DNA from: a virus | Lineage: Duplodnaviria; Caudoviricetes | DNA length: 59,039 bases | Virus record (IMG/VR): IMGVR_UViG_3300036985_002412 | Location: 1 to 59,039 of that record | Direction: 5' to 3' (one strand) | Shown here: piece by piece, positions 1 to 59,039 of the stretch | Position numbering within the stretch: the first letter of the stretch is position 1 | How the letters are laid out: each line of letters begins with the position of its first letter | Notes under the pieces: model-generated | The model's database searches: none | What the model saw: only the letters and a program-made list of their open reading frames with translations | What the model was told of the DNA's origin: nothing | Position numbers and translations under genes: made by a program

Positions 1-127
1 TTATTCTAAAGTAGAGTATAAAATACAAGATTTTACAGAATGCAGTGGCTCATTTATAAATTGTAAACCAGGCGAATATTCTTGCAGAAGAAAAACAATA
101 GAATCTGGCGATTTAACATTTCCTAAA
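1..127. repeat. 127-bp exact direct repeat, copy 1 (copy 2 at 33447-33573)
   Basis: TTATTCTAAAGTAG...ACATTTCCTAAA is identical at both places and diverges at the next base (C vs G). Confidence 0.95.
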
Positions 128-149
128 CAATTTAAAAACAAATAAGATT

Positions 150-851
150 ATGAAAAACATACACATATTACCAACAGATAAACCAAGTAGGTTATATCAA
201 TTAAAAAATGATATTCTAAGATTAGATTATAAAATTGATAAAGGTGAAGCCAATAAACACATCTACATCACTTCTGATGAAGAAATTAAACCTAATGTAT
301 ACGCTTTAATTAATAAAGTTTTATGTAAAACTGAATTATTAGAGGGTAGAATTGTTTCAAGACAATTAGTAGGTGGTGCAACTATGGATATTTGTAAAAG
401 TGAATATTTAGAAATCATCCTAAGCACAGACCAAGACTTAATCAAAGATGATGTACAAGCTATTGATGATGAGTTCTTAGAGTGGTTTGTTAAAAATCCA
501 AGTTGTGAGTGGGTTGAGATTGAAAAATCAACAAACACCGCTGATAATATTGATAGTAATATACCTACTATTCCTTGGACTTTTTATAAAATAATCATTC
601 CAAGTGAAGAACCTAAACAAGAAACAACTCTTGAAGAATTTATTGAATCACAACCTTATTATGGCACTTGTACTTATGAATATAAAGAAGGTATTGAAGT
701 AGGTGCTAAATGGCAACAAGAAAGAATGTATAGTGAGGAAGAAGTTGAGGATTTTATCTATAAAGTTTGTGGCACAGTAGCAAGACTACAAGGAATTACA
801 TTAAATGGTAATCATATAGATACTGCTTATAAACAATTTAAAAAGAAATAA
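150..851 (+). CDS. hypothetical phage protein (mini-cassette; GAKWQQER-YSEEE module)
   Basis: 233-aa ORF bounded by junction repeats; C-terminal module shared with 33070..33363. Confidence 0.8.
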   Translation: MKNIHILPTDKPSRLYQLKNDILRLDYKIDKGEANKHIYITSDEEIKPNVYALINKVLCKTELLEGRIVSRQLVGGATMDICKSEYLEIILSTDQDLIKDDVQAIDDEFLEWFVKNPSCEWVEIEKSTNTADNIDSNIPTIPWTFYKIIIPSEEPKQETTLEEFIESQPYYGTCTYEYKEGIEVGAKWQQERMYSEEEVEDFIYKVCGTVARLQGITLNGNHIDTAYKQFKKK

Positions 852-855
852 GATT

Positions 856-922
856 AGTAGATATGCAGAAGTTTGGGTGTAGCCACCAAGTTAAAAACGA
901 GAGGTGCTTCTGTATGTCTATT
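856..922 (+). ncRNA. putative structured non-coding cassette
   Basis: AGTAGATATGCAGAAGT pairs with GCTTCTGTATGTCTATT using G:U pairs; lies between two junction repeats. Confidence 0.4.
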
Positions 923-950
923 TATTAACAATTTAAAAAGAAATAAGATT

Positions 951-1178
951 ATGAAACAATCAGCAGTAGAATGGTTAGTAGAGAAACTAAAATCACAAGG
1001 ATTACTAATTGGAGAAATTAACAATTTAGTAGCAGTTAGAGAAGCCAAAGAAATGGAAAAGCAACAAATTATTGATGTTTGTAATAATGCACAAAAAACA
1101 GATTTTTATGTTAAATATTATGATGCAGAACAATACTACAACGAAACATTTAAAAACAAATATGAAACCAAAACGTAA
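951..1178 (+). CDS. hypothetical phage protein (MKQSAVEWL.../AKEMEKQQIID family)
   Basis: ATG supplied by the junction repeat; paralog at 33683..33889. Confidence 0.75.
   Translation: MKQSAVEWLVEKLKSQGLLIGEINNLVAVREAKEMEKQQIIDVCNNAQKTDFYVKYYDAEQYYNETFKNKYETKT
1042..1162. repeat. 121-bp near-identical repeat (copy 2 at 33768-33888)
   Basis: One mismatch (T1078 vs C). Confidence 0.9.
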
Positions 1179-1413
1179 AAACATTTTAATGCATAAACTC
1201 TATTGCATTTGTCAATTACAGCTCGAGGTCTTAGACGAACTCAATCCAACAACTGACAAAATGGTAAAATACAAATCCGATATAATTGGACTTTGTGAGG
1301 AACTGAATAATAATGTAGCCGATACCTATACAATTCAAAAGAGTACCTACTTCCACGAATTGACAAATAAGATTGACACAATATTAAGAAAGGAATTTAA
1401 CGAAAATATGTAA
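1162..1413 (+). CDS. hypothetical protein
   Basis: ORF track 1072..1413; likely start is ATG 1162 (MKPKRK). Confidence 0.65.
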   Translation: MKPKRKNILMHKLYCICQLQLEVLDELNPTTDKMVKYKSDIIGLCEELNNNVADTYTIQKSTYFHELTNKIDTILRKEFNENM

Positions 1414-1512
1414 TATTATGAATCAAAAGGAACAGGTTATCGTAGAAGTCGCAATGTGGATTTCATTAGTTGTAGCGTGCTTAGGAATATTAAAAATAAT
1501 AACCTGGCTATT

Positions 1513-1767
1513 ATGACAGAACAGCAAATACAAACTAAAATTAAAAAGAAACTCCAGGAGCGAGGTTGGTTTGTAACCAAACTAATTAAAACCTCCACAA
1601 ATGGCATTCCAGACCTTTTAGCAATCAAATACGGCAAGGCTATGTTTATAGAAGTCAAACGAGAAAACGGCAAACTCGAACCCTTACAACAGACGCGACT
1701 CGAGGAACTAACCCAAGCTGGAGCAATTGTTAAAGTCTGGAGCGATTATGAAGTTGACTTTAAATAA
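1513..1767 (+). CDS. VRR-NUC domain nuclease
   Basis: E..IQ, GIPDLL, FIEVK and Q motifs of the PD-(D/E)xK VRR-NUC family. Confidence 0.85.
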   Translation: MTEQQIQTKIKKKLQERGWFVTKLIKTSTNGIPDLLAIKYGKAMFIEVKRENGKLEPLQQTRLEELTQAGAIVKVWSDYEVDFK

Positions 1768-1892
1768 CGTTTTGCAACTACACGTCTGTTGCGTAAAAAC
1801 ACAAAATTATCTTTCAGTTTAACACGGAATTGAAAGGTACAAAACAAATATTAAATTAATCACAATGTAGCAATAGCGTGTAATTGCTGTTA
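1765..1892. repeat. attC-like hairpin A1
   Basis: TAACgttttGCAACTACACGtCTGTTGC ... GCAATAGCGTGTAATTGCtGTTA. Confidence 0.85.
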
Positions 1893-1907
1893 TAACTCGT
1901 TTTTCTT

Positions 1908-2165
1908 ATGAAAACATTATTAATTACTACAATTTTAATTCATTTATTTTTCACAATAATATCATTTGTGATAAATTACAAAAAAGCAACAGAGCCCTAT
2001 TATGTAAAAGATGCTCTGTATGATTTAGGACTTTGTTTAATTCCAGCTGTAAATATTGCGTATGTGTTTTTAACTTTTTATGAAAGTTATTTAGAAAAGC
2101 ACTTTAATAAAATAACTTTCAATTTTAAAAAATGGTCATCTTTTATGGATAAGCGTTTAAAATGA
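1908..2165 (+). CDS. small membrane protein (cassette cargo)
   Basis: Two hydrophobic segments; segment ends GTTATAACTCGTTTT / AAAATGAGTTATAAC. Confidence 0.7.
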   Translation: MKTLLITTILIHLFFTIISFVINYKKATEPYYVKDALYDLGLCLIPAVNIAYVFLTFYESYLEKHFNKITFNFKKWSSFMDKRLK

Positions 2166-2169
2166 GTTA

Positions 2170-2298
2170 TAACGTTAAACGGCTTTGTGATGTTGCCGAA
2201 AATACACACACTAACTTTAAATTAAAAACTAAACAATGAAAACACAAAATGACAATTCAGTTAAGCCAGAAGTAGGCAATAGCACAAAACCGCTGTTA
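2170..2298. repeat. attC-like hairpin A2
   Basis: TAACgttaaaCGGCTTTGTGATGTTGCC ... GGCAATAGCACAAAACCGctGTTA. Confidence 0.85.
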
Positions 2299-2679
2299 TC
2301 TTCTCGGCTTTTAAAATTCCGAGCTTTTTCAAATGAAACAAAAAAAATGATGGATTGGGACTTTATAAGGTCAGTAAATAATCTAACTAAATTAATATCA
2401 CTAAACCACGTTGATGTTTCTGAATTTATAGGATTGCACGACAAAAATGGTAAAGAAATATACGAAGGAGATATTCTTTGTGATTACAGACTTGATGGTA
2501 CTTATCGGCTGTTTAAAATTTTCAGAGGAAAAGGCGGTTTTGTTTTTAATACCCACCAAGACGATTTTAAAAAACCTATTGAGCAAATTCTATTTACTGA
2601 AAGTTGTTCAGATATGCAAAATGCTGGTTTTTTAGAAACTTGTGAAATAGAAGGTAATATTTGGACGTACGTTTGGTAA
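2236..2679 (+). CDS. YopX family protein (cassette cargo; start inside hairpin loop)
   Basis: KFRAF, GLHDKNGKEIYEGDIL and EIEGNI motifs typical of YopX. Confidence 0.85.
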   Translation: MKTQNDNSVKPEVGNSTKPLLSSRLLKFRAFSNETKKMMDWDFIRSVNNLTKLISLNHVDVSEFIGLHDKNGKEIYEGDILCDYRLDGTYRLFKIFRGKGGFVFNTHQDDFKKPIEQILFTESCSDMQNAGFLETCEIEGNIWTYVW

Positions 2680-2688
2680 GCTGGAAGA

Positions 2689-2815
2689 TAACGTTTCTCG
2701 GCTTTGCTTTGTTGCGGAAAAGTAAGCCAAAATTATCGATTAAAAAACAATATTAACAAACACAAACCGAACATTGAATTATGCCCAAAACCGCAATAGA
2801 GCAAAACCGATGTTA
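2689..2815. repeat. attC-like hairpin A3
   Basis: TAACgtttcTCGGCTTTGCTTTGTTGCGG ... CCGCAATAGAGCAAAACCGAtGTTA. Confidence 0.85.
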
Positions 2816-2830
2816 TAAGTAGCTTTTATT

Positions 2831-3322
2831 ATGGACCAAATTAAACAATTAAAAGATTATTGTGATGAAATTTCACTTGATGATTTACGATTTGTCAAAG
2901 TAAGACAAAAAATAGAAAAAATGCACGAACAAAACAATATAACAATTATTGATTTTATAAAGCAAAAAGAATATGATTTATCTGTTCGTGCAAAAAATGT
3001 ATTAAAATACGCTTCACATTTATATACTTATATGAATGAACTTTCGGTTATTAAATTAGTAAAAATTAGAACTGTTGGTTTAAAAAGCGTAAAAGAAATT
3101 ATACACGTTTACCCTAATTTAGAAAATGAAGTTGGGCATTTAACGAGTATTACAATAAGAGAACATTTAAACAAAGAAGTATTAGCATTTGTTGAATTTG
3201 TATGCTCATCTAAAAATCAAATAGGTTATCACGAAGAAATGAAAAAGTGGTATATTTATGGTAAAGGGTTATGGGTAGATAGTGAACAATTATTTTGGTA
3301 TTTTAACCGCAATGTTGAGTAA
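2831..3322 (+). CDS. protein with RNA polymerase alpha-CTD-like domain (cassette cargo)
   Basis: LSVRAKNVL...LVKIRTVGLKSVKEI resembles the alphaCTD consensus LSVRSxNCL...LLKIxNxGxKSLxEI. Confidence 0.7.
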   Translation: MDQIKQLKDYCDEISLDDLRFVKVRQKIEKMHEQNNITIIDFIKQKEYDLSVRAKNVLKYASHLYTYMNELSVIKLVKIRTVGLKSVKEIIHVYPNLENEVGHLTSITIREHLNKEVLAFVEFVCSSKNQIGYHEEMKKWYIYGKGLWVDSEQLFWYFNRNVE

Positions 3323-3367
3323 AGTTACTTATAACTCCAAAATTCACGCTATAAAAGTATTACAATT

Positions 3368-3550
3368 ATGCAATTATACACTAAAACAAAGGTTATAAGG
3401 ATTTCAGAAACACAATTAAAAACACTTCAAAAAATGAAGTCTTATAATGTTGATGTTGGTAATTTCATTCGTGAAGCAATACAAGAGAAAATTAAACGTG
3501 AGTACAAAGAATTAATATTAAAACATAAAAAATCGGAATGTCCGTTTTAA
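3368..3550 (+). CDS. small ribbon-helix-helix-like DNA-binding protein
   Basis: TKVIRIS beta-strand followed by two helices (FIREAIQEKI). Confidence 0.6.
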   Translation: MQLYTKTKVIRISETQLKTLQKMKSYNVDVGNFIREAIQEKIKREYKELILKHKKSECPF

Positions 3551-3579
3551 TTTTATAACAAATAAAGTATAATTTTGTT

Positions 3580-3608
3580 ACAAAACAACTTTTTTTCGTT
3601 ATATTTGT
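3580..3608 (+). promoter_or_regulatory. ACAAAA-N11-CGTTATA phage promoter overlapping a host-type TATATTTG box
   Basis: Same motif and spacing at 6610, 13771 and 16523. Confidence 0.6.
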
Positions 3609-3614
3609 AACGAT

Positions 3615-3848
3615 ATGATTAAACCGCACACTATATCAACGCAAATGTGGCTCGAAACTGAAGACGATAATCTCGGTTTCAATGGATCATACGTAGAATT
3701 TAGGGTGGTAGTTGATAGCATAAACGGCTTTTGGGTTGAGAATGAAGACGAAATAGTTTTAATTATTAGCGGAACAGCCTATTATATCGAAAGCAACCAG
3801 GATTTATTGAGTTTTTTAAAACAGTATTTTAATCCGTTAACATTATGA
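3615..3848 (+). CDS. hypothetical protein
   Basis: 77-aa ORF overlapping the start of the sigma gene. Confidence 0.7.
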   Translation: MIKPHTISTQMWLETEDDNLGFNGSYVEFRVVVDSINGFWVENEDEIVLIISGTAYYIESNQDLLSFLKQYFNPLTL

Positions 3849-4288
3849 TTTTAGAAGAGTTAGCTAAGAAGGATGCCCAATGGAGAAAAATGGCTTTACA
3901 AATTTGTAAAGACAAGGACTTAGCTGACGAATTAGTACAGGAAATGTACATTAAGGTTTCAAATAAAACAAAACCTTTGTCAGATGGTTATATATTTGTG
4001 ACACTAAGATCCATTTTCTACGACTCTCTTAAATCAAAAGATATTTTAATCGATGACTTCAGAAGTTTTGAAGCTTTAGAGGAGGAAATTATTGATTATA
4101 TAATTGAGGAAATAGATTATAAAGAGCTTTCTAAGGGCTTAACCTGGTACGAACGCACTATGTTTGAACTCTCAACCTTAGTAGGTCAACGGGAACTCTC
4201 AAGACAAACAGGAATACATTTACAAACTATCCATCGAGTTAATAAGATGGTTAAATTAAAACTAAATGGCAAAAAGAAAAATAAATAG
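3845..4288 (+). CDS. ECF-like RNA polymerase sigma factor
   Basis: Region 2 LADELVQEMYIK..YIFVTLRSIFYD; region 4 HTH QRELSRQTGIHLQTI. Confidence 0.75.
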   Translation: MILEELAKKDAQWRKMALQICKDKDLADELVQEMYIKVSNKTKPLSDGYIFVTLRSIFYDSLKSKDILIDDFRSFEALEEEIIDYIIEEIDYKELSKGLTWYERTMFELSTLVGQRELSRQTGIHLQTIHRVNKMVKLKLNGKKKNK

Positions 4289-4406
4289 ATTTAAAATAAT
4301 TACTTTTTGGATAGGTGTAAATATTATAGGTATTCCAAATTTTCATTATCATATTTTTGTAAGAAAACAAAGAACATCATTATCAAGATTTTTTAATTAA
4401 ATAACA

Positions 4407-4784
4407 ATGGCAAAAAGAAAAACTAAAAAGGAAATTCAAGGCTTGGGCGATGTAATTGCAGCTGTAACCTCAGCTGTTGGGATTGAGCCTTGCGATGGTT
4501 GCAAAGACCGACAGTTTACCCTTAATCGTTTATTTAACTTTAAAACGGTTAAAAGCGAAATGACTCAAACCGATAAGGACCATTTTGCTTTATTCTTAGA
4601 CTTAAAAGGTCAAAGAGTAATTGATGGTAAAAGGACGGAGTTAGTTTTCGAGGATATTGATTTTTTAAATAAATTATACCTTTATTACTTTGGATTAGAC
4701 AATTCAAACTGTCCTAACTGTTCAAAAGTTCACGAGCAAGTGATTAAGGATTTATTCAAATTGTACAATTATGGAAATTTATAA
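4407..4784 (+). CDS. conserved phage protein with GLGD and CxxC motifs
   Basis: GLGDVIAAVT..GI..CDGC..R; CPNC. Confidence 0.7.
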   Translation: MAKRKTKKEIQGLGDVIAAVTSAVGIEPCDGCKDRQFTLNRLFNFKTVKSEMTQTDKDHFALFLDLKGQRVIDGKRTELVFEDIDFLNKLYLYYFGLDNSNCPNCSKVHEQVIKDLFKLYNYGNL

Positions 4785-4977
4785 AAGAAAAGCTATTTTT
4801 TCCAATTTAAAAGATTATGATTTTGCATCAAAAGAAAATAGTTATATTGAAATAACAGAATGGAACAACGGAGAAGGAATTGATATAAATGCCAATAATT
4901 ATAGTGATAGAAATATCTCATTATCTTATGCAGAATTTAAATTAATTAAAAAGTTAATTAAAAAATTAGATAAATAA
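4771..4977 (+). CDS. hypothetical protein
   Basis: 68-aa ORF coupled to the upstream gene. Confidence 0.65.
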   Translation: MEIYKRKAIFSNLKDYDFASKENSYIEITEWNNGEGIDINANNYSDRNISLSYAEFKLIKKLIKKLDK

Positions 4978-5034
4978 TGATTGTACCTGAGTTGCTTACC
5001 ATAAGAACAGCTCTCAGGTCTTTTTTAAAAAAAT

Positions 5035-5121
5035 AATCGGTTAATGTAATTGGATATAAATCCAACTTGGGAAACATCCGCTTTTATAGTGGGAATAGAG
5101 GTTCAAATCCTCTACCGATTA
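5035..5121 (+). tRNA. tRNA-like element, atypical or pseudo
   Basis: Acceptor stem AATCGGT/ACCGATT; T-arm AGAGG-TTCAAAT-CCTCT; anticodon-like stem around TTTTATA; D-region enlarged by an extra hairpin. Confidence 0.5.
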
Positions 5122-5158
5122 CAAATTAATAAAATTGAATTTCAAATAATTTTCAATT

Positions 5159-5446
5159 ATGGAGGATAAAAGAAAAAATAACGGAGGAGCGAGAGCAAAC
5201 TCGGGAAGACTTAAAAAGGAAGAGGTATTCTCTTTGATTGAAACACTTGACACAATAGCAATTCCTGAGACAGTTTGGAAAATGCTTTATGCTAAGGTTT
5301 TGGATAGCGATGTAAATGCTATTAAACTTTGGTTAAGTTATCGATATGGAATGCCGAAGCAAGTAATTGATCAAAATATAAATATAGAAAAACCTATTTT
5401 CCAATCAATCAATTTGGATGTTCCAGACTACGACAGCCCAGAGTAA
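5159..5446 (+). CDS. terminase small subunit
   Basis: NGGAR.NSGR N-terminus; overlaps the start of the large terminase gene. Confidence 0.7.
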   Translation: MEDKRKNNGGARANSGRLKKEEVFSLIETLDTIAIPETVWKMLYAKVLDSDVNAIKLWLSYRYGMPKQVIDQNINIEKPIFQSINLDVPDYDSPE

Positions 5447-6581
5447 AATCGCACGATTAAGAAAACGTGTTCGGATTGTGCAGGGTGGAACCTCCAGCTC
5501 GAAAACGTTTTCTATTTTACCTTTATTAATAACTTACGCTATACAAAATCCATTTTCAGAGATTAGTATAGTTAGTGAGAGCATTCCTCATTTAAAAAGG
5601 GGAGCTTTAAAGGATTTTCAAAAGATAATGATATTGACTGACAATTATAAGGATGCTAATTTCAATCGGTCATCGTTAAAATATACGTTTTCAAACAATT
5701 CCTATATTGAATTTTTTAGTGTGGACCAACCGGACAAACTCAGAGGAGCAAGGAGGGATATTCTATTTGTAAACGAGTGCAATAATATCGATTTTGAAAG
5801 CTACCAACAACTCGCAGTGCGTACAAAGAAATTCATTTACTTAGACTACAACCCTACAAATGAGTTTTGGGTACAAACGGAGCTTATAAACGATGCAGAC
5901 TCTGACTTTGTAGTTTTAACTTACAAGGATAACGAGGCACTCGATCCGGCAATCGTTAGAGAGATTGAGAAGGCAAAAGTTAAAGCACTTACATCAACGT
6001 ATTGGGCGAACTGGTGGAACGTTTACGGATTGGGAATGCTTGGCTCACTTGAAGGGGTTATCTTTCAAAATTGGGAGCAAATCGATACCGTACCAGCTGA
6101 AGCAAAATTCTTAGGATGTGGACTCGATTTTGGTTATAGCAATGACCCAACCGCTTTGATTGGAGTGTATGAGTACAATGGTAAGATAATCGCTGACGAA
6201 ATGATATATTCAACCTCACTATTAAACTCCGATATTATTACTTTAATGAAACAAGAGCGAACCCTTCCAATATGGGCGGACTCAGCAGAACCAAAAAGCA
6301 TCGAGGAAATTCGCAGAGCTGGTTACAATATCAAACCAGTTGTTAAGGGTGCAGACTCAATAAATTTCGGTATCTCGGTGCTACAGCAAAAAGAGTTATT
6401 AGTTACAAAATCGAGCACTAATTTAATTAAAGAGTTGAGGCATTACAGTTGGGATGTTGACAAAACAGGCAAAAAGCTAAACAAGCCAATCGACGATTTT
6501 AACCACGGACTCGATGCTTTGCGTTATTTTGCAATGATGCAACTCGCTATAAAACCACATCGTAAGGTGATTATCACGTAA
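5418..6581 (+). CDS. terL: terminase large subunit (PBSX/SPP1-like)
   Basis: QGGTSSSKT Walker A, FVNE Walker B, DYNP, GLDFG, DSAEP and NHGLDALRY nuclease motifs. Confidence 0.95.
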   Translation: MFQTTTAQSKIARLRKRVRIVQGGTSSSKTFSILPLLITYAIQNPFSEISIVSESIPHLKRGALKDFQKIMILTDNYKDANFNRSSLKYTFSNNSYIEFFSVDQPDKLRGARRDILFVNECNNIDFESYQQLAVRTKKFIYLDYNPTNEFWVQTELINDADSDFVVLTYKDNEALDPAIVREIEKAKVKALTSTYWANWWNVYGLGMLGSLEGVIFQNWEQIDTVPAEAKFLGCGLDFGYSNDPTALIGVYEYNGKIIADEMIYSTSLLNSDIITLMKQERTLPIWADSAEPKSIEEIRRAGYNIKPVVKGADSINFGISVLQQKELLVTKSSTNLIKELRHYSWDVDKTGKKLNKPIDDFNHGLDALRYFAMMQLAIKPHRKVIIT

Positions 6582-6609
6582 ATTTAGTGAAAACAACTTA
6601 TTTTTATAA

Positions 6610-6641
6610 ACAAAACCAACTTTTAACGTTATATATATATG
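6610..6641 (+). promoter_or_regulatory. putative late promoter ACAAAA-N11-CGTT-N8-ATG
   Basis: Conserved spacing; precedes the tail operon. Confidence 0.65.
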
Positions 6642-7331
6642 AGAGTTACTATTCCAACCTATTTAAGTGAGATTAAATTATCTCAGTACCTAAGATATCA
6701 AAAGGTTATCGCTGATAATTCAGACGATGAGACCTTTGTATGTATTCAAATGGTGGCTATCTTTTGTAATTTAACAGTTGCCGAAGTTATGAAAATTCCT
6801 GTTAATGATTTCGGGGAAATCGTTGAAACATTAGCGAAAGTATTGGATCAGAAACCCGCACTCGTTAGAACTTTTAAATTAAATAAGGTTGAGTACGGAT
6901 TTATTCCAAACTTTGAGAAAATAACCTTAGGCGAACACGCAACGATTGACACGTTACTCGGCAAAGATGAGAATTTAGCCTTATTAATTTCGGTAATGTA
7001 TCGTAAAATAACTAAAAAGGTTTCTGTCTTTTACGAGATTGAGGAGTACGATGGTGACGAAAGCAAAGCGGAACTTTTTAAAGACGTTCCAATGGATGTA
7101 GTAATAGGTTCTATGCTTTTTTTTTGGACTTTAAACAAAGAATTATTATCGAATATCCTATTACATTTGGAGAGCAAGGCAGCGAGGGAGGGACTGAATT
7201 TGGAGGAAGCTTTGGAGAGCGTTGGGGGTGGTATCAAACTTTTATTCGACTGTCGAGAGAACTTAGAATCCACGTTAGAGAAATTGGAAGAGAGCCTCTT
7301 CACGAATCACTCACGTTATTATCTTACTTAA
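6639..7331 (+). CDS. putative tail assembly chaperone
   Basis: First gene of the structural operon; T9 slippery run at 7117-7125 with an overlapping -1 ORF. Confidence 0.6.
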   Translation: MRVTIPTYLSEIKLSQYLRYQKVIADNSDDETFVCIQMVAIFCNLTVAEVMKIPVNDFGEIVETLAKVLDQKPALVRTFKLNKVEYGFIPNFEKITLGEHATIDTLLGKDENLALLISVMYRKITKKVSVFYEIEEYDGDESKAELFKDVPMDVVIGSMLFFWTLNKELLSNILLHLESKAAREGLNLEEALESVGGGIKLLFDCRENLESTLEKLEESLFTNHSRYYLT

Positions 7332-7384
7332 TTGACGAAAGCAAAGAGGAAGCAAAACAAATTAAACAAAACTTTAAGAAATGA
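7124..7384 (+). CDS. -1 frameshift extension of the tail chaperone (G-T-like)
   Basis: Open -1 frame after T TTT TTT, ending in an ATGA overlap with the next gene. Confidence 0.6.
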   Translation: MDFKQRIIIEYPITFGEQGSEGGTEFGGSFGERWGWYQTFIRLSRELRIHVREIGREPLHESLTLLSYLIDESKEEAKQIKQNFKK

Positions 7385-7836
7385 AATCATTTTATAAAAC
7401 AATCGACTATATTAAAACCACTTTGGAGGGTGCTCCGTTATTGAATACGATAACTCACGGAACAGATATAATCGATAACGTTAAAAAGAATATATTCCCT
7501 TTGGCTCACATAAATGTTATGAGCTCAAGCATCAACGCTGGAGTTGTTAATTTCACATTTGAAATCGCAATACTCGATATTCGTAATATCTCAAAGGTAA
7601 AATATAAAGATAAGTTTTTAGGAAATGATAATGAACTCGATAATTTGAACACGTGTCACGCTATTTTGAACTATATGATTATGTCGATGCGAATGAAGCG
7701 AAACGATAACGATATTGAGTTAATGAATGAGCCAACGTTGCAACCGATTTTGATGGCTTTCACAAATGCGTTAGACGGTTGGAAGTGCGATATTGAGTTA
7801 AGTATTCCGAATAACGATTTTGATGTTTGCTGTTAA
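7381..7836 (+). CDS. putative tail terminator/completion protein
   Basis: Size, FPLAHI motif and position in the structural operon. Confidence 0.5.
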   Translation: MKSFYKTIDYIKTTLEGAPLLNTITHGTDIIDNVKKNIFPLAHINVMSSSINAGVVNFTFEIAILDIRNISKVKYKDKFLGNDNELDNLNTCHAILNYMIMSMRMKRNDNDIELMNEPTLQPILMAFTNALDGWKCDIELSIPNNDFDVCC

Positions 7837-8360
7837 TGGAACTTAAAAAAGTACAGGAGGCATTAAACGCTTTCGGAGCCTCTGTAGTTGAGAGAGCAAA
7901 ACAAAATTTAAAGATAGGGGGTAAATACGGAACGCATAACGCATCCGGAAAGCTTTCAAACTCTTTAAATTATAAAACAAAAGTCAACCCGAACTCGATT
8001 GAATTTGACTTTTACGCTGAGGATTACTGGAAGGAACTTGACTTTGGTACAAAAGGAAGTCAATCGAGTAATAAAGCACCGAATAGTCCTTACAAAGCAA
8101 CGGCAAAACTCGCTGACATTGATAGGTGGGTAGTTCGTAAAGGATTGCAAGGTACGAGAGGAGCTGGTGGAAAGTTTGTAAATCGTAAATTGATGGTTGC
8201 AAGTATAACAAAATCGATTAATAAGACAGGAACTCCAGAAACGAAGTTTTTTAGGAGTGCATTCGATAAGGAATATGAGAATTTTAACAATAATATTGCC
8301 GATAAATACGGATTAGATTTGGAGGAGTTTTTAAAATTTAGTTTAAAAGATATAAAATGA
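7836..8360 (+). CDS. putative neck/tail completion protein
   Basis: SGKLSNSL, YWKELDFGTKG and FF motifs resembling HK97 gp10-like proteins. Confidence 0.55.
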   Translation: MELKKVQEALNAFGASVVERAKQNLKIGGKYGTHNASGKLSNSLNYKTKVNPNSIEFDFYAEDYWKELDFGTKGSQSSNKAPNSPYKATAKLADIDRWVVRKGLQGTRGAGGKFVNRKLMVASITKSINKTGTPETKFFRSAFDKEYENFNNNIADKYGLDLEEFLKFSLKDIK

Positions 8361-8514
8361 ACATAGTAAAAATTTATAAAGGAGAGGACACAATTGAAAC
8401 TTTTACAATTAAAAGCGAAAATACTATTGACTCAAGTCAGTACGTAATTTTGTGGGATTGTAAAGAGGAAATATATATTGACGAGGAATTGATTGAAACA
8501 AAATATCATACAGT

Positions 8515-9636
8515 ATGAAAGTAGTAAAAGTTAGAAGTCCGTTTATAATTGAAGTAAATGAGGCGGGTGCAATAGGAAGCAAAGTTGAATTATTTATTTA
8601 TCCTTACGGAAGTTCAGTTCCTGCAACTCCAACCTATACACTATCGAAATTAAACCCAAGTACAACACAATTAAACACGTCTTATAATGTTTCTAATTAT
8701 GTTAAAGAATACATAGATAATATTAAAGCAACCTACGTTCCATTTTATGGCGAACTTGAGCAGAATAACGAATGGGTAAAATTTCAAGTTAAAAGATATA
8801 AATTAGTAGGAAGTACTTATACAGAATTAGGTACTGCGACTGAATATATTGGTGTTAATGGATTTACAGATTACACAAGTGGAAATCAAGAGCCAAGCGA
8901 AGTAAAAATACTATTATTATCAAATCCAAATATCAATAATTATTATTATAAAACACCCACCTATCCAAATACATTAACGCAATATTTTAATTTGTTAGTT
9001 GATAAGCCAACGGCTACTACTACTATAATCGATGTAAAATATGAAAGGATTGATGGTTCAATTTACGAATATACAAATAATATTGCGGTTGGTTTTGGTG
9101 GTATATTTAATATTGCTCAACCTATTACACCTGTAAAAGCAAATGGTAATTTTGTTAACGGTTGTAAGGTTACAATATCTTATACTCCTGCGGTTGGAGA
9201 CACTATATTTTTACCTTCATTTTATACATATCCAATTGAAGAATGTAAATACACTCCAGTACTTTGTGATTTTGTAAATAGATACGGAGGTTGGCAAACA
9301 ATTACTTTTTTCAAGGCTCAGACGAATGCTGTAAGCGTAAAAGGTTCAGAATATAATTTACTTCCTGATGCAATTGATTATAATATATATAAAGGGCAAA
9401 GCAAAGTTTTTAATATAAACGGAACACAAACTGTTAAATTAAATACGGGTTGGGTAGATGAAAATTACAATGAGTTAATAACTGATTTGTTATTAAGTGA
9501 AACTGTATTATTGGATCAAAAACCAGTAAAAGTTAAAACGCAATCTTTGACTTACAAGACACAATTAAAAGATAAAATGATAAACTTTGAAATTGATTTT
9601 GAATACGCTTTCGACTTAATAAATAACGTTATATGA
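8515..9636 (+). CDS. virion structural (tail) protein
   Basis: FVNRYGGWQ..F and KLNTGWV motifs; position. Confidence 0.55.
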   Translation: MKVVKVRSPFIIEVNEAGAIGSKVELFIYPYGSSVPATPTYTLSKLNPSTTQLNTSYNVSNYVKEYIDNIKATYVPFYGELEQNNEWVKFQVKRYKLVGSTYTELGTATEYIGVNGFTDYTSGNQEPSEVKILLLSNPNINNYYYKTPTYPNTLTQYFNLLVDKPTATTTIIDVKYERIDGSIYEYTNNIAVGFGGIFNIAQPITPVKANGNFVNGCKVTISYTPAVGDTIFLPSFYTYPIEECKYTPVLCDFVNRYGGWQTITFFKAQTNAVSVKGSEYNLLPDAIDYNIYKGQSKVFNINGTQTVKLNTGWVDENYNELITDLLLSETVLLDQKPVKVKTQSLTYKTQLKDKMINFEIDFEYAFDLINNVI

Positions 9637-11651
9637 TAACAGTTGGAATATATATAAAAAACTCTTATACCTTAGAATTTGATAGGGTTGAGTTATTTGC
9701 TGACGAAAAAATAAGCGTAACGAGTTCAATTCAAAATATAAATAATATTGGAGCGACTTATTCGGATTTTTCTCAGACGTTTACAGTTCCGGCTACTAAA
9801 AATAATAATAAGATTTTCAAACATTGGTACGAAAATTCTTTAGACACACAATTTAGTACATTAATAAAAGCTGATGCATATATTGAATTGGATACAATAC
9901 CATTTAGAATAGGTAAAATTCAATTAGAAAGCTGCGATATTAAAAATGGACAGCCACAAAGCTACTCAATTACTTTTATTGGCAATTTAGGAAACTTAAA
10001 AGACAATTTTGCAGGTAAATTTTTAAGGGATTTAAATACTACAGATTATGATTTTTCACATAATGGAACTGTTGTAAAAGATAAAGTAGTTACAACTACA
10101 ACAAGTGCTGATGTAATGTTTCCGTTAATTTCATCAGATAGGTATTGGAATTATGAAAGTGCATTAGATCCAAGTAATAACATAAGTAATACACTTTATG
10201 CAATTAGATTTAATGAATTATTTCCCGCAATAAGATTACAATCAATTTTTAATATGATTGAAAATGATTTTAATGTTAATTTACAAGGAACTACTGAAAA
10301 TCCAAGTACTTTTTTAACAGATGCAAGGTTTATAAATGCTTATTTATATTTAAAAAATGCAGAAACATTTAAGATTAAAAGTGAATTAAATCAAATAAAC
10401 TTTAATACTTCAACTAATTTTCCAATTAACGGATGGTCATTTTCTTTAGGAAGTGACGCTTTAACTTATGCTATACCTGGAACATTTAGAGCGTCAGAAG
10501 TTTCATTATCAGTAACAACAACAACAACAAATGTTAATTATAGTATTATAGTTTATAAAGATGGTATTTTATATAATACTGTTCCCTGTTCAAACATTTC
10601 AATTTTAACTAACACCTTTGATTTAATTAGTTATACAACTAACATACCAAGCAATGCTGGTCAGTTTAAATTTTATATTGTATCAGAAAATACATTAGTC
10701 TTTACTTCTGAATTAACTGTTTCTGTTACGGCTGTAGGTGATGCCTTTGCTACTCAATCAACAGCACAAACAACTTCTGCTGAATTATATATAAAAAATT
10801 ATTTTCCTGAAATTAAAATTGAGGACTTTTTTAGTGGTGTTTTAAAAATGTTCAATCTTACTTGTTATTCAACTGACGGAATAAATTATACGATAGACAC
10901 AATAGAAAACTATTATGCTACTGGTAATATTATTGATTTGACAAAATATGTCAAGACAGATTCAATCAATTTAACAAGGGTAAAAACTTATAAAAAAATT
11001 AACTTTTTATACGAGAAATCTGAGTCATTAGTTAACGTAGGTTTCAACTCAAATAATGGAATTGAATACGGCTCTCTTTATTATGAAAATATACCTAAAA
11101 CAGATGGCGAGGAATATTCAATAAAGCTACCTTTTGAGGATTTAAATTTTAACAATTTAAAAGACAAATTACAAGTTGGTTATTGCTTAAAAACTGATTT
11201 ACAAAAGTATATACCTAAGCCGATTATTTTATACGATTATAACCCGACAGGTTTAACAAGTTTGACAGCTACTGATTTTTGGTTTAATACATTTTTAACA
11301 GGTGGAACTTCAACTCAACATACAAGTTATAAAGCATTCGGTCAAGAATTATTAACTGGTGGGATTACTTATTCATTGAATTTTCCTGAGCAACAAAGTA
11401 CATTGACAAATGAAGTTGTAGTAAATAGTTTATATCAAACTTATTACTCAAATTATATAAGTAATATTTTTAATTATAGAGCACGATTAATCAAAGTTAG
11501 TGCTATACTACCTATTTCGGTTTTAACGTCTTTAAAACTCAACAACAGAGTTATAATAAGAGATAAAAGATATATTATAAATTCATTCACAACTGATTTA
11601 ACAACAGGCGAGGCTTCATTTGAATTATTAACCGATTTACGAACATTATGA
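9633..11651 (+). CDS. tail tip/hub-like structural protein
   Basis: 672 aa, SDFSQTFTVPAT N-terminus; position. Confidence 0.55.
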   Translation: MITVGIYIKNSYTLEFDRVELFADEKISVTSSIQNINNIGATYSDFSQTFTVPATKNNNKIFKHWYENSLDTQFSTLIKADAYIELDTIPFRIGKIQLESCDIKNGQPQSYSITFIGNLGNLKDNFAGKFLRDLNTTDYDFSHNGTVVKDKVVTTTTSADVMFPLISSDRYWNYESALDPSNNISNTLYAIRFNELFPAIRLQSIFNMIENDFNVNLQGTTENPSTFLTDARFINAYLYLKNAETFKIKSELNQINFNTSTNFPINGWSFSLGSDALTYAIPGTFRASEVSLSVTTTTTNVNYSIIVYKDGILYNTVPCSNISILTNTFDLISYTTNIPSNAGQFKFYIVSENTLVFTSELTVSVTAVGDAFATQSTAQTTSAELYIKNYFPEIKIEDFFSGVLKMFNLTCYSTDGINYTIDTIENYYATGNIIDLTKYVKTDSINLTRVKTYKKINFLYEKSESLVNVGFNSNNGIEYGSLYYENIPKTDGEEYSIKLPFEDLNFNNLKDKLQVGYCLKTDLQKYIPKPIILYDYNPTGLTSLTATDFWFNTFLTGGTSTQHTSYKAFGQELLTGGITYSLNFPEQQSTLTNEVVVNSLYQTYYSNYISNIFNYRARLIKVSAILPISVLTSLKLNNRVIIRDKRYIINSFTTDLTTGEASFELLTDLRTL

Positions 11652-11775
11652 TAAACAACATTTTAGAAATGCTGAAGCTTGCGGAGCACTTTGATAGCAA
11701 TGAAATTATTGCAACCGCAAAAGGGAAATACGAACTACCAAAAACTTATAAAGAAATATTTAAAAAAGCGTTAAA

Positions 11776-13677
11776 ATGGCAATTGAAAAAGTAATTGATA
11801 TACAAATACAAAGTAATTCTGAGCAAGCGGTAGGAAGTTTAAGAACGCAATTAAAAAACGCTCAAGCCGATGTCGCTGCATTATCCGATAAGTTCGGAGC
11901 GACTTCAATCGAAGCAATTAATGCAGCAAAAAGAGCGGGGGAACTTAAAGATAGGATTGGAGATGCCAAAGGATTAACCGATGCCTTTAATCCCGATGCT
12001 AAATTCAAGGCTTTGTCGAGTTCACTCTCGGGAGTTGCTGGAGGTTTTGCAGCGGTACAGGGTGGAATGGCTTTATTTGGAGCACAATCGGAAGACGTTG
12101 AAAAAACTTTGTTAAAAGTTCAGTCTGCGATGGCACTCTCTCAAGGACTTCAACAAATTGGCGAAAGTGTAGATAGTTTCAAACAACTTGGAGCGGTTAT
12201 TAAATCGCTTAACGTTGTTCAATTAGCGAACAACTTTATTCAAACGGGTTCCATTACATTAAAAAGAGAAGATGTAGCCGCAACCACAGCACAAGCAACC
12301 GCAACAGTATCAGCCACCGCAGCAACAAGCGGAGCAACTACGGGAATGAAGTTGTTAAGATTGGCAATTATAGGAACAGGAATAGGTGCAATCGTTGTCG
12401 GTTTGAGTTTACTTATAGCAAATTTCGACAAAGTTAAGGAAACTATAATGAAAGTTATCCCTGGACTTTCATCAGTTGGTAAAGTAATTGGAGGGATTGT
12501 AAATTCAATTACTGATTTCGTAGGTGCAACCTCAGACGCTTCGAGAGCACTCGATAAACTTAAAGAAAATGCGGATAAAACTTTGTCCGTAAATAAAAAG
12601 TTTATGCAGGAACACGGAGACCAAGTTGACCAATATACAAAAAAGAAAATTGATGCGAAAAACGCCTATGCCGAAGCGGTAAAAGAGGAAGGTGCGAATG
12701 AGGCAGAATTAGCAAAAAAATTAAATAGAGAATTAGCTGCAATTGAATATTCGAGAGGAGACGAAAAAAGAAAAATTCAAAAAGATGCAAGCGATAAGGC
12801 TGCGGAGGATAGAAAATCTCAAAATGAAAAATTAAAAAATGAGCGTGAGGATGAGGCTAAAAAATTAAAAGAGGAAAAAGACAAAGCCGTAATTTCAGAA
12901 GCCGAAGCATTTAGAAACCAATTAGAGGCGGTGCAAAAAGTTGAGGCGGATGCTAAAAAAGCGAATGCAGATGCCTTATTGACTGAGCAAGAATTAGCGA
13001 TACAAACTGAAAACGAAGCTTACGAAATTAAAAAAGCAAATGCGATAAAATTTGGAGAGGAAACAACAGAGATTGAGAGGCAACATTTAAACACTTTAAA
13101 TGATATAAATTTAACAGCTCAGCAAAAACAATACGCAACAGATAAGGCAAACACAGAGGCGAAAATAAAACTTTCAGAAGCTGAGGCAGATGCTAAAAAA
13201 GCACTACTTCAAAAAACCTCCGAAGTATTAAATAAAGGAGCTGATTTACTTGGTAAGAATACCGCAGCAGGTAAAGCGATGGCAGCGGCAGCCGCTTTAA
13301 TTAATACTTATCAAGGTATTACAGCGGAACTTGCAACTAAAACAGTTACACCTTTTGAGATAGGTTTAAAAATTGCCAACGTTGCTATTATTGCAGCTAC
13401 AGGATTTAAAGCGGTTAAAAATATTTTAGCCGTAAAAGTGCCAGGTGGTGGTGGTGGTGGTGGTGGAAGTGTTCCCGATGGAGCTTCCGCCGCAGGTGGT
13501 GGAGCTTCAACTCCTCCATCTTTTAATGTAGTTGGAGCATCTGGAACGAATCAACTCGCTCAATCTATTGGGGCACAGCAACAGCAACCGATACAGGCTT
13601 ACGTAGTTGCAAATAATGTGACAACGGCTCAGAGCTTACAACGTAACATAATCGAGAGTGCCACAATAGGAGGTTAA
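11776..13677 (+). CDS. tail tape measure protein
   Basis: Ala/Gly-rich, coiled-coil, with hydrophobic segments; 633 aa. Confidence 0.8.
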   Translation: MAIEKVIDIQIQSNSEQAVGSLRTQLKNAQADVAALSDKFGATSIEAINAAKRAGELKDRIGDAKGLTDAFNPDAKFKALSSSLSGVAGGFAAVQGGMALFGAQSEDVEKTLLKVQSAMALSQGLQQIGESVDSFKQLGAVIKSLNVVQLANNFIQTGSITLKREDVAATTAQATATVSATAATSGATTGMKLLRLAIIGTGIGAIVVGLSLLIANFDKVKETIMKVIPGLSSVGKVIGGIVNSITDFVGATSDASRALDKLKENADKTLSVNKKFMQEHGDQVDQYTKKKIDAKNAYAEAVKEEGANEAELAKKLNRELAAIEYSRGDEKRKIQKDASDKAAEDRKSQNEKLKNEREDEAKKLKEEKDKAVISEAEAFRNQLEAVQKVEADAKKANADALLTEQELAIQTENEAYEIKKANAIKFGEETTEIERQHLNTLNDINLTAQQKQYATDKANTEAKIKLSEAEADAKKALLQKTSEVLNKGADLLGKNTAAGKAMAAAAALINTYQGITAELATKTVTPFEIGLKIANVAIIAATGFKAVKNILAVKVPGGGGGGGGSVPDGASAAGGGASTPPSFNVVGASGTNQLAQSIGAQQQQPIQAYVVANNVTTAQSLQRNIIESATIGG

Positions 13678-13770
13678 AAATTCAATCTACAGGTTTAAAA
13701 TTTATTTATTTTTTAAATCTGTAGGCTTGTTTTGTATCATTAAATTAAAATTTAATGTAAAAAGTTTATA

Positions 13771-13802
13771 ACAAAATTAATTAATATCGTTATACATATA
13801 TG
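13771..13802 (+). promoter_or_regulatory. putative late promoter ACAAAA-N11-CGTT-N8-ATG
   Basis: Precedes the protease/capsid operon. Confidence 0.65.
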
Positions 13803-14885
13803 GAAACATACAATGTTATTTTTAACGAAGGCGAAAACGAGGGTGTATATGCTATCTCGTTGGTTTCTGATCCTGCAATCGGAGTGCAATTTTTAGCTTT
13901 GGCAAAACAAACCGAATTAAAACTTGCAACCGTAAACGAAGAGCAAAGAATTTTAGTTGGTCCGATATTAATTCCTGAGCAACTTATATATAGAAATCAA
14001 GACGGACACGAATTTAATATAAAATTTACATCCGAAACAATTAAGCAAGTTCACAGAAATTTTGTAACGCAGGGTTACCAAAATAACTCAACAATTGAAC
14101 ATTCGGGTAAGCAAATCGAAGACGTTATATTTATTGAAACGTGGATAAAAGAGGATGAGGTTCACGACAAATCAGTACTATATGGTTTTAGTGAGCAAGT
14201 GGGTACAATGTTTGGTTTAATGAAAGTTAATAACGACGAAATTTGGAATGATTACGTTAAAACAGGAAAGGTTAAAGGCTTCAGTATTGATGGAGTTTTT
14301 GATATGGAGAAAGTAAATTTAAAAAGTGAGTATATGAATGTAGAATCAATTGTAAATGCAATCAAAGATGGTTTTGCTTCGGTAAAATTATCTGAGGAAG
14401 TTGCAATCGAGGAAATTGCTATCGCAATGGAAACGATTAAATTAAAAGACGGTATTACCGTTTTGGAAGCTGAGGCTTTTGAAGCTGGTAAACCTGTTTT
14501 TATTGTAAACGAAAACGGAGACAAAGAGCCTGCACCAATCGGAGACCACGAATTGGAAGACGGTAGACTTTTAGTAATCGTTGAGGAAGGTGTTATTGCT
14601 GAAATTAAAGAGGCAATAATGGAAGAGGAAGCTCCAGAGGTTGAGACAAAGGAAGCTGTTGAAATGTCAAACGAGGAACTTGTTAAATCAATTGTGACTT
14701 CTATGAGTATCGAAGTGGCAAAACAAATCGAATCAATTAGAACAGAATTATCTGCTCAAATTGCTGAGGTTAAAACTACTCAAGTTGAGGTGAAAGCTTC
14801 AACAAAAGCAAAACCAGAAGTTAAAAACGATAAACCGTTAACAAACTTCGAAAAATTTAGAAATTTTAATAAACAATTTAATTAA
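13800..14885 (+). CDS. XkdF-like prohead protease fused to acidic scaffold
   Basis: AISLVSDPAI, GPILIP, TIEH and VKGFSIDG motifs; acidic C-terminal half. Confidence 0.8.
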   Translation: METYNVIFNEGENEGVYAISLVSDPAIGVQFLALAKQTELKLATVNEEQRILVGPILIPEQLIYRNQDGHEFNIKFTSETIKQVHRNFVTQGYQNNSTIEHSGKQIEDVIFIETWIKEDEVHDKSVLYGFSEQVGTMFGLMKVNNDEIWNDYVKTGKVKGFSIDGVFDMEKVNLKSEYMNVESIVNAIKDGFASVKLSEEVAIEEIAIAMETIKLKDGITVLEAEAFEAGKPVFIVNENGDKEPAPIGDHELEDGRLLVIVEEGVIAEIKEAIMEEEAPEVETKEAVEMSNEELVKSIVTSMSIEVAKQIESIRTELSAQIAEVKTTQVEVKASTKAKPEVKNDKPLTNFEKFRNFNKQFN

Positions 14886-14891
14886 ACAAAA

Positions 14892-15893
14892 ATGGCAGTA
14901 ACTTACACAGGGGCACAAATCCCAACAGATTTTAAAGCGGAAATTATCGCTGAAATCCTTTTCAAAAATAAAACAGTTGAAGATGGATTAGTTTCTTTTG
15001 AAACAGGAATAAAAGCAGGTAGAGTAATTACCGAAAATATTAACTCGGTAACTATGCAAGCGTGGAGTGTTAATCCAACAGGTTCAGAAGCTGGAGCAAT
15101 TGGATTAGAAGATACAGTAGTAACTCCTGTAAAAGTTGAATTTATTGATAAATTTACACCAGACGATTTGCGTTCAACTCGTTTTAATCGTGATATGCCA
15201 GCAGGGGCAATCAATGATGTTTCTGATGAATTTAACAGATTAGTTTTAAATGGAGTTGCTCCGCTTATTTCTAATGATGCTGAAAACAAATATTGGAACG
15301 GTGCTACTTCTGCTACAAAAACAGCTGTTGCAGCTTTAACAGCAGGAACAGGTCAAACTTCAGTTGGAGCAGCTGAAAAAACTTTAGTTGCAGCTATGCC
15401 AACTACATTATTTGACTCTTTGACTACAAGAATTATTTATAATAAAGCAGCTGTAGGTAAAAGAATAAAAGTAGCAGGAACTACTTTAGACGTAAGTAAC
15501 ATTGCAACTGAAATGGGTAAAGTGTATAATGCTATTCCTGATGAAGTTTTAGCAAGTGAGACAAAACCTTTTATTTATGCACCAAGAAATGTTAAAAAAT
15601 TAATTAACAATTTTAATCTTGCACAAACTTATAGAGATACTTTTACAGTTGATTTAGCAACAGGTAAATATTTCTATTTAGATATTGAAATCGTTTTTGT
15701 TCCATTTGCTTCAAATGTATTATTAGCAGGTGTACCTTCTAACTTTATGTGGTGTACTGATTTAATGGATGACTATTCAAACATTAATATTGCTCCTTAT
15801 CCAGCACCGAGAAAAGATTACTTCTATGATGTAATTTTTACAATCTTTGCTCACGTTGTAAATCAAAAATTCAACGTTCTTTACGTAGGATAA
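14892..15893 (+). CDS. major capsid protein
   Basis: 333 aa directly after the protease/scaffold and followed by a terminator. Confidence 0.75.
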   Translation: MAVTYTGAQIPTDFKAEIIAEILFKNKTVEDGLVSFETGIKAGRVITENINSVTMQAWSVNPTGSEAGAIGLEDTVVTPVKVEFIDKFTPDDLRSTRFNRDMPAGAINDVSDEFNRLVLNGVAPLISNDAENKYWNGATSATKTAVAALTAGTGQTSVGAAEKTLVAAMPTTLFDSLTTRIIYNKAAVGKRIKVAGTTLDVSNIATEMGKVYNAIPDEVLASETKPFIYAPRNVKKLINNFNLAQTYRDTFTVDLATGKYFYLDIEIVFVPFASNVLLAGVPSNFMWCTDLMDDYSNINIAPYPAPRKDYFYDVIFTIFAHVVNQKFNVLYVG

Positions 15894-15903
15894 TTAATAA
15901 TTT

Positions 15904-15930
15904 AACCGCTCATTAATTTGGGCGGTTTTT
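15904..15930 (+). terminator. intrinsic terminator
   Basis: AACCGCTCA-TTAATT-TGGGCGGTTTTT. Confidence 0.75.
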
Positions 15931-15946
15931 AATACAAAAAAAACAA

Positions 15947-16471
15947 ATGAGTTGTTTAATAAGCAAAGGAAAACTTTTAGGTTGTAAAGACCAAAGAGGA
16001 GGGTACAAAAATTTGTACTTTGCCAATTATGCAGACTACGCTTTCGTAGTTGCTGCACACCAAGTGACGAGCTTAGGCACGTTAGCTGAAGTGTTTAAAT
16101 ATGAAGTTAAAGCGACTACAAATGCTTTAACCGAAACGGGTACAAGTTCAGAGGATAATGGAACGTTTTTAAACGCTCAATCGGTTGCGGTTACGCTTCC
16201 AAAATTAGCCGCTGACTTACAGGCTCAAGTACAATTGATTTGTGCTTCAAGACCTTACGTTTTTGTAGAGGACTATAATGGTAACATTTTACTTTTAGGA
16301 GCTACAAACGGAACTATGTCAAGCTGTACAAAAGTAACCGGAGGAGCTGGTGGAGATTTAACAGGTTACACTTTGGCTATAACAGCGGAGGAAGGTAATT
16401 TATCTCCATTTTTAGATGCTACAACTAAAACCGCTTTATTCGCTTTAGTTAGTGATGTGGTAGTTTCTTAA
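15947..16471 (+). CDS. major tail (tube) protein
   Basis: CKDQRGG, VEDYNG, GDLTGYTL motifs; 174 aa. Confidence 0.65.
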   Translation: MSCLISKGKLLGCKDQRGGYKNLYFANYADYAFVVAAHQVTSLGTLAEVFKYEVKATTNALTETGTSSEDNGTFLNAQSVAVTLPKLAADLQAQVQLICASRPYVFVEDYNGNILLLGATNGTMSSCTKVTGGAGGDLTGYTLAITAEEGNLSPFLDATTKTALFALVSDVVVS

Positions 16472-16491
16472 CTTTTTGCATAAAAATTGAT

Positions 16492-16519
16492 AAAAAAGCT
16501 CCTTAATGGAGCTTTTTTT
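16492..16519 (+). terminator. intrinsic terminator
   Basis: AAAAAAGCTCC-TTAAT-GGAGCTTTTTTT. Confidence 0.8.
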
Positions 16520-16522
16520 GTT

Positions 16523-16554
16523 ACAAAAAACTATTTATTCGTTATATATATATG
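16523..16554 (+). promoter_or_regulatory. putative late promoter ACAAAA-N11-CGTT-N8-ATG
   Basis: Precedes the portal operon. Confidence 0.65.
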
Positions 16555-16860
16555 TGGATATTTAATTTAACAGCACCGTACCAATTCAAATGCATTCCGA
16601 GAGGATATAATAGTGGCATAATCACGTTTTTTTTACGTGACGAGCTTAAAGATATCACTCACGAAATCGAGGTAACGGGTGTTTATTATCAAAATGGTAT
16701 TTTAATTTTAATTTTTGACGATTATATAATGAAGGAAGGGCAATCTTTTGAAATTGTAATCAACGAAAATGACGAATTAATATATAGAGGCAAGGCTTTT
16801 GCTACCGCTCAGACTGACTTAGAAAATTTTGAACTTAATAATGGAGTTCTAAAAGTATAA
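16552..16860 (+). CDS. hypothetical structural protein
   Basis: 102-aa ORF before the portal. Confidence 0.65.
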   Translation: MWIFNLTAPYQFKCIPRGYNSGIITFFLRDELKDITHEIEVTGVYYQNGILILIFDDYIMKEGQSFEIVINENDELIYRGKAFATAQTDLENFELNNGVLKV

Positions 16861-16864
16861 TTTT

Positions 16865-18571
16865 ATGGGAAAATTACAAATAATAAATTTATCGAACTAT
16901 ATAAGACCAGAAATCAAAGAGGTATCTGGTAAAAAATGGGTATTGAATGGTAAAAATAACGAATTTTATCAAACTATTATCGATGCTTATAATGGATCAC
17001 CTACTAACTCAGCGATAATTGACTCTTATAGTCAGTTTATTTATGGTAAGGGTTTAACTTCAAAAGACAGAAATACAAAACCATCGGAATGGGCTGCAAT
17101 AATTTCCTTAGTTTCTAAAAAAGATTTGAGAAAAATTTGTAAGGATTTCGAAATGTTTGGCGAAGCTGCAATTGAGGTTAAATATTTAAAAAATAAAGTA
17201 CAAAAATGTTTCCATATTGCTAAACAAAAAGTTGCTCCAGAGGTTGCAAATGAGGATGGCGATATTACAGGATATTATTATAGTTACGATTTTTCAAATG
17301 TAAATAAATACAAGCCAGAGCGTTTTGATGCTTTTGGATTTGGAGAAGGAATACAGGAACGCTCCGAAATTTATATAATTAAAGATTATCAGGTCGGGCA
17401 ATTTTATTATAGCAATCCTTCTTACGTTGCTGGTATTAGTTGGGCGAAAATGGAGGAGGAAATTAGTAACTACTCTATAAATCATATACAAAAGGGGTTG
17501 TCTTTCGGTCATATTATAAATATGAATAGCGGTATTCAACAAAGTGCCGAAACAATCCAAGAGAACACGAGACAAATTAGAAATCATTTGACAGGTTCAC
17601 AAAATGCGGGTGCATTCTTTTTAAATTGGAACGATAACAAAGATAGCGAAATTACAATTTCGGCTTTGGAAGTTTCAAACGCTCACGAGCAATATGCTTA
17701 TTTGAGTGCTGAGGCTAAAAATCAATTATGTACCTCTCATAAACTTACAACTCCGATGTTAGTAGGTGTAAAAGATGCAGCGGGTTTTAGTTCAAACGCT
17801 GACGAAATAAAAGTAGGATTTGAGGAGTTAATGATAAACGTTATTAAACCAAAACAGGAAATAATTTTGGATGGTTTAATGGAAATATTTGCAGTTAATG
17901 CTATCGGTTTGAATTTACAATTTGAAAGCTTAAGAAGCGAAGAGCCTTTGGCAATTGTTGCTCCATTAGTTCCACAAACTACGCAATTGAATACTCAAGA
18001 ATACGGAGAGGAAATAGATTTGAACGAATGGGAATTAATAAGCTCCGAGCCTGTAGATTACGACAAGGAAGAGGAATTAGATGCAGAGATTAAGCGTTTA
18101 AATAATGTTAGTACTAATTTAATGCGAGTAGCTTTGGAGTCTGTAAGTACGGGAACTGCAAGACCAAACGCATCAAGTGAGCAAGACGGAGTACTTTTTA
18201 AAAGTCGTTATAGATACGGAGGAAATGCATCTCCAGAGCGTGATTTTTGTAAAAAAATGATGGGTGCAAATAAATTGTATCGTAAAGAGGATATTCAAAT
18301 GATGAGTCAAAAGAATGTAAATCCTGGTTTTGGAATGAGTCCAAATCCAAATCAACCTTATGATATATTTTTATGGAAGGGCGGAGGTTTATTATCTGAC
18401 AACTTTAATTTTGGAACTTGTAAGCATTTTTGGATGAGAGAAACTTATCGTAAAAAAGCCGATGTAAATAATCCAAATGCTGAAATTATAACTCCAGCGA
18501 AAGCTCGTAAAGATGGAGAGATTTTACCAACAAATAACCCAAAGGTGTACATTGCACCACACGATATGTAA
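16865..18571 (+). CDS. portal protein with C-terminal extension
   Basis: SPTNSAII, LTGSQNAG, H..T.PMLVG, VIKPKQ; C-terminal RDFC...KGG...CKHFW domain. Confidence 0.75.
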   Translation: MGKLQIINLSNYIRPEIKEVSGKKWVLNGKNNEFYQTIIDAYNGSPTNSAIIDSYSQFIYGKGLTSKDRNTKPSEWAAIISLVSKKDLRKICKDFEMFGEAAIEVKYLKNKVQKCFHIAKQKVAPEVANEDGDITGYYYSYDFSNVNKYKPERFDAFGFGEGIQERSEIYIIKDYQVGQFYYSNPSYVAGISWAKMEEEISNYSINHIQKGLSFGHIINMNSGIQQSAETIQENTRQIRNHLTGSQNAGAFFLNWNDNKDSEITISALEVSNAHEQYAYLSAEAKNQLCTSHKLTTPMLVGVKDAAGFSSNADEIKVGFEELMINVIKPKQEIILDGLMEIFAVNAIGLNLQFESLRSEEPLAIVAPLVPQTTQLNTQEYGEEIDLNEWELISSEPVDYDKEEELDAEIKRLNNVSTNLMRVALESVSTGTARPNASSEQDGVLFKSRYRYGGNASPERDFCKKMMGANKLYRKEDIQMMSQKNVNPGFGMSPNPNQPYDIFLWKGGGLLSDNFNFGTCKHFWMRETYRKKADVNNPNAEIITPAKARKDGEILPTNNPKVYIAPHDM

Positions 18572-18574
18572 ATT

Positions 18575-19084
18575 ATGGCAACGACTATACTTTTAAAAGA
18601 AAACGAATTAACTAAAAATACCCTTTTGGGTGGGAATATCGATATTGATTTATATATCCCTTGTATTGCAGACGCTCAGAGAATTAGACTTGAGGAAATA
18701 TTAGGGGATACGTTATACAATAAGATTTGCGAGGATTTTGAAAACGATGACTTAGTAGGTGATTATTTAACATTGTACGAAGGGTATATAGTACCGTTTT
18801 TAATTGCAGCCGCTGCGGTTGAGTATCTATTAATCGGAGCGTATAAAGTAAATAATAATGGTATATTTAAAACGCAACCAGAGAACTCGGTTTCCGTTGA
18901 TAAAACAGAGGTAGATTACTTGGTTAATAATATGCGTTTAAAGTCTGAAATGTACAGAGATAGAATGTTTAGATGGTTATATCAAAATCATTTGCCGGAG
19001 TATGTAAGTAGCTCTACAAATATCGTTAATCCGATGCGTTCCAATTTAATTTGTGGTAAATGGTGGCTCGATAAACCATATTAA
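18575..19084 (+). CDS. putative head-tail adaptor
   Basis: I..AQ...LG..LY motif; follows the portal. Confidence 0.55.
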   Translation: MATTILLKENELTKNTLLGGNIDIDLYIPCIADAQRIRLEEILGDTLYNKICEDFENDDLVGDYLTLYEGYIVPFLIAAAAVEYLLIGAYKVNNNGIFKTQPENSVSVDKTEVDYLVNNMRLKSEMYRDRMFRWLYQNHLPEYVSSSTNIVNPMRSNLICGKWWLDKPY

Positions 19085-19146
19085 AAATATGAGAAAAACA
19101 GACAAACGAACAGAGGAAAATATTTTAAAATTAAAAAAATTTGTAA

Positions 19147-19470
19147 ATGGCATCGACATTAAACTTTACGACAAAAAGAGGGGACACATTCAAACAGACA
19201 GACTTCCAAATAAACATTAACGATGTACCGTTGGATTTAACCGATGGACTTGTTAAAATCCAATTACGCAAAGAAGCTGGGGGGATTGTCGCATTCACTC
19301 CAGAGTTAACTATATTTGATCCAACAAATGGGGAGTTTTGTATTAACGAGCAAATTATCGATATACAAGCGTGCATTTATAAATATGATATTCAAATCAC
19401 TACAGCTAACGAAGAGGTTAACACTTGGGTAAGCGGTTTATTCACAATTACAGACGATATAACACGATAA
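19147..19470 (+). CDS. BppU-like baseplate/fibre adaptor
   Basis: KRGDTF...YKYDIQ...G.F.I..DIT; homolog at 37512. Confidence 0.6.
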   Translation: MASTLNFTTKRGDTFKQTDFQININDVPLDLTDGLVKIQLRKEAGGIVAFTPELTIFDPTNGEFCINEQIIDIQACIYKYDIQITTANEEVNTWVSGLFTITDDITR

Positions 19471-19471
19471 T

Positions 19472-21364
19472 ATGAGCGATAATGTAAATATTATAGTACA
19501 AGACACTATTAATGAAATCGTTGTTAATAGTGCCGTTATAGTTGAAACAATCGATATCAATGTACAGGTTGCAGTTGATGAGGTTACTATTATAGCAAAC
19601 CCAAACGAGTATATTATAAATGTAAATCGTATAATCGGGGAGCAAGTTCAAAGCGATTGGAACGAAACAGATGATCAAGCTCCAGACTATATAAAAAATA
19701 AACCGATTATACCTGCAGCGGTTACAAAAACTTCAGATTTAATTAACGATGGAGAGGATGGAATAAATCCTTTTATAACGTTAGAAGATATTCCCGTAAG
19801 CGGATTGACTTCTGTAGGTTTATCAATGCCCGTAGCATTTAATGTAGCAAATAGCCCTTTAACTTCAGATGGTACTATTGCGGTAAGTGCTGCTGGTACT
19901 TCATCACAATACATTCGAGGAGATGGTCAATTGGCAACTTTACCAAGTGGGGGCGGAGGTGGTTCATCTGTTAATTATTATTTGAATGGTTCGATTGCTG
20001 CGTCGGTAGCAACTTACAAACAATTAAGTAATACGGCGATAATTGGTGGTGGAACAGATTTTACATTAACAGGTAATGGTTTAATTACTCAGTTTTTAAC
20101 AGATGTAGGTAATCCAAATAGAATTGAAATACCCGGCGGGGCTTGGAATTTTGAAATGTGGTTTAGTATGTCTTCTAATGGCGGTACACCTAAATTCTAT
20201 GTTGAGTTATTAAAATATAACGGAACAACTTTTACAACTATTGCAAACAGCTCAGCAGTTCCCGAAACAATAAATGGTGGGACAGTTATAGATTTATATT
20301 TAACTTCATTAGAAGTACCTACAACAACTTTATTAAGTACAGATAGATTAGCTATTAGAGTTTATATAGTTAATAATAGTGGAGGCAGAACAGCTACTTT
20401 ACATACTGAAGATAATCATTTATGTGAAATACTAACTACATTTTCGGGAGGCGTAACTTCTTTAAATGGGTTAACTGCAAATACGCAATATTTAACGGTT
20501 GGAACTACAGGAACAGATTTTAATATTAGTAGTTTAGTTGAAACACATACTTTTAATTTACCAACCGCAAGTGCTACAAATCGAGGTGCATTAACTTCAA
20601 CTGATTGGACTGCATTTAATGGTAAATTTACTTTACCTTCATTAACTTCGGGTTCAGTTTTATTTTCAAATGGTACAACAATAGCACAAAAAAATAGTAA
20701 CTTCTTTTGGGATGATACTAATAATAGATTAAACATAGGCGGAATAACATCAAATACCGCAAGGCTTGGAATAAAAGCACCTGGAGCATTATCAACTGAT
20801 ATAGCTTTAAGGGTTCGTAATAGTGCTGATAGTGCGGATTTGATGACTGTTAATGGATTGGGAAATGTAGGGATAGGAATTGCTCCATCTTATAAATTAG
20901 ATGTAAATGGAACTGCAAGATTTGGAAATGGATTAATACTTGATACCGATTCAGGTTCAAGAATATTTTCAGGTAATAATATACAATATCAATCAAATAA
21001 TGCAACTTTACAGCATAGATTTACTAATTCAATTGGAACATCTTTAACAGGTACTTTATTACAAATTGACACAGGAGGAGCTTTATCTCCAAATTCGGTT
21101 AATCTTATAAAAGTTCAAAACCAAACAACTGATGTATTATATTTAAAAGCAAGTGGAAACTTACTTATAGGGACAGCAACAGATATTGCAAGTTCAAAAT
21201 TAACAGTTGAAAGCACAACACAGGGGTTTTTACCTCCAAGAATGACAACCACACAAAAAAACGCAATAGCAACACCAGCATCGGGATTAGTTGTTTACGA
21301 TACAACTTTAGGAAAACTATGTGTAAGAGGTGCCGCAGCGTGGGAAACAATAACATCAATATAA
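19472..21364 (+). CDS. tail fibre / receptor-binding protein
   Basis: QSDWN..YIKNKP, GNVGIG, KLDVNG and GFLPPRMTT fibre motifs. Confidence 0.8.
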   Translation: MSDNVNIIVQDTINEIVVNSAVIVETIDINVQVAVDEVTIIANPNEYIINVNRIIGEQVQSDWNETDDQAPDYIKNKPIIPAAVTKTSDLINDGEDGINPFITLEDIPVSGLTSVGLSMPVAFNVANSPLTSDGTIAVSAAGTSSQYIRGDGQLATLPSGGGGGSSVNYYLNGSIAASVATYKQLSNTAIIGGGTDFTLTGNGLITQFLTDVGNPNRIEIPGGAWNFEMWFSMSSNGGTPKFYVELLKYNGTTFTTIANSSAVPETINGGTVIDLYLTSLEVPTTTLLSTDRLAIRVYIVNNSGGRTATLHTEDNHLCEILTTFSGGVTSLNGLTANTQYLTVGTTGTDFNISSLVETHTFNLPTASATNRGALTSTDWTAFNGKFTLPSLTSGSVLFSNGTTIAQKNSNFFWDDTNNRLNIGGITSNTARLGIKAPGALSTDIALRVRNSADSADLMTVNGLGNVGIGIAPSYKLDVNGTARFGNGLILDTDSGSRIFSGNNIQYQSNNATLQHRFTNSIGTSLTGTLLQIDTGGALSPNSVNLIKVQNQTTDVLYLKASGNLLIGTATDIASSKLTVESTTQGFLPPRMTTTQKNAIATPASGLVVYDTTLGKLCVRGAAAWETITSI

Positions 21365-21375
21365 ATAAATAAATT

Positions 21376-21678
21376 ATGGGATTATTAGTTAGTGCTACGG
21401 CAGAAAAAAAGATTTTAATTCAAGGAACAGCAATTGAATTACCAAACGTTTATGTTCGGGTTGAATACGCAGGTCGTGCAAATGGTATAACTTTGGAAAT
21501 AGCATCTTCAATTTATGCAAGTCACGAAGCGTTTAAAGATGGAGCGGGTGCAATCTTTACAGATGTTCAACAAGGAGCGTTTTCTGTTGAATTAGTAGAA
21601 GGACAAGCACAGGATTTAACGAGTGCAGAATTGTACTCAAAATTAGCTTTCGAGCAAATGGGATATACAGTTGAGTAA
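21376..21678 (+). CDS. hypothetical protein (possible fibre-associated)
   Basis: 100-aa ORF after the fibre gene. Confidence 0.6.
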   Translation: MGLLVSATAEKKILIQGTAIELPNVYVRVEYAGRANGITLEIASSIYASHEAFKDGAGAIFTDVQQGAFSVELVEGQAQDLTSAELYSKLAFEQMGYTVE

Positions 21679-21853
21679 AGAGCAATTTGATATAATATTA
21701 AGTAAATGGATTTCACGCAAGCTACTTGTTTTTATGGTAGCTTGCGGGGGGTTATTTAGCGGTCAATTAACATCAAGTGATTGGGTTATAATTGCGACTG
21801 CTTATATAGGAATAGAAGGAATTACAAACATAGTAGAACGATTAAGAAAATAA
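21671..21853 (+). CDS. putative holin
   Basis: SRKLLV followed by two TM segments; before the endolysin. Confidence 0.65.
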   Translation: MSKEQFDIILSKWISRKLLVFMVACGGLFSGQLTSSDWVIIATAYIGIEGITNIVERLRK

Positions 21854-22092
21854 TGGATAATTTAGAGCAATTAAGCAAAGACATAAAAGAAATTAAACAA
21901 GCTTTGTTAGGAAGTGAATTTAACAACTTCAAAGGTATGGTTTCACAAATGAAAGAAACAGACGAGCGTGTTGAGAAATTAGAAATTTTCAAAAACGAGA
22001 TTTCTGTATATGTAAATCAGTTTAAAGTAGCTTTTGTGGTTATATTCGGAGCTTTAATTACTTTAATTTTCAAATTATTTTCGATAAGATGA
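21853..22092 (+). CDS. coiled-coil protein with C-terminal TM (holin/antiholin-like)
   Basis: Likely start ATG 21853; C-terminal hydrophobic helix. Confidence 0.55.
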   Translation: MDNLEQLSKDIKEIKQALLGSEFNNFKGMVSQMKETDERVEKLEIFKNEISVYVNQFKVAFVVIFGALITLIFKLFSIR

Positions 22093-22535
22093 AATTAAAT
22101 AATGCCGGTTATTTATTAATTACAGAATTTGAAGGTTTTAGCTCAAAACCTTATTTATGTTCCGCAAAAGTTCCTACCATTGGACATGGCTCAACATTTT
22201 ACGCTGATGGTTCAAAAGTTACGATGAACGACAAGCCCATTTCCAAATATTTAGCCTTTGAAATGTTTAAAACCATAGCCGATAAATTCACTATTGGAGT
22301 TTTAAAGTGTGTTAAAAAAGAAATAAATCAAAATATGTTAAATAGTTTAGTATCTTTGTCCTATAATATTGGAATTTCTAATTTTATGAACAGTACTTTA
22401 TTAAAAAAAGTAAATGCAAATCCAAACGACAAAACAATCTTTGCCGAATTTTGCAAATGGAATAAAGTAGGTAAAAAAGAAATTGCAGGATTGACAAAGA
22501 GGCGGAATAAAGAAGCCGTCAATTATTTTACTTAA
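22089..22535 (+). CDS. endolysin, GH24 phage lysozyme
   Basis: FEG...Y.C.A.VPTIGHG, SYNIG and GLTKRR motifs. Confidence 0.9.
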   Translation: MKLNNAGYLLITEFEGFSSKPYLCSAKVPTIGHGSTFYADGSKVTMNDKPISKYLAFEMFKTIADKFTIGVLKCVKKEINQNMLNSLVSLSYNIGISNFMNSTLLKKVNANPNDKTIFAEFCKWNKVGKKEIAGLTKRRNKEAVNYFT

Positions 22536-22551
22536 CTAAAAAAAATAAATT

Positions 22552-23679
22552 ATGAGCAAATTTGATTATTTAAACTTAGAAGCGATTAAACATTTTGGAA
22601 CTAATTTAAATAACTCAAAAATCGCAAGGATAATTCTGCCCGATGCAAATAAAAGCGATTTTAGTACATTACGAAAGCACATTTCTAAATTAAAAAATAA
22701 TAAAGGGATTTTAGATGCTTGCGATAATTTAGGAGTTGATCCGACAACCGCTCCAATGATGTGGTTAAAATCTAAAAATGAAAGTATAAGAGTCACAAAT
22801 CCTTTATTTGTAAAGCCAGAAGAAAAGGAATTTTCTGATTTAACAGAAACTCTAATTAATGATTTACAGCAATACGCTCCAAAATTCCCGAAATTAGAAC
22901 GAATTGAAAACAAAGATTCGTATTTATTAGTCATTGATCCAGCAGATATTCATATCGGAAAATTATGTAGTGCTTTTGAAAGCGGTGAGGCTTATAATAA
23001 TCAAATAGCGGTCCAGAGAGTACTCGAAGGAGTCAAAGGAATACTTCAAAAGGTATCGAGTTTTAATATTGATAAGATTTTATTCATTGGAGGTAACGAT
23101 ATTTTACATATTGACAACCCTTTGCGTACAACTACAAGTGGAACGCCTCAGGATACGGATGGAATGTGGCACACAAATTTTTTAATTGCGAAACAACTTT
23201 ATACAGACGTTTTGGAATTGCTTTTAGGGGTTGCCGACGTTCATTTTACATTCAATCCATCAAATCACGATTATACAAATGGGTTCTTTTTAGCTCAAGT
23301 AATTGAAACCTACTTTAAAGAGTGCAAAAATATTACATTCGATACAAGTATCGCACACCGCAAGGGTTTTAAATACTTTAATAACCTTATTGGAACTACT
23401 CACGGAGATGGAGCAAAACAAATGGACTTACCTTTGTTAATGGCAGTTGAATTTCCAATCGAATGGAGTCAAACTAAGCATCGTTATATCTATACGCACC
23501 ACGTACACCATAAAACGAGCAAAGATTATGCAGGAATAACGATTGAAAGCCTAAGAAGTCCAAGCGGAACAGACAGTTGGCATCACCGCAATGGCTACCA
23601 ACACGCTCCAAAAGCGGTAGAAGCTTTCCTACATTGCAAAATTAACGGACAAATCGCCAGAATAACACATATATTTTAA
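22552..23679 (+). CDS. calcineurin-like metallophosphoesterase
   Basis: DIHIG, GND..H.D, SNHD, THGD and HHVHH motifs. Confidence 0.8.
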   Translation: MSKFDYLNLEAIKHFGTNLNNSKIARIILPDANKSDFSTLRKHISKLKNNKGILDACDNLGVDPTTAPMMWLKSKNESIRVTNPLFVKPEEKEFSDLTETLINDLQQYAPKFPKLERIENKDSYLLVIDPADIHIGKLCSAFESGEAYNNQIAVQRVLEGVKGILQKVSSFNIDKILFIGGNDILHIDNPLRTTTSGTPQDTDGMWHTNFLIAKQLYTDVLELLLGVADVHFTFNPSNHDYTNGFFLAQVIETYFKECKNITFDTSIAHRKGFKYFNNLIGTTHGDGAKQMDLPLLMAVEFPIEWSQTKHRYIYTHHVHHKTSKDYAGITIESLRSPSGTDSWHHRNGYQHAPKAVEAFLHCKINGQIARITHIF

Positions 23680-23683
23680 AATT

Positions 23684-23878
23684 ATGATATACAATTTTAT
23701 TTGCAAACTCAAAGGAGTCGATTTAAAGTATAAAGTTGAGGCTGAAAACGTAACCGATGCAATGATTAAGGTACGAAATCACATTAAAAATGCGGTAGAA
23801 ATAACGGAAGTACAAAAAATTGAGAAGCCTAAATCTGATTTTATAGATTTTTTTAACAATACAATACAGAAAAAATGA
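23684..23878 (+). CDS. hypothetical protein
   Basis: 64-aa ORF. Confidence 0.6.
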   Translation: MIYNFICKLKGVDLKYKVEAENVTDAMIKVRNHIKNAVEITEVQKIEKPKSDFIDFFNNTIQKK

Positions 23879-24339
23879 GATATTTATTTATATTATTATT
23901 ATTGGTTAGTTGCGGATCACGTAAAGTTAACAAAAGCAATACCGAAACCAAAGAAAAAAGCGAGATTATAATAGTAGATTCACTTAAAAAAGAAATTAAA
24001 ACCGACTCAAGTACTGAAATACAAAGTAATGAATTTGAGATTGAGCCAATTGACAGTATTAAACCAATTATTATAATAGATGCTCAAGGTAAAAAGACCT
24101 CCTATCTAAATGCGAGGTTAAAATATAAGCAAGAAACAAAGCGAAATAAGACACTTAAAAATGAATTAGTACAAAGAAGTCGCAAAACAAATATTAAGGC
24201 AGAAAAACGCACTCAAATCGAGGTCAAACAAGTAGAACGCAAAGAAAGTATAATCACTTCCCTATGGTGGTTATGGATTTTGATTATTTTAATAATTACT
24301 TATTACGTTAGTAGAAAATTTATACCCTTTCGCATATAA
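23875..24339 (+). CDS. putative unimolecular spanin
   Basis: N-terminal lipobox LVSC plus C-terminal TM LWWLWILIILIITYYV, at the end of the lysis module. Confidence 0.65.
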   Translation: MRYLFILLLLVSCGSRKVNKSNTETKEKSEIIIVDSLKKEIKTDSSTEIQSNEFEIEPIDSIKPIIIIDAQGKKTSYLNARLKYKQETKRNKTLKNELVQRSRKTNIKAEKRTQIEVKQVERKESIITSLWWLWILIILIITYYVSRKFIPFRI

Positions 24340-24540
24340 AATAGCGTTTTAGTGGAAAATTATACCCAATTGCATATAATTAACATACTCAAATACCTAT
24401 AATTATACATAAATACCTATAATTAATGTATGTTATATAATACATTAATATATAATTTTGTATAAGATAACATACATTTTAATAAATGTTAAAGTTTTGT
24501 TAATATTTAATTAAGTAGTGTTTTATTAATAAAGTAGTTA

Positions 24541-24548
24541 TATATTTG
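24541..24548 (+). promoter_or_regulatory. Bacteroidota sigma70 -7 box (TATATTTG), start of early region
   Basis: Matches TAnnTTTG in a long AT-rich intergenic region. Confidence 0.6.
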
Positions 24549-24593
24549 CACTCAGATAACAACAACAAAGTTTTTATCTTAATACTAAAACAA

Positions 24594-24845
24594 ATGAAAA
24601 AATTTAATCTTACTTCTAATTATTCTGGTAAAATCATTAAAACTATTAATGCAATTTCAATGCAAGACGCACAAAATCAATTAGAACAAAAAGGATATGA
24701 TTGCCAAGATGATTACTTTTTACAGACAGTTGAAGATGCAACAAAAGATTGGGTTTCTTTAAGTAGATATGCAAAACTTGAAAATTTAATGAATGATGCA
24801 GAAGAAAATGATATAGATTATTTATTTATTAATTATAAAAATTAA
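24594..24845 (+). CDS. hypothetical protein
   Basis: Likely start ATG 24594. Confidence 0.65.
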   Translation: MKKFNLTSNYSGKIIKTINAISMQDAQNQLEQKGYDCQDDYFLQTVEDATKDWVSLSRYAKLENLMNDAEENDIDYLFINYKN

Positions 24846-24938
24846 TACTATGAAAACTTTTTTATCAAAACAAAAACACCAAATCACATTTATAGCAATC
24901 GTTGCTGTATATTTTTTAACTCAATTTTTACGATAATT

Positions 24939-25157
24939 ATGAAAAATTTATTAGAACGTTTAAAGCCAGAGTATTTAGAATTATTAAATGAGGAAGCAAA
25001 AACATATCCAGTAACTGTTGAACTTTTTAAAAGGAATTTAAACAAAACAGCAAATTGGTTACAACTTACTTACGACGATTTAATAACCATAAATAGATTA
25101 CTCAAAGTAAGAATAGATATAACAGAAATTAACAATTTATTTGAACCATATGAGTAA
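24939..25157 (+). CDS. hypothetical protein
   Basis: 72-aa ORF. Confidence 0.65.
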   Translation: MKNLLERLKPEYLELLNEEAKTYPVTVELFKRNLNKTANWLQLTYDDLITINRLLKVRIDITEINNLFEPYE

Positions 25158-25404
25158 CGAAAGAAACGCTGGAAGGAAAGCCAAGTATAAAGCCGGTACA
25201 ATTACAAAAAAGCTTCAAGATTTAATTCCAATTGAAGCAGAAACAGAAATTAAACAATCAATAAATCAAATAACACAAAAATGGAAAACAAAGCAAAATT
25301 AAAAGAATTAAAAAAATTCGATAAGTGGATGAGAAAAACTGTACAATCAATCCACTACTCAAATAACGAAAAAATGTGTAACGCTTATTTAAAAATTAAT
25401 TAAA

Positions 25405-25656
25405 ATGAAAAAAATATTAGGAATTTTAGCAATATCATTATTGATTAGTTGCTCAAAAGATGAGATAAAAAAAGAAGTAGTAAAAGATTGCAACTGCAAT
25501 AGAGTTGTTGAAGTTCTAACAATGAATATCGTAAATGGAAATGGTACCGTTGGAGTTACAAAACTATACAGATATACAACGATAAACGATTGTACAGGAT
25601 TACAAAGAGATAGTAGTTGGAGTACTCAAAGTGTTTCAAAAGGACAATGTAAATAA
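25405..25656 (+). CDS. small Cys-rich lipoprotein
   Basis: Signal peptide with LISC lipobox; CNC and further Cys residues. Confidence 0.7.
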   Translation: MKKILGILAISLLISCSKDEIKKEVVKDCNCNRVVEVLTMNIVNGNGTVGVTKLYRYTTINDCTGLQRDSSWSTQSVSKGQCK

Positions 25657-25663
25657 AAAAATT

Positions 25664-26107
25664 ATGGGAGCAAGTTCAAGTTTATTTTTAGAAAATTCAG
25701 AGGCAGTACTTACAATGTACGAGCCAACGTTCACGAAAAAAGATGCAATCTTAACAGGTAAGCGAATGGTTGATAATGTAATCGAAAGCGGAGAAGTTGA
25801 CAAACACCATTTTATGGCAAATATATGCCGATTAAAAGAGGTTATTAATTCAGCGGACTCGGAGATGCGTAAATATTTACCTTACGAAAAATTGAAATAC
25901 TACGGCGTTGAGTTCACTCCAACAAATGGAGGCAATACAATAGACTATTCAGAAGATCCGATTTACTGCCAACTCAAAGCGGATTTAGATGCGAGGGTTG
26001 AGCTTTTAAAGTTAGCACAAAAACAAACTATAATCGATGCTTACGGAAACGACGTTCCCAAAGTGGGAACTACACCGAGAAAAAACTCAATCGCATTAAA
26101 ATTTTAA
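25664..26107 (+). CDS. hypothetical protein
   Basis: Likely start ATG 25664. Confidence 0.7.
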   Translation: MGASSSLFLENSEAVLTMYEPTFTKKDAILTGKRMVDNVIESGEVDKHHFMANICRLKEVINSADSEMRKYLPYEKLKYYGVEFTPTNGGNTIDYSEDPIYCQLKADLDARVELLKLAQKQTIIDAYGNDVPKVGTTPRKNSIALKF

Positions 26108-26109
26108 AT

Positions 26110-26946
26110 ATGAAACAAGCAAAAATTTTTAATAATCATTTTCAAAATTTCAAAACATACGCAATTCCAAAAGCACAGCTTATTATTGCAGATATTCCTT
26201 ATAATTTAGGAAATAATGCATACGCTTCCAATCCAGCTTGGTATAAAGACGGAGACAATACTAATGGAGAAAGTGCTTTAGCTGGTAAATCATTTTTTGA
26301 TACTGACGAAGATTTTAGACCTGCAGAGTTTATGCACTTTTGTAGCACAATGCTAAAACCTGAAACAAAAAAAGTAAAAGTAGAAGGAGAAGCAAGGCAA
26401 AAAGGAGATGCACCATGTATGATTGTTTTTTGTGCTTTTGATCAGCAAATGGATTTAATACAATTAGCCAAAAGATACGGTTTAAATAATTATATTAATT
26501 TAGTTTTTCGTAAAAATTTCAGTGCTCAAGTTTTAAAGGCAAATATGAAAGTTGTTGGAAATTGTGAATATGGTTTAATTTTTTATCGTGAACGTTTACC
26601 AAAATTTAACAATAATAAAAAAATGATTTTTAATTGTATGGACTGGCCGAGAGATAATATAAGCGAAAAAATACACCCAACTCAAAAACCTGTAGAACTT
26701 TTAAAAACATTAATAAGAATTTTTACAGATGAGGGCGATGTGGTTATTGATCCATGTGCAGGAAGTGGAAGCACTTTAATAGCTGCTCAAGAATTAAAAA
26801 GGACAGCTTTTGGATTTGAAATTAAAAAACCATTTCATAAAGCTGCTGAAAAATGGATTGATGAAGAGTATCAAAAATTAAGTGATATTGAAGAATTTGG
26901 ATTTGCAAAAACTTTAATACAAAAAACCGAAACAACATTATTTTAA
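26110..26946 (+). CDS. N6/N4 DNA methyltransferase (beta class)
   Basis: DIPY, HPTQKP and DPCAGSGST motifs. Confidence 0.9.
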   Translation: MKQAKIFNNHFQNFKTYAIPKAQLIIADIPYNLGNNAYASNPAWYKDGDNTNGESALAGKSFFDTDEDFRPAEFMHFCSTMLKPETKKVKVEGEARQKGDAPCMIVFCAFDQQMDLIQLAKRYGLNNYINLVFRKNFSAQVLKANMKVVGNCEYGLIFYRERLPKFNNNKKMIFNCMDWPRDNISEKIHPTQKPVELLKTLIRIFTDEGDVVIDPCAGSGSTLIAAQELKRTAFGFEIKKPFHKAAEKWIDEEYQKLSDIEEFGFAKTLIQKTETTLF

Positions 26947-27055
26947 ATGACAGCGAAACAAAGTGCAAAGACCAGGATAAATCGAGTATTAAGATTTTAC
27001 GCAAAGAGAGGCGTAAACTCCGAGCGAGTTAATAACCTTTATAGAAAAATAATAA

Positions 27056-27289
27056 ATGATTTACTCAATAGATGAAATCGAGGAAATGACTTTCATTTCT
27101 CGTAATACAATAAGGAAACGAATTAAAGATTTAGGATTAGTTCCACAATATAAAGATACAAGTAAAACTCACTATTTTGATGAGGAGCAAATCGAACTAA
27201 TAAAAGAAAATCGATATATTGATTATCAAAAATTTACGCATACTATTGAAACTTTTTATATTTATGAGAGTAAATTAAATTTTAATTAG
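27056..27289 (+). CDS. HTH DNA-binding protein
   Basis: YSIDEIEEMTFISRNTIRKRI. Confidence 0.6.
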   Translation: MIYSIDEIEEMTFISRNTIRKRIKDLGLVPQYKDTSKTHYFDEEQIELIKENRYIDYQKFTHTIETFYIYESKLNFN

Positions 27290-27361
27290 TATATTTGTAA
27301 TTCATAATAACCGTTGGAAGGGTTTCCCAACTTAATCGAAATCCATAAATAAATAAAAATT

Positions 27362-28060
27362 ATGAGTACTTCAAACCGCAAGGCAGCTTTCCAACAGCCA
27401 CAATCGAATCCAGCTCAAAAATTCATCGACTGGAAATCAAATGACAAATGTTTTAGCCTTTACGACCGTGAAAATGCGACAAACGTTTTAATTCCTTTAC
27501 CTTTTAAATTTTTAGTCTTAGACGAATTGCACACCGTAAAAGGTTGGAACGATTCTTTAAAAGGTCAAATCGTTTCAAACGAGGTGAAATTTATATCTAA
27601 GGAGGTTTTGAAAGTAAAAACATTCCATAAAGATGCAAATGGTAAAAACATTAAAACGGATATGATTGAAGGGATTTATTCCGAAGTAAAAGAGAAAATT
27701 AAATCCTCTGGAGCTCACTATGTAAAATCCATTTATATAATGTTAGAAGACGGCTCAATCGCAAACCTACAATTAAAAGGAGCAGCGTGCCAAGCCTACG
27801 GAGATTTCACCGCAAAGACTCGCTCACGATTGAGTGACGAATGGGTTGAGGTGGCAAGTGCTACAGATGGGAAAAAAGGAGCGATTGAATATACTACTCC
27901 AGAGTTTAAATTCGCTAAAAGTATCTCAGATAGTGAAAGCGATTTGGCAGATGAGGCTTTTAATACATTGGAGGCTTATTTAAAGGCTTATTTAGTTAAA
28001 ACCGATATAGTAGAAGTTAATGATATTATCGTTGACGAGGAAGAGGATTTGGAGTTTTAG
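27362..28060 (+). CDS. putative ssDNA-binding protein
   Basis: Acidic DEEEDLEF tail; located before the primase. Confidence 0.5.
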   Translation: MSTSNRKAAFQQPQSNPAQKFIDWKSNDKCFSLYDRENATNVLIPLPFKFLVLDELHTVKGWNDSLKGQIVSNEVKFISKEVLKVKTFHKDANGKNIKTDMIEGIYSEVKEKIKSSGAHYVKSIYIMLEDGSIANLQLKGAACQAYGDFTAKTRSRLSDEWVEVASATDGKKGAIEYTTPEFKFAKSISDSESDLADEAFNTLEAYLKAYLVKTDIVEVNDIIVDEEEDLEF

Positions 28061-28083
28061 ATTTTGTTATTGATTTTGGTAGG

Positions 28084-28112
28084 AAAAAGGGGCTTTATAG
28101 CCTCTTTTTTTT
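28084..28112 (+). terminator. intrinsic terminator
   Basis: AAAAAGGGGCT-TTAT-AGCCTCTTTTTTTT. Confidence 0.7.
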
Positions 28113-28115
28113 GCA

Positions 28116-28222
28116 ATAGTACACATTTTAAGCGTTTTCCTATACCCCCGTCGTTTGAGTGTTTTTAATTTTATAGGGGGGGGGGGTTGTTTTCCCAAAA
28201 AAATGTGTACTATGTGTACTAT
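28116..28222. other. candidate replication origin (inverted repeats with C5/G11 tracts)
   Basis: ATAGTACACATTTT ... AAAATGTGTACTAT plus a tandem copy; upstream of the primase-helicase. Confidence 0.45.
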
Positions 28223-28266
28223 TTAAAAAAATATTAAAAAAAATTAGTTTATTAAAAATAAAGTAT

Positions 28267-28354
28267 TACCTTTGTTGAACTTCGACAATATAAGAAAACA
28301 TTATTAAAAAGGGATAATGAAACCAGTGTCGAAGTTGGTGGATTTATCCCTTTT
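28267..28354 (+). promoter_or_regulatory. TACCTTTG promoter with pseudoknot-like leader
   Basis: AACTTCGACA is complementary to TGTCGAAGTT in the loop of the AAAAGGGATAA/TTATCCCTTTT hairpin. Confidence 0.6.
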
Positions 28355-28369
28355 AACTTTTTAAAAAAT

Positions 28370-30694
28370 ATGACAGTATCCGTATTTAAAGACTTATATA
28401 AGTCTACAGATGTACCCTATCACCTTCCAATTGATAAAATTATCGAAAGGATAAAAGAAGGAACAACAAAAGAATTGGTGGAACTAATTAGAACAGGAGC
28501 AAAGGATCAAAAGACAAAGCTTCCTTGTATCTTATTTGCAGGGATTTTTAACGAGAGAAATTCAAACTCTTTACAAAAGCATTCCGGACTTATGGTTGTG
28601 GATTTTGACAAGTATCCAAATGATAAAACGATGTTTGAACATTTGGAACTATTAAAAGAGAATAAGCATTTTTGTTTACTTTTTATTTCCCCATCTGGGA
28701 ATGGAATTAAAGGGGTTTTAAAGGTATCTGACGAACTAACTAAGGAAACGCACCCAAAAGTATTTAAAGAGTTTCAAAAGGTTTATAATTACGATTATTT
28801 TGATATTGCAAACTCCAACGTTGACCGAGTTTGTTTTGAGTCTTATGATCCAAACATTTACGTTAATTTAGAAGCTGACATTTTCAATCCTATTTTAAAA
28901 GAGGAGGGGTTTAATGTTTCGGAACGTGTGCCTCTTTTACCAATTACGGACCAGGATAATATTATTTCTAAAATAATGGCTTGGAATTGGAATAAGGATT
29001 TTGTTGAAGGAGAGCGAAACGCTTTTATCTTTGATGTAGCTGGAGCGTTTTGTGAATATGGAATTGGGCAACACAATGCAGAGGGATATATTTTAAATAA
29101 TATTGTAATTGGAGAGTTTTCAGAAACAGAGGCTAAAACCACAATTAAATCCGCTTATAAAAAACGAAACTTTGATAGTAAATACTTCGAGAATTATAAT
29201 AAAATTGACTCTATAAAAGTTGATTTAAAGAAAGGTAAAAAGGAAGTAATTGAGAAATACGGTATCACGGAGGATACATTCAACGAAATAAATGAAGCAT
29301 CCGAACACGAAGACTTTTGGCATTATACCGATAAAAACAAAATAGGATTTGACCATTTAAAATATAAATCGTTTCTTGAGCGTAATGGTTTTAAAAAGTA
29401 TTTTCAATCGAATGCTCAAAAAGCTACGTGGATTTATATAAGTTCAAATAAAGTAGTTGAAACCTCAACCGAGAAAATTAAAGATTTCGTTTTAAATTAT
29501 TTAATTGAACGCAAGGAGTTAGACATTTGGAATTATTGTGCAGCATATCAAAATATATTTTCAGAGAACTATTTATCAATGATTGATAGCGTTGAATTGT
29601 TAATGTTAAAAGATACCAAAACAAAATCCTTTATTGCTTTTGAAAATGGTATTTTAGAGATTACAAAAGACACTATTAAAATGGTGGATTATATCGATGT
29701 TGATGGTTACGTTTGGCAAAGTCAAATAATAAACCGAAACTATAATACTACAGACGATTTTAAAAACGAATACGCAACCTTTATTAAAAATATAAGTAGT
29801 AACGAGCCTATCGCAATTGAATGCGTTATAGGGTATCTTTTGAGTACCTATAAAAATAAAATGAATAACAAAGCTATTATTTTAAACGATGAGGTAATAA
29901 GCGAAAATCCAGAAGGAGGAACAGGCAAAGGATTGTTTGTACAAGGTTTGAAACAAATTCGTAAAGTTTCTATTTTAGATGGTAAAAGCTTTGATGATAA
30001 AAAATCATTTCCTTATCAAACAGTTTCTCCAGAGACTCAAATTTTAGTCTTTGATGATGTTAAGAAAAACTTTGACTTTGAGAGTAAATTTAGTTTGGTA
30101 ACGGAAGGGATGACTTTGGAGCGTAAAAATAAAGACGCTATTAAATTGAAAGTTGAGGAAAGTCCTAAAATGATTTTGAGTACAAATTACGCAATTAAAG
30201 GTGAGGGAAATTCTCACGATAGGAGAAGGCACGAAATCGAGTTCGCTCAATTTTATGGTAAATCCTTAACACCTTACGACGAATTTGACAGACAGTTATT
30301 TGATGACTGGGATGAGTTGGATTATCAAAAATTTGATAATTATATGGTTAATTGTTTACAGTCTTATTTGAAACTCGGTTTAGTTCCGCAAAATGCTAAA
30401 AATATTAAAATGCGTAAATTTATCGCTGAGACTTCGATGGAGTTTTTAGAATGGGTAAAAGATAAAGAGAATGTGGCACATAATGACAGACTCGAAAAAT
30501 CATTGTATTTTAATAATTTTACAACCGAGTACCAAGATTACAAAAAATGGTTAACAAATAAGAAATTTAATATTTGGATTCAAAAGTATTGCAACTTCAT
30601 AGGGGCTGAATATTTGGAAGGAAACACCAACGGGATGAGATGGTTCACAATTAAAACAGGGCAGCTAATTGAAGTTGACGATATAGCTTTTTAA
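28370..30694 (+). CDS. primase-helicase (VirE-N/BT4734-like primase + PriCT + P-loop NTPase)
   Basis: KTKLP, DFD, FISPSGNGIK, R.CFESYDP, GERN and GGTGKG motifs. Confidence 0.85.
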   Translation: MTVSVFKDLYKSTDVPYHLPIDKIIERIKEGTTKELVELIRTGAKDQKTKLPCILFAGIFNERNSNSLQKHSGLMVVDFDKYPNDKTMFEHLELLKENKHFCLLFISPSGNGIKGVLKVSDELTKETHPKVFKEFQKVYNYDYFDIANSNVDRVCFESYDPNIYVNLEADIFNPILKEEGFNVSERVPLLPITDQDNIISKIMAWNWNKDFVEGERNAFIFDVAGAFCEYGIGQHNAEGYILNNIVIGEFSETEAKTTIKSAYKKRNFDSKYFENYNKIDSIKVDLKKGKKEVIEKYGITEDTFNEINEASEHEDFWHYTDKNKIGFDHLKYKSFLERNGFKKYFQSNAQKATWIYISSNKVVETSTEKIKDFVLNYLIERKELDIWNYCAAYQNIFSENYLSMIDSVELLMLKDTKTKSFIAFENGILEITKDTIKMVDYIDVDGYVWQSQIINRNYNTTDDFKNEYATFIKNISSNEPIAIECVIGYLLSTYKNKMNNKAIILNDEVISENPEGGTGKGLFVQGLKQIRKVSILDGKSFDDKKSFPYQTVSPETQILVFDDVKKNFDFESKFSLVTEGMTLERKNKDAIKLKVEESPKMILSTNYAIKGEGNSHDRRRHEIEFAQFYGKSLTPYDEFDRQLFDDWDELDYQKFDNYMVNCLQSYLKLGLVPQNAKNIKMRKFIAETSMEFLEWVKDKENVAHNDRLEKSLYFNNFTTEYQDYKKWLTNKKFNIWIQKYCNFIGAEYLEGNTNGMRWFTIKTGQLIEVDDIAF

Positions 30695-30695
30695 T

Positions 30696-31925
30696 ATGTT
30701 ACAACTTAGACCATACCAAATAAAACTCTCGACTCAAGCGAGTGAGATTTTAGAACATAAAAAAATCGTCTATTTAGCAATGGAAGTGAGAACAGGTAAA
30801 ACTTTGACCGCTTTGAATATTGCGAAATTATATGAAGCGAAAAACGTTTTATTTTTAACAAAGAAAAAAGCAATCTCGTCAATCCAATGGGATTACGATA
30901 ATTTTGGATTTGATTTTGATTTAACAATTATAAACGATGAGAGTTTGCATTTAGTGAATGGAGATTTTGATTTAATTATCCACGATGAGCATCACAGATT
31001 TGGTGCATTTCCTAAGCCGAACAAAGTTGCGGTACTATTTAAGAAACGCTACTCGCATTTGCCAATGATTTTTTTAAGTGGAACACCAACTCCAGAAAGT
31101 CACTCGCAATGGTTTAACCAATTTTGGGTAAGTGATTACTCTCCTTTTAAAAAGTATGTGAACTTTTACAAATGGGCAGTTGATTTTGTGGATATTAAGC
31201 AACGTAATATAGGTTATGCGGTAATTAAAGATTATAGCACCGCAAATGAAACGCTAATTAAACGAATACTACAAAATTATATTATAACTTTTACCCAAGC
31301 TCAAGCGGGTTTCACTACTTCGGTTAAAGAGATGGTACTCGAGTGCGAAATGCAACCAATCACAAAGTTAATAATTGACCGACTTAAAAAGGATTTGGTA
31401 GTAAAAAACGCTGAAGGTCAAATCATTTTAGCCGATACAGGTGTAAAATTAATGCAAAAGATACACCAACTGTCAAGCGGAACTTGTAAGTTCGAAGACG
31501 GAACGAGTAAAGTTATTGACAAATCAAAGGCGTTGTTTATCCTCGATAAATTTACGGGGGTAAAAATCGCTATTTTTTACAAGTTCAAAGAAGAGTGGAA
31601 TGCCTTGCTTTCAGTTTTTGGTGCAGAAAACTTGACAAACGATGTTGATGAATTTGATAATTCCGACAAATGTATTGCTTTGCAAATCGTTTCCGGAAGG
31701 GAAGGAATAAGCTTAAAAAATGCAAAGTATTTAGTTTATTACAATATTGATTTTAGTGCAACGAGTTACTGGCAAAGCCGAGACAGATTAACTACTATGC
31801 AACGACAATCAAATGAGGTCTTTTGGATATTCTCAAAAGGAGGTATTGAAAACGATATTTACAAAACAGTATTAAAGAAAAAAGATTATACACTTAAAAT
31901 CTTTCGTGAAAATAATATAAGTTAA
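30696..31925 (+). CDS. SF2 (SNF2-like) helicase
   Basis: LRPYQ, RTGKT, DEHH, LSGTP, GREGISL and QSRDR motifs. Confidence 0.85.
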   Translation: MLQLRPYQIKLSTQASEILEHKKIVYLAMEVRTGKTLTALNIAKLYEAKNVLFLTKKKAISSIQWDYDNFGFDFDLTIINDESLHLVNGDFDLIIHDEHHRFGAFPKPNKVAVLFKKRYSHLPMIFLSGTPTPESHSQWFNQFWVSDYSPFKKYVNFYKWAVDFVDIKQRNIGYAVIKDYSTANETLIKRILQNYIITFTQAQAGFTTSVKEMVLECEMQPITKLIIDRLKKDLVVKNAEGQIILADTGVKLMQKIHQLSSGTCKFEDGTSKVIDKSKALFILDKFTGVKIAIFYKFKEEWNALLSVFGAENLTNDVDEFDNSDKCIALQIVSGREGISLKNAKYLVYYNIDFSATSYWQSRDRLTTMQRQSNEVFWIFSKGGIENDIYKTVLKKKDYTLKIFRENNIS

Positions 31926-31962
31926 TATTATGTTAAAATAAAATATATTAAAAAAACATTTG

Positions 31963-32040
31963 TATATTTGTACAACCGCCAAAGTGAAAACATTAACAAT
32001 CCTTCTCTTTTGTACTTGGCGGTATCAATCGAGAGGGATT
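31963..32040 (+). promoter_or_regulatory. TATATTTG promoter with pseudoknot-like leader
   Basis: ACCGCCAA is complementary to TTGGCGGT inside the AATCCTTCTC/GAGAGGGATT hairpin. Confidence 0.6.
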
Positions 32041-32057
32041 TATTTTTTAAAAGAATT

Positions 32058-32492
32058 ATGAAAATAGATGAATTACCGGAAGACGTTAGAAAAAAAGTTT
32101 TAAATTATCAAAAGCAACAAGTCATAAACACCAAAGGAACAAAAGTTTTTGATTATTCTTCAAATAATTTAGATGATGCATTTGATTGGGAAAAAACAGA
32201 CGAGGGATGTGATTATTGGAATAAATGGTATTGTAATAAACAACTATTTACTGAGACAATGACAAATCCATACGTCAAAAACAATTACGACTCCAACGGA
32301 GTGACTCAACCAAAGCAATACCAAATCGGTATCGATACATTTCAACGATCCGAGAGCAATCTAACAAAACAGGAAATTATCGCTATTTGTAAATTCAATA
32401 TTGATAAGTACTGCTGGAGAAAAAAAGACCAAGACAAAGAGGATTTTAAAAAGATTATTGATTATGCCAATTGGGCTATTAAAAATTTATAA
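32058..32492 (+). CDS. DUF3310-like protein
   Basis: P..Y...NIDKYCWR.K...EDFKK...Y pattern; likely start ATG 32058. Confidence 0.55.
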   Translation: MKIDELPEDVRKKVLNYQKQQVINTKGTKVFDYSSNNLDDAFDWEKTDEGCDYWNKWYCNKQLFTETMTNPYVKNNYDSNGVTQPKQYQIGIDTFQRSESNLTKQEIIAICKFNIDKYCWRKKDQDKEDFKKIIDYANWAIKNL

Positions 32493-32493
32493 G

Positions 32494-32736
32494 ATGGAAC
32501 ACTTAACAATTAAAAATCAGAAAATATATTTACATTTTGAGCCACAGGTTGGAACTAATAACCGAGAGTTTAAATGTATAGGGCATAAAATAAATGAAGA
32601 GTTCCCGAGTAAATGGAGCAATACTAAAAAAGTCTTTTGCTTTCATTGGATTTATACGTTTAAGTATTTAGATAACGATGAAGTATTCGAGTTAGAATTT
32701 GATTATAACGATGAATTTAAAAGAAAATTAATATGA
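32494..32736 (+). CDS. hypothetical protein
   Basis: Likely start ATG 32494. Confidence 0.6.
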   Translation: MEHLTIKNQKIYLHFEPQVGTNNREFKCIGHKINEEFPSKWSNTKKVFCFHWIYTFKYLDNDEVFELEFDYNDEFKRKLI

Positions 32737-32918
32737 CACTAAAAGAAAAGTTTATAGAAGCGTTTAAATCGGGTAAAAGATTTGACATTAAAAACGCCGA
32801 AGTAATAGCAGATGAGTTTGCTATCGAGTTTGCAGAGTGGTTACTAAACGTAAGTTATGTAATTCAAGAAGCATATACCACAAAAGAATTATTAAAAATA
32901 TATAAAGAAACATTATGA
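32733..32918 (+). CDS. hypothetical protein
   Basis: FAIEFAEW...TKELL small phage protein. Confidence 0.65.
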   Translation: MTLKEKFIEAFKSGKRFDIKNAEVIADEFAIEFAEWLLNVSYVIQEAYTTKELLKIYKETL

Positions 32919-33069
32919 AAACATTTGAAGTTGAAGGCTGGTTCCGTTACAACGATGAGAAGGATTTTGAAATTGAGAAAATAATAGCCAATACACCCGA
33001 AGAGGCGATTTATTATTTTACAACTATTTATCCGAAATTACACTTTTTTAAAATTACAATTAAAGAAAT

Positions 33070-33363
33070 ATGAAAGAAGAAACAAAATGTTATTGCGGTC
33101 ATACTACATATTGTGACTGCGGGCTTGAAACACTTGAAGAAGCTGCTGAAAAATATGCAGATATTTACAGATGTCCTGCAACAAATCAAAACGAATATTG
33201 CAAACACGACATTATATCAGCATTTAATAATGGTGCTAAATGGCAACAAGAAAGAAGTTATAGTGATGAAGAACTTTTAGAAATATTAGCAAGTTATGCT
33301 GACTGGTCAATATTCGGAGTTTGCAGTTATCAAGAATGGTTTAAACAATTTAAAAAGAAATAA
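33070..33363 (+). CDS. hypothetical mini-cassette protein
   Basis: CYCGHTTYCDC, ETLEEAAE, GAKWQQER; ends QFKKK. Confidence 0.7.
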   Translation: MKEETKCYCGHTTYCDCGLETLEEAAEKYADIYRCPATNQNEYCKHDIISAFNNGAKWQQERSYSDEELLEILASYADWSIFGVCSYQEWFKQFKKK

Positions 33364-33366
33364 GAT

Positions 33367-33591
33367 ATGGAAACAGCATTATTAATTACGGGAACAATAA
33401 ATATTATCTTTTTTATAATATTCTTAATTGATAAAATACAAGATTATTATTCTAAAGTAGAGTATAAAATACAAGATTTTACAGAATGCAGTGGCTCATT
33501 TATAAATTGTAAACCAGGCGAATATTCTTGCAGAAGAAAAACAATAGAATCTGGCGATTTAACATTTCCTAAAGAAATTAAAAACAAATAA
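33367..33591 (+). CDS. small membrane protein (mini-cassette)
   Basis: N-terminal TM; 3' part duplicated at the window start. Confidence 0.7.
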   Translation: METALLITGTINIIFFIIFLIDKIQDYYSKVEYKIQDFTECSGSFINCKPGEYSCRRKTIESGDLTFPKEIKNK

Positions 33592-33594
33592 GAT

Positions 33595-33678
33595 ATGGAT
33601 ATTAAGTTTATAATATTTTGGTTTATAATTTGTATTGTAATTACCTTATTAATGGAAAATAAATTTAAAAACAAATAA
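33595..33678 (+). CDS. 27-aa hydrophobic peptide (mini-cassette)
   Basis: MDIKFIIFWFIICIVITLLMENKFKNK exactly fills the space between two junction repeats. Confidence 0.55.
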   Translation: MDIKFIIFWFIICIVITLLMENKFKNK

Positions 33679-33682
33679 GATT

Positions 33683-33889
33683 ATGAAAAAAACAGCAGTA
33701 ATATGGTTAATTGAAGAATTGACTAAAAATGGACACAATTTCAAATTGTATAAAAAAGAAATTGAACAAGCCAAAGAAATGGAAAAGCAACAAATTATTG
33801 ATGCTTGTAATAATGCACAAAAAACAGATTTTTATGTTAAATATTATGATGCAGAACAATACTACAACGAAACATTTAAAAACAAATAA
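33683..33889 (+). CDS. hypothetical mini-cassette protein
   Basis: Paralog of 951..1178. Confidence 0.75.
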   Translation: MKKTAVIWLIEELTKNGHNFKLYKKEIEQAKEMEKQQIIDACNNAQKTDFYVKYYDAEQYYNETFKNK

Positions 33890-33892
33890 GAT

Positions 33893-34090
33893 ATGACATC
33901 ACATAGAATAAAATACGAAGGATTAGAATTTGAAGTTTTTGGAGATTGGGAAGATTTTGAAGAAGAAACTGGTTACAAAGGTGGTTGGAGTACTACAATG
34001 ATAAAAGTAAATGATATTGATATTTATTTTATGTTAAAAGAAAACATAATAGATATTTTAGCAACTATATTAGTAGAAGAAAATTATTAA
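33893..34090 (+). CDS. hypothetical protein
   Basis: 65-aa ORF started by a junction repeat. Confidence 0.65.
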   Translation: MTSHRIKYEGLEFEVFGDWEDFEEETGYKGGWSTTMIKVNDIDIYFMLKENIIDILATILVEENY

Positions 34091-34158
34091 CTAATTTATA
34101 ATAAATTACATACCTTTGTAGTTCCTTATTCTTTGTTGTTTTAGTTTTTTTTTGTTTG

Positions 34159-34192
34159 GGCTATCTTATTTTTTTAAGATAGCCTTTTTTTT
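34159..34192 (+). terminator. intrinsic terminator
   Basis: GGCTATCTTA...TAAGATAGCC-TTTTTTTT. Confidence 0.75.
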
Positions 34193-34320
34193 AAGATTTT
34201 ATTTTATACTTTTGTAAAGAATTATAAATGTCAATGTTGTGATAACATCGAGTAAAATAATAAAAAAGCAGTAATCCCTTTAAATAGAGATTACTGTTTT
34301 TTGTTTTAAAACTAAAAATC

Positions 34321-34614
34321 ATGAATACGGAATATTTAACAATATCTCAATATATAGAAGCAAAATCTAAACTAATAGGAAAAATTGCAACTTTTGATTT
34401 GCTTATAGAAAGCATGGAAGCTTCTATTTTAGAAGGAACTGTATCAGGCCATTTAGTTCAATATGAAATGGATGATTCTATGATGAAGGTAAGAGCTCAA
34501 TATAGAAGCATTAGTGATATGGTAAAAGCACTTGCTGGATTAGAAACTTTACGCCAAAGATATATTAACAGATACAATGGTAGAGTTACGGTTTTAAAAG
34601 GTGGAAGGATATAA
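34321..34614 (+). CDS. gpW-like head-tail joining protein
   Basis: Small helical protein immediately before a lambda-type portal. Confidence 0.5.
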   Translation: MNTEYLTISQYIEAKSKLIGKIATFDLLIESMEASILEGTVSGHLVQYEMDDSMMKVRAQYRSISDMVKALAGLETLRQRYINRYNGRVTVLKGGRI

Positions 34615-34636
34615 ATAAACTTTATAAAAAAACACA

Positions 34637-36274
34637 ATGAAAATACTAGGATTTGAATTTAAAAGAGCAGACAAAAATATTCCAAAAGACACAAAAAGTA
34701 CTGTATATCATGGTGATTTTGATTATGGGCATAACTATCCAATAGTCAATAAAAAATGGGATGGTGAAAAGACTTTAGGAGAATTAGGAACTGTTGTAAG
34801 AAATATTCCTGATTATGAAAAGTTAAGATTAAGATCCTATGATGCGTATGCCACTATCGATACAATAAAAATAATTGCTTCTAAATTTTTTTATTGGACT
34901 ATTGGAACCGGATTAAAATTACAAGCAGAACCAAATAGAAACGTTTTAGAATCAGAAAGTATTGTAAATAATTCCAAACTTTATTCAGATTTTCAAAAAA
35001 TTACTGAATCTCGTTTTATGGTTTATGCCAATTCAAAAGAATGTGATTATTTAAAAGAAAAAAACTTACACGAATTAGCATTAAATGCTTATCAAGGAGA
35101 ATTTTTAGGTGGCGATATGTTAGTTATCGTTCGATTTAACGAAAATGGCCCGAATATACAATTATTATCAGGAGAACATATTTGCAATCCATCTCTTGAA
35201 GGAGAATATTATTCTTTGGCAGAAAAGGATGGAAATTTTATTGAAGATGGGATTGAAATTGACAGTAAAGGTTCACATGTTGCATATTTTGTAAAAACTA
35301 AAAAAAAGGAAAAAGTAATTGAAAAGTGGGAAAGAATACCAGCAAAAGGAGCTAAAACTGGCAAAAGATTAGCTTGGTTAATTTCTAGCAAAAAGATTTC
35401 TCCAGACCATTTTAGAGGAGTTCCAGCAATGGCACAATCTTTAGAAAAAATTAATAAATTAGACAGATATGTAGAAGCTGCCGTTGCAAAAGCCGAACAA
35501 GGGGCTAAAATTGTTTATTCGATAGAACATCAAGAATATTCAACAGGAGAAAATCCTTTAGACCAGGTTGTAGCTAAAAAAAGATTTCCAGGTTTATTAA
35601 ACAATACAAATGATGAGGATAATAATCCAAATGTTTTGGCAGATGGATTAGCTAATAGAATTGCGGCAACAACTTCAAATCAAACTTATAACATGCCAAA
35701 TGGATCTAGTTTAAAATCATTTGATTCAAAAATTGAAACTAATTTTAACGACTTTCATAGCACAGTTTTTAAATCTATAAGTGCTGGAGCTGATGTTCCG
35801 CCAGAAGTAGCCATGCAAGAGTATAATTCAAATTATTCGGCTTCAAGAGCAGCTATTAATAGTTTTGGATATATTATTTCAATAAATAGACAAAGATTTG
35901 CAAATCAATTCTACATACCATTTTACAAATTATGGTTGGAATGGCAAATTTTAAATCAAAAAATATCTGCACCAGGTTACATTGAAAACATTGCTAATTT
36001 TATGGTAACAGAAAGTTATTCACAATGTAGATTTACTGGTAAAAATATGCCACATATTGACCCGTTGAAAGAAATTAAAGCGGTTAGAGAAATGTTAGGT
36101 GTTGATGGTGCTACACCATTAATTTCAAGAGAACAAGCGGTAGAAATGCTAAATGCAGGACAGTGGGATGAAAACTTTATGAAAAATTTAGAAGAAGAAA
36201 ATATAATTCCAAAAGAAGAAGAAGATAATTCACAAAATAACAATAACGATGACGAAGAAAATAATAATAACTAA
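34637..36274 (+). CDS. lambda-family portal protein
   Basis: IGTGLKLQ, DGIEID..G..VAY, RGVP, SNYSASRAA and HIDPLKE motifs. Confidence 0.9.
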   Translation: MKILGFEFKRADKNIPKDTKSTVYHGDFDYGHNYPIVNKKWDGEKTLGELGTVVRNIPDYEKLRLRSYDAYATIDTIKIIASKFFYWTIGTGLKLQAEPNRNVLESESIVNNSKLYSDFQKITESRFMVYANSKECDYLKEKNLHELALNAYQGEFLGGDMLVIVRFNENGPNIQLLSGEHICNPSLEGEYYSLAEKDGNFIEDGIEIDSKGSHVAYFVKTKKKEKVIEKWERIPAKGAKTGKRLAWLISSKKISPDHFRGVPAMAQSLEKINKLDRYVEAAVAKAEQGAKIVYSIEHQEYSTGENPLDQVVAKKRFPGLLNNTNDEDNNPNVLADGLANRIAATTSNQTYNMPNGSSLKSFDSKIETNFNDFHSTVFKSISAGADVPPEVAMQEYNSNYSASRAAINSFGYIISINRQRFANQFYIPFYKLWLEWQILNQKISAPGYIENIANFMVTESYSQCRFTGKNMPHIDPLKEIKAVREMLGVDGATPLISREQAVEMLNAGQWDENFMKNLEEENIIPKEEEDNSQNNNNDDEENNNN

Positions 36275-37214
36275 TAGTTCCCAAAATTGGAACGCAAAGA
36301 AACGTTATAAAATTAACGAAATTGTTACTCATAACGGAATTGATTATCAAAATACTACTGGTGCAAATTCAGAACCTGGAGTTGGTAGTGATTGGGTTGT
36401 ATTAGATTTGATAGGCGGAATTGGAGGCACACAATACTACTATGTAGCAGGAAACGGTACACCAACACAAAACGCAACTGAATTACAAACTGCTTATGAT
36501 TTAGCTAAAACAATATCAGGACTTTCTGCTACCAATAGATTTAAAATTATTGTTGGAACTGGTAAATATGAGTTTACAGGACAATTTTTAATAAATACAC
36601 AATACATAGACTTTGTTTCACTAACAAATGATGCGGATGTAGAATTTACAAATGGTATAAATGTTACAGCAAATAATGTATTTTTAAAAGGTTTAAAAAC
36701 AAGTTTGCCTTTTCAAATTGCTACAAATTTGAATTTATTAATTTGTGATACTTGTATTGGTGGACATCAGTCTTTTGGTGGTAACACAATTATTATAGTA
36801 TCAGGAACATTTAATAATTGCGTTGCTAATACTCAGTCTTTTGGTGGTTCGTCCGCCACATCATCTGGTATATTTAATAATTGCGTTGCTGGAGGTGCTT
36901 CTTTTGCTCAAGCAGGTGGAGCAACTGGTATATTTAATAATTGCGTTGCTGGAAGTAGTTCTTTTGGTAGTACAGCATCAGGGACTTTTAATAATTGCGT
37001 TGCTGGAACTCAGTCTTTAGGTAGTGGTACAGCATCAGGAACATTTACAAATTGTATTGGTGGAAATGAGTCTTTTGGTAATAATAGTGGTGGTGGTGTT
37101 TTAACTGGCAAACTATTTTACTGCCGTTTAACATCAGGAACATTTCAAACTGTATCAGGTGCTGGTAGAACCTACTATTGCGTAGATGGAAATGGTAACC
37201 CTAATAATCAATAA
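36249..37214 (+). CDS. beta-helix virion/fibre protein
   Basis: N-terminal carbohydrate-binding-like W..Y..V.H motif; repeated SGxFNNCVAG..SF units. Confidence 0.65.
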   Translation: MTKKIIITNSSQNWNAKKRYKINEIVTHNGIDYQNTTGANSEPGVGSDWVVLDLIGGIGGTQYYYVAGNGTPTQNATELQTAYDLAKTISGLSATNRFKIIVGTGKYEFTGQFLINTQYIDFVSLTNDADVEFTNGINVTANNVFLKGLKTSLPFQIATNLNLLICDTCIGGHQSFGGNTIIIVSGTFNNCVANTQSFGGSSATSSGIFNNCVAGGASFAQAGGATGIFNNCVAGSSSFGSTASGTFNNCVAGTQSLGSGTASGTFTNCIGGNESFGNNSGGGVLTGKLFYCRLTSGTFQTVSGAGRTYYCVDGNGNPNNQ

Positions 37215-37216
37215 TT

Positions 37217-37510
37217 ATGAAAAATTTTAATAGTACAATAGAAAACGAGTGGAAAGAGCAATTAAATTTTACAACTGCTCAACTCGAAACTTTAAAAAAT
37301 GGCACAGATAATCAGAAAAAAGCAGTAATTGAAGCTGTAAATGTTGTAGTTAGTGCAAATAATTTAACAATAATTAATGCGATATATAATCAACATAAAC
37401 CAACAGAAGAAAATTACGAATTTATAGGTTGTAATTTAACCACAGGCGAAGAAACAAGAGGTATTATCAATTATCGAGTTAGCGGAGAGCATAAACAAAT
37501 AAGATTTTAA
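37217..37510 (+). CDS. hypothetical protein
   Basis: 97-aa ORF. Confidence 0.65.
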   Translation: MKNFNSTIENEWKEQLNFTTAQLETLKNGTDNQKKAVIEAVNVVVSANNLTIINAIYNQHKPTEENYEFIGCNLTTGEETRGIINYRVSGEHKQIRF

Positions 37511-37511
37511 T

Positions 37512-37844
37512 ATGGCAGAATTAAAAACTTGGAAGATGGATTCTCAAAAAAGAGGAGATACTTTTAATCAGCGAAACATAACATTTCCATTTGATATTAC
37601 GAATTGCGATATAAATATGCAGTTTAGAAAACAAGCAAATGATACAGTAGAATTTGCTTGGAGTACATCGGACGGTACATTTGAAAAAGTAAGTGCTACA
37701 AAGGTTATAATGAAGTCTAAATTGATAAACGCAAATGCAGGTGTTTATCTTTCTGATTTAGAAGTTAGATTTAATGCTACAACTATTTACACATACTGCA
37801 ATGCAACTTTACAGATTTATCAAGACATAACACAAATACCATAA
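37512..37844 (+). CDS. BppU-like adaptor
   Basis: KRGDTF...Y.SDL...DIT, similar to 19147..19470. Confidence 0.55.
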   Translation: MAELKTWKMDSQKRGDTFNQRNITFPFDITNCDINMQFRKQANDTVEFAWSTSDGTFEKVSATKVIMKSKLINANAGVYLSDLEVRFNATTIYTYCNATLQIYQDITQIP

Positions 37845-39466
37845 TGGCAGAAATAATTATAGAAGAAGTAATATTTAATCCCCAAATTAACATTGAGGAA
37901 ACAATTTTAGAAACTTCAATACTTATTGAAGAAATGCAAATGCCTGGTGTTAATGGAAAGACTGCGTATCAGTCTGCATTAGATGGTGGGTTTATAGGTA
38001 CAGAATTAGAGTTTAATTTATTTTTATCTGAAGTTGGAAATAAAGTAGATAAAATTACGGGTAAAGGATTAAGCGCTAACGATTATACAACTACTGAAAA
38101 GAATAAACTTGCAGGAATTGCTGATAACGCTGAAGTTAATGTTAATGCAGATTGGAACGCTACAACTGGCGATGCACAAATTTTAAATAAACCAAGTATT
38201 CCAAATATTGCAGGATTAGCAACAGTTTCTTATGTTGATACTCAAGACGCTTTAAAGGTTGATAAAGTTGCAGGAAAGGGTTTAAGTACAAATGATTATA
38301 CAACTCTAGAACAAACTAAATTAGCAGGAATTGCTGATGGCGCTGAAGTTAATGTTAATGCAGATTGGAACGCTACAACTGGCGATGCACAAATTTTAAA
38401 TAAACCAAGTATTCCAAATATTGCAGGATTAGCAACAGTTTCTTACGTTGATACTCAAGACGCTTTAAAGGTTGATAAAGTTGCAGGAAAGGGTTTAAGT
38501 ACAAATGATTATACAACTCTAGAACAAACTAAATTAGCAGGAATTGCTGATAACGCTGAAGTTAATGTTAATGCAGATTGGAACGCTACAACTGGTGATG
38601 CACAAATTTTAAACAAACCTACAATAGCAACACAAACAAGTCAACTAACTAATAATGGTGCTGATGGTACAAATCCATTTATAACTGCTTTAGATATACC
38701 TACAAGCGGACAAGCAGGTTCGTTAGTTCGTGAGGTTAAAAATATGACTGGAGCAACTTTAACAAAAGGTACTGTCGTTTATATTAGTGGTGCAAATGGA
38801 AACAAAGCATTAGTTTCAAAAGCACTTGCTATTAATGATGAATTAAGTTCAAGAACGTTTGGACTATTACAATCTAACATTTTAAATAATGAGTTAGGAA
38901 ATTGTGTTATAATTGGTGATTTAAGTGGGTTAAATACTTCTTCTTTTGCAGAAGGAGTACAATTATATTTAAGTGGAGTAACTGCTGGAACATATACATC
39001 AACAAAACCATCAGCACCAATACATTTAGTATATATAGGTAAAGTAACACGTTCACATCCAACATTAGGACAAATTGAAGTAGGCATTCAAAATGGTTAT
39101 GAATTATCAGAAATTCACGATGTAGCTATTAATGGTGTTTCTAATAATGAATTGTTACTTTACGAAAGTTCAACTTCTCTTTGGAAAAATAAAAGAGTTA
39201 CGACTTTTGTAAACGGGCAAAGTGGCACAGTAAATGCAACAAACACGTTTGGAATAATTGTGTATGAATTTACAGGAGCAGGAAATTTAATACTGCCAAC
39301 AGCTATTGGAAACAATGCATTATTTAAAGTTAAAAATAGACACACAGAAAACATAACAGTTACTTTTACAGCGGGTCAAAATGCTGATGGTACAACAACA
39401 ATTATTCTAACACCATTTCAAGCGTTAGAATTTATTTCAAATAATATAAATTTTAATATTTTTTAA
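37844..39466 (+). CDS. tail fibre protein with 71-aa tandem repeats
   Basis: KVDK..GKGLS.NDYT...KLAGIA..AEVNVNADWN...ILNKP three times. Confidence 0.8.
   Translation: MAEIIIEEVIFNPQINIEETILETSILIEEMQMPGVNGKTAYQSALDGGFIGTELEFNLFLSEVGNKVDKITGKGLSANDYTTTEKNKLAGIADNAEVNVNADWNATTGDAQILNKPSIPNIAGLATVSYVDTQDALKVDKVAGKGLSTNDYTTLEQTKLAGIADGAEVNVNADWNATTGDAQILNKPSIPNIAGLATVSYVDTQDALKVDKVAGKGLSTNDYTTLEQTKLAGIADNAEVNVNADWNATTGDAQILNKPTIATQTSQLTNNGADGTNPFITALDIPTSGQAGSLVREVKNMTGATLTKGTVVYISGANGNKALVSKALAINDELSSRTFGLLQSNILNNELGNCVIIGDLSGLNTSSFAEGVQLYLSGVTAGTYTSTKPSAPIHLVYIGKVTRSHPTLGQIEVGIQNGYELSEIHDVAINGVSNNELLLYESSTSLWKNKRVTTFVNGQSGTVNATNTFGIIVYEFTGAGNLILPTAIGNNALFKVKNRHTENITVTFTAGQNADGTTTIILTPFQALEFISNNINFNIF
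38041..38620 (+). repeat. 213-bp tandem repeat, ~2.7 copies
   Basis: GCAGATTGGAAC occurs at 38147, 38360 and 38573. Confidence 0.9.
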
Positions 39467-39468
39467 TT

Positions 39469-41151
39469 ATGGCATACAATCCAAATAATCCAAACGGGTT
39501 AGCTGCAATGAAAGATTCCACTCCAGTTGTACAAGCTTCTCAAAATGTTGAAACAGCAGGATTCGGTTCATCAGGTGCATCTGTACTTGACGATATGTTT
39601 CTTCAAACTCCAATAGTTGGAACAGGAATAACATACAATCAAACAAACAGTTCATTAAACATTCTTACAGGCACAACTCCAAGCGCTGAATTTTTAGCAC
39701 GTTCAACAATGTCTTTTAAAGGAACGATGAGGTTACGCTTTGGTATTTCAGCATCTCAAAGAATTATAAATAATAACTTACAAGTTTCGTTGGCTGATTT
39801 AATTGGTGAGAATTTAGCTTTTAATATTGTCAGTTCAACGTTAGTTGACGTTACTTTAACAGCACATAGTTTTACTTCAGTTAATATAGGTCAATTTATG
39901 AACCTCGCAGGATTGGGTGGTGTAGGTATTCCTAATAGATATGCAATTCAATCTATCCCTGATGATAATACTATTAGATTTACTGTAGTAGGATGGCCAG
40001 CAAGTGGAACAGGAACTTGTACATTATTTGGGTATAATCAAATCAAAAATTTACTAACTGGAATATTAGCAACGCAAATGACTTTTGATTCACAAAGAAA
40101 TGGTTGGCCATTTGGTGATTCAATTGCAACTATAAATAATACATCTGGTGTTGGTCTTGTAATATTAAATGAAATAACAGGTCGTGATGTATTCCTTATG
40201 GACTCATTAAGAGCGTCTAGTGCTACTCCAAATTTTGCTACTAGAGCAAGTAGATACGAAAATATCCCAGAGCAAACAACGCCACTATATGTGTTTATTT
40301 GGAGTTTTAATGGAACAGTTGCACCAGTTTCAACAACTACATTCTCTTTATCTTCACTATCAGTAGAGGACTTTGCGAATGTACCTGTTTACATTCAAGG
40401 GTTTAGGTCAAATGGACAACAAAATGCTCTGCCTGTTATATTACTGCCTGGTGGTGCTGCAATTGGTAATGTTGGTGCTACTTTAGCCACTCCAACCCCT
40501 GTAGCAGATATAGCTTCTGCCGCTTTAATTACTTCAACAACAACCGCAGCATTAACAGTAGCTGGTATTTCTTATAGCGTCAATATTCCAGTAACCGCTG
40601 TAACTGGAACAAATCAAACACTTGATGTTACTATTCAAGAATCAGATGATACTGCTACTAACTGGTTTAATGTTTATTCTTTTCCAAGGATTACTGCTAC
40701 TGGTATATATCGTTCTCCAATTATACCTCTAAAGGGAAATAGAATTAGATACGTTCAAACCGTTGGTGGTACTTCTCCTTCGTTTACAAGGTCAACTAAT
40801 AGATTAGTAATGAATATATCGCCTATTAATGCAGTTTCACAATTAATAGATAGAACTGTTGTTCTTACAACTTTAAATAGTGTAACACCATCTTTAAATG
40901 TTCAAGGGGCAACAAATTTACAATTGGTTATGAACATCGGAGCTACAACTATTGCTCCAATATTGCAATTAGAAGGAAGTGAAGATAATGGTTTAACGTG
41001 GTATGCTATTGGTACTCCACTAACAGCGGTTGCAAGTTCAACAGTTCAATTCACTTTAGCAACTTTTATGAATGCTCAACTTGTAAGAGCAAGAGTAGCT
41101 ACTGCTGGAACTGCTACTACTATGGGTTATATATTAATAAAAGGATTTTAA
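39469..41151 (+). CDS. virion structural / receptor-binding protein
   Basis: Thr/Ser/Gly-rich beta protein with repeated IQESDD..TNW / LEGSEDNG.TW domains. Confidence 0.6.
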   Translation: MAYNPNNPNGLAAMKDSTPVVQASQNVETAGFGSSGASVLDDMFLQTPIVGTGITYNQTNSSLNILTGTTPSAEFLARSTMSFKGTMRLRFGISASQRIINNNLQVSLADLIGENLAFNIVSSTLVDVTLTAHSFTSVNIGQFMNLAGLGGVGIPNRYAIQSIPDDNTIRFTVVGWPASGTGTCTLFGYNQIKNLLTGILATQMTFDSQRNGWPFGDSIATINNTSGVGLVILNEITGRDVFLMDSLRASSATPNFATRASRYENIPEQTTPLYVFIWSFNGTVAPVSTTTFSLSSLSVEDFANVPVYIQGFRSNGQQNALPVILLPGGAAIGNVGATLATPTPVADIASAALITSTTTAALTVAGISYSVNIPVTAVTGTNQTLDVTIQESDDTATNWFNVYSFPRITATGIYRSPIIPLKGNRIRYVQTVGGTSPSFTRSTNRLVMNISPINAVSQLIDRTVVLTTLNSVTPSLNVQGATNLQLVMNIGATTIAPILQLEGSEDNGLTWYAIGTPLTAVASSTVQFTLATFMNAQLVRARVATAGTATTMGYILIKGF

Positions 41152-41153
41152 TT

Positions 41154-41327
41154 ATGTATAAAATACTTGTAAGCGTAGAAGATTATTGGGAGGAGGTGGA
41201 AACTTCTAGTCTATCACTAGAAGAAACAATTTTACGAGTTTTAGAACTTGAAAAAATAAACGCAGGCGCAATTTATCGCCTTGAAGAAATAACAAATTTA
41301 GGAAATAAAGTAATAGAATTTAATTAA
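41154..41327 (+). CDS. hypothetical protein
   Basis: Likely start ATG 41154. Confidence 0.55.
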   Translation: MYKILVSVEDYWEEVETSSLSLEETILRVLELEKINAGAIYRLEEITNLGNKVIEFN

Positions 41328-41332
41328 AAAAA

Positions 41333-41590
41333 ATGGAATATTTAGTTTTTATAGAAAGAGGTGTTTGGTTTGCAATATGTGTTGCTATTTTTATTTGGGC
41401 CAAAAAAGGTGCAAAAAGAATTGATAAGCCAAGAGAATTAGAAGATGGTAAATTCGCTATCCCTAAACCTGAAGATGAGTTTATGGAAGGTGTAGAATAT
41501 GACGAAGTAATAACTGATCCAAAATTTAAAAATGAAGCAACAGCAAGACCGCCAGACCCAAAAGGAAGGCCTACAATTAGGCCTGTCTAG
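41333..41590 (+). CDS. small membrane-anchored protein
   Basis: N-terminal TM. Confidence 0.6.
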   Translation: MEYLVFIERGVWFAICVAIFIWAKKGAKRIDKPRELEDGKFAIPKPEDEFMEGVEYDEVITDPKFKNEATARPPDPKGRPTIRPV

Positions 41591-41897
41591 GTTGTTATTA
41601 ATAGTTTGTTGTTTATTATTTTTTAGTTCATCCTATATAGCTAATTATAATTCAACAATAGATGAAGCTTGGCAAAGATGGAATTTTTTAATGTATTTTA
41701 ATTTTACATTAATGTTTTTTTCATTAAGAAAAGAAGCGAAAAATTTAATAACAAACACAGGTTATAGAATAGTATTGTATCTATTGATTAATTATTTTAT
41801 TGATAGATATTTTGGATTAAAAGATTGGAGTTGGAATGATTTTACAACAGTAGCAATAATAGTTTTAGAATTTGCATATAATAAATTAAAAAAATGA
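41532..41897 (+). CDS. multi-pass membrane protein
   Basis: Several TM segments; start uncertain. Confidence 0.55.
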   Translation: MKQQQDRQTQKEGLQLGLSRLLLIVCCLLFFSSSYIANYNSTIDEAWQRWNFLMYFNFTLMFFSLRKEAKNLITNTGYRIVLYLLINYFIDRYFGLKDWSWNDFTTVAIIVLEFAYNKLKK

Positions 41898-42376
41898 AAG
41901 ATAAGCAGTCAGTATTAGAAGGAACAACATTAACATTAGGGGCTTTATTATTAAAAATAAAAGCTGAAATAAGTATTTTGTTTTTTACATTTTTATCTTT
42001 TATATCTCCAATAAAAGGTTTGTTTGTTTTAGTTGGTATGGCAGTAGCATTAGATACTTTTGCAGGGATTTATATTGCTCGAAAAAACAAAACCTTTTGC
42101 TCCAATAGTCTTTTTAATATTGTTGTGAAAACTTTTTTTTACATGGGTACAATTTTAATGGCTTATTTTGCAGATTTATATGTTTTTGAAGAAAAACTAT
42201 TAGATATTCCATATTTAATGGCTAAAATAACAGCAGTTTTTTGGATGTATATTGAAGTTAAAAGTCTTGATGAAAAAAGTGTAAAACTAGGAAATAAACC
42301 TTTTACAGTTATTATTTCCAATTTAATAAAATGGGTAAAAAGTATCAAAAAAGACATTAACGAAATCAAAGAATAA
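41894..42376 (+). CDS. holin (toxin-secretion/phage holin 4 type)
   Basis: LDTFAGI, VKTFFY and IEVKSLDE motifs; precedes the endolysin. Confidence 0.75.
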   Translation: MKDKQSVLEGTTLTLGALLLKIKAEISILFFTFLSFISPIKGLFVLVGMAVALDTFAGIYIARKNKTFCSNSLFNIVVKTFFYMGTILMAYFADLYVFEEKLLDIPYLMAKITAVFWMYIEVKSLDEKSVKLGNKPFTVIISNLIKWVKSIKKDINEIKE

Positions 42377-42378
42377 TT

Positions 42379-42879
42379 ATGGACAAAATCACAATTGACA
42401 GAATTAAAGAAGCGCATCCTCGTTTGCGAGAAAAAATGCTTAAAGATTATACTGCCGCTAACAATTTGTTAGGCAAAGGAGTTCGTCTGCGATTTGCTTA
42501 TGTTTTTAGAAGCAATGTTTTGCAAGACAAATTGTATAATCAAAGACCTAAAGTTACTAACGCCAAAGGCGGTCAATCCATCCATAACTACGGTTTGGCT
42601 TTTGACATTGTTTTGCTGTATGATAATGATGGAAATGGCACTTTTGAAGAGGCAAGTTACTCTATGATCAAAGACTACGACAAAGACAGTATTGCCGATT
42701 GGAAAGAAGTTACAGACTATTTTAAGTCGCAAGGTTGGGAATGTGGTGCCGATTGGAAAAACTTCAAAGACGCTCCTCATTTTGAATACAATTATGGTTT
42801 TGACTGGCGCACCCTAAAATCAAGAATTGACAAAGGATTGATTATAACTGATAACGGAATTACATACCCAAAAATTTAA
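42379..42879 (+). CDS. endolysin, M15 family peptidase
   Basis: R..Q..LY, VTNAKGGQSIHNYGLAFD and DAPHFE motifs. Confidence 0.9.
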   Translation: MDKITIDRIKEAHPRLREKMLKDYTAANNLLGKGVRLRFAYVFRSNVLQDKLYNQRPKVTNAKGGQSIHNYGLAFDIVLLYDNDGNGTFEEASYSMIKDYDKDSIADWKEVTDYFKSQGWECGADWKNFKDAPHFEYNYGFDWRTLKSRIDKGLIITDNGITYPKI

Positions 42880-42882
42880 GTT

Positions 42883-43446
42883 ATGGTAAATTATATTCAA
42901 ACAATAAGAAACCTTGCAATAGTTATATTAATCGGAATAGGTATTTGGTTTTACAAAGATTGGCAATTTCAAAAGTCAGAAAATATTCGCCAGACTGAAA
43001 ATATGCGACAAGTTAGAATAGCTGATAGTTTACGATTTTCAAGTCAAATAGTCAATTCTAACGAACTAAAAGATTATTTGCAATATCAGAACTCGGATTT
43101 ACTTAATAATCTCTCAAAAGAGGGTATAAAAACAAATAGGGTAAAAGAAATTGTAAGCACTAATTATGTATATCGAGATACTACTTATACAGAACACAAA
43201 GAAAAAAAATTTACTGATAGCACTAAATGTTTAACAATAAAAGGAACTATAAATCCCAATGGAACTGTTTCAATTACTGATAGAAAATTTACTAATAAAA
43301 CAGATGCTGTTGCTTTCTGGGAAAGAAAACAATGGAGTTTTTTAGGAATTAAATCAAGGTTTTTAGGCAAAAAACAAATGAGTGCAAAAGTGTATAATGA
43401 ATGTGGTGAAAGTCAAATAATTAAGATAGAAAAAAAAGAAAATTAA
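42883..43446 (+). CDS. putative spanin (Rz-like)
   Basis: N-terminal TM anchor directly after the endolysin. Confidence 0.5.
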   Translation: MVNYIQTIRNLAIVILIGIGIWFYKDWQFQKSENIRQTENMRQVRIADSLRFSSQIVNSNELKDYLQYQNSDLLNNLSKEGIKTNRVKEIVSTNYVYRDTTYTEHKEKKFTDSTKCLTIKGTINPNGTVSITDRKFTNKTDAVAFWERKQWSFLGIKSRFLGKKQMSAKVYNECGESQIIKIEKKEN

Positions 43447-43463
43447 AAATATTTTAAAAAAAA

Positions 43464-43570
43464 TTTGCATTATATAAAAAAAGTTTTGTAAGTTTGTACC
43501 CAGCAAGTAGGACAGCTATAAGAAATCAATTTATCCAATCGTTTGAGAAGTCCTACTCTCTTTCGGTTGG
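43464..43570 (+). promoter_or_regulatory. TTTG / TAAGTTTG promoter with pseudoknot-like leader, upstream of cassette array 2
   Basis: -33 TTTG at 43464, -7 box at 43489; AGTAGGAC is complementary to GTCCTACT in the loop of the CCAATCG/CGGTTGG hairpin. Confidence 0.65.
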
Positions 43571-43604
43571 TTTTTTATTTAAAATTAAAATTACAAATGT
43601 ACAC

Positions 43605-43731
43605 TAACGTTTTGCAGCTAATCGACAGGTTGGGATTAAATAGTACAAACTTTAAATAACAGATAAAATGAGTAAAGAAAACGAAAACTTAAATGAAACA
43701 GAAAACTCGGCATTGAATATAGGTGCTGTTA
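43605..43731. repeat. attC-like hairpin B1 (degenerate)
   Basis: TAACgttttGCAGCTA ... TAGGTGCtGTTA; upper stem pairs poorly. Confidence 0.65.
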
Positions 43732-43955
43732 GCGGTTCGTTGCTTTCATTCGAGGAAATTATGAATGAGGCAAAAAGAGTAAAGGAAAATGTCAAAGCAT
43801 TCCCATTTCACGATGTATCATTTCAGTATGGTGCAGAATGGTCAAGAGATATTTTGATTGAAGAAATTAAACGTAGGCAAGAATTGATAATTTCAGAACC
43901 TGATGGAATTGTTCGAGAAACGATGATTGCTAATTTGTTGGTTGGTCTGCAATGA
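43668..43955 (+). CDS. hypothetical cassette protein
   Basis: Starts in the hairpin loop; segment ends GTTAGCGGTTCGTTGC / GCAATGACCGCTAAC. Confidence 0.7.
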   Translation: MSKENENLNETENSALNIGAVSGSLLSFEEIMNEAKRVKENVKAFPFHDVSFQYGAEWSRDILIEEIKRRQELIISEPDGIVRETMIANLLVGLQ

Positions 43956-43959
43956 CCGC

Positions 43960-44083
43960 TAACGTTTCGCGGCTTTGTGCAGGCGGGAAAATAAAACCTA
44001 ATAATTGAATTAAACACTAATAATAAAAATATACCAAATGACTGAATTAAAGACTAATGCCCGCTTGCTCAAAACCGCTGTTA
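43960..44083. repeat. attC-like hairpin B2
   Basis: TAACgtttcGCGGCTTTGTGCAGGCGGG ... CCCGCTTGCTCAAAACCGCtGTTA. Confidence 0.9.
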
Positions 44084-44841
44084 TGTGTAGGGCGGTTGAT
44101 AATTTAGAGTTGCTTAAAACGCAAGCTGATGAAAGTGTTGATTTAATTTACTGCGACATTCTTTATGGAACAGGTAGAAATTTCGGTGATTACCAAGATT
44201 TAAAACCGAATAGAAGCGAAATAGAAGCACATTATGAACCACGATTAAGAGAAATGCACCGAGTATTAAAAAGCACAGGGAGTATTTATTTACAAATGGA
44301 TTATAGAATAGTGCATTGGATTAGAATTTTGATGGATGATATATTTAATTATAAAAATTACATTCAATCTATTTATTGGAAATATAATGCAGGAGGGAAA
44401 CATAAAGATAAATTTAAAACTGTTACTGATGAAATTTTATTTTATTCAAAAACAGAAAACAAGTGTTTTTATCCTGAAAGGGTTATGATACCTCATCATC
44501 CTGATACATATAGACGAATAAAAGGATATGCGAATGCTGGAATAACCATAAATATAAATGGAAAACAGCGTGAAAATTTATGGGATTTTAATGCTGTAAA
44601 AAAAGGCAATTATACTAAAATCAATGCCGAATATGTTGATTATTCAACTCAAAAGCCAAAAGCATTGATTGAAACAATAATTAAGGCAAGTTCAAACGAA
44701 GGAGATACCGTTGCCGATTATTATTTAGGTTCAGGAACAACCGCAGTAGTATGTAAAGAATTGAACCGAAATTTTATTGGTTGCGACATTAATCCAAAGG
44801 CTATTGAAATTACAAATGCTCGTTTAGATGCAGTTTCGTAG
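44038..44841 (+). CDS. N6/N4 DNA methyltransferase (cassette cargo)
   Basis: VDLIYCDILY (variant DPPY), YSTQKP and DYYLGSGTT motifs. Confidence 0.85.
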   Translation: MTELKTNARLLKTAVMCRAVDNLELLKTQADESVDLIYCDILYGTGRNFGDYQDLKPNRSEIEAHYEPRLREMHRVLKSTGSIYLQMDYRIVHWIRILMDDIFNYKNYIQSIYWKYNAGGKHKDKFKTVTDEILFYSKTENKCFYPERVMIPHHPDTYRRIKGYANAGITININGKQRENLWDFNAVKKGNYTKINAEYVDYSTQKPKALIETIIKASSNEGDTVADYYLGSGTTAVVCKELNRNFIGCDINPKAIEITNARLDAVS

Positions 44842-44850
44842 CCTTGCACA

Positions 44851-44977
44851 TAACGGTTGCGGCTTGTATCGTCGTTGCGGACTTCGTAACTACAAAATTT
44901 CATCTTAAAAATAAATATAATGCGAAACGAAAATATGATTGAACCACAAAATCCGCAATGCGTACAAGCCGTTGTTA
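44851..44977. repeat. attC-like hairpin B3
   Basis: TAACggttgCGGCTTGTAtCGtCGTTGCGGA ... TCCGCAATGCGTACAAGCCGttGTTA, with two extrahelical T. Confidence 0.9.
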
Positions 44978-46371
44978 CTGGCTGTTTCTCTCGTGTAGTA
45001 GATACTGGTTCAGATTTTAGCGGAGTTGGGGCATTTGATCAGGCACTTGAAAGATTAGGAATTAAACAAAATAAAAAGTTTGCTTGTGATATGGATAAAT
45101 ATGCAAGACAGACTTATATCTACAATTTTGGAGAACCTGATTATTATCCTGAAAATGTTTATGATCGTAAAATACCAAAAGAAAGTTTAGATATTTATAT
45201 GACTTCGCCTCCTTGCCAAAGTTTCTCACTTGCTGGAAAACGCAAAGGCGAAGATTCTAAAAATGGAGTTTTGTTTTATAATTCACACGAATTTATTGTA
45301 AAAAACAATCCTCGTTATTTCATTTTTGAAAATGTAAAAGGATTACTTTCTGATGATAACGGAAAAACGTTTCAAAGATGGATTGATTATTTAGGAGGTA
45401 AATCAGTAAATGGAAATCCTGTAATATTCCCTCACGAAAACGCAACACCGTATCACGTTTATTATCAGGTTATGAATGCTAAACATTACGGAGTTCCTCA
45501 AAACCGTGAAAGGATTTTCATTATAGGGATTCGTGATGATGTAGATAATACTTTTACTTTTCCAAAACCATTTCATTTAATTAAAAGATTGAAAGATGTT
45601 TTAGAAAGTGAAGTTGATGAAAAATATTTTTTGAGCGATACAATGCTTACTTGGATTGATAAACATAGAGAAAAAAGAAGTAGTTCAGGAAAATATCCAT
45701 TTACAGAAGAAGATGAGTATAGCGGTTGCATTACAGCACGATATAATAAAATGGGTGCAGAAGATATATTTATTGGAGCAATACGAGGTCGAAATCCACA
45801 AAATCCATTAAGTAGAGTTTCAGGATTGCCAACTGAACAAATGCTTGAGATAAACGAAAACGGAACTTCAAACGCATTAACAACGGTTCAAAAAGATAAT
45901 GTGGTTATAATTCCTGCTAATAACTCAAAAGGCTATGATATTGCAGAAGAAGAAGAAGATTCTATAAATTTTTCAAATCCAAATTCAGAAACTAGACGTG
46001 GTAGAGTTGGCAAAGGAGTAGCACAAACATTAGATACGAGTTGTAATCAGGGAGTTTTAGTAAAAAATGACGCTTATATTTTAGGATATACAAGGGATAA
46101 AAAAGGAAAAGTTACAAAAAGAAATCCTTTAAATCATTCAAATACAATTCATACTTCAACTGGAAGCGGAGGAAATACAGACCAATTCGCTATTTGTAAC
46201 CAAAGAATCCGTCGATTAACCCCAAAAGAATGCTTTGCTTTAATGGACTTCAACGAAGATTTCAAATGGGATGTTTCCGACAGTCAAGCCTATAAACAAG
46301 CAGGAAATAGTATTGTTGTAGCTTGTTTAGTTGAGATTATAAAACGTCTTGATTTACGTAAACCGAAATAG
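44920..46371 (+). CDS. C5 cytosine DNA methyltransferase (cassette cargo)
   Basis: FSGVG, SPPCQSFS, FENVKG, QNRER, RRLTP and QAGNS motifs. Confidence 0.95.
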   Translation: MRNENMIEPQNPQCVQAVVTGCFSRVVDTGSDFSGVGAFDQALERLGIKQNKKFACDMDKYARQTYIYNFGEPDYYPENVYDRKIPKESLDIYMTSPPCQSFSLAGKRKGEDSKNGVLFYNSHEFIVKNNPRYFIFENVKGLLSDDNGKTFQRWIDYLGGKSVNGNPVIFPHENATPYHVYYQVMNAKHYGVPQNRERIFIIGIRDDVDNTFTFPKPFHLIKRLKDVLESEVDEKYFLSDTMLTWIDKHREKRSSSGKYPFTEEDEYSGCITARYNKMGAEDIFIGAIRGRNPQNPLSRVSGLPTEQMLEINENGTSNALTTVQKDNVVIIPANNSKGYDIAEEEEDSINFSNPNSETRRGRVGKGVAQTLDTSCNQGVLVKNDAYILGYTRDKKGKVTKRNPLNHSNTIHTSTGSGGNTDQFAICNQRIRRLTPKECFALMDFNEDFKWDVSDSQAYKQAGNSIVVACLVEIIKRLDLRKPK

Positions 46372-46375
46372 CCAG

Positions 46376-46500
46376 TAACGTTCCCTCGCTTTGTGATGTT
46401 GCAAAGTTCGGAACTGCATATTTTCCGCTACAAATAAACGTGATGCGAACCGTAAACGTCAATTTACTACATAATTTGCAATAGCACAAAACGAGTGTTG
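46376..46500. repeat. attC-like hairpin B4
   Basis: TAACgttccCTCGCTTTGTGATGTTGCAAA ... TTTGCAATAGCACAAAACGAGtGTTG. Confidence 0.9.
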
Positions 46501-46599
46501 GCAGTAGTTTTTTTGATGTTAGGAAAATTTTACTAACTATTTAATGTCTAAAGGTGTCGAATTCGACAAGTTTAGGAAAACTTTACTAAAAATAATATT

Positions 46600-46878
46600 A
46601 TGGCTAAAAATTGGACAACCGAAGAAGAAGAAATTATTAAACAAGAGGTTTTAAAAAACCCTAATAATTTAAGAGAAGCATTTTTTATTGCTTCATTGAA
46701 AACTGGAAGAACTGCTACATCTGTTTGCACCCGATATTACGGAGCGATGAATGAAGAAAAAGAAACCAAAGACGAGCAAATAAAGAAATTATCAATAGAA
46801 ATTATAAAACTTTATGACTTGAATTTAGAGCTAAAACAACAACTTGAAGATGCAACAAAAGCTAAATTTATTAATTGA
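46600..46878 (+). CDS. Myb/SANT-like DNA-binding protein (cassette cargo)
   Basis: WTTEEEEII...GRT..SV..RY. Confidence 0.6.
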   Translation: MAKNWTTEEEEIIKQEVLKNPNNLREAFFIASLKTGRTATSVCTRYYGAMNEEKETKDEQIKKLSIEIIKLYDLNLELKQQLEDATKAKFIN

Positions 46879-47308
46879 TAAGAAATTTAATTATAAGGAT
46901 AAGATTATCAGTATAACTAAATGGAAAAAAGTAGGAGTTACTTATGTTGTTTTTACAGATAGGCAAACTTATAATTTCTTTGAAAATGAAATAGATTTAT
47001 TTATTGAGGAACTTCTTCCGGTAAGAGTAAAACTAAAAGAAGGGGTTTTAGAAAAAAGACAATTAGAGTTAAAAAATGTATCAATACAAGTAAAAAAAGA
47101 CGAACTCAACACTAATAAAATGGAAGAAAACGAAAAAAATATTGTACCAATACAAGAAAATGATTTGAGTGTAATTCTTTTAGATACTATTCAAAAAGTG
47201 CAAAAAGACAAAACTTACATTAATCAAGCCAATGCAATTTGCAATGTAGTTTCTCAAATGATTAACATAAAAAAACTCGAATTACAATTGGCACGCAATG
47301 TTCGGTAA
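46844..47308 (+). CDS. hypothetical protein (second gene of cassette B4)
   Basis: 154-aa ORF ending just inside the cassette end. Confidence 0.7.
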   Translation: MKMQQKLNLLIDKKFNYKDKIISITKWKKVGVTYVVFTDRQTYNFFENEIDLFIEELLPVRVKLKEGVLEKRQLELKNVSIQVKKDELNTNKMEENEKNIVPIQENDLSVILLDTIQKVQKDKTYINQANAICNVVSQMINIKKLELQLARNVR

Positions 47309-47317
47309 AATTACTGC

Positions 47318-47442
47318 CAACGGTTCTCGGCTTTGCGATGGTGGGGTTTCAAGGCACAAATGTTCAACCCACAACTAATGTTTAATAGAATTACAAATGA
47401 TGAATTTACAACTTCCTCCCCACTATTGCAAAACCGATGTTA
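47318..47442. repeat. attC-like hairpin B5
   Basis: CAACggttcTCGGCTTTGCGATGGTGGGG ... CCCCACTATTGCAAAACCGAtGTTA. Confidence 0.9.
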
Positions 47443-48179
47443 TGCGTAGTGTTTTAGTCCACGCTGATTGCTTTGATGTGTTTCCATACATTGCTGATAA
47501 AAGCGTAAATCTTATTTTATGCGATTTGCCTTATGGTACTACCGCTTGTAAATGGGATAGTATTTTGCCTTTTGAAAAACTTTGGAATGAATACGAAAGA
47601 ATAATAACCGATAATGGTGCAATAGTGCTAACGGCATCACAACCATTTACGAGTGCTTTGGTAATGAGTAATCCAAAAATGTTTAAACACGAATGGATTT
47701 GGGAAAAACAAAAGGCAGCAAATTTTATGAATATGAAAACTGCTCCTGCAAAATACCACGAAAACATATTGGTATTTGCAAAAAACACTCCAACTTATAA
47801 TCCTATAATGTGGCAAATAGAAGAAAGCAAACGAGATAAAAGAAAAACTGTAAATAACCCAATTACTAATAAAGATTGTCATTTAGGGGAAATTGTAAGA
47901 ACAAGAAAAGAAGATGATGGAAGTAGATACCCAAAAAGTATTTTAAAAATTGACAAAAGCATAAATAAAAATTTGCACCCAACAGCAAAACCTTTGGAAC
48001 TTATGCAATACTTAATCAAAACATATTCAAATGAAGATGATGTAGTAATGGATAATTGTATGGGTAGCAACACAACAGGTTTAGCTTGTAAAGAGTTAAA
48101 TCGTCAATACATAGGAATTGAAAAAGAAAAAGCGTATTATGATATTTCAGTCAAACGAGTTACGGAGTGTCTGTTCTAA
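47397..48179 (+). CDS. N6/N4 DNA methyltransferase (cassette cargo)
   Basis: ILCDLPYG, HPTAKP and DNCMGSNTTG motifs. Confidence 0.9.
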   Translation: MMNLQLPPHYCKTDVMRSVLVHADCFDVFPYIADKSVNLILCDLPYGTTACKWDSILPFEKLWNEYERIITDNGAIVLTASQPFTSALVMSNPKMFKHEWIWEKQKAANFMNMKTAPAKYHENILVFAKNTPTYNPIMWQIEESKRDKRKTVNNPITNKDCHLGEIVRTRKEDDGSRYPKSILKIDKSINKNLHPTAKPLELMQYLIKTYSNEDDVVMDNCMGSNTTGLACKELNRQYIGIEKEKAYYDISVKRVTECLF

Positions 48180-48188
48180 CATTACGCA

Positions 48189-48314
48189 TAACGTTATCTC
48201 GCTTGGCGAGGTTGGGAAAAATAAGCCCAAATCATCTTATTTAAAAACTATAAAACCAAGTACAAAATGAACAATAAATTAAGCCAAATACCCAATCTTG
48301 CCAAACGAGTGTTA
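48189..48314. repeat. attC-like hairpin B6
   Basis: TAACgttatCTCGCTTGGCGAGGTTGGG ... CCCAATCTTGCCAAACGAGtGTTA. Confidence 0.9.
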
Positions 48315-49268
48315 GTGGCTGATGTGGGATTGAAAGAAAGATGTCTTATTTCATTCTCTGGTGGCGAAACTTCCGCTTATATGTTATGGTGGTTATTAAC
48401 TCATAAATCTGATGTTTATGATTTTGTAATAATATTTGCTAATACTGGGCAAGAAAATGAGCAAACTTTAGAATTTGTTAGAAATTGTGAAACTCATTTT
48501 GGTTGTAAAATTGTATGGGTTGAAGCTGTGCCAAGAATGTTTTTTCAAGGCAAAGTAAATAAAGTAGAAGATTGGTTAAACAATATCCAAATTATAAAAT
48601 GGATTGGAAAAAAACTTGGGACAAAACACAGAGTTGTAAATTTTGAAACAGCTAATCGTGATGGAAAAGTTTACGAGACTGTAATTGCGAGATACGGAAT
48701 ACCAAATGCGGCTGGAATATTTTGCACAAGAGAATTGAAATTAAGACCTATAACTTCATATTTGAGAAGTATCGGATGGAAAAAAGGAACGTACCAATCA
48801 GCAATAGGAATTAGAGCTGATGAATTTGACAGAATGAATAAAGATAGAGTTAAAGAAAAACTTTATTATCCTTTGATAAAAGACCAACCAATGACAAAAC
48901 CTAAAATTAATTTTTGGTGGAAATTACAGCCTTTTAGATTAGAATTGAAAGGTTATCAAGGAAATTGTAAATGGTGCTTTAAAAAATCAGATAATAAACT
49001 TTATCAATTAGCACAAGAAACGCCTGAAATATTTGAATTTCCTGACAGAATGGAACAGATTTATGGAAATTGGATTCCACCCGATAGATTAGCTGAATTG
49101 ATTGAAAAAGGAAAAGAAATACCAACAAATATTAAGTTTTTTAGAAACCATAAATCAGCAAAAGATATTTTAGAAAACTCAAAAACATTTGATAAAAACG
49201 TGAAAGATGATAGTGATGTTTATGATGATACAGAGAGTTGCGATATATACGCAGAATGTGGTTCTTAA
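48267..49268 (+). CDS. PAPS reductase-like / adenine nucleotide alpha-hydrolase protein (cassette cargo)
   Basis: SFSGGETS PP-loop, FANTGQE, CTRELK, GIRADE and GNCKWCFKK motifs. Confidence 0.8.
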   Translation: MNNKLSQIPNLAKRVLVADVGLKERCLISFSGGETSAYMLWWLLTHKSDVYDFVIIFANTGQENEQTLEFVRNCETHFGCKIVWVEAVPRMFFQGKVNKVEDWLNNIQIIKWIGKKLGTKHRVVNFETANRDGKVYETVIARYGIPNAAGIFCTRELKLRPITSYLRSIGWKKGTYQSAIGIRADEFDRMNKDRVKEKLYYPLIKDQPMTKPKINFWWKLQPFRLELKGYQGNCKWCFKKSDNKLYQLAQETPEIFEFPDRMEQIYGNWIPPDRLAELIEKGKEIPTNIKFFRNHKSAKDILENSKTFDKNVKDDSDVYDDTESCDIYAECGS

Positions 49269-49278
49269 ACGTAAACGA

Positions 49279-49344
49279 ACATTTGCCACTAACTACTATA
49301 TGTAAAAAAAATGTGCGAACACTAATAAACTTAATGCCTAACAA
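49279..49344. other. candidate attI-like primary recombination site
   Basis: Last cassette end ACATTTGCCACTAAC is not followed by a hairpin; TAAC ends 51 bp before the integrase ATG. Confidence 0.55.
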
Positions 49345-50151
49345 ATGGAAATTCCTAAGTACCTTGTTTTATATCGGAAAGAATTAACCTTAAAAGGATA
49401 TTCTGAAAATACTATTAAAAATTATGTTTCACAGGTAGATTTATTTTTAAGAGGACATAATCAGTTGTTTACAGAACCATCTAAAATAAATGAAGAAGCA
49501 ATAAAAACATGGCTACTTCAATTTAAAACTAAAAATTCAATGTGTCATAGCATTTCAGCTTTGAAATTATTTTATAAGATGGTTATAAAGCAACCTATGA
49601 AATTTCGTTACATTGAATATCCTCGTTCTGAAAAGAAACTGCCTAAAATTATTGAAAAGGAATTTTTGTTAATCCAATTGAATAAAATCAAAAATAGCAA
49701 ACACAAAGCACTTCTTACAATGACTTATTCTACAGGAATGAGAGTTTCAGAAGTTATTAATCTTTTGATAGCTGACATAGATAGTAAGCGCATGATTATT
49801 TTCATTAGAAATTCAAAAGGCAATAAAGATAGAATTGTTCCATTAAGCCAAAAAGTTTTAGAATTATTACGTATTTATTATTCTGAATATAAACCTAAAG
49901 AATATTTATTTAATGGTCAAGGAGATAATATTCAATATTCCGAAACAAGTTGTAATCAATTGGTAAAAAAATACATTGGAAAAGAATATCATATGCATTT
50001 GCTTAGACACTCAAATGCTACAGCACTTCTCGAAGCAGGAACAGACCTTAGATATATTCAAAAACACCTTGGACATTCAAACGTTAAAACTACAGAAATT
50101 TACTGCCATGTAAGTACAAATATGCTTTCAAAAATGGCATTACCAATTTAA
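49345..50151 (+). CDS. tyrosine recombinase with N-terminal SAM-like domain (candidate cassette integrase)
   Basis: Catalytic R (GMRVSE), K (SKGNKDR), HxxR (HLLRH), H (LGH) and Y (TTEIY) are intact; YSENTIKNY N-domain. Confidence 0.95.
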   Translation: MEIPKYLVLYRKELTLKGYSENTIKNYVSQVDLFLRGHNQLFTEPSKINEEAIKTWLLQFKTKNSMCHSISALKLFYKMVIKQPMKFRYIEYPRSEKKLPKIIEKEFLLIQLNKIKNSKHKALLTMTYSTGMRVSEVINLLIADIDSKRMIIFIRNSKGNKDRIVPLSQKVLELLRIYYSEYKPKEYLFNGQGDNIQYSETSCNQLVKKYIGKEYHMHLLRHSNATALLEAGTDLRYIQKHLGHSNVKTTEIYCHVSTNMLSKMALPI

Positions 50152-50161
50152 CACATAAACC

Positions 50162-50569
50162 ATGAGCCAGCTAAAAAAACTAAATAATTGGATTGTAGCT
50201 TATGAAACAGCAAATGATATTTTTCCTGATTCTAAGGCAATAAAATTCAAAATCAAGGAACTACTGAAAGAGGAGGTTATTGATAAAAAATCAGGATCTA
50301 AAAAGATTTACTTTCGGGATTGCAAATGGTCAGATTATAATATTCTTAGGAAAGAATTAGCATCTGATCAAAATTTTGTTAAGCAATATTCCGGAGTTGA
50401 TTTGAAGGCTTATATTGAAGATGCTATGGCATGGTCAGAAAAAGGGAATACCACTACAGAAAATGGATGGAAGTTAACTTTGAAAAATTGGATGCGTAAA
50501 TCTAAATTAGAAGGTAGATTAATAATGAAACCAAAAGCAGATATTAAGGATGCTTTTACAAATCAATAA
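50162..50569 (+). CDS. putative replication protein (initiator/loader-like)
   Basis: W..T..NW motif; directly before the helicase. Confidence 0.45.
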   Translation: MSQLKKLNNWIVAYETANDIFPDSKAIKFKIKELLKEEVIDKKSGSKKIYFRDCKWSDYNILRKELASDQNFVKQYSGVDLKAYIEDAMAWSEKGNTTTENGWKLTLKNWMRKSKLEGRLIMKPKADIKDAFTNQ

Positions 50570-50572
50570 TAA

Positions 50573-51550
50573 ATGGATTTACCAATAGGATTTGAAATGC
50601 TTAACTATAATAATAGTAGAGATGAATTACAAGCTTACAGAGAAAAAGGTGCTTTAAGAGGGAAATTTTTAGGATTTCCTTTTTTAGAAGAACACTATAC
50701 AATGTCAACTCCAGGAATTACCGATTGGACAGGTTATCCACAATCAGGTAAAACTGAATTTTTAATTGAATTACTTTTAAATACTTCTTTATTTTATGGA
50801 TGGAAACATTTATTATATGTTCCTGATGTTGGAGATAAAAATGAAGTTTTAGGCAACATAATACATAAACTATCGGGATATACTTTTGACAAAAGATTTA
50901 ATAATCATATTTCTGAAAGTGATACTGATAAAAATTTGCAATGGGTTTTAGAACATTTTTATATTATTTATGAAAAAGAAGCAGGTTCTAGTATTACACC
51001 ATTTCAATTTTGGGATTATGCAGCTTATGCTTCAAAAGAATTTAATATAAAAACTGCCACTATTGATAGTTGGAAAGATTTAGATTTAAACGTTATGCCT
51101 GATGGTACATCAATGGGTAGAGATGATAAGTATTTAGAGAAAGTATTAAAGTATAGAAATAAAATTGCAGATATGTACAAAATACATTTACATACAATTA
51201 TACATCCAACAAATATTCCTCCTGACAAAGATGGTAAAAGACCAGAACCAAAACCATTTAACTTAAGTGGTGGCGCACAATGGATGAATAGTGGTAGAAC
51301 TATGATAACAGTTCATAGAATTGATGGTACAGAAAATGAAGTTGATATTGTAATAAATAAGGCAAAGCCAAAAAGTGTTGCAAAGTTAGGTAGGGTTAGA
51401 ATGTTTTTTGATGTTAAGACTGCAAGATTTTATACAGATAATTTCGGACAAAAAGTATATGCAAATCACATTTACGAAAAACCAATAGCATTATCATTAC
51501 CAGATAGTAGTATATTTGATGATAATGAAGATGACCAATTACCATTTTAA
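50573..51550 (+). CDS. DnaB-like replicative helicase
   Basis: GYPQSGKT Walker A, TIDSW Walker B, HP and LSGG motifs; DDQLPF tail. Confidence 0.75.
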   Translation: MDLPIGFEMLNYNNSRDELQAYREKGALRGKFLGFPFLEEHYTMSTPGITDWTGYPQSGKTEFLIELLLNTSLFYGWKHLLYVPDVGDKNEVLGNIIHKLSGYTFDKRFNNHISESDTDKNLQWVLEHFYIIYEKEAGSSITPFQFWDYAAYASKEFNIKTATIDSWKDLDLNVMPDGTSMGRDDKYLEKVLKYRNKIADMYKIHLHTIIHPTNIPPDKDGKRPEPKPFNLSGGAQWMNSGRTMITVHRIDGTENEVDIVINKAKPKSVAKLGRVRMFFDVKTARFYTDNFGQKVYANHIYEKPIALSLPDSSIFDDNEDDQLPF

Positions 51551-51559
51551 AATTACACT

Positions 51560-51979
51560 ATGACAAAAGACGAATTAAGATTAGCAAATTATCATTTAGA
51601 ATATTTAAAAAATCAGCGTAAATATTTTGAATATGCAGATACATCACAGTTTTTATTGGAGCAACAAAAGGACAATGATTTATTACTTTTACAAGAGGCT
51701 TTTACGAATTGGATTCAAAAAATTAAGAAAGGAGATTTAAGAGCAAATGAATTAACATTACTTTTGCAAAGCATTTGGAGATTACAATCTTATTGTGGAA
51801 ATTTGGAAACTATTTGTAGAGCATCAGTATCGAGCATTGTGGAATCAAACAAAAGGATTGAGAGGTTAGAATCTGAAAAGAGGATTTTAGAATTACAGAT
51901 ATTGCAGATAAATTCAAAACACGAAATAGAAAAAAAGAAACTTGAGCAAGAAATCGAATTTATCACAAAAAATGGCTAG
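51560..51979 (+). CDS. hypothetical coiled-coil protein
   Basis: 139-aa ORF. Confidence 0.7.
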   Translation: MTKDELRLANYHLEYLKNQRKYFEYADTSQFLLEQQKDNDLLLLQEAFTNWIQKIKKGDLRANELTLLLQSIWRLQSYCGNLETICRASVSSIVESNKRIERLESEKRILELQILQINSKHEIEKKKLEQEIEFITKNG

Positions 51980-52172
51980 TCCAGAACAGATTTATTTTGT
52001 TTTAAAAAGCGGTATAAAAGTTTATCCGGTTTATAATTTAGGTTGGTTTATCGAGGTTGATAACAATGGAAGAATAAATCGATTTGACAAAAAAATATCG
52101 CAAACAGAAATAAATGAATCAATAGCAAAAACAATAATATTTTACTACAACAAATTAAAAGAAACAAAATAA
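51972..52172 (+). CDS. hypothetical protein
   Basis: Likely start ATG 51972. Confidence 0.6.
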   Translation: MASPEQIYFVLKSGIKVYPVYNLGWFIEVDNNGRINRFDKKISQTEINESIAKTIIFYYNKLKETK

Positions 52173-52384
52173 TGGCAAAATTAGAATTAACGCAGGAACA
52201 AAAGGAATTTAGATTAGATGATTACACTTTGAACCGACACTTTATTTATTGGCTAACAAAAAGTAAGTGTATGTGGGATTTAAAAACATCACATCAAGAG
52301 TATAATAAATTGAGATTAGATTTGGATCACGCAACAGCATTTGAGAAATTGAAAGTAATGATGTTTAATTTAGGTGTAAAGTAG
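52172..52384 (+). CDS. hypothetical protein
   Basis: 70-aa ORF. Confidence 0.6.
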   Translation: MAKLELTQEQKEFRLDDYTLNRHFIYWLTKSKCMWDLKTSHQEYNKLRLDLDHATAFEKLKVMMFNLGVK

Positions 52385-52386
52385 TT

Positions 52387-52908
52387 ATGGATTTAATCAA
52401 AGAGATAATTATAGACAATCCTCCACACAAATGGAGTTTGGTTTACAAAAAGCAAAAGTTTGATAGCAAAGGTAAGTTGGTAACGCATCAGGACTATTAT
52501 TTGACAGCAAATCTTTTTTATAGCGACAGAACATCATTTCATATTACATCAAAGATTATTTATGAAACAAAAGAGTTTCTATTACCGTATTTAAAAGGAC
52601 TTCCAGAGTTAGAAAAAATGAGAACTGAAATGGAAATTTATAATACAAAAGATGTTGATTTGGATAATAGATGGTTTTTCTTTTATAAGTTGATTTTGGA
52701 TATACTAAAAACGCCTACATCAAAACAAATTGATAGAGCTTTAAAATATAAAAAGCCAATTATAACTACCAATACAATTTATGATGATAATACAAAATCA
52801 GTATCTGAATTTAATTGTAAGTTTTTAAAAGGTAATAATAAAATAGTTTTCAGAATTTTTGGTAGAGTAAAAACAGAGCAAAAAGAATTAAGTTTGTTTT
52901 TTATATAA
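52387..52908 (+). CDS. RusA-like Holliday junction resolvase
   Basis: DLDN....K...D.L ... DDN acidic motif. Confidence 0.5.
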   Translation: MDLIKEIIIDNPPHKWSLVYKKQKFDSKGKLVTHQDYYLTANLFYSDRTSFHITSKIIYETKEFLLPYLKGLPELEKMRTEMEIYNTKDVDLDNRWFFFYKLILDILKTPTSKQIDRALKYKKPIITTNTIYDDNTKSVSEFNCKFLKGNNKIVFRIFGRVKTEQKELSLFFI

Positions 52909-52915
52909 AATTAAT

Positions 52916-53606
52916 ATGGAAATAAATAAAGTGTATAATGAAGATTGTTTGGAAACTTTAAAAAAACTTCCTGATAATTCTATTGATTTGGTAATAGCAG
53001 ACCCTCCATACGAAATTGTAAGCGGTGGCGGTGGTGGTTGCTTTGGAACAGAACAAAGAGATTATCATAAAGGCGTAAAATCATTAAGCGATGGATTTGA
53101 AAACGTAATACTTGACGAATGTAAAAGAGTTTTAAAAGTATTTAATTGTTATTTCTTTTGTAGTAAAGACCAAGTGTTGCAAATTTTACTTTGGGGCAAA
53201 GAAAATAATATGAATACTGATATACTTTGTTATCACAAATTAAATCCAATACCTACAACTAATAATAAATATTTATCTGATACCGAATATATAATTTTTA
53301 TGAGAGGTAAAGGAGCTTATTTGGGGGGGGGGGTACAAAACTAAAAAGAAATACTTTCTACAAAACAATAGTAAAAGTGAATTTGAACATCCTACTGTAA
53401 AACCTTTAAACATTATAAGAACGTTAATTACTAATTCAAGTAAAGAATATGATTTAGTATTTGACCCATTTATGGGAAGTGGCACAACTGCAATAGCTTG
53501 TATAAAAGAAAAAAGAAACTTTTTAGGAAGTGAAATAGATAAAAAATATTATTCAGTATTATCAAAAAGAATATTAAACGAACAATCACAAACAACATTA
53601 TTTTAA
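52916..53606 (+). pseudogene. N6/N4 DNA methyltransferase frameshifted at a G11 tract (possibly phase-variable)
   Basis: DPPY in the first frame; HPTVKP and DPFMGSGTT follow in another frame; G10 would restore the ORF. Confidence 0.85.
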
Positions 53607-53827
53607 TGAAACAATCTAAAAAGCATTCAGCATTAGAATCTACAACCAATGTAGTTGTGGGTTTAATAATATCAATTTTAACTCAAATGGCATTATTTCC
53701 CATTTTAGGTATTCCAGTTTCGACAGAGCAAAATATAATCATTACAGCGGTGTTTTTTGTGTTGTCATTTGTAAGAGGATATATTATTCGTAGAATTTTT
53801 AATAATAAAATAAAATCAAATGGATGA
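53606..53827 (+). CDS. small conserved phage membrane protein
   Basis: QSKKHS.LES..N...G...R.Y..RR.F with two TM segments. Confidence 0.7.
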   Translation: MKQSKKHSALESTTNVVVGLIISILTQMALFPILGIPVSTEQNIIITAVFFVLSFVRGYIIRRIFNNKIKSNG

Positions 53828-54233
53828 ATTAAAATTTAAAATTTGTGCAGATAGAGAGTGCAATGTAAAGTTTAGGCAATTTAATTCCTTGCAGAAATAT
53901 TGTTGTTCCATCTGTTCAAATAAAAATAAGAAGGTAAACTTAAAGCTAAAACCACTTTATAAAATTCCGAAAGTATCTGAAAAGCGTAAAATAGAAAACC
54001 TAAAGTATTCAGTTTTAAGAATTGAGTTTTTAAGTAAACCAGAAAACCAAAAATGTCCTATAACTGGAAAACCAACAACAGATGTGCATCATTCCAAAGG
54101 TAGAATTGGAACTTTATTATTAAATACTCGTTATTGGATAGCTTTGAGTAGGGAAGGACACAAGTTTGTAGAGGAAAACCCAGAATGGGCAAAAGAAAAT
54201 GGTTATAGTTTAAATCGATTGTCAAATGAGTAA
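53820..54233 (+). CDS. Zn-binding HNH/NinG-like protein
   Basis: C..C..F...QKYC...C; CP..G...DVHH..GR; H. Confidence 0.55.
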   Translation: MDELKFKICADRECNVKFRQFNSLQKYCCSICSNKNKKVNLKLKPLYKIPKVSEKRKIENLKYSVLRIEFLSKPENQKCPITGKPTTDVHHSKGRIGTLLLNTRYWIALSREGHKFVEENPEWAKENGYSLNRLSNE

Positions 54234-54365
54234 AAAAACAAAACCATTAATCTATCCTTTTACTTTTAATGAATGGTTATCACATCCAAGCACAAAACCA
54301 AAATTAAAATGGTGTAAACAAATAGCATCTGAAATTAAATATGGAACTCAAAAAACTTTAAACTT

Positions 54366-54593
54366 ATGAATGAAAAAGAATTATTAGAATTAGGATTTAT
54401 AGATACTTCTTATACGGAAGATAAAATAGATTTTACCGAGCATACATTAACTAAAGAAACTTTTTCAATAGAAATAAGCGGAATTGATAGTGTAGAAATT
54501 AAATTTGTAGGTATTGGTTGGGTTGATGTTCCTAACTGTAAAACAATAGAGGATTTAAAACAATTAATAAGATTATTTAACATTAACAATTAA
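54366..54593 (+). CDS. hypothetical protein
   Basis: 75-aa ORF. Confidence 0.65.
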   Translation: MNEKELLELGFIDTSYTEDKIDFTEHTLTKETFSIEISGIDSVEIKFVGIGWVDVPNCKTIEDLKQLIRLFNINN

Positions 54594-54605
54594 AAACAAG
54601 AAGCG

Positions 54606-55004
54606 ATGAGCAACATTTCTATTAAGGTAAACCTTAAACAATTAAAACACGTAGAACGTGAAATGAAAGGACTAGATGGTAAAATGATTAAATGTTTAAT
54701 CATACCATTAGATGAAAATTTAATCTATCAAGGAGAGAAAGGAGCATATCTAAATCTTACAGCTATTGAGATAAAAGATAGAAGTAAGTTTTTACCGGAC
54801 CAAAAAGATACTCACTTGGTTAAACAAGATATTCCAAAAGAAAAGTATGATGCAATGAGTGATGAACAAAGAAAAGCAATGCCGATTTTAGGAAATGCAA
54901 TTTTATGGGGAAGGAAAGAACCTGCACCAAATGAAAGTTCAGAAATGTCAAATAGTGCTGTTGATGCTTATTTAGAAGAACAAGATGATTTACCTTTTAA
55001 TTAA
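54606..55004 (+). CDS. putative ssDNA-binding protein
   Basis: PILGNA motif and DDLPF acidic tail. Confidence 0.55.
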   Translation: MSNISIKVNLKQLKHVEREMKGLDGKMIKCLIIPLDENLIYQGEKGAYLNLTAIEIKDRSKFLPDQKDTHLVKQDIPKEKYDAMSDEQRKAMPILGNAILWGRKEPAPNESSEMSNSAVDAYLEEQDDLPFN

Positions 55005-55053
55005 GGGTTTTTAGTTATCCCGTAAAAGTAAAACTAATAATTAATTTTATTGC

Positions 55054-55086
55054 AACCAACCTTTATTGTTAAGGGTTGGTTTTTTT
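55054..55086 (+). terminator. intrinsic terminator
   Basis: AACCAACCTTTA...TAAGGGTTGGTTTTTTT. Confidence 0.75.
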
Positions 55087-55171
55087 ATAAAAAATAATTA
55101 AAAAAACATAAAAATGTTTGTTTAATTAAAATATAGTTGTATTATTGCATAATAATTTTAAACTTTTATAA

Positions 55172-55456
55172 ATGAGTACAAAAAAAAATGATTTTAAAAA
55201 GCTGGATATTAAAGATGTATTTCTTGACTTTCCATCTGCTGTAATTAAAATTCGTTACAACACCGGAGAAAAGAAGTTGTTAGGTTCAGTAGCGCAAGAG
55301 TGTGGGGTTTCGTTAGTTATTGTAAAACAATGGGAAACAAAAGCTCCAAACATTGTGGCAATTATTCACGCTTACTTGAAAGAGTACAATTTGACTTTTG
55401 AGGAATTGGTAAAGGAAGTGAATGTAAAGAAAAAAGCAAAAACTAAAATAAATTAA
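55172..55456 (+). CDS. putative HTH transcriptional regulator
   Basis: VAQECGVS...VKQWE. Confidence 0.5.
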   Translation: MSTKKNDFKKLDIKDVFLDFPSAVIKIRYNTGEKKLLGSVAQECGVSLVIVKQWETKAPNIVAIIHAYLKEYNLTFEELVKEVNVKKKAKTKIN

Positions 55457-55477
55457 TCATCTAAAACAATAAGGAAA

Positions 55478-56602
55478 ATGGAAAACACAGGATTACAGTT
55501 ATCAGATTTGAAGGTAAATAATTTACCAGAGTTACAAGGTTGGAAAGAGAAGCAGGAGAAGTTAGTTTCAGAAAATCCATTTGTAGAAATTACGGACAAC
55601 AAGAGTTATGAAGTTGCTTGTAAAAGTCGTACTAATCTTTTGAAAGGTCGTACTGAATTGGAGAAGCAAGACAAATTAATTGCATCTCAACTGACTTCAT
55701 TTAGAAAAGATGTAAAGTTAGAAACGGATAATTTGATTGCTATTACTTTACCATTTGAAGAAAGGCAACAATCAGAAGTAAAGCGATTTGAAGCTATTAA
55801 AGAAGCAGAAAAGCAAGAGAAAGAACTTTTAGAGCAATTACGAATTGATGATATAAAAAAACGTATTAATTCGTTTGAAACTGATAGTTACAAAATCATT
55901 CAGGAAACTACTATTGAAAATGTAGAAATACACAAGACAATGTTAAATCTTTTTTTGAAACATGATTTTGACTATGAGGAATATGATGTTATGTTTGAAC
56001 TAGCAAAAATCCGTGTTCAAACTTCATGGGATGCTAAATGTAAAGACATTAAGGAAAAAGAAGAACAGCGTTTGGAGAATGAAAAATTGGCTGAAGAAAA
56101 CAGACTATTAAAAGAAGCTAATTTAGAACGTGAGAATAAAGCCAAAGAAGAAAAAGAAAAGATATTTGAGATTCGTAAAGTAAGGTTAGAAGAAATTGGA
56201 GTTCAATTACAAGGGGAATGTTTTTTTTCAATAGAAACTGATGCTTTATGTGATAAAGAATTTGTTTTTAATTCAGATACTATTGAATTTGAAACATTAA
56301 TTACTGATGCTAAATTGGCTATCCAAAAAGCTAAATCCAATGCAGAAGAATTTGAAAAGCAAAAAGCCATTGATTTAAAATTAGCTGAAGAAGATGCGGA
56401 ACGTTTGAAGAAAGAAAACAAACAAAGAGTAGCTAAATATTCATCGGACAAAAAACTTCTTAAAGAATTTGTCAAAAGTTTAGAATTTAGTAATCCAGTA
56501 CCGGAATTAGAGAACGAAGATTTGCAATCAATTTTGGATAATATTCTATTGGAATTGCAAAACACAAGAGGTCATTTATTAACTCAAATCAATTTATTTT
56601 AA
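55478..56602 (+). CDS. long coiled-coil protein of the recombination module
   Basis: Glu/Lys-rich coiled coil before the RecT-like gene. Confidence 0.65.
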   Translation: MENTGLQLSDLKVNNLPELQGWKEKQEKLVSENPFVEITDNKSYEVACKSRTNLLKGRTELEKQDKLIASQLTSFRKDVKLETDNLIAITLPFEERQQSEVKRFEAIKEAEKQEKELLEQLRIDDIKKRINSFETDSYKIIQETTIENVEIHKTMLNLFLKHDFDYEEYDVMFELAKIRVQTSWDAKCKDIKEKEEQRLENEKLAEENRLLKEANLERENKAKEEKEKIFEIRKVRLEEIGVQLQGECFFSIETDALCDKEFVFNSDTIEFETLITDAKLAIQKAKSNAEEFEKQKAIDLKLAEEDAERLKKENKQRVAKYSSDKKLLKEFVKSLEFSNPVPELENEDLQSILDNILLELQNTRGHLLTQINLF

Positions 56603-56604
56603 TT

Positions 56605-57345
56605 ATGTCAAACATCGTAAAAGCAGAAAGTTCAATATTTAGCACAATTGCTTCATTTGAAGATGGTCAAAGAATCGCAAAAGGGCTTTGTAGTTCAGAT
56701 TTAGTTCCACAAGCATACAAAGGTAATATTCCCAATACAATGATTGCTTTAGAAATGGCAACACGTATCGGAGTAAGTCCATTTATGGTAATGCAAAACC
56801 TTGATATTATTCAAGGAAAACCAAGTTGGAGAAGTTCATTTATTATTGCGGCTTTAAATTCATGTGGTCGTTTTAAGCCATTAAAATTTGAGTTTGTTGG
56901 TACAGATACTCAAAGTGATTCTTATGGTTGTAGAGCATACACAGATGATTTTGATGGAAATAGAATTACTGGGCCGATGGTTACTTGGTTAATGGTAAAA
57001 TCGGAAGGTTGGTTAAGTAAAACTGGTTCAAAATGGAAAACAATGCCAGAGTTAATGTTTCAATATCGTGCCGCAAGTTTTTTTGGTAGATTATATGCAC
57101 CTGATATTTTAAATGGTATGCAATCAGTAGAAGAAGTAAAAGATGTTTTAGGAACTATTGATACAGAGTATGAGGATGTTTCAAAGCATGAAAAGCTAGT
57201 AGAATTGTTTGAGTTAAAAAAGGAATTGATTTCCGAAACAGATTTAGTTTTTGTTCAAAAGGTAATTAACGACAAGGACAAAGCTAATTACGACAAAGTA
57301 ATTTACAACCTAAACAAGCTTAAAAATGAACAACAAGCCAAATAG
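56605..57345 (+). CDS. RecT/Redbeta-like single-strand annealing protein
   Basis: VP..Y.G, PFMVMQNL.II.GKPSW, SKWKTMPELM..YRA and YAPD.L.G motifs. Confidence 0.75.
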   Translation: MSNIVKAESSIFSTIASFEDGQRIAKGLCSSDLVPQAYKGNIPNTMIALEMATRIGVSPFMVMQNLDIIQGKPSWRSSFIIAALNSCGRFKPLKFEFVGTDTQSDSYGCRAYTDDFDGNRITGPMVTWLMVKSEGWLSKTGSKWKTMPELMFQYRAASFFGRLYAPDILNGMQSVEEVKDVLGTIDTEYEDVSKHEKLVELFELKKELISETDLVFVQKVINDKDKANYDKVIYNLNKLKNEQQAK

Positions 57346-57378
57346 AGTTGCAAAGTTTTGTAATTAAAAAAAGTTTCT

Positions 57379-57488
57379 TATATTTGCAACGCTAGTTCGT
57401 TACAAATGAAATCACAAAAGAAACCCGATTGCTTACAATGCCTTCTGCTAATACTTAGCAAACGGACTAGCCTTTGTTCGTAATCGGG
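57379..57488 (+). promoter_or_regulatory. TATATTTG promoter with pseudoknot-like leader
   Basis: GCTAGTTCGTT is complementary to AACGGACTAGC inside the CCCGATTGC/GTAATCGGG hairpin. Confidence 0.6.
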
Positions 57489-57498
57489 AATTTTTGTT

Positions 57499-57873
57499 AT
57501 GGAAAATCAAATTGAAATTTGGAAAGACATTTTGAACTCTAAAGGAGAATATCAAGTGTCTAATCTTGGAAGAATTAAAAGTGTTAAAAGAATAGTTAAT
57601 AGAAGTCATAGAATATTGCCTATTAAAAGTAGAATATTAAAAACATCTATTAGTAATTCTGGATATGAACTTGTTTTTATAAGGTTTAAAGGCATTAAAA
57701 AAGGCTTTTATGTTCATCGTTTAGTTGCTCAATCATTTATAGAAAATATTTACAATAAACTTGATGTAAATCACATAAACGGAATTAAAACAGATAATAG
57801 ATTATTAAATTTAGAATGGTGTACTAGAAAAGAAAATATGGAACATTATAAAAAACATTTAAAAAAATGGTAG
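57499..57873 (+). CDS. NUMOD4-HNH homing endonuclease
   Basis: EIWKDI..Y.VSNLGRIKS; VHRLVA..F...VNHINGIKTDN...NLEW.T..EN. Confidence 0.9.
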   Translation: MENQIEIWKDILNSKGEYQVSNLGRIKSVKRIVNRSHRILPIKSRILKTSISNSGYELVFIRFKGIKKGFYVHRLVAQSFIENIYNKLDVNHINGIKTDNRLLNLEWCTRKENMEHYKKHLKKW

Positions 57874-58607
57874 AAATAGTAGAAAGAATAGGGAGGTTTA
57901 CGAGTTCCAACATTTGGAAATTAACAACATCCGATCGTAGTGGAAAAACATTTGGTTCAGCTGGATTGACTTATATAAAAGAAAAATCTGCTGAAAGATA
58001 TTTAGGTCGTTCTGTTGATTTAGGGAAAGATTCACAAGCCACTGTTTGGGGAAAGGTTGCGGAGCATTTTTGTAATTTTTTCCATTTAGATTTAAGTTAT
58101 CAATTAATTTCAAATAAAACAGTAGTGCATCCTAAGTATGATTTTTGGACAGGAAGTCCTGATGCAAAGAAATTAGATACAGTAGGGGAGATAAAATGCT
58201 TTGAACCTAAAAAATATTTTGCTTTATCAATGGCGTTGTTAAAGCTAAATGAAAATCAAATTACAATAGAAGATTTTAAAAAAGAGTTTGACGATATTTA
58301 TTGGCAAGTGGTTTCAAACAGTATTTTATTAAACACAAAATATGCTGAAATAATTGCATTTATGCCAAATGAAGAACAGCTATTAGAAATTAGACAATCT
58401 ATTGAGGAAACAAATGTTTTAGAATTGTTAGGTATAGACCCATGGAAAGCTAGATACATCTATGAAGAACCAATAAGTCATTTGCCTTTCGTTAAAAACG
58501 AAAATTATCCAACATTTGTAAGTCATAAATTTGAACCAAGTGTTGAGGATAAAGTATTCTTAACAAAGCGAGTATTAGAGGCTATTAAAATTTTAAACAA
58601 AATATAA
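57867..58607 (+). CDS. YqaJ/lambda-exonuclease-like recombinase exonuclease
   Basis: R.GRFTSS, WG...E, GSPD, EIKC and YWQ motifs. Confidence 0.8.
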   Translation: MVEIVERIGRFTSSNIWKLTTSDRSGKTFGSAGLTYIKEKSAERYLGRSVDLGKDSQATVWGKVAEHFCNFFHLDLSYQLISNKTVVHPKYDFWTGSPDAKKLDTVGEIKCFEPKKYFALSMALLKLNENQITIEDFKKEFDDIYWQVVSNSILLNTKYAEIIAFMPNEEQLLEIRQSIEETNVLELLGIDPWKARYIYEEPISHLPFVKNENYPTFVSHKFEPSVEDKVFLTKRVLEAIKILNKI

Positions 58608-58725
58608 TTATGAAAAAAATTAAAACAGATATTTGCGGATTTGGAGTGGCTTATGACACAAAGGCAAAAGAATTATTAATTCATTTTTTGTTTTGGTGTT
58701 TTGAAATTAAAATAAAAATGTAATT

Positions 58726-59039
58726 ATGACAAAGCAAATACAATCAAAAGAAGAAGCTATTGAAAGTGTAATGTATGGAAACAAACACGACTTCAATAAA
58801 ATATTTGGTTTTGCCGAATTATGGGTAAAAACTCAATTTAGATGGTTTAGTGCTGATGATTTAAAAGAGGCATATTATTCAGCAGGAAATTTACCTCCAC
58901 AGCAATTAAATGTATTTGGAGCAGTATTTAGTAATCTTTCAAAATCAAAACTTATATTTCATTTTGGATTTACAAAATCTATACATAAAGTAGCACATGG
59001 TAGAGATTTAAAAACGTGGATTAGCTTAGAATATAAATT
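58726..59039 (+). CDS. hypothetical protein, truncated by the window end
   Basis: Open frame from ATG 58726 to the end of the window. Confidence 0.55.
   Translation, partial: MTKQIQSKEEAIESVMYGNKHDFNKIFGFAELWVKTQFRWFSADDLKEAYYSAGNLPPQQLNVFGAVFSNLSKSKLIFHFGFTKSIHKVAHGRDLKTWISLEYK

Follow-up and report, generated by a model that had tools for sequence, protein, structure and literature searches.

Which feature of the DNA marks the borders of the gene cassettes in a flavobacterial phage, and is it read as a sequence or as a fold? The window analyzed here (the whole stretch of 59,039 nucleotides; IMG/VR record IMGVR_UViG_3300036985_002412, positions 1 to 59,039) belongs to the Caudoviricetes; all of its genes lie on the + strand, which is G-rich throughout (GC skew +0.04 to +0.23). 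It holds nine cassettes in two arrays, A and B, and we consider it quite probable that their nine sites serve for recombination in an integron-like system of gene cassettes used by Flavobacteriia phages. Judged from sequence, they are best described as predicted attC-like, structure-read sites of an integron-like system of a non-IntI type.

Sequences and Site Detection

The window was compared with 80 related viral loci, and the position-11 count covered 191 unique cassettes. The site finder requires AACG, GTT and an inner duplex that is stable, and it favors well-paired sites; because of these criteria positions 1-3 pair by construction, and weak sites, namely that of cassette B1 and one site of the mumin phages, were missed. 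There were 238 consecutive pairs, of which 33 fell below the 7-of-8 filter and were dropped ahead of the position counts. Cassette counts refer to unique sequences from loci of common ancestry and, since related loci share ancestry, do not equal numbers of independent events.

Organization of the Cassettes

Each cassette extends from the G after one ...TAAC up to the next ...TAAC and presents, in order, a 4-5-nt bulge, a 19-bp inner stem with its loop, an unpaired T, a 15-nt outer arm (GTTA...), the gene, and a complementary 15-nt arm ending in TAAC. The loop of the inner stem measures 20-190 nt and often holds the start codon, and site length ranges from ∼40 to ∼220 nt with a mode of 110-120 in the related loci.

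Array A lies on the + strand. Cassette A1 (1769..2173) begins with a site (1769-1888) made up of the G, a 4-nt bulge, the inner stem, the loop and the T; its arms are outer-R (1889-1903) and outer-L (2159-2173, ending in TAAC), its ORF (1908-2165) has no assigned function, the T eleven bases from the arm end (T11, at 2163) stands opposite the G at 1899, and the T of the inner wobble is at 1874. In A2 (2174..2692; site 2174-2294) outer-R (2295-2310) has one base bulged, outer-L occupies 2678-2692, and a YopX-like ORF (2236-2679) starts within the loop; T11 at 2682 is opposite G12 at 2306, with the inner T at 2280. A3 (2693..3335; site 2693-2811, outer-R 2812-2826, outer-L 3321-3335) carries an ORF (2831-3322) with a weak RNAP alpha-CTD-like match, and its T11 at 3325 faces the G at 2822.

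Array B is likewise on the + strand. B1 (43609..43963) has a weak site (43609-43727), an outer-R with one bulged base (43728-43743), outer-L at 43949-43963, an ORF at 43668-43955, and T11 at 43953 opposite G12 at 43739. Two cassettes encode N6/N4 DNA methyltransferases: B2 (43964..44854; site 43964-44079, outer-R 44080-44094, outer-L 44840-44854, ORF 44038-44841), with T11 at 44844 opposite the G at 44090, and B5 (47322..48192; site 47322-47438, outer-R 47439-47453, outer-L 48178-48192, ORF 47397-48179), with T11 at 48182 opposite the G at 47449. B3 (44855..46379; site 44855-44973, outer-R 44974-44988, outer-L 46365-46379) encodes a C5 DNA methyltransferase (44920-46371) and pairs T11 at 46369 with the G at 44984; its site is free of the C:A mismatch described below. 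B4 (46380..47321; site 46380-46496, outer-R 46497-46511, outer-L 47307-47321) holds two small ORFs (46600-46878 and 46844-47308), T11 at 47311 being opposite the G at 46507. Finally, B6 (48193..49293; site 48193-48310, outer-R 48311-48325, outer-L 49279-49293) contains a PAPS-reductase/PP-loop-like ORF (48267-49268), and its T11 at 49283 is opposite the G at 48321.

Outer Stem and the Position-11 Wobble

A preliminary description of the window had reported a T:G wobble at a constant place in every cassette. We found the T at the eleventh base from the ...YAAC end, with a G opposite, in all nine, at R11 in seven and at R12, where one base is bulged, in two (A2 and B1). The same wobble was kept in the related loci, the larger alignment by which its conservation was to be judged: T occupied L11 in 190 of the 191 unique cassettes, and a G stood opposite in 183 (147 at R11 and 36 at R12).

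Pairing of the outer arms exceeds chance. At the variable positions 5-9, cognate arms were complementary at a mean of 4.28/5, whereas shuffled partners reached 1.66 and the arm merely adjoining the site in the array 1.63; complementarity was full in 164/224 unique cassettes of the related loci, and 100 distinct pentamers were seen. Watson-Crick pairing was 64-81% at positions 12-15 and 25% at position 16, and the drop sets the outer stem at 15 bp, as had been estimated. When arms were found by complementarity alone, 195/211 ended in AAC and in 156 a G came next. The outer box, xxMTAAC/GTTAK, sits inside a 15-bp stem whose two arms, one at each end of the gene, come together only once the cassette is an excised circle.

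Inner Stem, Half-Sites and Strand Asymmetry

Beside the AAC/GTT core the asymmetric loop noted earlier was present, with the G and 4-5 unpaired bases facing a single T (R-1, 9/9 sites). The inner arms covary: RNAalifold gave 16 pairs for the nine inner hairpins, 14 of them with compensatory changes, and Watson-Crick pairing reached 83-99% at most positions from R-3 to R-21. A second fixed wobble, absent from the preliminary description, was identified at R-15, where T faces G in 274/317 sites with 0% gaps, and in 8/9 sites of the window (RNAalifold). In the minimum-energy fold the unpaired T bases that had been pointed out, one in A1 and two in B3, lie on the 5' arm. The reported C:A mismatch occurs in seven of the nine inner stems (A1, A2, A3, B2, B4, B5 and B6), always at R-6 and always on the central base of the inner AAC-equivalent, but it is not general, being found in 76/317 sites (24%) of the larger set; although it can be written as G:T on the other strand, it is a genuine mismatch on the strand that folds.

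Each arm contains a conserved half-site, M-T-T-N5-T-A-A-C (profile M-T-T-N5-T-A-A/N-C). The outer-L and inner-R profiles matched at one offset only (r = 0.79, other offsets ≤ 0.24), and in these profiles the R-15 wobble is the dyad image of the outer position-11 wobble. The inverted half-sites, on the outer-stem 5' arm and the inner-stem 3' arm, are separated by ∼6 nt on the 3' arm, and this 11-6-11 geometry appears only in the folded hairpin of the + strand. The suggestion that structure, not sequence, is recognized thus holds in part: the arms covary cassette by cassette, but each keeps a conserved half-site, so recognition would not be purely structural.

Folding of both strands of the reconstituted sites showed the + strand to be more stable in 9/9 window sites and in 184/185 related sites (mean -24.1 vs. 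-19.5 kcal/mol), a gap that is not independent evidence because it follows directly from the same wobbles. Transition mismatches in the inner stem are strand-biased, with 610 G:T/T:G vs. 165 C:A/A:C; mutation bias on the G-rich + strand could account for part of this general excess, a reading that the position-specific wobbles alone resist. Strand selection by wobbles, as had been proposed, agrees with the favored + fold and with the excess of G:T/T:G; yet the two dyad-related T.G wobbles (outer 11 and inner R-15) suggest a mark read per recombinase half-site and not only strand choice. Their likening to attC extrahelical bases did not stand, since each wobble base has a partner and the recombinase is without the IntI domain by which extrahelical bases are bound.

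The Adjacent Recombinase and the attI-Like Region

A tyrosine recombinase of the XerA-like 'simple' type (49345..50151, + strand, 268 aa) follows array B and consists of a SAM-like N-domain and a catalytic domain (Pfam Phage_int_SAM_4 and Phage_integrase), with no arm-binding domain. Its best solved relatives are XerA (4a8e, 5hxy), and its best model is XerA at 180.8 vs. a cut-off of 220. Unlike IntI, it scores under the integron-integrase cut-off (curated NCBIfam TIGR02249, 146 bits vs. 265) and lacks the IntI-specific insertion: against IntI4 (2a3v), query residues 173-211 cover chain residues 175-260, so that ∼47 residues are missing.

Between the last AAC and the recombinase start codon lies a predicted attI-like docking region (49294..49344, + strand, 51 nt), which opens with TAYTATATRTA, a motif conserved across related loci. 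A T/A-rich motif of the TAYTATAT type follows the last AAC, 42-103 nt before the recombinase start, in ∼50 of the 58 listed loci, while in 6 of the 58 a further site follows instead; at many loci, down to ∼47% protein identity, the last AAC lies a constant 51-52 nt before the recombinase start and is directly followed by the motif. The arrays sit immediately 5' of the recombinase gene and are co-directional with it: + strand sites number 301 upstream and 6 downstream (0.71 vs. 0.011 per kb, 65-fold), and of the 57 loci whose upstream DNA exceeds 2 kb, 56 carry a site in the 2 kb before the gene. The end of array A (3335) lacks the attI-like motif. No recombinase was found near array A or near the arrays of the mumin phages and of phage P12002L, and the whole genomes of the latter two encode no tyrosine recombinase or integrase; in these cases the enzyme would act in trans or the arrays would be relics. 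The adjacent recombinase could be primarily a lysogeny integrase.

Tyrosine recombinases mostly act on duplex sites, and no hairpin was seen in the attI-like partner. The enzyme might accordingly bind duplex DNA at the array junctions, with left ends marked by a fixed T (ATT), right ends by a G (AGT), and the 'wobble' an artefact of how the arms are written, no strand folding at all; the conserved profile of each arm, which goes beyond structure, also fits this idea. We regard it as unlikely. A duplex reader needs no complementarity at five hypervariable bases, yet all five pair in most cassettes across 100 pentamers; the inner arms covary too, the pairing outer arms meet only in a circle, and the transition mismatches are strand-biased. 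Reading of a folded strand is the interpretation we prefer.

Crossover and Cassette Mobility

Two Muminvirus strains, mumin6-1 and mumin6-3, differ by a 506-bp indel that is exactly one cassette, bounded by a shared TAACGTT (7-bp identity) with otherwise identical flanks. This comparison places the predicted crossover within TAAC|GTT. In addition, contigs from other metagenomes lose their likeness to the window at 44854, 44855 and 47322, the match of one contig ends at 49293, and one contig joins 44855 to 47328 with 5 letters between, a junction indicating that the end of B2 adjoins a B5-like site. The sites appear to be foldable DNA swap sites at which predicted anti-restriction methylases and other genes are moved as cassettes.

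Could such exchanges arise through no dedicated enzyme, by homologous or microhomology recombination between intergenic repeats during co-infection, the neighboring gene being a prophage integrase and the array a tolerant 'moron' spot? Phage mosaicism through short homologies is well known, the indel ends share 7 bp, and virulent array-bearing phages encode no tyrosine recombinase. Nevertheless, microhomology selects neither cassette-specific complementary arms nor fixed non-Watson-Crick pairs, and it leaves aside the conserved motif that directly follows the last AAC, the constant spacing to the recombinase start and the 65-fold upstream enrichment of sites; we therefore hold this account to be highly improbable.

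It is only slightly less improbable that the hairpins act in RNA, as processing, stability or translation-control elements around start codons, with cassette mobility as a side effect of the repeats. G.U pairs typify RNA helices under selection, the strand that shows the wobble bias is the sense strand, the + strand carries all genes and has the polarity of the mRNA, and at least 80/191 cassettes have their first in-frame ATG in the loop or in the 5' arm. Against this, Rfam, a collection that does not include the attC covariance model of IntegronFinder/HattCI, gave no match to the sites, the outer stem would need to bridge 0.2-4 kb of RNA, and the half-site spacing is that of recombinase arms; the DNA indel with TAAC|GTT ends, the invariant AAC arm ends and the fixed linkage to recombinase and docking motif would also go unexplained.

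Comparison With Known Systems

As set out in passages of Nivina et al. (2016; PMC5027507), attC is an imperfect palindrome with R and L boxes, a central spacer that is unpaired and a terminal loop that varies, conserved in structure and little in sequence, with conserved AAC/GTT, crossover at the AAC of the folding strand and a preference for one strand. Within that account, our sites share the imperfect palindrome with two boxes on the folded strand (paired outer and inner stems, half-site inverted repeat r = 0.79), the conserved AAC/GTT with crossover at the AAC region (the exact bond being placed within the TAACGTT window only), the unpaired central spacer and variable terminal structure, low sequence and high structure conservation, and the preferred strand; like integrons, they form cassette arrays adjoining a tyrosine recombinase with a docking site. 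Differences from the same descriptions are as follows. First, the outer stem is 15 bp vs. the 7-bp R box, and RYYYAAC (/GTTRRRY) occurs in only 13/191. Second, attC has partnerless extrahelical bases on the arm opposite AAC, whereas fixed T.G wobbles occur here in both half-sites and the occasional unpaired T (A1, B3) sits on the AAC arm. Third, the spacer bulges on one side only, by 4-5 nt that face a single T. Fourth, attC is 3' of a promoterless ORF encoded on the non-folding top strand, whereas our sites are 5' of the ORF, on the coding strand, often with the start codon in the loop. Fifth, unlike in integrons as described, the array is upstream of the recombinase gene and co-directional.

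Partial precedents exist. In a screen of 10,705 phage genomes, Qi et al. (2023; PMC9892861) reported a phage CALIN in P12002L, with two predicted attC sites read as ordinary integron attC of divergent direction, one of which was recombined as a single strand by IntI1; the excerpted text contains no mention of Flavobacterium phages, and gives no cassette-wide outer stems, wobble code or own recombinase. In our analysis, this virulent Polaribacter phage carries orphan methyltransferase genes separated by AAC...GTT palindromes with outer arms that pair across the gene, the same kind of locus as the window. Ross et al. (2019; bioRxiv 10.1101/471110) described rAID-1 of gut Bacteroidales, an XerD-family recombinase beside long co-directional arrays of small low-GC genes with repetitive intergenic sequences "reminiscent of integrons". 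By that description it resembles our loci in phylum, in the recombinase beside a gene array and in the repetitive intergenic sequences. The recombinase is however at the array 3' end here (56/57 loci) and at the 5' end in rAID-1, the cargo is methyltransferases here and immunity genes there, and the rAID-1 passages describe no site structure.

The sites also resemble Xer/dif in their simple Xer-type recombinase and two inverted 11-nt arms ∼6 nt apart. In the CTX phage the single strand folds into a hairpin imitating a Xer/dif site, and Val and co-workers in 2005 and Das and co-workers in 2013 are said to have described the Xer-dependent integration of its folded single-stranded genome. Unlike Xer/dif, the arms are hypervariable and covarying, many sites per genome bound mobile gene cassettes, and the phage itself encodes a single enzyme, no XerC/XerD pair having been seen.

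Proposed Mechanism and Implications

In the mechanism we propose, the excised circle would bring the outer arms together, and the + (coding) strand would fold into one long imperfect hairpin, on which two monomers of the adjacent XerA-like recombinase would bind the inverted half-sites. The + strand may then be cleaved in the outer half-site, at TAA|C or within TAAC|GTT, and the cleaved strand exchanged; with another cassette site the outcome would be excision, and with the attI-like site immediately before the recombinase gene it would be insertion. The central T of M-T-T faces a G in each half-site. On the other strand these two fixed T.G wobbles, and likewise G(+1).T(-1) next to the core, turn into A.C mismatches, so that folding of the + strand would be favored, and the wobbles probably also offer the protein a deformable landmark whose distance to the cleavage point is constant. 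Where present, the C:A breaks the middle of the inner AAC/GTT look-alike and in this way probably keeps cleavage to the outer box.

More tentatively, the sites and the XerA-like enzyme may represent a separate, perhaps older, form of single-strand, structure-read recombination, in which a plain Xer-type enzyme reads a dif-like 11-6-11 site on a folded strand and paired G.T wobbles replace the extrahelical bases and the IntI-specific domain. If true, this system would either bridge Xer/dif and IntI/attC as their missing link or have arisen independently, and a large cassette pool of Bacteroidota and their phages would be invisible to present integron finders.

Results

Pfam annotation of the complete viral record (59,039 bp; G+C 27–38%), in which every sizeable gene lies on the + (coding) strand, revealed phage packaging, lysis and replication genes, together with a tyrosine recombinase at 49345–50151. 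The cargo of array A (1769–3335; cassettes A1–A3) and array B (43609–49293; cassettes B1–B6) comprised small accessory genes: three N6/N4 or C5 DNA methyltransferases, PAPS-reductase-like and YopX-like genes, and unknowns. Outside the arrays, the stretches 26110–26946, 52916–53344 and 57499–57873 hold further orphan methyltransferase genes, one of just 142 aa, along with a NUMOD4/HNH homing-endonuclease gene. The record contains two phage-like halves, the first with TerL at 5418, the second with a lambda-type portal at 34637. They share near-identical pairs (1–148 and 33447–33594, 99%; 1031–1165 and 33757–33891, 95%), the outcome either of chimeric assembly or of a genuine duplication of an early-gene module. 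A 32-nt leader motif is repeated before small genes at 126, 832, 927, 33344 and 33659. A tRNA-like element at 5035–5121 scored 32 bits against the Rfam tRNA model (cut-off 29, E 0.008), and ARAGORN found no tRNA there. In addition, the ORF at 37844–39466 contains three tandem 213-nt repeats (38042–38680; 89% and 74% alike) and that at 36249–37214 contains six ~60-nt repeats (36725–37082) with a weak CBM_5_12 match; both probably encode repeat-built tail fibre or receptor-binding proteins.

Inspection of 1400–5500 and 43400–49500 revealed one construction ahead of each gene of both arrays: the TAAC of the preceding gene's end, a G followed by four to five unpaired bases, a 19-nt arm, a loop of ~70 nt, the complementary arm, a single T and then GTTA. 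The 15 bases from GTTA showed no complementarity to the adjoining TAAC arm and were complementary to the TAAC arm at the distal end of the next gene. We refer to the 15 nt at either end of one cassette's gene as outer arms, counting the left arm back from its terminal TAAC (L1, L11) and the right arm forward from GTTA (R1, R11); R-n is base n before the GTT of the right arm, on the 3′ side of the inner stem, and +1 is the base after TAAC. A site is reconstituted when both outer arms of one cassette are joined, as in the excised circle.

In a scripted table of the nine arm pairs, L11 was T in all nine, opposite G at R11 in seven and opposite G at R12, with one bulged base, in two (A2 and B1), and outer-arm pairing did not extend beyond position 15. 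Also invariant (9/9) were G at +1, T at R-1, A at R-7 and T at R-15; R-6 was A, opposite C, in seven. Minimum-energy folding of the circle junctions with DNA parameters gave the expected hairpin (-12.5 to -32.7 kcal/mol), which in 9/9 sites was more stable than its complement and than the in-array junction, and left unpaired T on the 5′ arm in A1 (one) and B3 (two). RNAalifold on the nine inner hairpins returned 16 pairs, 14 with compensatory changes and one that was G:U in 8/9. Judged by this table, the folds and RNAalifold, the preliminary description was accurate: a T 11 nt from the terminal AAC facing G in all nine cassettes, a C:A mismatch in seven inner stems, extrahelical T in A1 and B3 and a covarying primary sequence were all recovered. 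A generic inverted-repeat scan did not place the sites among its 25 longest pairs; the imperfect arms are separated by as much as 4 kb. When one mismatch was allowed, the word GTTATAAC showed no enrichment, with 54 occurrences where 43.6 were expected (5 of 100 shuffles reached 54).

Related sites were collected from 80 viral loci (45–95% identity) retrieved with the recombinase protein, using a finder on both strands that required AACG, a downstream GTT at 40–230 nt and an inner duplex at least as stable as -12 kcal/mol; the sample is biased toward well-formed sites and relatives of one recombinase clade. The 242 consecutive site pairs (238 unique) yielded 205 with at least 7/8 Watson-Crick pairs at positions 1–8, 33 being dropped. 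Positions 1–3 pair by construction of the finder; beyond them, the Watson-Crick share was 91–100% at positions 4–9, 71% at position 10 and 64–81% at positions 12–15, falling to 23–35% from position 16 onward. At position 11, only four of the 205 pairs were Watson-Crick, 158 were G (right arm):T (left arm), and 42 had T on the left opposite C or T. Loss of the wobble in a larger alignment had been named beforehand as evidence against it; across 191 cassettes, obtained with slightly different de-duplication, T was kept at L11 in 190, and the base facing it was G at position 11 in 147 cassettes and G at position 12 in 36. Only 13 of these 191 fitted the canonical RYYYAAC box. An origin of T11 in the stop codon was ruled out, since the T fell within TGA/TAG in some cassettes only and was present regardless of stop position; counts of start-codon placement were noisy, with no ATG in the chosen frame in 46/191.

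The variable positions 5–9 were fully complementary (5/5) in 164/224 cassettes, with a mean of 4.28 against 1.66 for shuffled partners and 1.63 for the adjoining arm, and comprised 100 distinct pentamers. Arms located purely by complementarity at positions 4–15 ended in AAC in 195/211, and the next base was G in 156, T in 40 and A in 14, T or A marking mostly array ends.

Among 317 unique inner stems, R-1 was T in 96% and mostly unpaired, R-3 to R-21 were paired, and R-7 was A in 94% and Watson-Crick in 99%. R-15 was T in 93% and lay opposite G in 274/317; this second fixed wobble is absent from the preliminary description, whose position-11 wobble stands. A C (5′ arm):A (3′ arm) mismatch occurred at R-6 alone (76/317). 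Under a stricter check with exact flanks, A at R-6 was opposite C in 64 sites and opposite T in none, and these 64 came from 34 sequence contexts and 24 loci, which indicates more than one site lineage. From R-2 to R-24, we counted 610 G:T or T:G against 165 C:A or A:C, a general wobble excess that could be due in part to the G-rich composition of the + strand. The + strand fold was the more stable in 184/185 reconstituted sites, and this energy gap is due to the same wobbles.

Position profiles of the left outer arm, over L14 to L1, and of the 3′ inner arm, over R-18 to R-5, correlated at r=0.79, and no other offset tested exceeded 0.24. Both arms read M-T-T-N5-T-A-(A)-(C), the wobble T being the central T of M-T-T in each, and the two half-site copies sit on opposite arms, facing each other, ~6 nt apart on the 3′ arm. 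By its sequence, this is the layout of two putative recombinase half-sites flanking a central region, equivalent to the attC boxes R and L. It resembles Xer/dif and the folded CTX phage attachment site. In the inner copy, the C:A mismatch coincides with the counterpart of the central A of AAC, a position which suggests that it may disable a second crossover point.

On covariation alone, a cassette could be bounded either after TAAC or before GTTA. Relatives of the methyltransferases were found in Flavobacterium, Polaribacter and Cellulophaga phages by distant blastn against phage records. Flavobacterium phage mumin6-1 contains at least 11 sites of the window's kind, and one of its genes is absent from strains mumin6-3 and 6-4; pairwise alignment showed a single 506-bp gap with TAACGTT at both borders, the sequences being otherwise identical across the 900 nt compared. 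The mobile unit is therefore hairpin, gene and TAAC arm, with crossover within TAAC|GTT. A crossover between inner stem and GTTA, the top-strand reading, was ruled out by this indel ending in TAACGTT, and a transposon, in which the gene would carry terminal inverted repeats, was ruled out since the indel takes in one whole inner hairpin. In mumin6-1, an identical 14 nt ending TTATAAC occurs both ahead of the first site and at the last cassette's end.

Words of 43500–49400 were also present, at 13–23%, in 23 other public runs, and four of these metagenomes, from four studies, were compared with the stretch by contig at 90% likeness, stretches without contig cover being uninformative. Likeness was lost at 44854, 44855 and 47322, among 24 loose ends listed with 377 further; a 1034-nt contig matched 48301–49293 and its match ended there, and one contig connected 44855 to 47328 through five other letters, so that the end of B2 adjoins a B5-like site. 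These breaks support, and do not prove, crossover at the cassette borders.

Sites on the + strand were concentrated upstream of the recombinase gene (301, or 0.71 per kb) relative to downstream (6, or 0.011 per kb), and 56 of 57 loci with >2 kb of upstream DNA had a site within 2 kb, 50 having two or more. The last cassette's far arm was locatable in 58 loci: in most the next element was TAYTATATRTA, a conserved T/A-rich motif, in many the recombinase start lay at a fixed 51–52 nt, down to ~47% protein identity, and in six a further compact site replaced the motif. We read TAYTATATRTA as a candidate attI-like docking site. Array A ends at 3335 without this motif, and the small ORF that follows, within 3336–3551, resembles gp003, the small gene after the mumin6-1 array. 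Compact sites of ~40–60 nt with a common loop motif (TCGTTTTAATG) were seen at L047 ~6411, L079 ~7119, the array ends of L051, L055 and L063, and L002 6010–6075 (L-numbers denote related loci); they look like a minimal site version with a conserved loop.

Homologues in bacterial genomes at 54–73% identity (Flavobacterium, Bacteroidales MAGs) had the same upstream arrays, and those at 40–45% were mostly without one. Two distant homologues (41–45%), from a MAG labelled Akkermansia (L099, 8410–12313) and Croceivirga radicis (L111, 8874–12527), had arrays of finder hits downstream on the opposite strand, a different platform layout. Hits in GC-rich acidobacterial loci, scattered over both strands, were taken as noise and left out.

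The 268-aa recombinase matched best, among NCBIfam models, the archaeal-type XerA (180.8 bits, cut-off 220), and it scored 146 against a cut-off of 265, in two stretches, with the integron-integrase model. Its best solved relatives were XerA (4a8e, 5hxy). Alignment to IntI4 (2a3v) broke between query 173 and 211 versus chain 175 and 260, ~47 residues being absent at the integron-specific domain. No PF00589 protein at all was found in mumin6-1 or Polaribacter phage P12002L.

Discussion

Our analyses give good support to the view that the nine sites belong to a non-IntI integron-like system and are cassette recombination sites, recognised on the + strand mainly through their structure, with crossover in TAAC|GTT. 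For the fixed wobbles, position-specific conservation and symmetry lead us to infer a role in choosing the strand, in protein recognition, or in both.

A 'CALIN' with two methyltransferase genes has been described in P12002L, where one of two predicted attC sites was recombined by IntI1 when delivered as bottom strand (Qi et al., 2023, PMC9892861); the available text of that article does not mention Flavobacterium phages. The arm logic of this locus is the same as in the window, and the recombined site probably belongs to the compact set. The rAID-1 arrays adjoin a XerD-like recombinase, and their intergenic repeats are called 'reminiscent of integrons' in the portion of the preprint consulted (Ross et al., 2019, bioRxiv 10.1101/471110). 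The attC defining features used for comparison come from Nivina et al. (2016, PMC5027507), in the available text of which the word 'wobble' is absent. Presence or absence of methyltransferases in Muminvirus was linked to plating efficiency (Nilsson et al., 2020, PMC7077304), in an article whose accessible sections mention neither cassettes nor inverted repeats. Our literature search found no published description of this site code or of an attC wobble rule.

The site code is now stated explicitly enough to be tested. Its elements are an outer stem of 15 bp, a dyad-related pair of T.G wobbles, a bulge on one side only and an inner AAC look-alike mismatch. The code offers direct mutational targets for studying how a folded strand is chosen by a tyrosine recombinase that lacks the IntI domain, and a search model for cassettes apparently missed by attC-based tools. 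Furthermore, the five freely variable, self-matching outer-stem bases could give addressable, structure-specific recombination sites for engineering. For the flavobacterial phages themselves, it accounts for the reshuffling of their orphan methyltransferases.

Follow-up and report, generated by a model that had tools for sequence, protein, structure and literature searches.

A putative integron-like cassette system in a phage, with units that open with a folded recombination site

In classical integrons, the unit consists of an ORF and a hairpin downstream of it, and crossover takes place at G|TT of the right arm. The locus described here was found in a window of 59,039 bases, i.e. the whole stretch of phage DNA that was analysed. 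Array B (43605-49293), together with the integrase gene (49345-50151), is probably a phage-borne working counterpart of an integron, and array A (1765-3559) is a satellite of this system that lacks an integrase (probability approximately 0.7). In contrast to classical integrons, the ORFs are oriented antisense to the attI-to-attC direction and parallel to the Xer-like integrase, as originally predicted. A description of such a phage cassette system was not found in the literature searched. The features of both arrays are listed in Table 1.

Table 1. Features of the two cassette arrays and of the integrase region. Hairpin coordinates run from the T of TAAC to the final base of GTTA or GTTG. CM, covariance model.
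Feature	Position	Strand	Remarks
A1 hairpin, first unit of array A	1765..1892	+	CM 98.3 bits
A1 ORF	1908-2165	+	start 19 nt past G
A2 hairpin	2170..2298	+	CM 114.7 bits
A2 YopX-family ORF	2236-2679	+	loop ATG 2236; Pfam YopX
A3 hairpin	2689..2815	+	CM 126.8 bits; loop ATG out of frame
A3 ORF	2831-3322	+	start 19 nt past G
Array A end	3332..3559	+	bare TAAC 3332-3335, hairpin-less cassette-like unit (ORF 3368-3550), backbone junction TAAC 3556-3559
Promoter-like site, Bacteroidota type (TTG, spacer, TAAGTTTG)	43466..43496	+	motif scan; integrase-distal end of array B
B1 hairpin	43605..43731	+	CM 94.2 bits, weakest fold
B1 ORF, 95 aa	43668-43955	+	loop ATG 43668; other in-frame ATG 33 nt past G
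B2 hairpin	43960..44083	+	CM 114.1 bits
B2 N6/N4 DNA methylase ORF	44038-44841	+	loop ATG 44038; Pfam N6_N4_Mtase 1.4e-47
B3 hairpin ("head")	44851..44977	+	CM 92.7 bits
C5 cytosine methylase "body", GTTA to next TAAC	44974..46379	+	Pfam DNA_methylase 1.1e-63
B4 hairpin, right end GTTG	46376..46500	+	CM 105.3 bits; no loop start
B4 cassette, two ORFs	46600-46878, about 46844-47308	+	behind repeat-bearing leader
B5 hairpin, left end CAAC	47318..47442	+	CM 103.4 bits
B5 N6/N4 methylase ORF	47397-48179	+	loop ATG 47397; Pfam N6_N4_Mtase 3.3e-32
B6 hairpin	48189..48314	+	CM 113.5 bits
B6 PAPS-reductase-like ORF	48267-49268	+	loop ATG 48267; PHROG 424 at 3.6e-48
attI-like site: junction TAAC (49290-49293) and conserved spacer to integrase ATG	49290..49344	+	conservation in integrase loci
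Xer-like tyrosine recombinase, 268 aa	49345..50151	+	Pfam Phage_integrase 3.4e-35

The hairpins of both arrays lie without exception on the + strand and have the form TAAC...GTTA, with a length of about 125 nt (118-123 nt from C to G in the window). The nine copies were used to build a covariance model, for which E-values are accordingly rough; applied to the whole window, it retrieved exactly its nine source copies. In addition, 145 hairpins were detected in 38 of 80 IMG/VR loci that encode a related integrase, all of them on the integrase strand and upstream of the integrase, and six more in phage 2A. The other 42 loci, many of which hold little upstream DNA, showed no hairpin at E 0.01 or better.

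The hairpin structure is accepted because it is supported by covariation: 86.3% of the cells were paired (36-50% when the partner column was slid), changes on both sides occurred in 15 of 22 pairs, and the observed covariation score was reached by none of 500 shuffles. Folding of the single DNA sequences is weak evidence if taken alone (z-scores from +1.86 down to -2.60; four of nine hairpins at or below -1.89). The B1 hairpin gave the worst fold (-4.5 kcal/mol, z +1.86), in agreement with the prediction that it is the most decayed one. Across the 148 hairpins of an alignment fitted to the covariance model, 408 G.T cells were counted versus 11 A.C cells, and two G.T pairs were nearly invariant. 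The folding strand is thus the + strand. As genes are encoded on this strand too, the same hairpin forms in the mRNA. It counts against our reading that this G.T conservation is equally compatible with a role as RNA or as single-stranded DNA.

The best NCBIfam match of the integrase was XerA (180.8 bits, cut-off 220). The model for integron integrases matched in two pieces (146 bits, cut-off 265), and unlike IntI the protein lacks the specific insertion (37 residues opposite 84 of PDB 2a3v). In 37 of 42 phage contigs encoding a related integrase, a TAAC is located 52-54 nt upstream of the integrase ATG; conservation begins exactly there, and the DNA to its left is variable. As in 8 of 11 comparisons the homology to relatives on the integrase side sets in at 49289-49290, the junction of array B is the TAAC at 49290-49293; a later TAAC (49339-49342) is excluded by the same comparisons. 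The recombinase probably catalyses cassette recombination, and the cassettes of array B would have entered at the TAAC of the attI-like site directly in front of it. Judging solely from the position of this site, new cassettes would enter next to the integrase.

Array A is inserted at the stop codon of a gene with a VRR_NUC Pfam match, and its cassettes may have entered there at a secondary TAAC. Five relatives (L223, L226, L227, L239, L251) possess the empty site, TTTATAAC|AAATAAAG, with nothing in between. In six filled relatives examined, the inserts start directly after TAAC, in four cases with a hairpin assigned to the junction by the model; the inserted blocks carry TAA|C plus hairpin at the start and a bare TAA|C at the end. 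The layout described for both arrays, with a hairpin first and a bare TAAC last, was confirmed; only the end of array A had to be moved to 3559 according to the empty-site relatives. A complete cassette of 1,027 nt is shared by two contigs at 92.9% identity (L019 6448-7477, L041 8919-9948). It opens with TAAC and the hairpin and closes at TAA|C; the next element is a further hairpin in one of the contigs, but attI in the second. Among 41 hairpin pairs with similar cores, the right flank was common to 13 and the left flank to one; that 28 pairs do not share the right flank counts against our reading.

The ends of the units are complementary. When the 10 nt right of GTTA were compared with the complement of the last 10 nt before the next TAAC (of a hairpin or attI), on average 6.83 positions agreed, and nine agreed in 57 of 127 pairs, versus 2.95 for the two flanks of the same hairpin and 3.16 for random pairs. 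In the window, the scores were 9, 6, 9, 6, 8, 9, 9, 9 and 8 of 10, and all nine hairpins gained 5.3-10.1 kcal/mol with their own cassette's end as left flank. For a rare C at -3, the preceding hairpin carried G at +3 in 3 of 3 cases, versus 1 of 5 for the hairpin's own +3, and the GTTG of B4 pairs with the left-end CAAC of B5. Such ends would be expected for an integrated circle. A cassette would then comprise C, a hairpin core of ~118 nt, GTTA, a 10-nt flank, an optional leader, the ORF or ORFs, the complement of the flank and TAA; in the excised circle the flanks would pair and add about 14 bp to the stem. Single-stranded DNA is the likely substrate. The position of the junction was resolved to within TAAC, and the cut is presumably AA|C, as judged from the analogy to integrons.

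From the attI-like site at TAAC, the ends of the inserts and the complementary unit ends it follows that the site precedes the ORF. The predicted unit of hairpin plus downstream ORF, with crossover at the left TAAC, is therefore retained, and in none of the comparisons made of homologous ORFs was the downstream hairpin kept while the upstream one varied.

The further assumption that a hairpin travels together with its ORF did not prove reliable. The body of the C5 methylase is 92% identical to that of a second contig (L005, also present as L172) from GTTA to the next TAAC, whereas neither of the adjoining hairpin cores is related. GTTA is thus a second sharp breakpoint, so that the link between hairpin and ORF is not a firm one; such a breakpoint is not predicted by a model with a single crossover, which counts against our reading. 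Since the B3 core occurs with 97-98% identity in six records of Flavobacterium psychrophilum phages without the C5 methylase at that place, the agreement of the frames shows selection and not linkage. Both cases suit a different explanation, which is less probable than ours but deserves consideration: heads and bodies would be separate modules, exchanged on both sides of the hairpin with TAA|C and GTTA as mirror images, so that heads with start codons are reshuffled among start-less bodies. Either both strands could be used, or a full two-strand exchange could take place in which the extruded hairpin forms the overlap. Both heads that feed the methylase body indeed supply an in-frame ATG, and about 25 of 104 hairpin-overlapping matches (counted by eye) span the hairpin alone, from -3 to +3..+5. 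However, the 13-to-1 asymmetry of shared flanks speaks against equivalent sides, and free use of both strands is hard to reconcile with the single orientation of all 160 model matches (80 integrase loci, phage 2A and the window). In all four other pairs inspected, identity stops at the ATG of the next ORF instead of GTTA, which resembles illegitimate gene replacement filtered by selection.

According to the original prediction, each site also serves as a translation-initiation module. For the six ORFs with a loop start (Table 1), the first in-frame ATG is located 42-60 nt before the G of GTT in the A-rich loop, and the frames stay open through the right arm. The leader peptides quoted for them (NSTKPLLS, LLKTAVM, YCKTDVM and LAKRVLV) were correct, as were the two frames relative to GTT, one used by four ORFs and the other by A2 and B6. 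The generalization to every site failed, because three of nine hairpins (A1, A3 and B4) provide no in-frame loop start; the B4 ORF starts 103 nt past G. Moreover, four of the six have a plausible alternative downstream. B2 (in-frame ATGs at -42 and +3 relative to G) and B5 (-42, -39 and +3) contain the ATG of GTTATG, which gives a normal methylase N-terminus; B6 has a TTG where about 30 relatives, according to their N-termini, have ATG; and B1 has the ATG at +33.

These alternatives would fit the view, which we consider rather unlikely, that the loop ATGs are artefacts of ORF extension, that translation begins at or after GTT and that the hairpin is a recombination site or an untranslated 5' RNA stem. 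By our own reading, the consensus right arm in the window is free of stop codons in all three frames, so that open frames come easily. In 61 of 128 family units scored, the first ATG lies beyond the hairpin, which likewise counts against loop starts. On the other hand, 49 of 102 units have an open loop ATG that shares the frame of the longest ORF behind it, versus 9 of 204 for the other frames (48% vs 4.4%). Of 57 units with a loop start, 23 lack an in-frame ATG between G-5 and G+90, and nine have no ATG, GTG or TTG there. The G called by the script is off by 3 nt where GTTGTT occurs (B3), and A1 was mis-scored as lacking an ATG. Adenine is the commonest base at all 12 positions preceding the 57 loop ATGs (46-86%), similar to the 39-64% before the ATGs of long genes of the window phage; before all ATGs in the window, the value is 35-47%.

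The start-less bodies also contradict an artefact. Among 13 relatives of the C5 methylase without a detected hairpin in front, 11 begin with M-x(1-4) before the motif (T/V/I)GSD[FC]SGVG, i.e. with an ATG 2-5 codons before it; the other two are open there, without ATG. Between GTTA and this motif, neither the window copy nor that of L005 contains an ATG, GTG or TTG, and the frame is open up to an ATG in two unrelated hairpins; for the window copy, the loop ATGs 44920 and 44935 of B3 are the sole possible starts. In the A2 protein, the YopX domain starts at residue 27 (residues 27-105 aligned to profile positions 1-97) with no start codon nearby, and the following in-frame ATG is 52 nt past G. 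The native ATG has been lost in both genes. At least these two cassettes, C5 methylase and YopX, thus probably use loop starts. In Bacteroidota, translation initiation relies on unstructured, A-rich leaders and not on Shine-Dalgarno sites. Because of this preference, and because the site precedes the gene, about half of the cassettes appear to begin translation in the A-rich loop; loop, right arm and flank would supply their ATG and first 14-26 codons.

The classical polarity, with the integrase at the far end by chance, is very improbable. The hairpins end with TAAC...GTTA on both strands, and therefore either polarity can be drawn; the stops of the ORFs lie 0-25 nt before the next TAAC, like in classical cassettes, and GTTA is a real homology boundary, at which 133 nt of upstream DNA plus hairpin common to two contigs (L003 and L037) come to an end. 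Against this stand the arrays and filled secondary sites that open with a whole hairpin and close without one, the conserved attI-like DNA beginning at TAAC, the L019/L041 block that stops at TAA|C before a hairpin or attI, and the left flank shared by only one of 41 pairs. Equally improbable is a lysogeny integrase with the TAAC region as attP and the hairpins as unrelated repeats (terminators, REP-like or IS200/IS605-type palindromes): the gene is named integrase in PHROGs, attP sites usually adjoin int, and phage 2A has hairpins and no integrase within the 12-kb stretch read, but in contigs of 180-362 kb (such as L043, L045, L057 and L068) the hairpins still lie immediately in front of the integrase, where integration at an attP would have separated both, cassette ends are complementary, insertion and deletion variants join at TAAC, the hairpins match no Rfam family, and terminator-like sites number 3 in the region versus 3.5 in shuffles.

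With regard to expression of the integron-like cassettes, the original prediction placed the only clear promoter at the integrase-distal end. Indeed, the promoter-like site in Table 1 is the single TTG-spacer-TAnnTTTG motif on the + strand from 42056 to 50474, and the motif scan found none on this strand inside array B. One relative (L002) shows TTTG...TAGATTTG of like spacing at the same place. It is likely, judged from the motif, that this site functions as a promoter. Transcription would come from this phage promoter upstream of the array and read through the cassettes to the integrase. Swappable accessory genes of the phage are arranged in an integron-like row, in which each unit opens with a folded recombination site.

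The virus contig of 59,039 bases, rated complete by CheckV, carries nearly all of its long ORFs on the + strand. Reading of the regions 1–5500 and 43200–49700 revealed nine elements of a single design in two arrays. On the + strand each opens with TAAC and a 4–5-nt bulge; a stem of ~20 bp, in which the mismatches are fixed, encloses an A-rich loop of ~70 nt, and after the returning arm come a single unpaired T and GTTA. The distance from the C of TAAC to the G of GTTA is 118–123 nt. A covariance model built from the nine copies (the model) recovered these nine and no others from the window, each on the + strand. The hairpin structure is supported by covariation: 86.3% of the cells were paired in comparison to 36–50% when the partner was slid, both-sided changes occurred in 15 of 22 pairs, and none of 500 shuffles reached the observed score. 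Folding energies of single copies were unimpressive (z-scores +1.86 to −2.60; B1 worst). No Rfam match to the hairpins was obtained with the whole window at gathering score or with 43400–49400 at E up to 1. Thus, the observation of hairpin-led cassettes stands, with two corrections of coordinates.

Features of the window and their coordinates (cassettes in array order)
Feature	Coordinates	Content
Array A	1765–3559	hairpins A1–A3
Array A insert	1768–3558	
Array A cassette 1		85-aa ORF
Array A cassette 2		YopX-family protein (ORF 2236)
Array A cassette 3		protein with weak match to RNA polymerase alpha C-terminal domain
Hairpin-less cassette-like unit	3336–3558	60-aa ORF (3368–3550); weak DUF6290 match, phrog_25647 at 1e-34
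Motif just behind array A	3570–3607	TTG-spacer-TAnnTTTG
tRNA gene	5035–5121	Rfam, 32 bits
Promoter-like site	43466–43496	TTG-spacer-TAnnTTTG
Stem before B1	43497–43585	long-loop stem, then T-run (RNA fold −16 kcal/mol, z −1.05)
Array B	43605–49293	hairpins B1–B6
Array B cassette 1		unknown 95-aa ORF
Array B cassette 2		N6/N4 methylase
Array B cassette 3		C5 methylase
Array B cassette 4		two-ORF unit
Array B cassette 5		second N6/N4 methylase
Array B cassette 6		PAPS-reductase-like protein
Leader of B4 cassette	46520–46589	17-nt direct repeats (46520–46536, 46573–46589) flanking a 15-nt palindrome (46554–46568)
Junction TAAC of attI-like site	49290–49293	
Integrase	49345–50151	268-aa tyrosine recombinase (Pfam)

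Relatives of the integrase (45–95% identity) from 80 IMG/VR loci were used for the family comparison. At E ≤0.01, 151 hairpins were detected, 145 of them in 38 of the 80 integrase loci, where all lie upstream of the integrase and on its strand. The other six (5617–8513) belong to the cultured F. psychrophilum phage 2A (KU599887.1) and are interspersed with small genes that are hypothetical or carry no annotation; in the 12 kb of this phage that were examined, no gene is annotated as an integrase. The distance from C to G is usually 109–126 nt, and 8 of 147 hairpins are short variants (seven of 80–86 nt, one of 67 nt). Flavobacterium psychrophilum phages are the nearest named DNA to the window, over one 134-nt hairpin only. 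Besides, 23 other public runs, labelled mostly as freshwater, wastewater, sediment and estuary metagenomes, contain 9–21% of the sampled words of 43400–50200; no RNA run was among the public runs found to contain window words.

In 148 aligned hairpins, 408 stem cells are G.T and 11 are A.C, and two G.T pairs are nearly invariant (147/148 and 140/148). The alignment was fitted to the model, which leans to the G.T pairs of its seeds, but the bias is too large to result from this alone. The + strand is therefore taken as the folding strand and, since it is also the coding strand, the same stem should form in the mRNA. By analogy, a folded single strand would be the substrate of the recombinase, with a putative cut at AA/C (the slash marks a cut or junction throughout).

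Four lines of evidence decide that the hairpin precedes its ORF. First, each array starts with a whole hairpin and finishes with a bare TAAC. Second, array A is located at the stop codon of a VRR-NUC gene, of which 80 relatives were retrieved for a comparison of empty and filled sites. Five relatives (L223, L226, L227, L239, L251) possess the empty site (...TTTATAAC/AAATAAAG..., no insert); six others that were inspected carry differing inserts, each starting directly after TAAC, and the model places a hairpin exactly at the junction in four of the six (L221, L222, L224, L228). The final 223 nt of the insert in the window are a hairpin-less unit closing in TATAA/C. Third, a block of 92.9% identity shared by two integrase loci (L019 6448–7477, L041 8919–9948) extends from TAAC and the hairpin arm to TAA/C, and is followed by another hairpin in L019 and by the attI-like site in L041; judged by these borders, the same complete cassette occupies two distinct arrays. 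Fourth, of 41 pairs of cores from different loci (≥80% identity), 13 have the right 10-nt flank in common (at least 0.8) and 1 has the left one in common. In addition, the DNA of a protein family present in three integrase loci (L002, L013, L018) is common from TAAC across the hairpin into the ORF. The opposite pattern, an ORF that kept its downstream hairpin while the upstream one changed, was not seen among the comparisons made, and hairpin-first polarity and orientation hold as originally predicted. The hairpin-less unit at the end of array A has TAA/C on both sides and is missing, like array A, from the five empty-site relatives.

The cassettes resemble integrated circles. Between the 10 nt right of GTTA and the complement of the 10 nt that precede the next TAAC, a mean of 6.83 of 10 positions match, and 57 of 127 pairs match at 9 of 10, regardless of whether the next TAAC comes from a hairpin or from the attI-like site (window cassettes: 9, 6, 9, 6, 8, 9, 9, 9 and 8 of 10). 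The usual single mismatch is T facing G at position 10. When the end of its own cassette was swapped in as left flank, a gain of 5.3–10.1 kcal/mol was predicted for all nine hairpins. A rare CAAC left of B5 pairs with a rare GTTG right of B4, and family-wide a C at −3 is accompanied by G at +3 of the previous hairpin (3/3 cases). Complementary ends by themselves do not assign a hairpin to an ORF. IS200/IS605-type palindromic elements or REP/RAYT, which have a HUH transposase as partner, do not fit the tyrosine recombinase found here or the complementarity of a hairpin's own two flanks, which is at chance (2.95 of 10 vs 3.16 for random pairs). The T at −10 left of TAAC (141/148) and the G at +10 right of GTTA (122/147) form one fixed T.G, and in some cassettes this T also begins the stop codon of the ORF before it.

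Within the 110 nt before each integrase ATG, a single block is conserved, which comprises TAAC, TACTATATGTA, an A-rich stretch, ...ACACTAATAAA... and the ATG. Conservation starts at exactly TAAC, 52–54 nt 5' of the integrase ATG in 37 of 42 loci; the DNA leftward is variable and unrelated between loci. As the homology of the window with its relatives starts at 49289–49290 in 8 of 11 cases, the junction TAAC is that at 49290–49293, and the end coordinate of the original prediction, which implied a second TAAC at 49339–49342, was wrong. A primary site by the integrase, where cassettes join, is thus present as in integrons; its geometry differs in that the integrase is co-directional with the cassettes. 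The window and L002, whose integrase DNA is 91% identical, have no cassette in common, and L013 and L018 agree in the attI-proximal unit and differ in the others. The last unit of L041 lies four units from attI in L019, and such array comparisons fit either order of cassette entry. Long blastn matches (at least 250 nt) began far from any hairpin in 2,293 of 2,320 cases because these starts fall in core phage genes. Array A is 11 kb away from the integrase across the record's ends and 46 kb inside the record; in form only, it corresponds to a CALIN (at least two consecutive sites without an integrase close by), as the status of its sites as IntI substrates is putative.

The best curated match of the integrase was the archaeal XerA model (180.8 bits, cut-off 220), followed by XerD (158.1 bits, cut-off 329.6) and XerC (155.3 bits, cut-off 335.15). 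The integron-integrase model TIGR02249 matched in two pieces only (146 bits, cut-off 265). In comparison to V. cholerae IntIA (2a3v), residues 174–210 (37) face chain residues 176–259 (84), so that ~47 residues and, therefore, the IntI-specific segment are missing. By these comparisons the enzyme is Xer-like and not IntI. Membership among the XerC/XerD/XerA dimer resolvases is rejected on account of the scores below the family cut-offs and of the sites, which are ~125-nt hairpins and not of the 28-bp dif type; the enzyme is hence Xer-like in sequence, yet outside these families. An IntI-type integrase as defined by IntegronFinder is likewise dismissed, as the IntI-specific segment of the catalytic domain is absent. 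The same integrase-attI module is present in Flavobacterium and Bacteroidales genome assemblies, and the Flavobacterium loci (L092–L094) contained no match to window proteins except the integrase. Five Bacteroidota genome contigs (L101, L103, L104, L111, L116) with integrase relatives of 44–45% identity show another layout: model matches, six of them in L104, lie downstream of the integrase gene on the opposite strand, and no TAAC-TACTATATG block was found 5' of the gene.

The motif TTG-spacer-TAnnTTTG occurs on the + strand only once within 42056–50474, just after the last late-region ORF, and a similar motif is found at the same place in L002. This promoter-like site, assigned by motif match only, is integrase-distal as anticipated. 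The integron order, in which the ORF is followed by its attC and Pc lies at the integrase end, is therefore not found here; the hairpin stands before the ORF and the promoter-like motif at the far end. No such motif was detected in front of array A, and one lies just behind it. A sigma-70-type scan yielded 27 sites vs 36.9 in shuffles, with a consensus unsuited to this type of host. A long-loop stem with T-run was noticed between the promoter-like site and B1, and L002 has a like stem and T-run at the equivalent place. The repeat-palindrome leader of the B4 cassette stands 5' of a small Myb-like ORF and resembles an operator carried within the cassette.

It was further predicted that start codons lie in the hairpin loops. 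All six ORFs named for this do open at a loop ATG, and on sequence grounds the loop start is needed for two of them, those of the C5 methylase and the YopX-family protein. Among 13 C5 methylase relatives without a detected hairpin in front, 11 start with M-x(1-4) directly before (T/V/I)GSD[FC]SGVG, and in the other two the frame is open there without an ATG. In the two cassette copies of this gene, the flank GTTACTGGCTGTTT is fused in frame where the native start would be; no ATG, GTG or TTG precedes the motif in either copy, and each of two unrelated hairpins gives the in-frame ATG. The YopX domain starts at residue 27 of its ORF, which equals profile position 1, with no start codon near, and use of the next ATG would remove 11 residues. 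The other four ORFs each have a possible downstream start: in B2 and B5 the ATG within GTTATG would yield a typical methylase N-terminus, B6 has a TTG at the place of the relatives' ATG, and B1 a further ATG at +33.

Family-wide, 128 units were sorted by where their first ORF has its earliest in-frame ATG: 57 have it in the loop, 44 at 5–40 nt past the G, 17 further away, 5 in the right arm and 3 in the left arm. The remaining two were scored as lacking one, A1 wrongly so, and 19 units were left out of this tally. With the longest ORF measured from the G onward as reference, an open loop ATG lies in its frame in 49 of 102 units and in other frames in 9 of 204. In 23 of the 57 loop-start units, no other in-frame ATG occurs up to 90 nt past the G. 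A-rich bases precede the loop ATGs, as they do before the long genes of this phage.

A firm linkage of each hairpin to its downstream ORF, which was also part of the original prediction, fails. The C5 methylase of the window and that of the integrase locus L005 share 92% DNA identity exactly from the right-arm (T)GTTA to the TAAC(GT) of the next hairpin, and the hairpin cores flanking the gene on both sides are unrelated. The B3 core recurs at 97–98% identity in six records from five F. psychrophilum phages (2A, FPSV-D35, D17, D15, F7); behind it, 2A has a 26-codon frame and then unrelated DNA. Counted by eye, ~25 of 104 hairpin-overlapping matches span the hairpin alone. In four further pairs with similar cores, identity continues past GTTA, flank and leader and stops at the ATG of unrelated ORFs. 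The loci of C5 methylase and PAPS-reductase relatives, which were used for comparison of N-termini and not of hairpin linkage, had no detected hairpin 5' of the methylase gene in 13 of 14 (the exception, L172, is the L005 contig) and none at all in 36 of 37 PAPS-reductase loci; one methylase locus (L178) has a hairpin 3' of the gene. The N6/N4 methylase of B5 and that of L054 share ~52% protein identity, with a noisy alignment of the hairpin DNA. In L009, the cassette after the hairpin at 6620–6743 starts from ~6790 onward with MKIGTIGHVDHGKTTL, the G1 motif of an EF-Tu-like GTPase; L018 has a near-identical hairpin and leader with an unrelated ORF behind.

The breakpoint pattern, with GTTA included, is not produced by the one-crossover integron model. 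A possible though doubtful explanation, to which we give a probability of about one in four, is that the hairpin is a detachable head carrying a start codon and a leader peptide, which would be exchanged on both sides (TAA/C and GTTA) by a Xer-like enzyme without the IntI insertion. The prediction as a whole therefore stands in part, with polarity, orientation, the distal promoter-like site and loop starts retained, the firm linkage given up and the entry of new cassettes beside the integrase kept as putative.

The arrays resemble integrons, especially sedentary chromosomal ones with uniform attC sites, in the tyrosine recombinase adjoining a primary site, the one-way array of promoterless cassettes with imperfect hairpins and AAC...GTT ends between them, the complementary cassette ends of an integrated circle and the marked one-strand folding bias. 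Viewed on the − strand, they even show the classical order of integrase, attI, cassettes and distal hairpin. They differ in a recombinase without the IntI insertion, whose best scores are XerA/XerC/XerD-like, and in the position of this integrase downstream of the ORFs and co-directional with them; the ORFs run antisense to the polarity of classical integrons, so that each is preceded by its hairpin. Start codons in the loops, the promoter-like site at the far end and GTTA as a second breakpoint are further differences. In attC sites, the choice of strand depends on extrahelical bases; here it is marked by conserved G.T pairs and the one-sided 4–5-nt bulge, any use of such extrahelical bases being putative.

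Gene units between short inverted arms and a Xer-type recombinase are also known from Xer/dif and the dif-module (pdif) units of Acinetobacter plasmids, and the arm ...ACGCATAA presumably resembles the XerC arm of dif. Unlike dif, ~118 nt of hairpin and not a 6-bp central region separate the arms, and unlike pdif units the arrays have their own phage-encoded recombinase and are ordered, run one way and possess a fixed primary site. Translation in integrons is aided by short ORFs of attI1 (ORF-11, ORF-18), and attC stems affect translation of the next cassette. The hairpins likewise are recombination sites that would influence translation of the cassette behind; they differ in that they would themselves encode the start codon and the N-terminal 14–26 residues of the cassette protein, beyond mere ribosome coupling or blocking.

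Phage attC clusters without integrase (CALINs), enriched in orphan DNA methylases, were described by Qi et al. 2023 (PMC9892861) from classical attC predictions tested with IntI1, one example being Polaribacter phage P12002L with a flavobacterial host; the available portion of that article names no Xer-like partner, adjoining attI or loop start codons. No match to the model was obtained at E up to 1 anywhere in the P12002L genome, and the cluster of this phage therefore represents a different or far-diverged site family. The DUF1874 motif, a structured element before consecutive genes, was suggested as a possible unusual attC, with no integrase at its expected 5' end (Weinberg et al. 2017, PMC5737381). 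It differs by its multistem structure, and no Rfam family matched the arrays of the window even at E up to 1. In the literature searched, supplements aside, neither a Xer-like integrase with an attI-like site of its own, nor cassettes led by a hairpin, nor in-site start codons were described.

Integron integrases are thought (PMC4792948, PMC8138268) to derive from Xer via an insertion that enables handling of folded single strands. A short Xer-like enzyme without this insertion is tied here to integron-logic arrays in 38 of 80 related phage loci, which makes the question of the insertion directly testable. The arrays also show how phages stock and exchange counter-defence genes, with DNA methylases in three of the six units of array B.

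The reversed polarity lends the recombination site a second role as translation start. Initiation led by Shine-Dalgarno sequences is generally absent in Bacteroidota, and a translation start in the loop therefore fits these hosts. If the hairpin is indeed a detachable head, phages could take up a start-less gene and re-equip it by a head swap. This would amount to a natural shuffling of translation starts and N-termini, performed by a Xer-like enzyme without the IntI insertion deemed essential for hairpin recombination. Gene calling in such phages would also be affected, as start-less bodies would be recorded as truncated or mis-started genes.

Follow-up and report, generated by a model that had tools for sequence, protein, structure and literature searches.

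The 59-kb record of a Flavobacterium-type phage analysed here (IMG/VR record IMGVR_UViG_3300036985_002412, of which the whole stretch of 59,039 nucleotides is referred to as the window) probably carries an integron-like cassette platform run by a XerA-like tyrosine recombinase that does not have the IntI-specific domain, a reading to which we assign a probability of roughly 0.68. The window contains nine hairpins of the form YAAC...GTTR, each of ~125 nt and each preceding a segment. The first-pass annotation of this DNA had described six hairpin-led units at 43605..50151; all six hairpins were located, within 43605-48314, and three more were found within 1765-2815. The six integrase-proximal hairpins measure 124-127 nt each, begin with YAACG and end with TGTTR, and a covariance model (CM R1) built from them finds exactly nine matches in the whole record, the next best candidate having an E value of 0.65. 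From 5' to 3', each hairpin consists of YAACG, a bulge of 4-5 nt, a stem of ~19 bp that includes fixed G.T pairs, a loop rich in A, and TGTTR. Compensatory changes occur at 17 of the 24 stem pairs among the nine window hairpins (shuffled mean 9.3, with none of 500 shuffles reaching 17), and across 147 sites the terminal TAACG and TGTTA are nearly invariant while the inner pairs covary. These are AAC/GTT-boxed imperfect hairpins of constant structure and variable sequence, as is required of the attC-type sites of integrons. Over the same 147 sites G.T cells outnumber A.C cells by 416 to 22, an asymmetry that identifies one particular strand as the folding strand.

A cassette of this platform comprises a ~125-nt imperfect hairpin and then one or two genes, with strand exchange probably taking place at the AAC that opens the hairpin at its 5' end. 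Hairpin B1 (43605..43731, CM R1 83.8 bits) is the first of the integrase-proximal array, all of which lies on the plus strand, and the crossover at this hairpin is predicted to fall after the AAC that ends at 43608. Cassette B1 (43609..43963) accordingly holds the hairpin and a 95-aa ORF at 43668-43955 that matches no Pfam family. Cassette B2 (43964..44854) has its hairpin at 43960-44083 and an N6/N4 DNA methyltransferase gene at 44038-44841 (PF01555, E 1.4e-47), and cassette B3 (44855..46379) has a hairpin at 44851-44977 and a C5 cytosine DNA methyltransferase gene at 44920-46371 (PF00145, E 1.1e-63). In cassette B4 (46380..47321) the hairpin at 46376-46500 is followed by two small ORFs, at 46600-46878 (weakly Myb-like) and 46844-47308 (no family). 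Another N6/N4 DNA methyltransferase gene (47397-48179; PF01555, E 3.3e-32) follows the hairpin of cassette B5 (47322..48192, hairpin 47318-47442), and cassette B6 (48193..49293), with a hairpin at 48189-48314 and a PAPS-reductase-like gene at 48267-49268 (PF01507, E 9.8e-6), terminates in the TAAC at 49290-49293. The second array (1765..3335, plus strand) contains three cassettes with hairpins at 1765-1892, 2170-2298 and 2689-2815 and ORFs at 1908-2165 (no family), 2236-2679 (YopX) and 2831-3322 (RNA polymerase alpha CTD-like), and it ends in the TAAC at 3332-3335. No recombinase adjoins this second array, the nearest one being 46 kb off on the linear record; it is a CALIN by definition (at least two sites without an integrase nearby), whereas the integrase-proximal array is not.

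In every window segment, the initial ~11-15 nt pair with the final ~11-15 nt of that segment and with no others. This private complementarity, pointed out in the first-pass annotation, is present in all nine units, and the mean DNA dG is -24.3 for a unit's own ends as compared with -16.3 for the 72 non-own combinations. When the 3' end of a unit is joined to the unit's own hairpin, the stem gains ~11 bp; in a circular cassette the two ends would meet, and this cassette-specific helix would be added to the stem. The property extends to related arrays, where 74 of the 102 segments between hairpins reach or exceed the 99th percentile of non-own pairs, and in which the pairing scores of own ends have a mode of 10 and those of the adjacent-unit control do not exceed 6.

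The tyrosine recombinase gene (49345..50151, plus strand; PF00589, PF13495) encodes an intact XerA-like protein of 268 aa, with R133, K158/K161, H218, R221, H244 and Y253 assigned by the position of its motifs. Its best NCBIfam match is NF040815 (180.8 bits, cut-off 220), followed among other Xer models by XerD (158 bits, cut-off 330) and XerC (155 bits, cut-off 335). Assignment as a chromosome-dimer resolvase of the XerA, XerC or XerD type was rejected, since the scores lie below the family cut-offs, the arms are cassette-specific and there is no dif-type site. Assignment as an IntI was rejected as well: the integron integrase model TIGR02249 gives 146 bits (cut-off 265), in a two-piece match, and NF011946 gives 94 bits (cut-off 435). 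The IntI-specific insertion is missing, as had been claimed earlier for this enzyme; only 28 recombinase residues fall within TIGR02249 positions 179-252, leaving ~46 model positions uncovered, and 38 residues stand opposite 85 in an alignment with VchIntIA (2A3V). Matches in the PDB include both XerA (4A8E) and IntI4 (2A3V).

The last AAC of the array ends at 49293 and the ATG of the recombinase is at 49345, so that 51 nt lie between them, as the first-pass annotation had it. This interval, with the TAAC before it (49290..49344, plus strand), reads TAAC followed directly by TACTATATGTA and includes the integrase leader; similarity between phages starts abruptly at the TAAC. A sharp, conserved TAAC junction is seen in 38 of the 38 loci displayed; the left side of the junction is always a cassette end, and its AAC is the same as that of the hairpins. 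A related motif (YAAC, then two free bases and [AT]AT) recurs where the integrase shares at least 60% identity: 28/30 viral, 10/10 metagenome and 3/4 genome loci of this kind have it (41/44 overall), as compared with 137 positives in 5000 random windows. With this conservation, and with blocks inserted there in the phage Freya (see below), the junction qualifies as an attI-like site adjoining the integrase gene; cassettes would enter and leave both at this fixed site, YAAC and TACTATATGTA, and between hairpins.

The attI/intI geometry proposed from the window was borne out in its relatives. In a CM search of 81 sources (80 integrase loci plus L201), 172 of 172 matches lie on the integrase strand. 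An HMM-based count at 78 integrase loci gave 138 hairpins upstream, none downstream and one on the opposite strand, with 641,562 bp of downstream and 483,514 bp of upstream DNA covered, and a hairpin occurs within 3 kb in 39 of the 57 loci that have at least 1.5 kb of upstream sequence. Homology between phages at the level of cassettes ends at the AAC borders, as expected if the units behave as cassettes bounded there. Thus the homology of cassette B2 with two other loci (L175 and L102) ends where the unit ends, and that of cassette B5 with L186 (unit-relative -5..871 of 871) and L176 covers the entire unit and nothing more. In one case the similarity of the cassettes exceeds that of the integrases beside them: B3 is 91.7% identical to a cassette of locus L004, the integrase region of which is only 76.7% identical (DNA).

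Precise gains and losses at the AAC, which the first-pass annotation had expected of related phages, were likewise observed. At locus L001 the integrase protein is 95% identical to that of the window and both flanks are common to the two, but nothing in its array matches the array of the window; near-identical variants of the window phage were looked for and not found. Unit-wise natural gain and loss of cassettes was seen among ten near-identical cultured isolates of the Polaribacter phage Freya, the integrase of which is only 34% identical to that of the window. The flanks of these isolates are 99.5-100% identical, and their differences consist of blocks that are bordered immediately after YAAC, beside the integrase (at 6079, 6921, 7823, 10714 and 11021 in composite Freya_10 coordinates, 11021 being the junction before the integrase). 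The variation includes an internal loss in Freya_8 and, in Freya_6, a private 441-nt stretch with less exact borders.

The recombinase might nevertheless be an ordinary lysogeny integrase and the adjoining site its attP, with cassettes piling up there as relics or being moved in trans by host homologs. The first-pass annotation had counted co-occurrence of sites and integrase among its expectations, and this one was only partly upheld: a window-type integrase is found in just 2 of 27 hairpin-bearing virus records (and in none of the 13 with a completeness of 90% or more), leaving 25 without it, and any tyrosine recombinase in only 6 of the 27; an integrase homolog is present at 3 of 120 pattern-selected hairpin loci. 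In addition, integrase homologs 39-47% identical occur in 59 of 151 sampled Flavobacteriaceae genomes, with hairpin arrays at 11 of the 20 chromosomal integrase loci examined, and Bartlau et al. interpret the integrase of Freya as pointing to a temperate lifestyle (PMC8776804). Among the relatives that carry the integrase, some are classed as proviruses or are located inside large bacterial contigs; lysogeny may therefore be an additional function of the enzyme, or its actual one. On the other hand, the geometry is strict (138 hairpins upstream and none downstream), the junction beside the integrase shares its AAC with the hairpins and always has a cassette end on its left, and the Freya blocks sit exactly at the junction site in free phage genomes. 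We consider an exclusively lysogenic function unlikely, and the two roles are in any case mutually compatible.

It might also be asked whether the hairpins are elements for the regulation or processing of transcripts (leaders, terminators or RNase sites), beside which genes are swapped by homologous recombination between repeats. For T4-type phages, cassettes consisting of a promoter and a stem-loop have been proposed to exchange genes in this way. In the phages considered here it is the transcribed strand that folds: of 296 segments, 250 have their longest ORF on the hairpin strand, directed toward the integrase, and 2 have it on the other strand. The loops are A-rich and contain the start codon of the longest ORF in 6 of the 9 window units, hairpins that are 93-95% identical are found beside unrelated genes, and hairpins are at times swapped on either side of a conserved gene. 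Homologous recombination leaves unexplained, however, the cassette-specific complementarity of unit ends, as well as borders located at the final three bases ahead of a junction that has no hairpin to its right. The hairpins match no Rfam family, and the strand that folds in the chromosomal arrays is antisense to the genes of the cassettes, which indicates that the conserved fold is a feature of DNA rather than of mRNA. Transcript elements as the whole explanation strike us as very unlikely, and a regulatory role of the hairpins could coexist with recombination.

That attC-like sites exist in such phages is already known. Qi et al. 2023 reported that HattCI/Infernal flagged attC sites, constituting a CALIN, in the related Polaribacter phage P12002L, and that IntI1 acted on one of them in a recombination experiment in E. 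coli (PMC9892861). The earlier contention that canonical models could miss the present system is therefore only half right: sites of this kind have already been detected in a relative, and it is the integrase that would escape IntI-based detection. Like the window, P12002L is a phage of Flavobacteriia with methyltransferase cargo and YAACG...TGTTR sites with private ends, and one of its cassettes has 15-nt ends identical to those of unit B4; unlike the window, it has no integrase, and its loops are short or very long, for which reason model R1 does not score its sites. Qi et al. view the P12002L sites as stray integron parts (PMC9892861), and the main text of their report, where it treats these sites, makes no connection with a Xer-like recombinase, with an attI-like site or with a family spread across phages.

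One might then suppose that the window hairpins, with their AAC/GTT-core R boxes, are likewise ordinary attC sites derived from bacterial integrons, and that the neighbouring recombinase is there by coincidence. We give this supposition hardly any credence, in view of the fixed arrangement of array, junction and integrase in dozens of diverged loci, the opposite orientation of the genes relative to integron cassettes, and the 16-bp continuous outer helix with a one-sided 4-5-nt bulge that recurs in the 147 sites. Canonical attC sites have a central unpaired spacer instead of this bulge. IntI-type integrons are, moreover, very few in the host phylum according to the survey reported with IntegronFinder 2.0 (PMC9024848).

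The integron-like platform that we favour shares with integrons its arrays of single-gene units between imperfect AAC/GTT-core hairpins, the pairing of a unit's first bases with the distal box of that same unit, an insertion site at a fixed position beside a tyrosine recombinase gene, a folding strand of the same sense as the integrase gene with the array upstream of that gene, and the complete replacement of array content between close relatives. It differs in being carried by a phage, in its XerA-like recombinase, in a cassette-specific stem that extends ~11 bp past YAAC rather than ~4 bp, and in cassette genes that face the integrase. The array begins with a hairpin and ends without one, each hairpin preceding its gene and often containing the start codon, and it does not have the gene-then-attC order of classical integrons, whose cassettes are read away from the integrase and from one shared promoter. 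This inversion of the cassette genes is an observation absent from the first-pass annotation.

By analogy with IntI, which acts on the bottom strand of attC, the recombinase may act on the folded plus strand. The IntI insertion is described in the literature as necessary for integron recombination, which speaks against the reading favoured here; the long outer stem may provide a full duplex arm in place of that domain. The recombinase is short, two-domain and collinear with XerA, and the ~11-bp duplex arm outside the exchange point is likewise reminiscent of Xer/dif systems, but a conserved dif-like 28-bp site is not seen here. A Xer-type enzyme is known to act on a folded single strand in the case of the CTX phage (PMC3442271), which undergoes a single integration as opposed to the building of a many-unit array.

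The first-pass annotation had proposed a distinct system of Bacteroidota phages, and this holds for the non-IntI enzyme but not for the restriction to phages, as Flavobacteriaceae chromosomes carry both homologs and arrays. The chromosomal architecture differs from that of the phages: the integrase comes first, and units with the gene ahead of the hairpin follow it on that strand. This order resembles that of archaeal integrons and the reverse-orientation integrons of Spirochaetota, in which the attachment site is downstream of the integrase; their integrases have the IntI domain, however, unlike the enzymes considered here, and the phage version has its array upstream. We see about an even chance that a large family of integron-like platforms has gone unrecognised in Bacteroidota and their phages, with XerA-like recombinases without the IntI domain, in two architectures (integrase, then gene-then-hairpin units in chromosomes; in phages, hairpin-then-gene units that run up to the integrase), with each phage cassette having its own translation start inside the hairpin and with the arrays serving as swappable anti-restriction stores. 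If so, hairpin-based capture of cassettes would be possible without the IntI domain, and would either have arisen twice or predate IntI.

DNA methyltransferases account for 41 of 150 sampled cassette ORFs, and one ORF encodes a Lar restriction-alleviation protein; with about a quarter of the cassette genes encoding methyltransferases, the cargo suggests an exchangeable anti-restriction store. The linkage between a hairpin and its gene is imperfect, as judged from 20 pairs of homologous segments: in 8 of these the upstream loop is the better conserved of the two, and in 2 it is the downstream one.

The window is a complete virus genome of 59,039 bp (CheckV 100%) that holds nearly all of its genes on the + strand, and its six-unit array (43605..49293) has an endolysin-type peptidase gene (42379-42879) as left neighbour and a replication block on the other side. 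Each of the six units opens with a 124-127-nt element in which YAACG is followed by four or five unpaired bases, a stem of ~19 bp with fixed irregularities, an A-rich loop of ~75 nt and an arm that closes in TGTTR; three further such elements are found within 1765-2815. When the nine hairpins were used to build a covariance model (R1), it matched exactly nine sites in the whole record, namely its own sources; compensatory change is seen in 17 of 24 stem pairs among the nine sites, a level that none of 500 shuffles reached. Rfam yields no family for the hairpins when its gathering threshold is applied, and none over 43400-49400 when E values up to 1 are allowed; its sole match at the gathering threshold is a tRNA gene at 5035-5121. 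The segments that follow the hairpins code for two N6/N4 DNA methyltransferases, a C5 methyltransferase, a PAPS-reductase-like protein, a YopX protein and small proteins without a family.

In the window segments, the bases just past each GTT are complementary to those just ahead of the next AAC, so that a segment's two ends fit one another and those of no other segment. When the 3' end of each unit is folded with its own hairpin, a continuous 16-bp helix (11 cassette-specific pairs plus YAACG/TGTTR) results in all nine units, with a mean dG of -24.3 for the own ends as against -16.3 for 72 wrong combinations. The same private match occurs in 74 of the 102 segments between consecutive detected hairpins in the arrays of related contigs, where own pairs have a modal score of 10 and the neighbouring-unit control has a top score of 6; some of the 28 segments that fail probably span an undetected hairpin. 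Two of the retrieved loci, L005 and L008, have a 16-nt cassette end in common but no cassette, and this match was discarded as a sign of reordering.

Both arrays of the window begin with a hairpin preceded by YAAC; at the other end of each, a segment runs through its private end to a YAAC that no hairpin follows. N hairpins and N segments fit a unit composed of a hairpin and the segment that follows it, opened at the AAC 5' of the hairpin. Read on the opposite strand, the window array has the order of an integron (integrase, attachment site, units ending in hairpins), with the difference that the cassette genes run antisense to the usual integron direction. In 20 homologous segment pairs from different contigs, the upstream loop was the better kept in eight and the downstream loop in two, while four pairs were identical on both sides and a few differed in both hairpins; this comparison supports the proposed unit only modestly. 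The first hairpin of the second array (A1, 1765-1892) has copies 92-95% identical in L038, L157, L030 and L137, with homology that starts at the YAAC and stops at or just beyond the GTTR, and the adjoining genes are unrelated; a hairpin can therefore move, or stay conserved, independently of its cargo.

The 268-aa recombinase that follows the array (49345..50151, + strand) carries a SAM-like and a catalytic domain of the tyrosine-recombinase type, and by motif its catalytic set is complete. Among curated models it scores best with NF040815, named by NCBI "site-specific tyrosine recombinase/integron integrase" (XerA type), reaching 180.8 bits where the cut-off is 220. Models of integron integrases score far below their cut-offs, with the match split into two pieces, and no IntI above cut-off was found in 14 control genomes. 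The protein can be aligned over its whole length with Pyrococcus abyssi XerA; in the alignment with a Vibrio integron integrase, 38 of its residues stand opposite 85, and the IntI-specific insertion is absent. Integrons are defined by an integrase domain that is regarded as required for the recombination of folded attC sites. The first-pass annotation had described hairpins with private ends in an array beside a recombinase that lacks the IntI insertion, and that description is borne out in every point.

A scan of viral contigs yielded 80 loci with an integrase 45-95% identical to that of the window. The proposed search of other phages with a covariance model of the nine sites was carried out with R1, which found 172 hairpins in 81 sources (the 80 loci plus L201, Polaribacter phage P12002L), every one on the integrase strand, with more than 20 in a row in L002. 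An HMM count placed 138 hairpins upstream of the integrase, none downstream and one on the opposite strand, although more DNA was searched downstream than upstream. All 38 of the printed loci have YAAC and then TACTATATGTA or a close variant at a fixed distance ahead of the integrase start; everything to the right of this junction can be aligned between the loci, and nothing to the left of it can. A looser form of the junction motif is present in 28/30 viral, 10/10 metagenome and 3/4 genome loci where the integrase is at least 60% identical, and in 20/35 and 29/42 loci at 45-60% identity, as compared with 137 of 5000 random windows.

L001, whose integrase is 95% identical in protein, has the pre-array gene and the integrase region in common with the window, and it has no match to any part of the 5.7-kb array. 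Unit B5 is matched in L186 from five bases before its first base through its last base, unit B2 is matched in L175 and L102 as far as its last base, and unit B3 and a cassette of L004 share 91.7% identity, versus 76.7% between the integrase regions. In a metagenome scan, at least 518 sequences related to the integrase came up; among the matches listed, identity peaks at 87%, too far for any of them to reveal cassette gain or loss within the lineage of the window. One sequencing run contains the window and may be its source; between 12 and 21% of the window's sampled words occur in 23 runs from 13 other studies, a sharing of words alone that carries no evidential weight.

Natural gain and loss can be seen in the cultured Polaribacter phages Freya_1 to Freya_10 (records of 43,978 to 48,920 bp), whose 271-aa integrase is 34% identical to the window's and belongs to a distant clade of the family, not to the window's lineage. 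Over the region ahead of the integrase, six isolates were compared with Freya_10 as reference; flank identity is 99.5-100%, and the isolates differ by blocks. A stretch of 4,942 bp is missing from Freya_1, and shorter portions at its right-hand side from Freya_2 and Freya_5; Freya_9 is without the last unit only, Freya_8 lacks an internal block of ~900 bp, and Freya_6 has 441 bp of its own sequence. YAAC borders the blocks in Freya_1, 2, 5, 8 and 9, and the right border is the YAAC immediately ahead of the conserved ACCCCTATAAC... that precedes the integrase start; the borders in Freya_6 are less exact, the left match extending 12 nt beyond the YAAC at 7823 (composite Freya_10 coordinates). 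In cases of similar cassette ends, the position of the last differing base ahead of the AAC places the exchange within or just after the AAC. In the paper on these phages (Bartlau et al., PMC8776804), the integrase is taken as a sign of a temperate lifestyle, and the words hairpin, cassette, indel and variable region do not occur in its text.

The 147 aligned sites contain 416 G.T cells as compared with 22 A.C cells, and two of the G.T pairs are almost invariant; one strand is therefore the folding strand. In the phages this is the coding strand in 250 of 296 segments (the other strand in 2), and a role in the mRNA is therefore possible. Chromosomal relatives of the integrase bear on this alternative. 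Homologs 39-47% identical, in a frame of 375-390 aa, are present in 59 of 151 sampled Flavobacteriaceae genomes, and three of four chromosomal homologs tested pass NF040815. At these loci the genes lie downstream of the integrase on the same strand, with a hairpin after each gene that folds on the opposite strand, a geometry found in L212, L214, L215 and L227; arrays are present in 11 of 20 further loci (L378-L397) as well, with all 31 matches in the gene-then-hairpin geometry. The strand-specific fold is therefore kept where the mRNA cannot carry it, which points to a conserved fold that would act in single-stranded DNA, as in integrons. The homologs of this length, in Flavobacteriaceae and other Bacteroidota, have a XerA-type core plus ~100 extra N-terminal residues, and several of the contigs stop just beyond the integrase, as repeats would cause. 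Acidobacteriota MAGs (L234-L280) have homologs 37-39% identical, many to a genome and at least six in one case, which suggests a separate mobile element with a related enzyme.

The reading of an integron-like platform is weakened by the many hairpin arrays that have no integrase. Hairpin arrays are far commoner than the integrase: a hairpin-pattern scan gave at least 120 viral contigs, and among the matches listed, 3 of 120 loci selected by pattern have a homolog beside the hairpins. Of 27 hairpin-bearing whole virus records, two encode one, and of the 13 that are at least 90% complete none does; a tyrosine recombinase of any kind is found in 6 of the 27. The second array of the window (1765..3335) has no recombinase nearby, and a BLAST search with a single hairpin against 50,697 phage records gave no match. 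Three explanations offer themselves: host enzymes act in trans on arrays without an integrase, a large share of the arrays is inactive, or the hairpins have a further purpose.

Sites of this kind have been encountered before. In the main text of Qi et al. 2023 (PMC9892861), 10,705 phage genomes were screened with IntegronFinder and HattCI+Infernal, and 17 CALINs (attC clusters without an integrase) were reported, one of them in P12002L with methyltransferase genes; IntI1 inserted one of two tested P12002L sites into attI1 at G|TT. The sites of this CALIN share YAACG...TGTTR and private ends with the window, and hence hairpin sites in such phages are not new. R1 has no match in P12002L at E up to 0.1, because the loops are much shorter or longer than those of the model; the sites were located by eye and with a crude scanner that is unspecific and served as a pointer only (eight matches in the window, six of them true, and 0-3 in shuffles). 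One cassette, that of gp37 (L201 ~6960-7125, minus strand), has 15-nt paired ends identical to those of unit B4 (46497-46511, 47307-47321) and unrelated cargo; private ends may therefore form families, or cargo may be swapped within fixed ends. That main text does not describe the recombinase or the junction site, nor does it deal with the inverted orientation of the genes or the breadth of the family. A literature search found no description of such a recombinase-array system; relevant lists of sites may exist in the supplements to the Qi and Bartlau papers. The IntegronFinder 2.0 report gives almost no complete integrons in Bacteroidetes, and in the integron literature the definition depends on the IntI domain.

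We favour the reading of an integron-like cassette platform in which the recombinase is XerA-like and the cassettes are inverted, with a probability of roughly two in three for the full proposed mechanism; site-specific exchange at the AAC as such merits greater confidence. The initial interpretation is largely right; its limit to phages was too narrow, since the family of the platform also inhabits Flavobacteriaceae chromosomes. The sites of the platform were partly seen before as a phage CALIN. Integrons are regarded as bacterial and lately archaeal devices, phages being said to carry stray fragments only. Here, a recombinase without the IntI domain occupies the integron position in dozens of phage lineages, beside arrays that bear every mark of cassette exchange, and near-identical phage isolates from culture differ from one another in whole cassettes at the integrase's site. 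If this enzyme is the catalyst, the range of enzymes able to run cassette platforms is wider, phages would gain a rapid means of swapping methyltransferases and other counter-defence genes, and Polaribacter phage Freya with its host would be a tractable system. The results suggest that integrase-based searches for integrons undercount such systems in Bacteroidota.

By eye, a putative promoter-like pair of Bacteroidota type (TTTG ... TAAGTTTG) lies within 43440-43600 of the window, with a stem and a T run after it, just before the first hairpin of the array. Both N6/N4 methyltransferase cassettes have an in-frame ATG directly 3' of the hairpin GTT (44081-44086 and 47440-47445); a start there would yield a typical methyltransferase N-terminus, the alternative being the upstream ATG in the loop.
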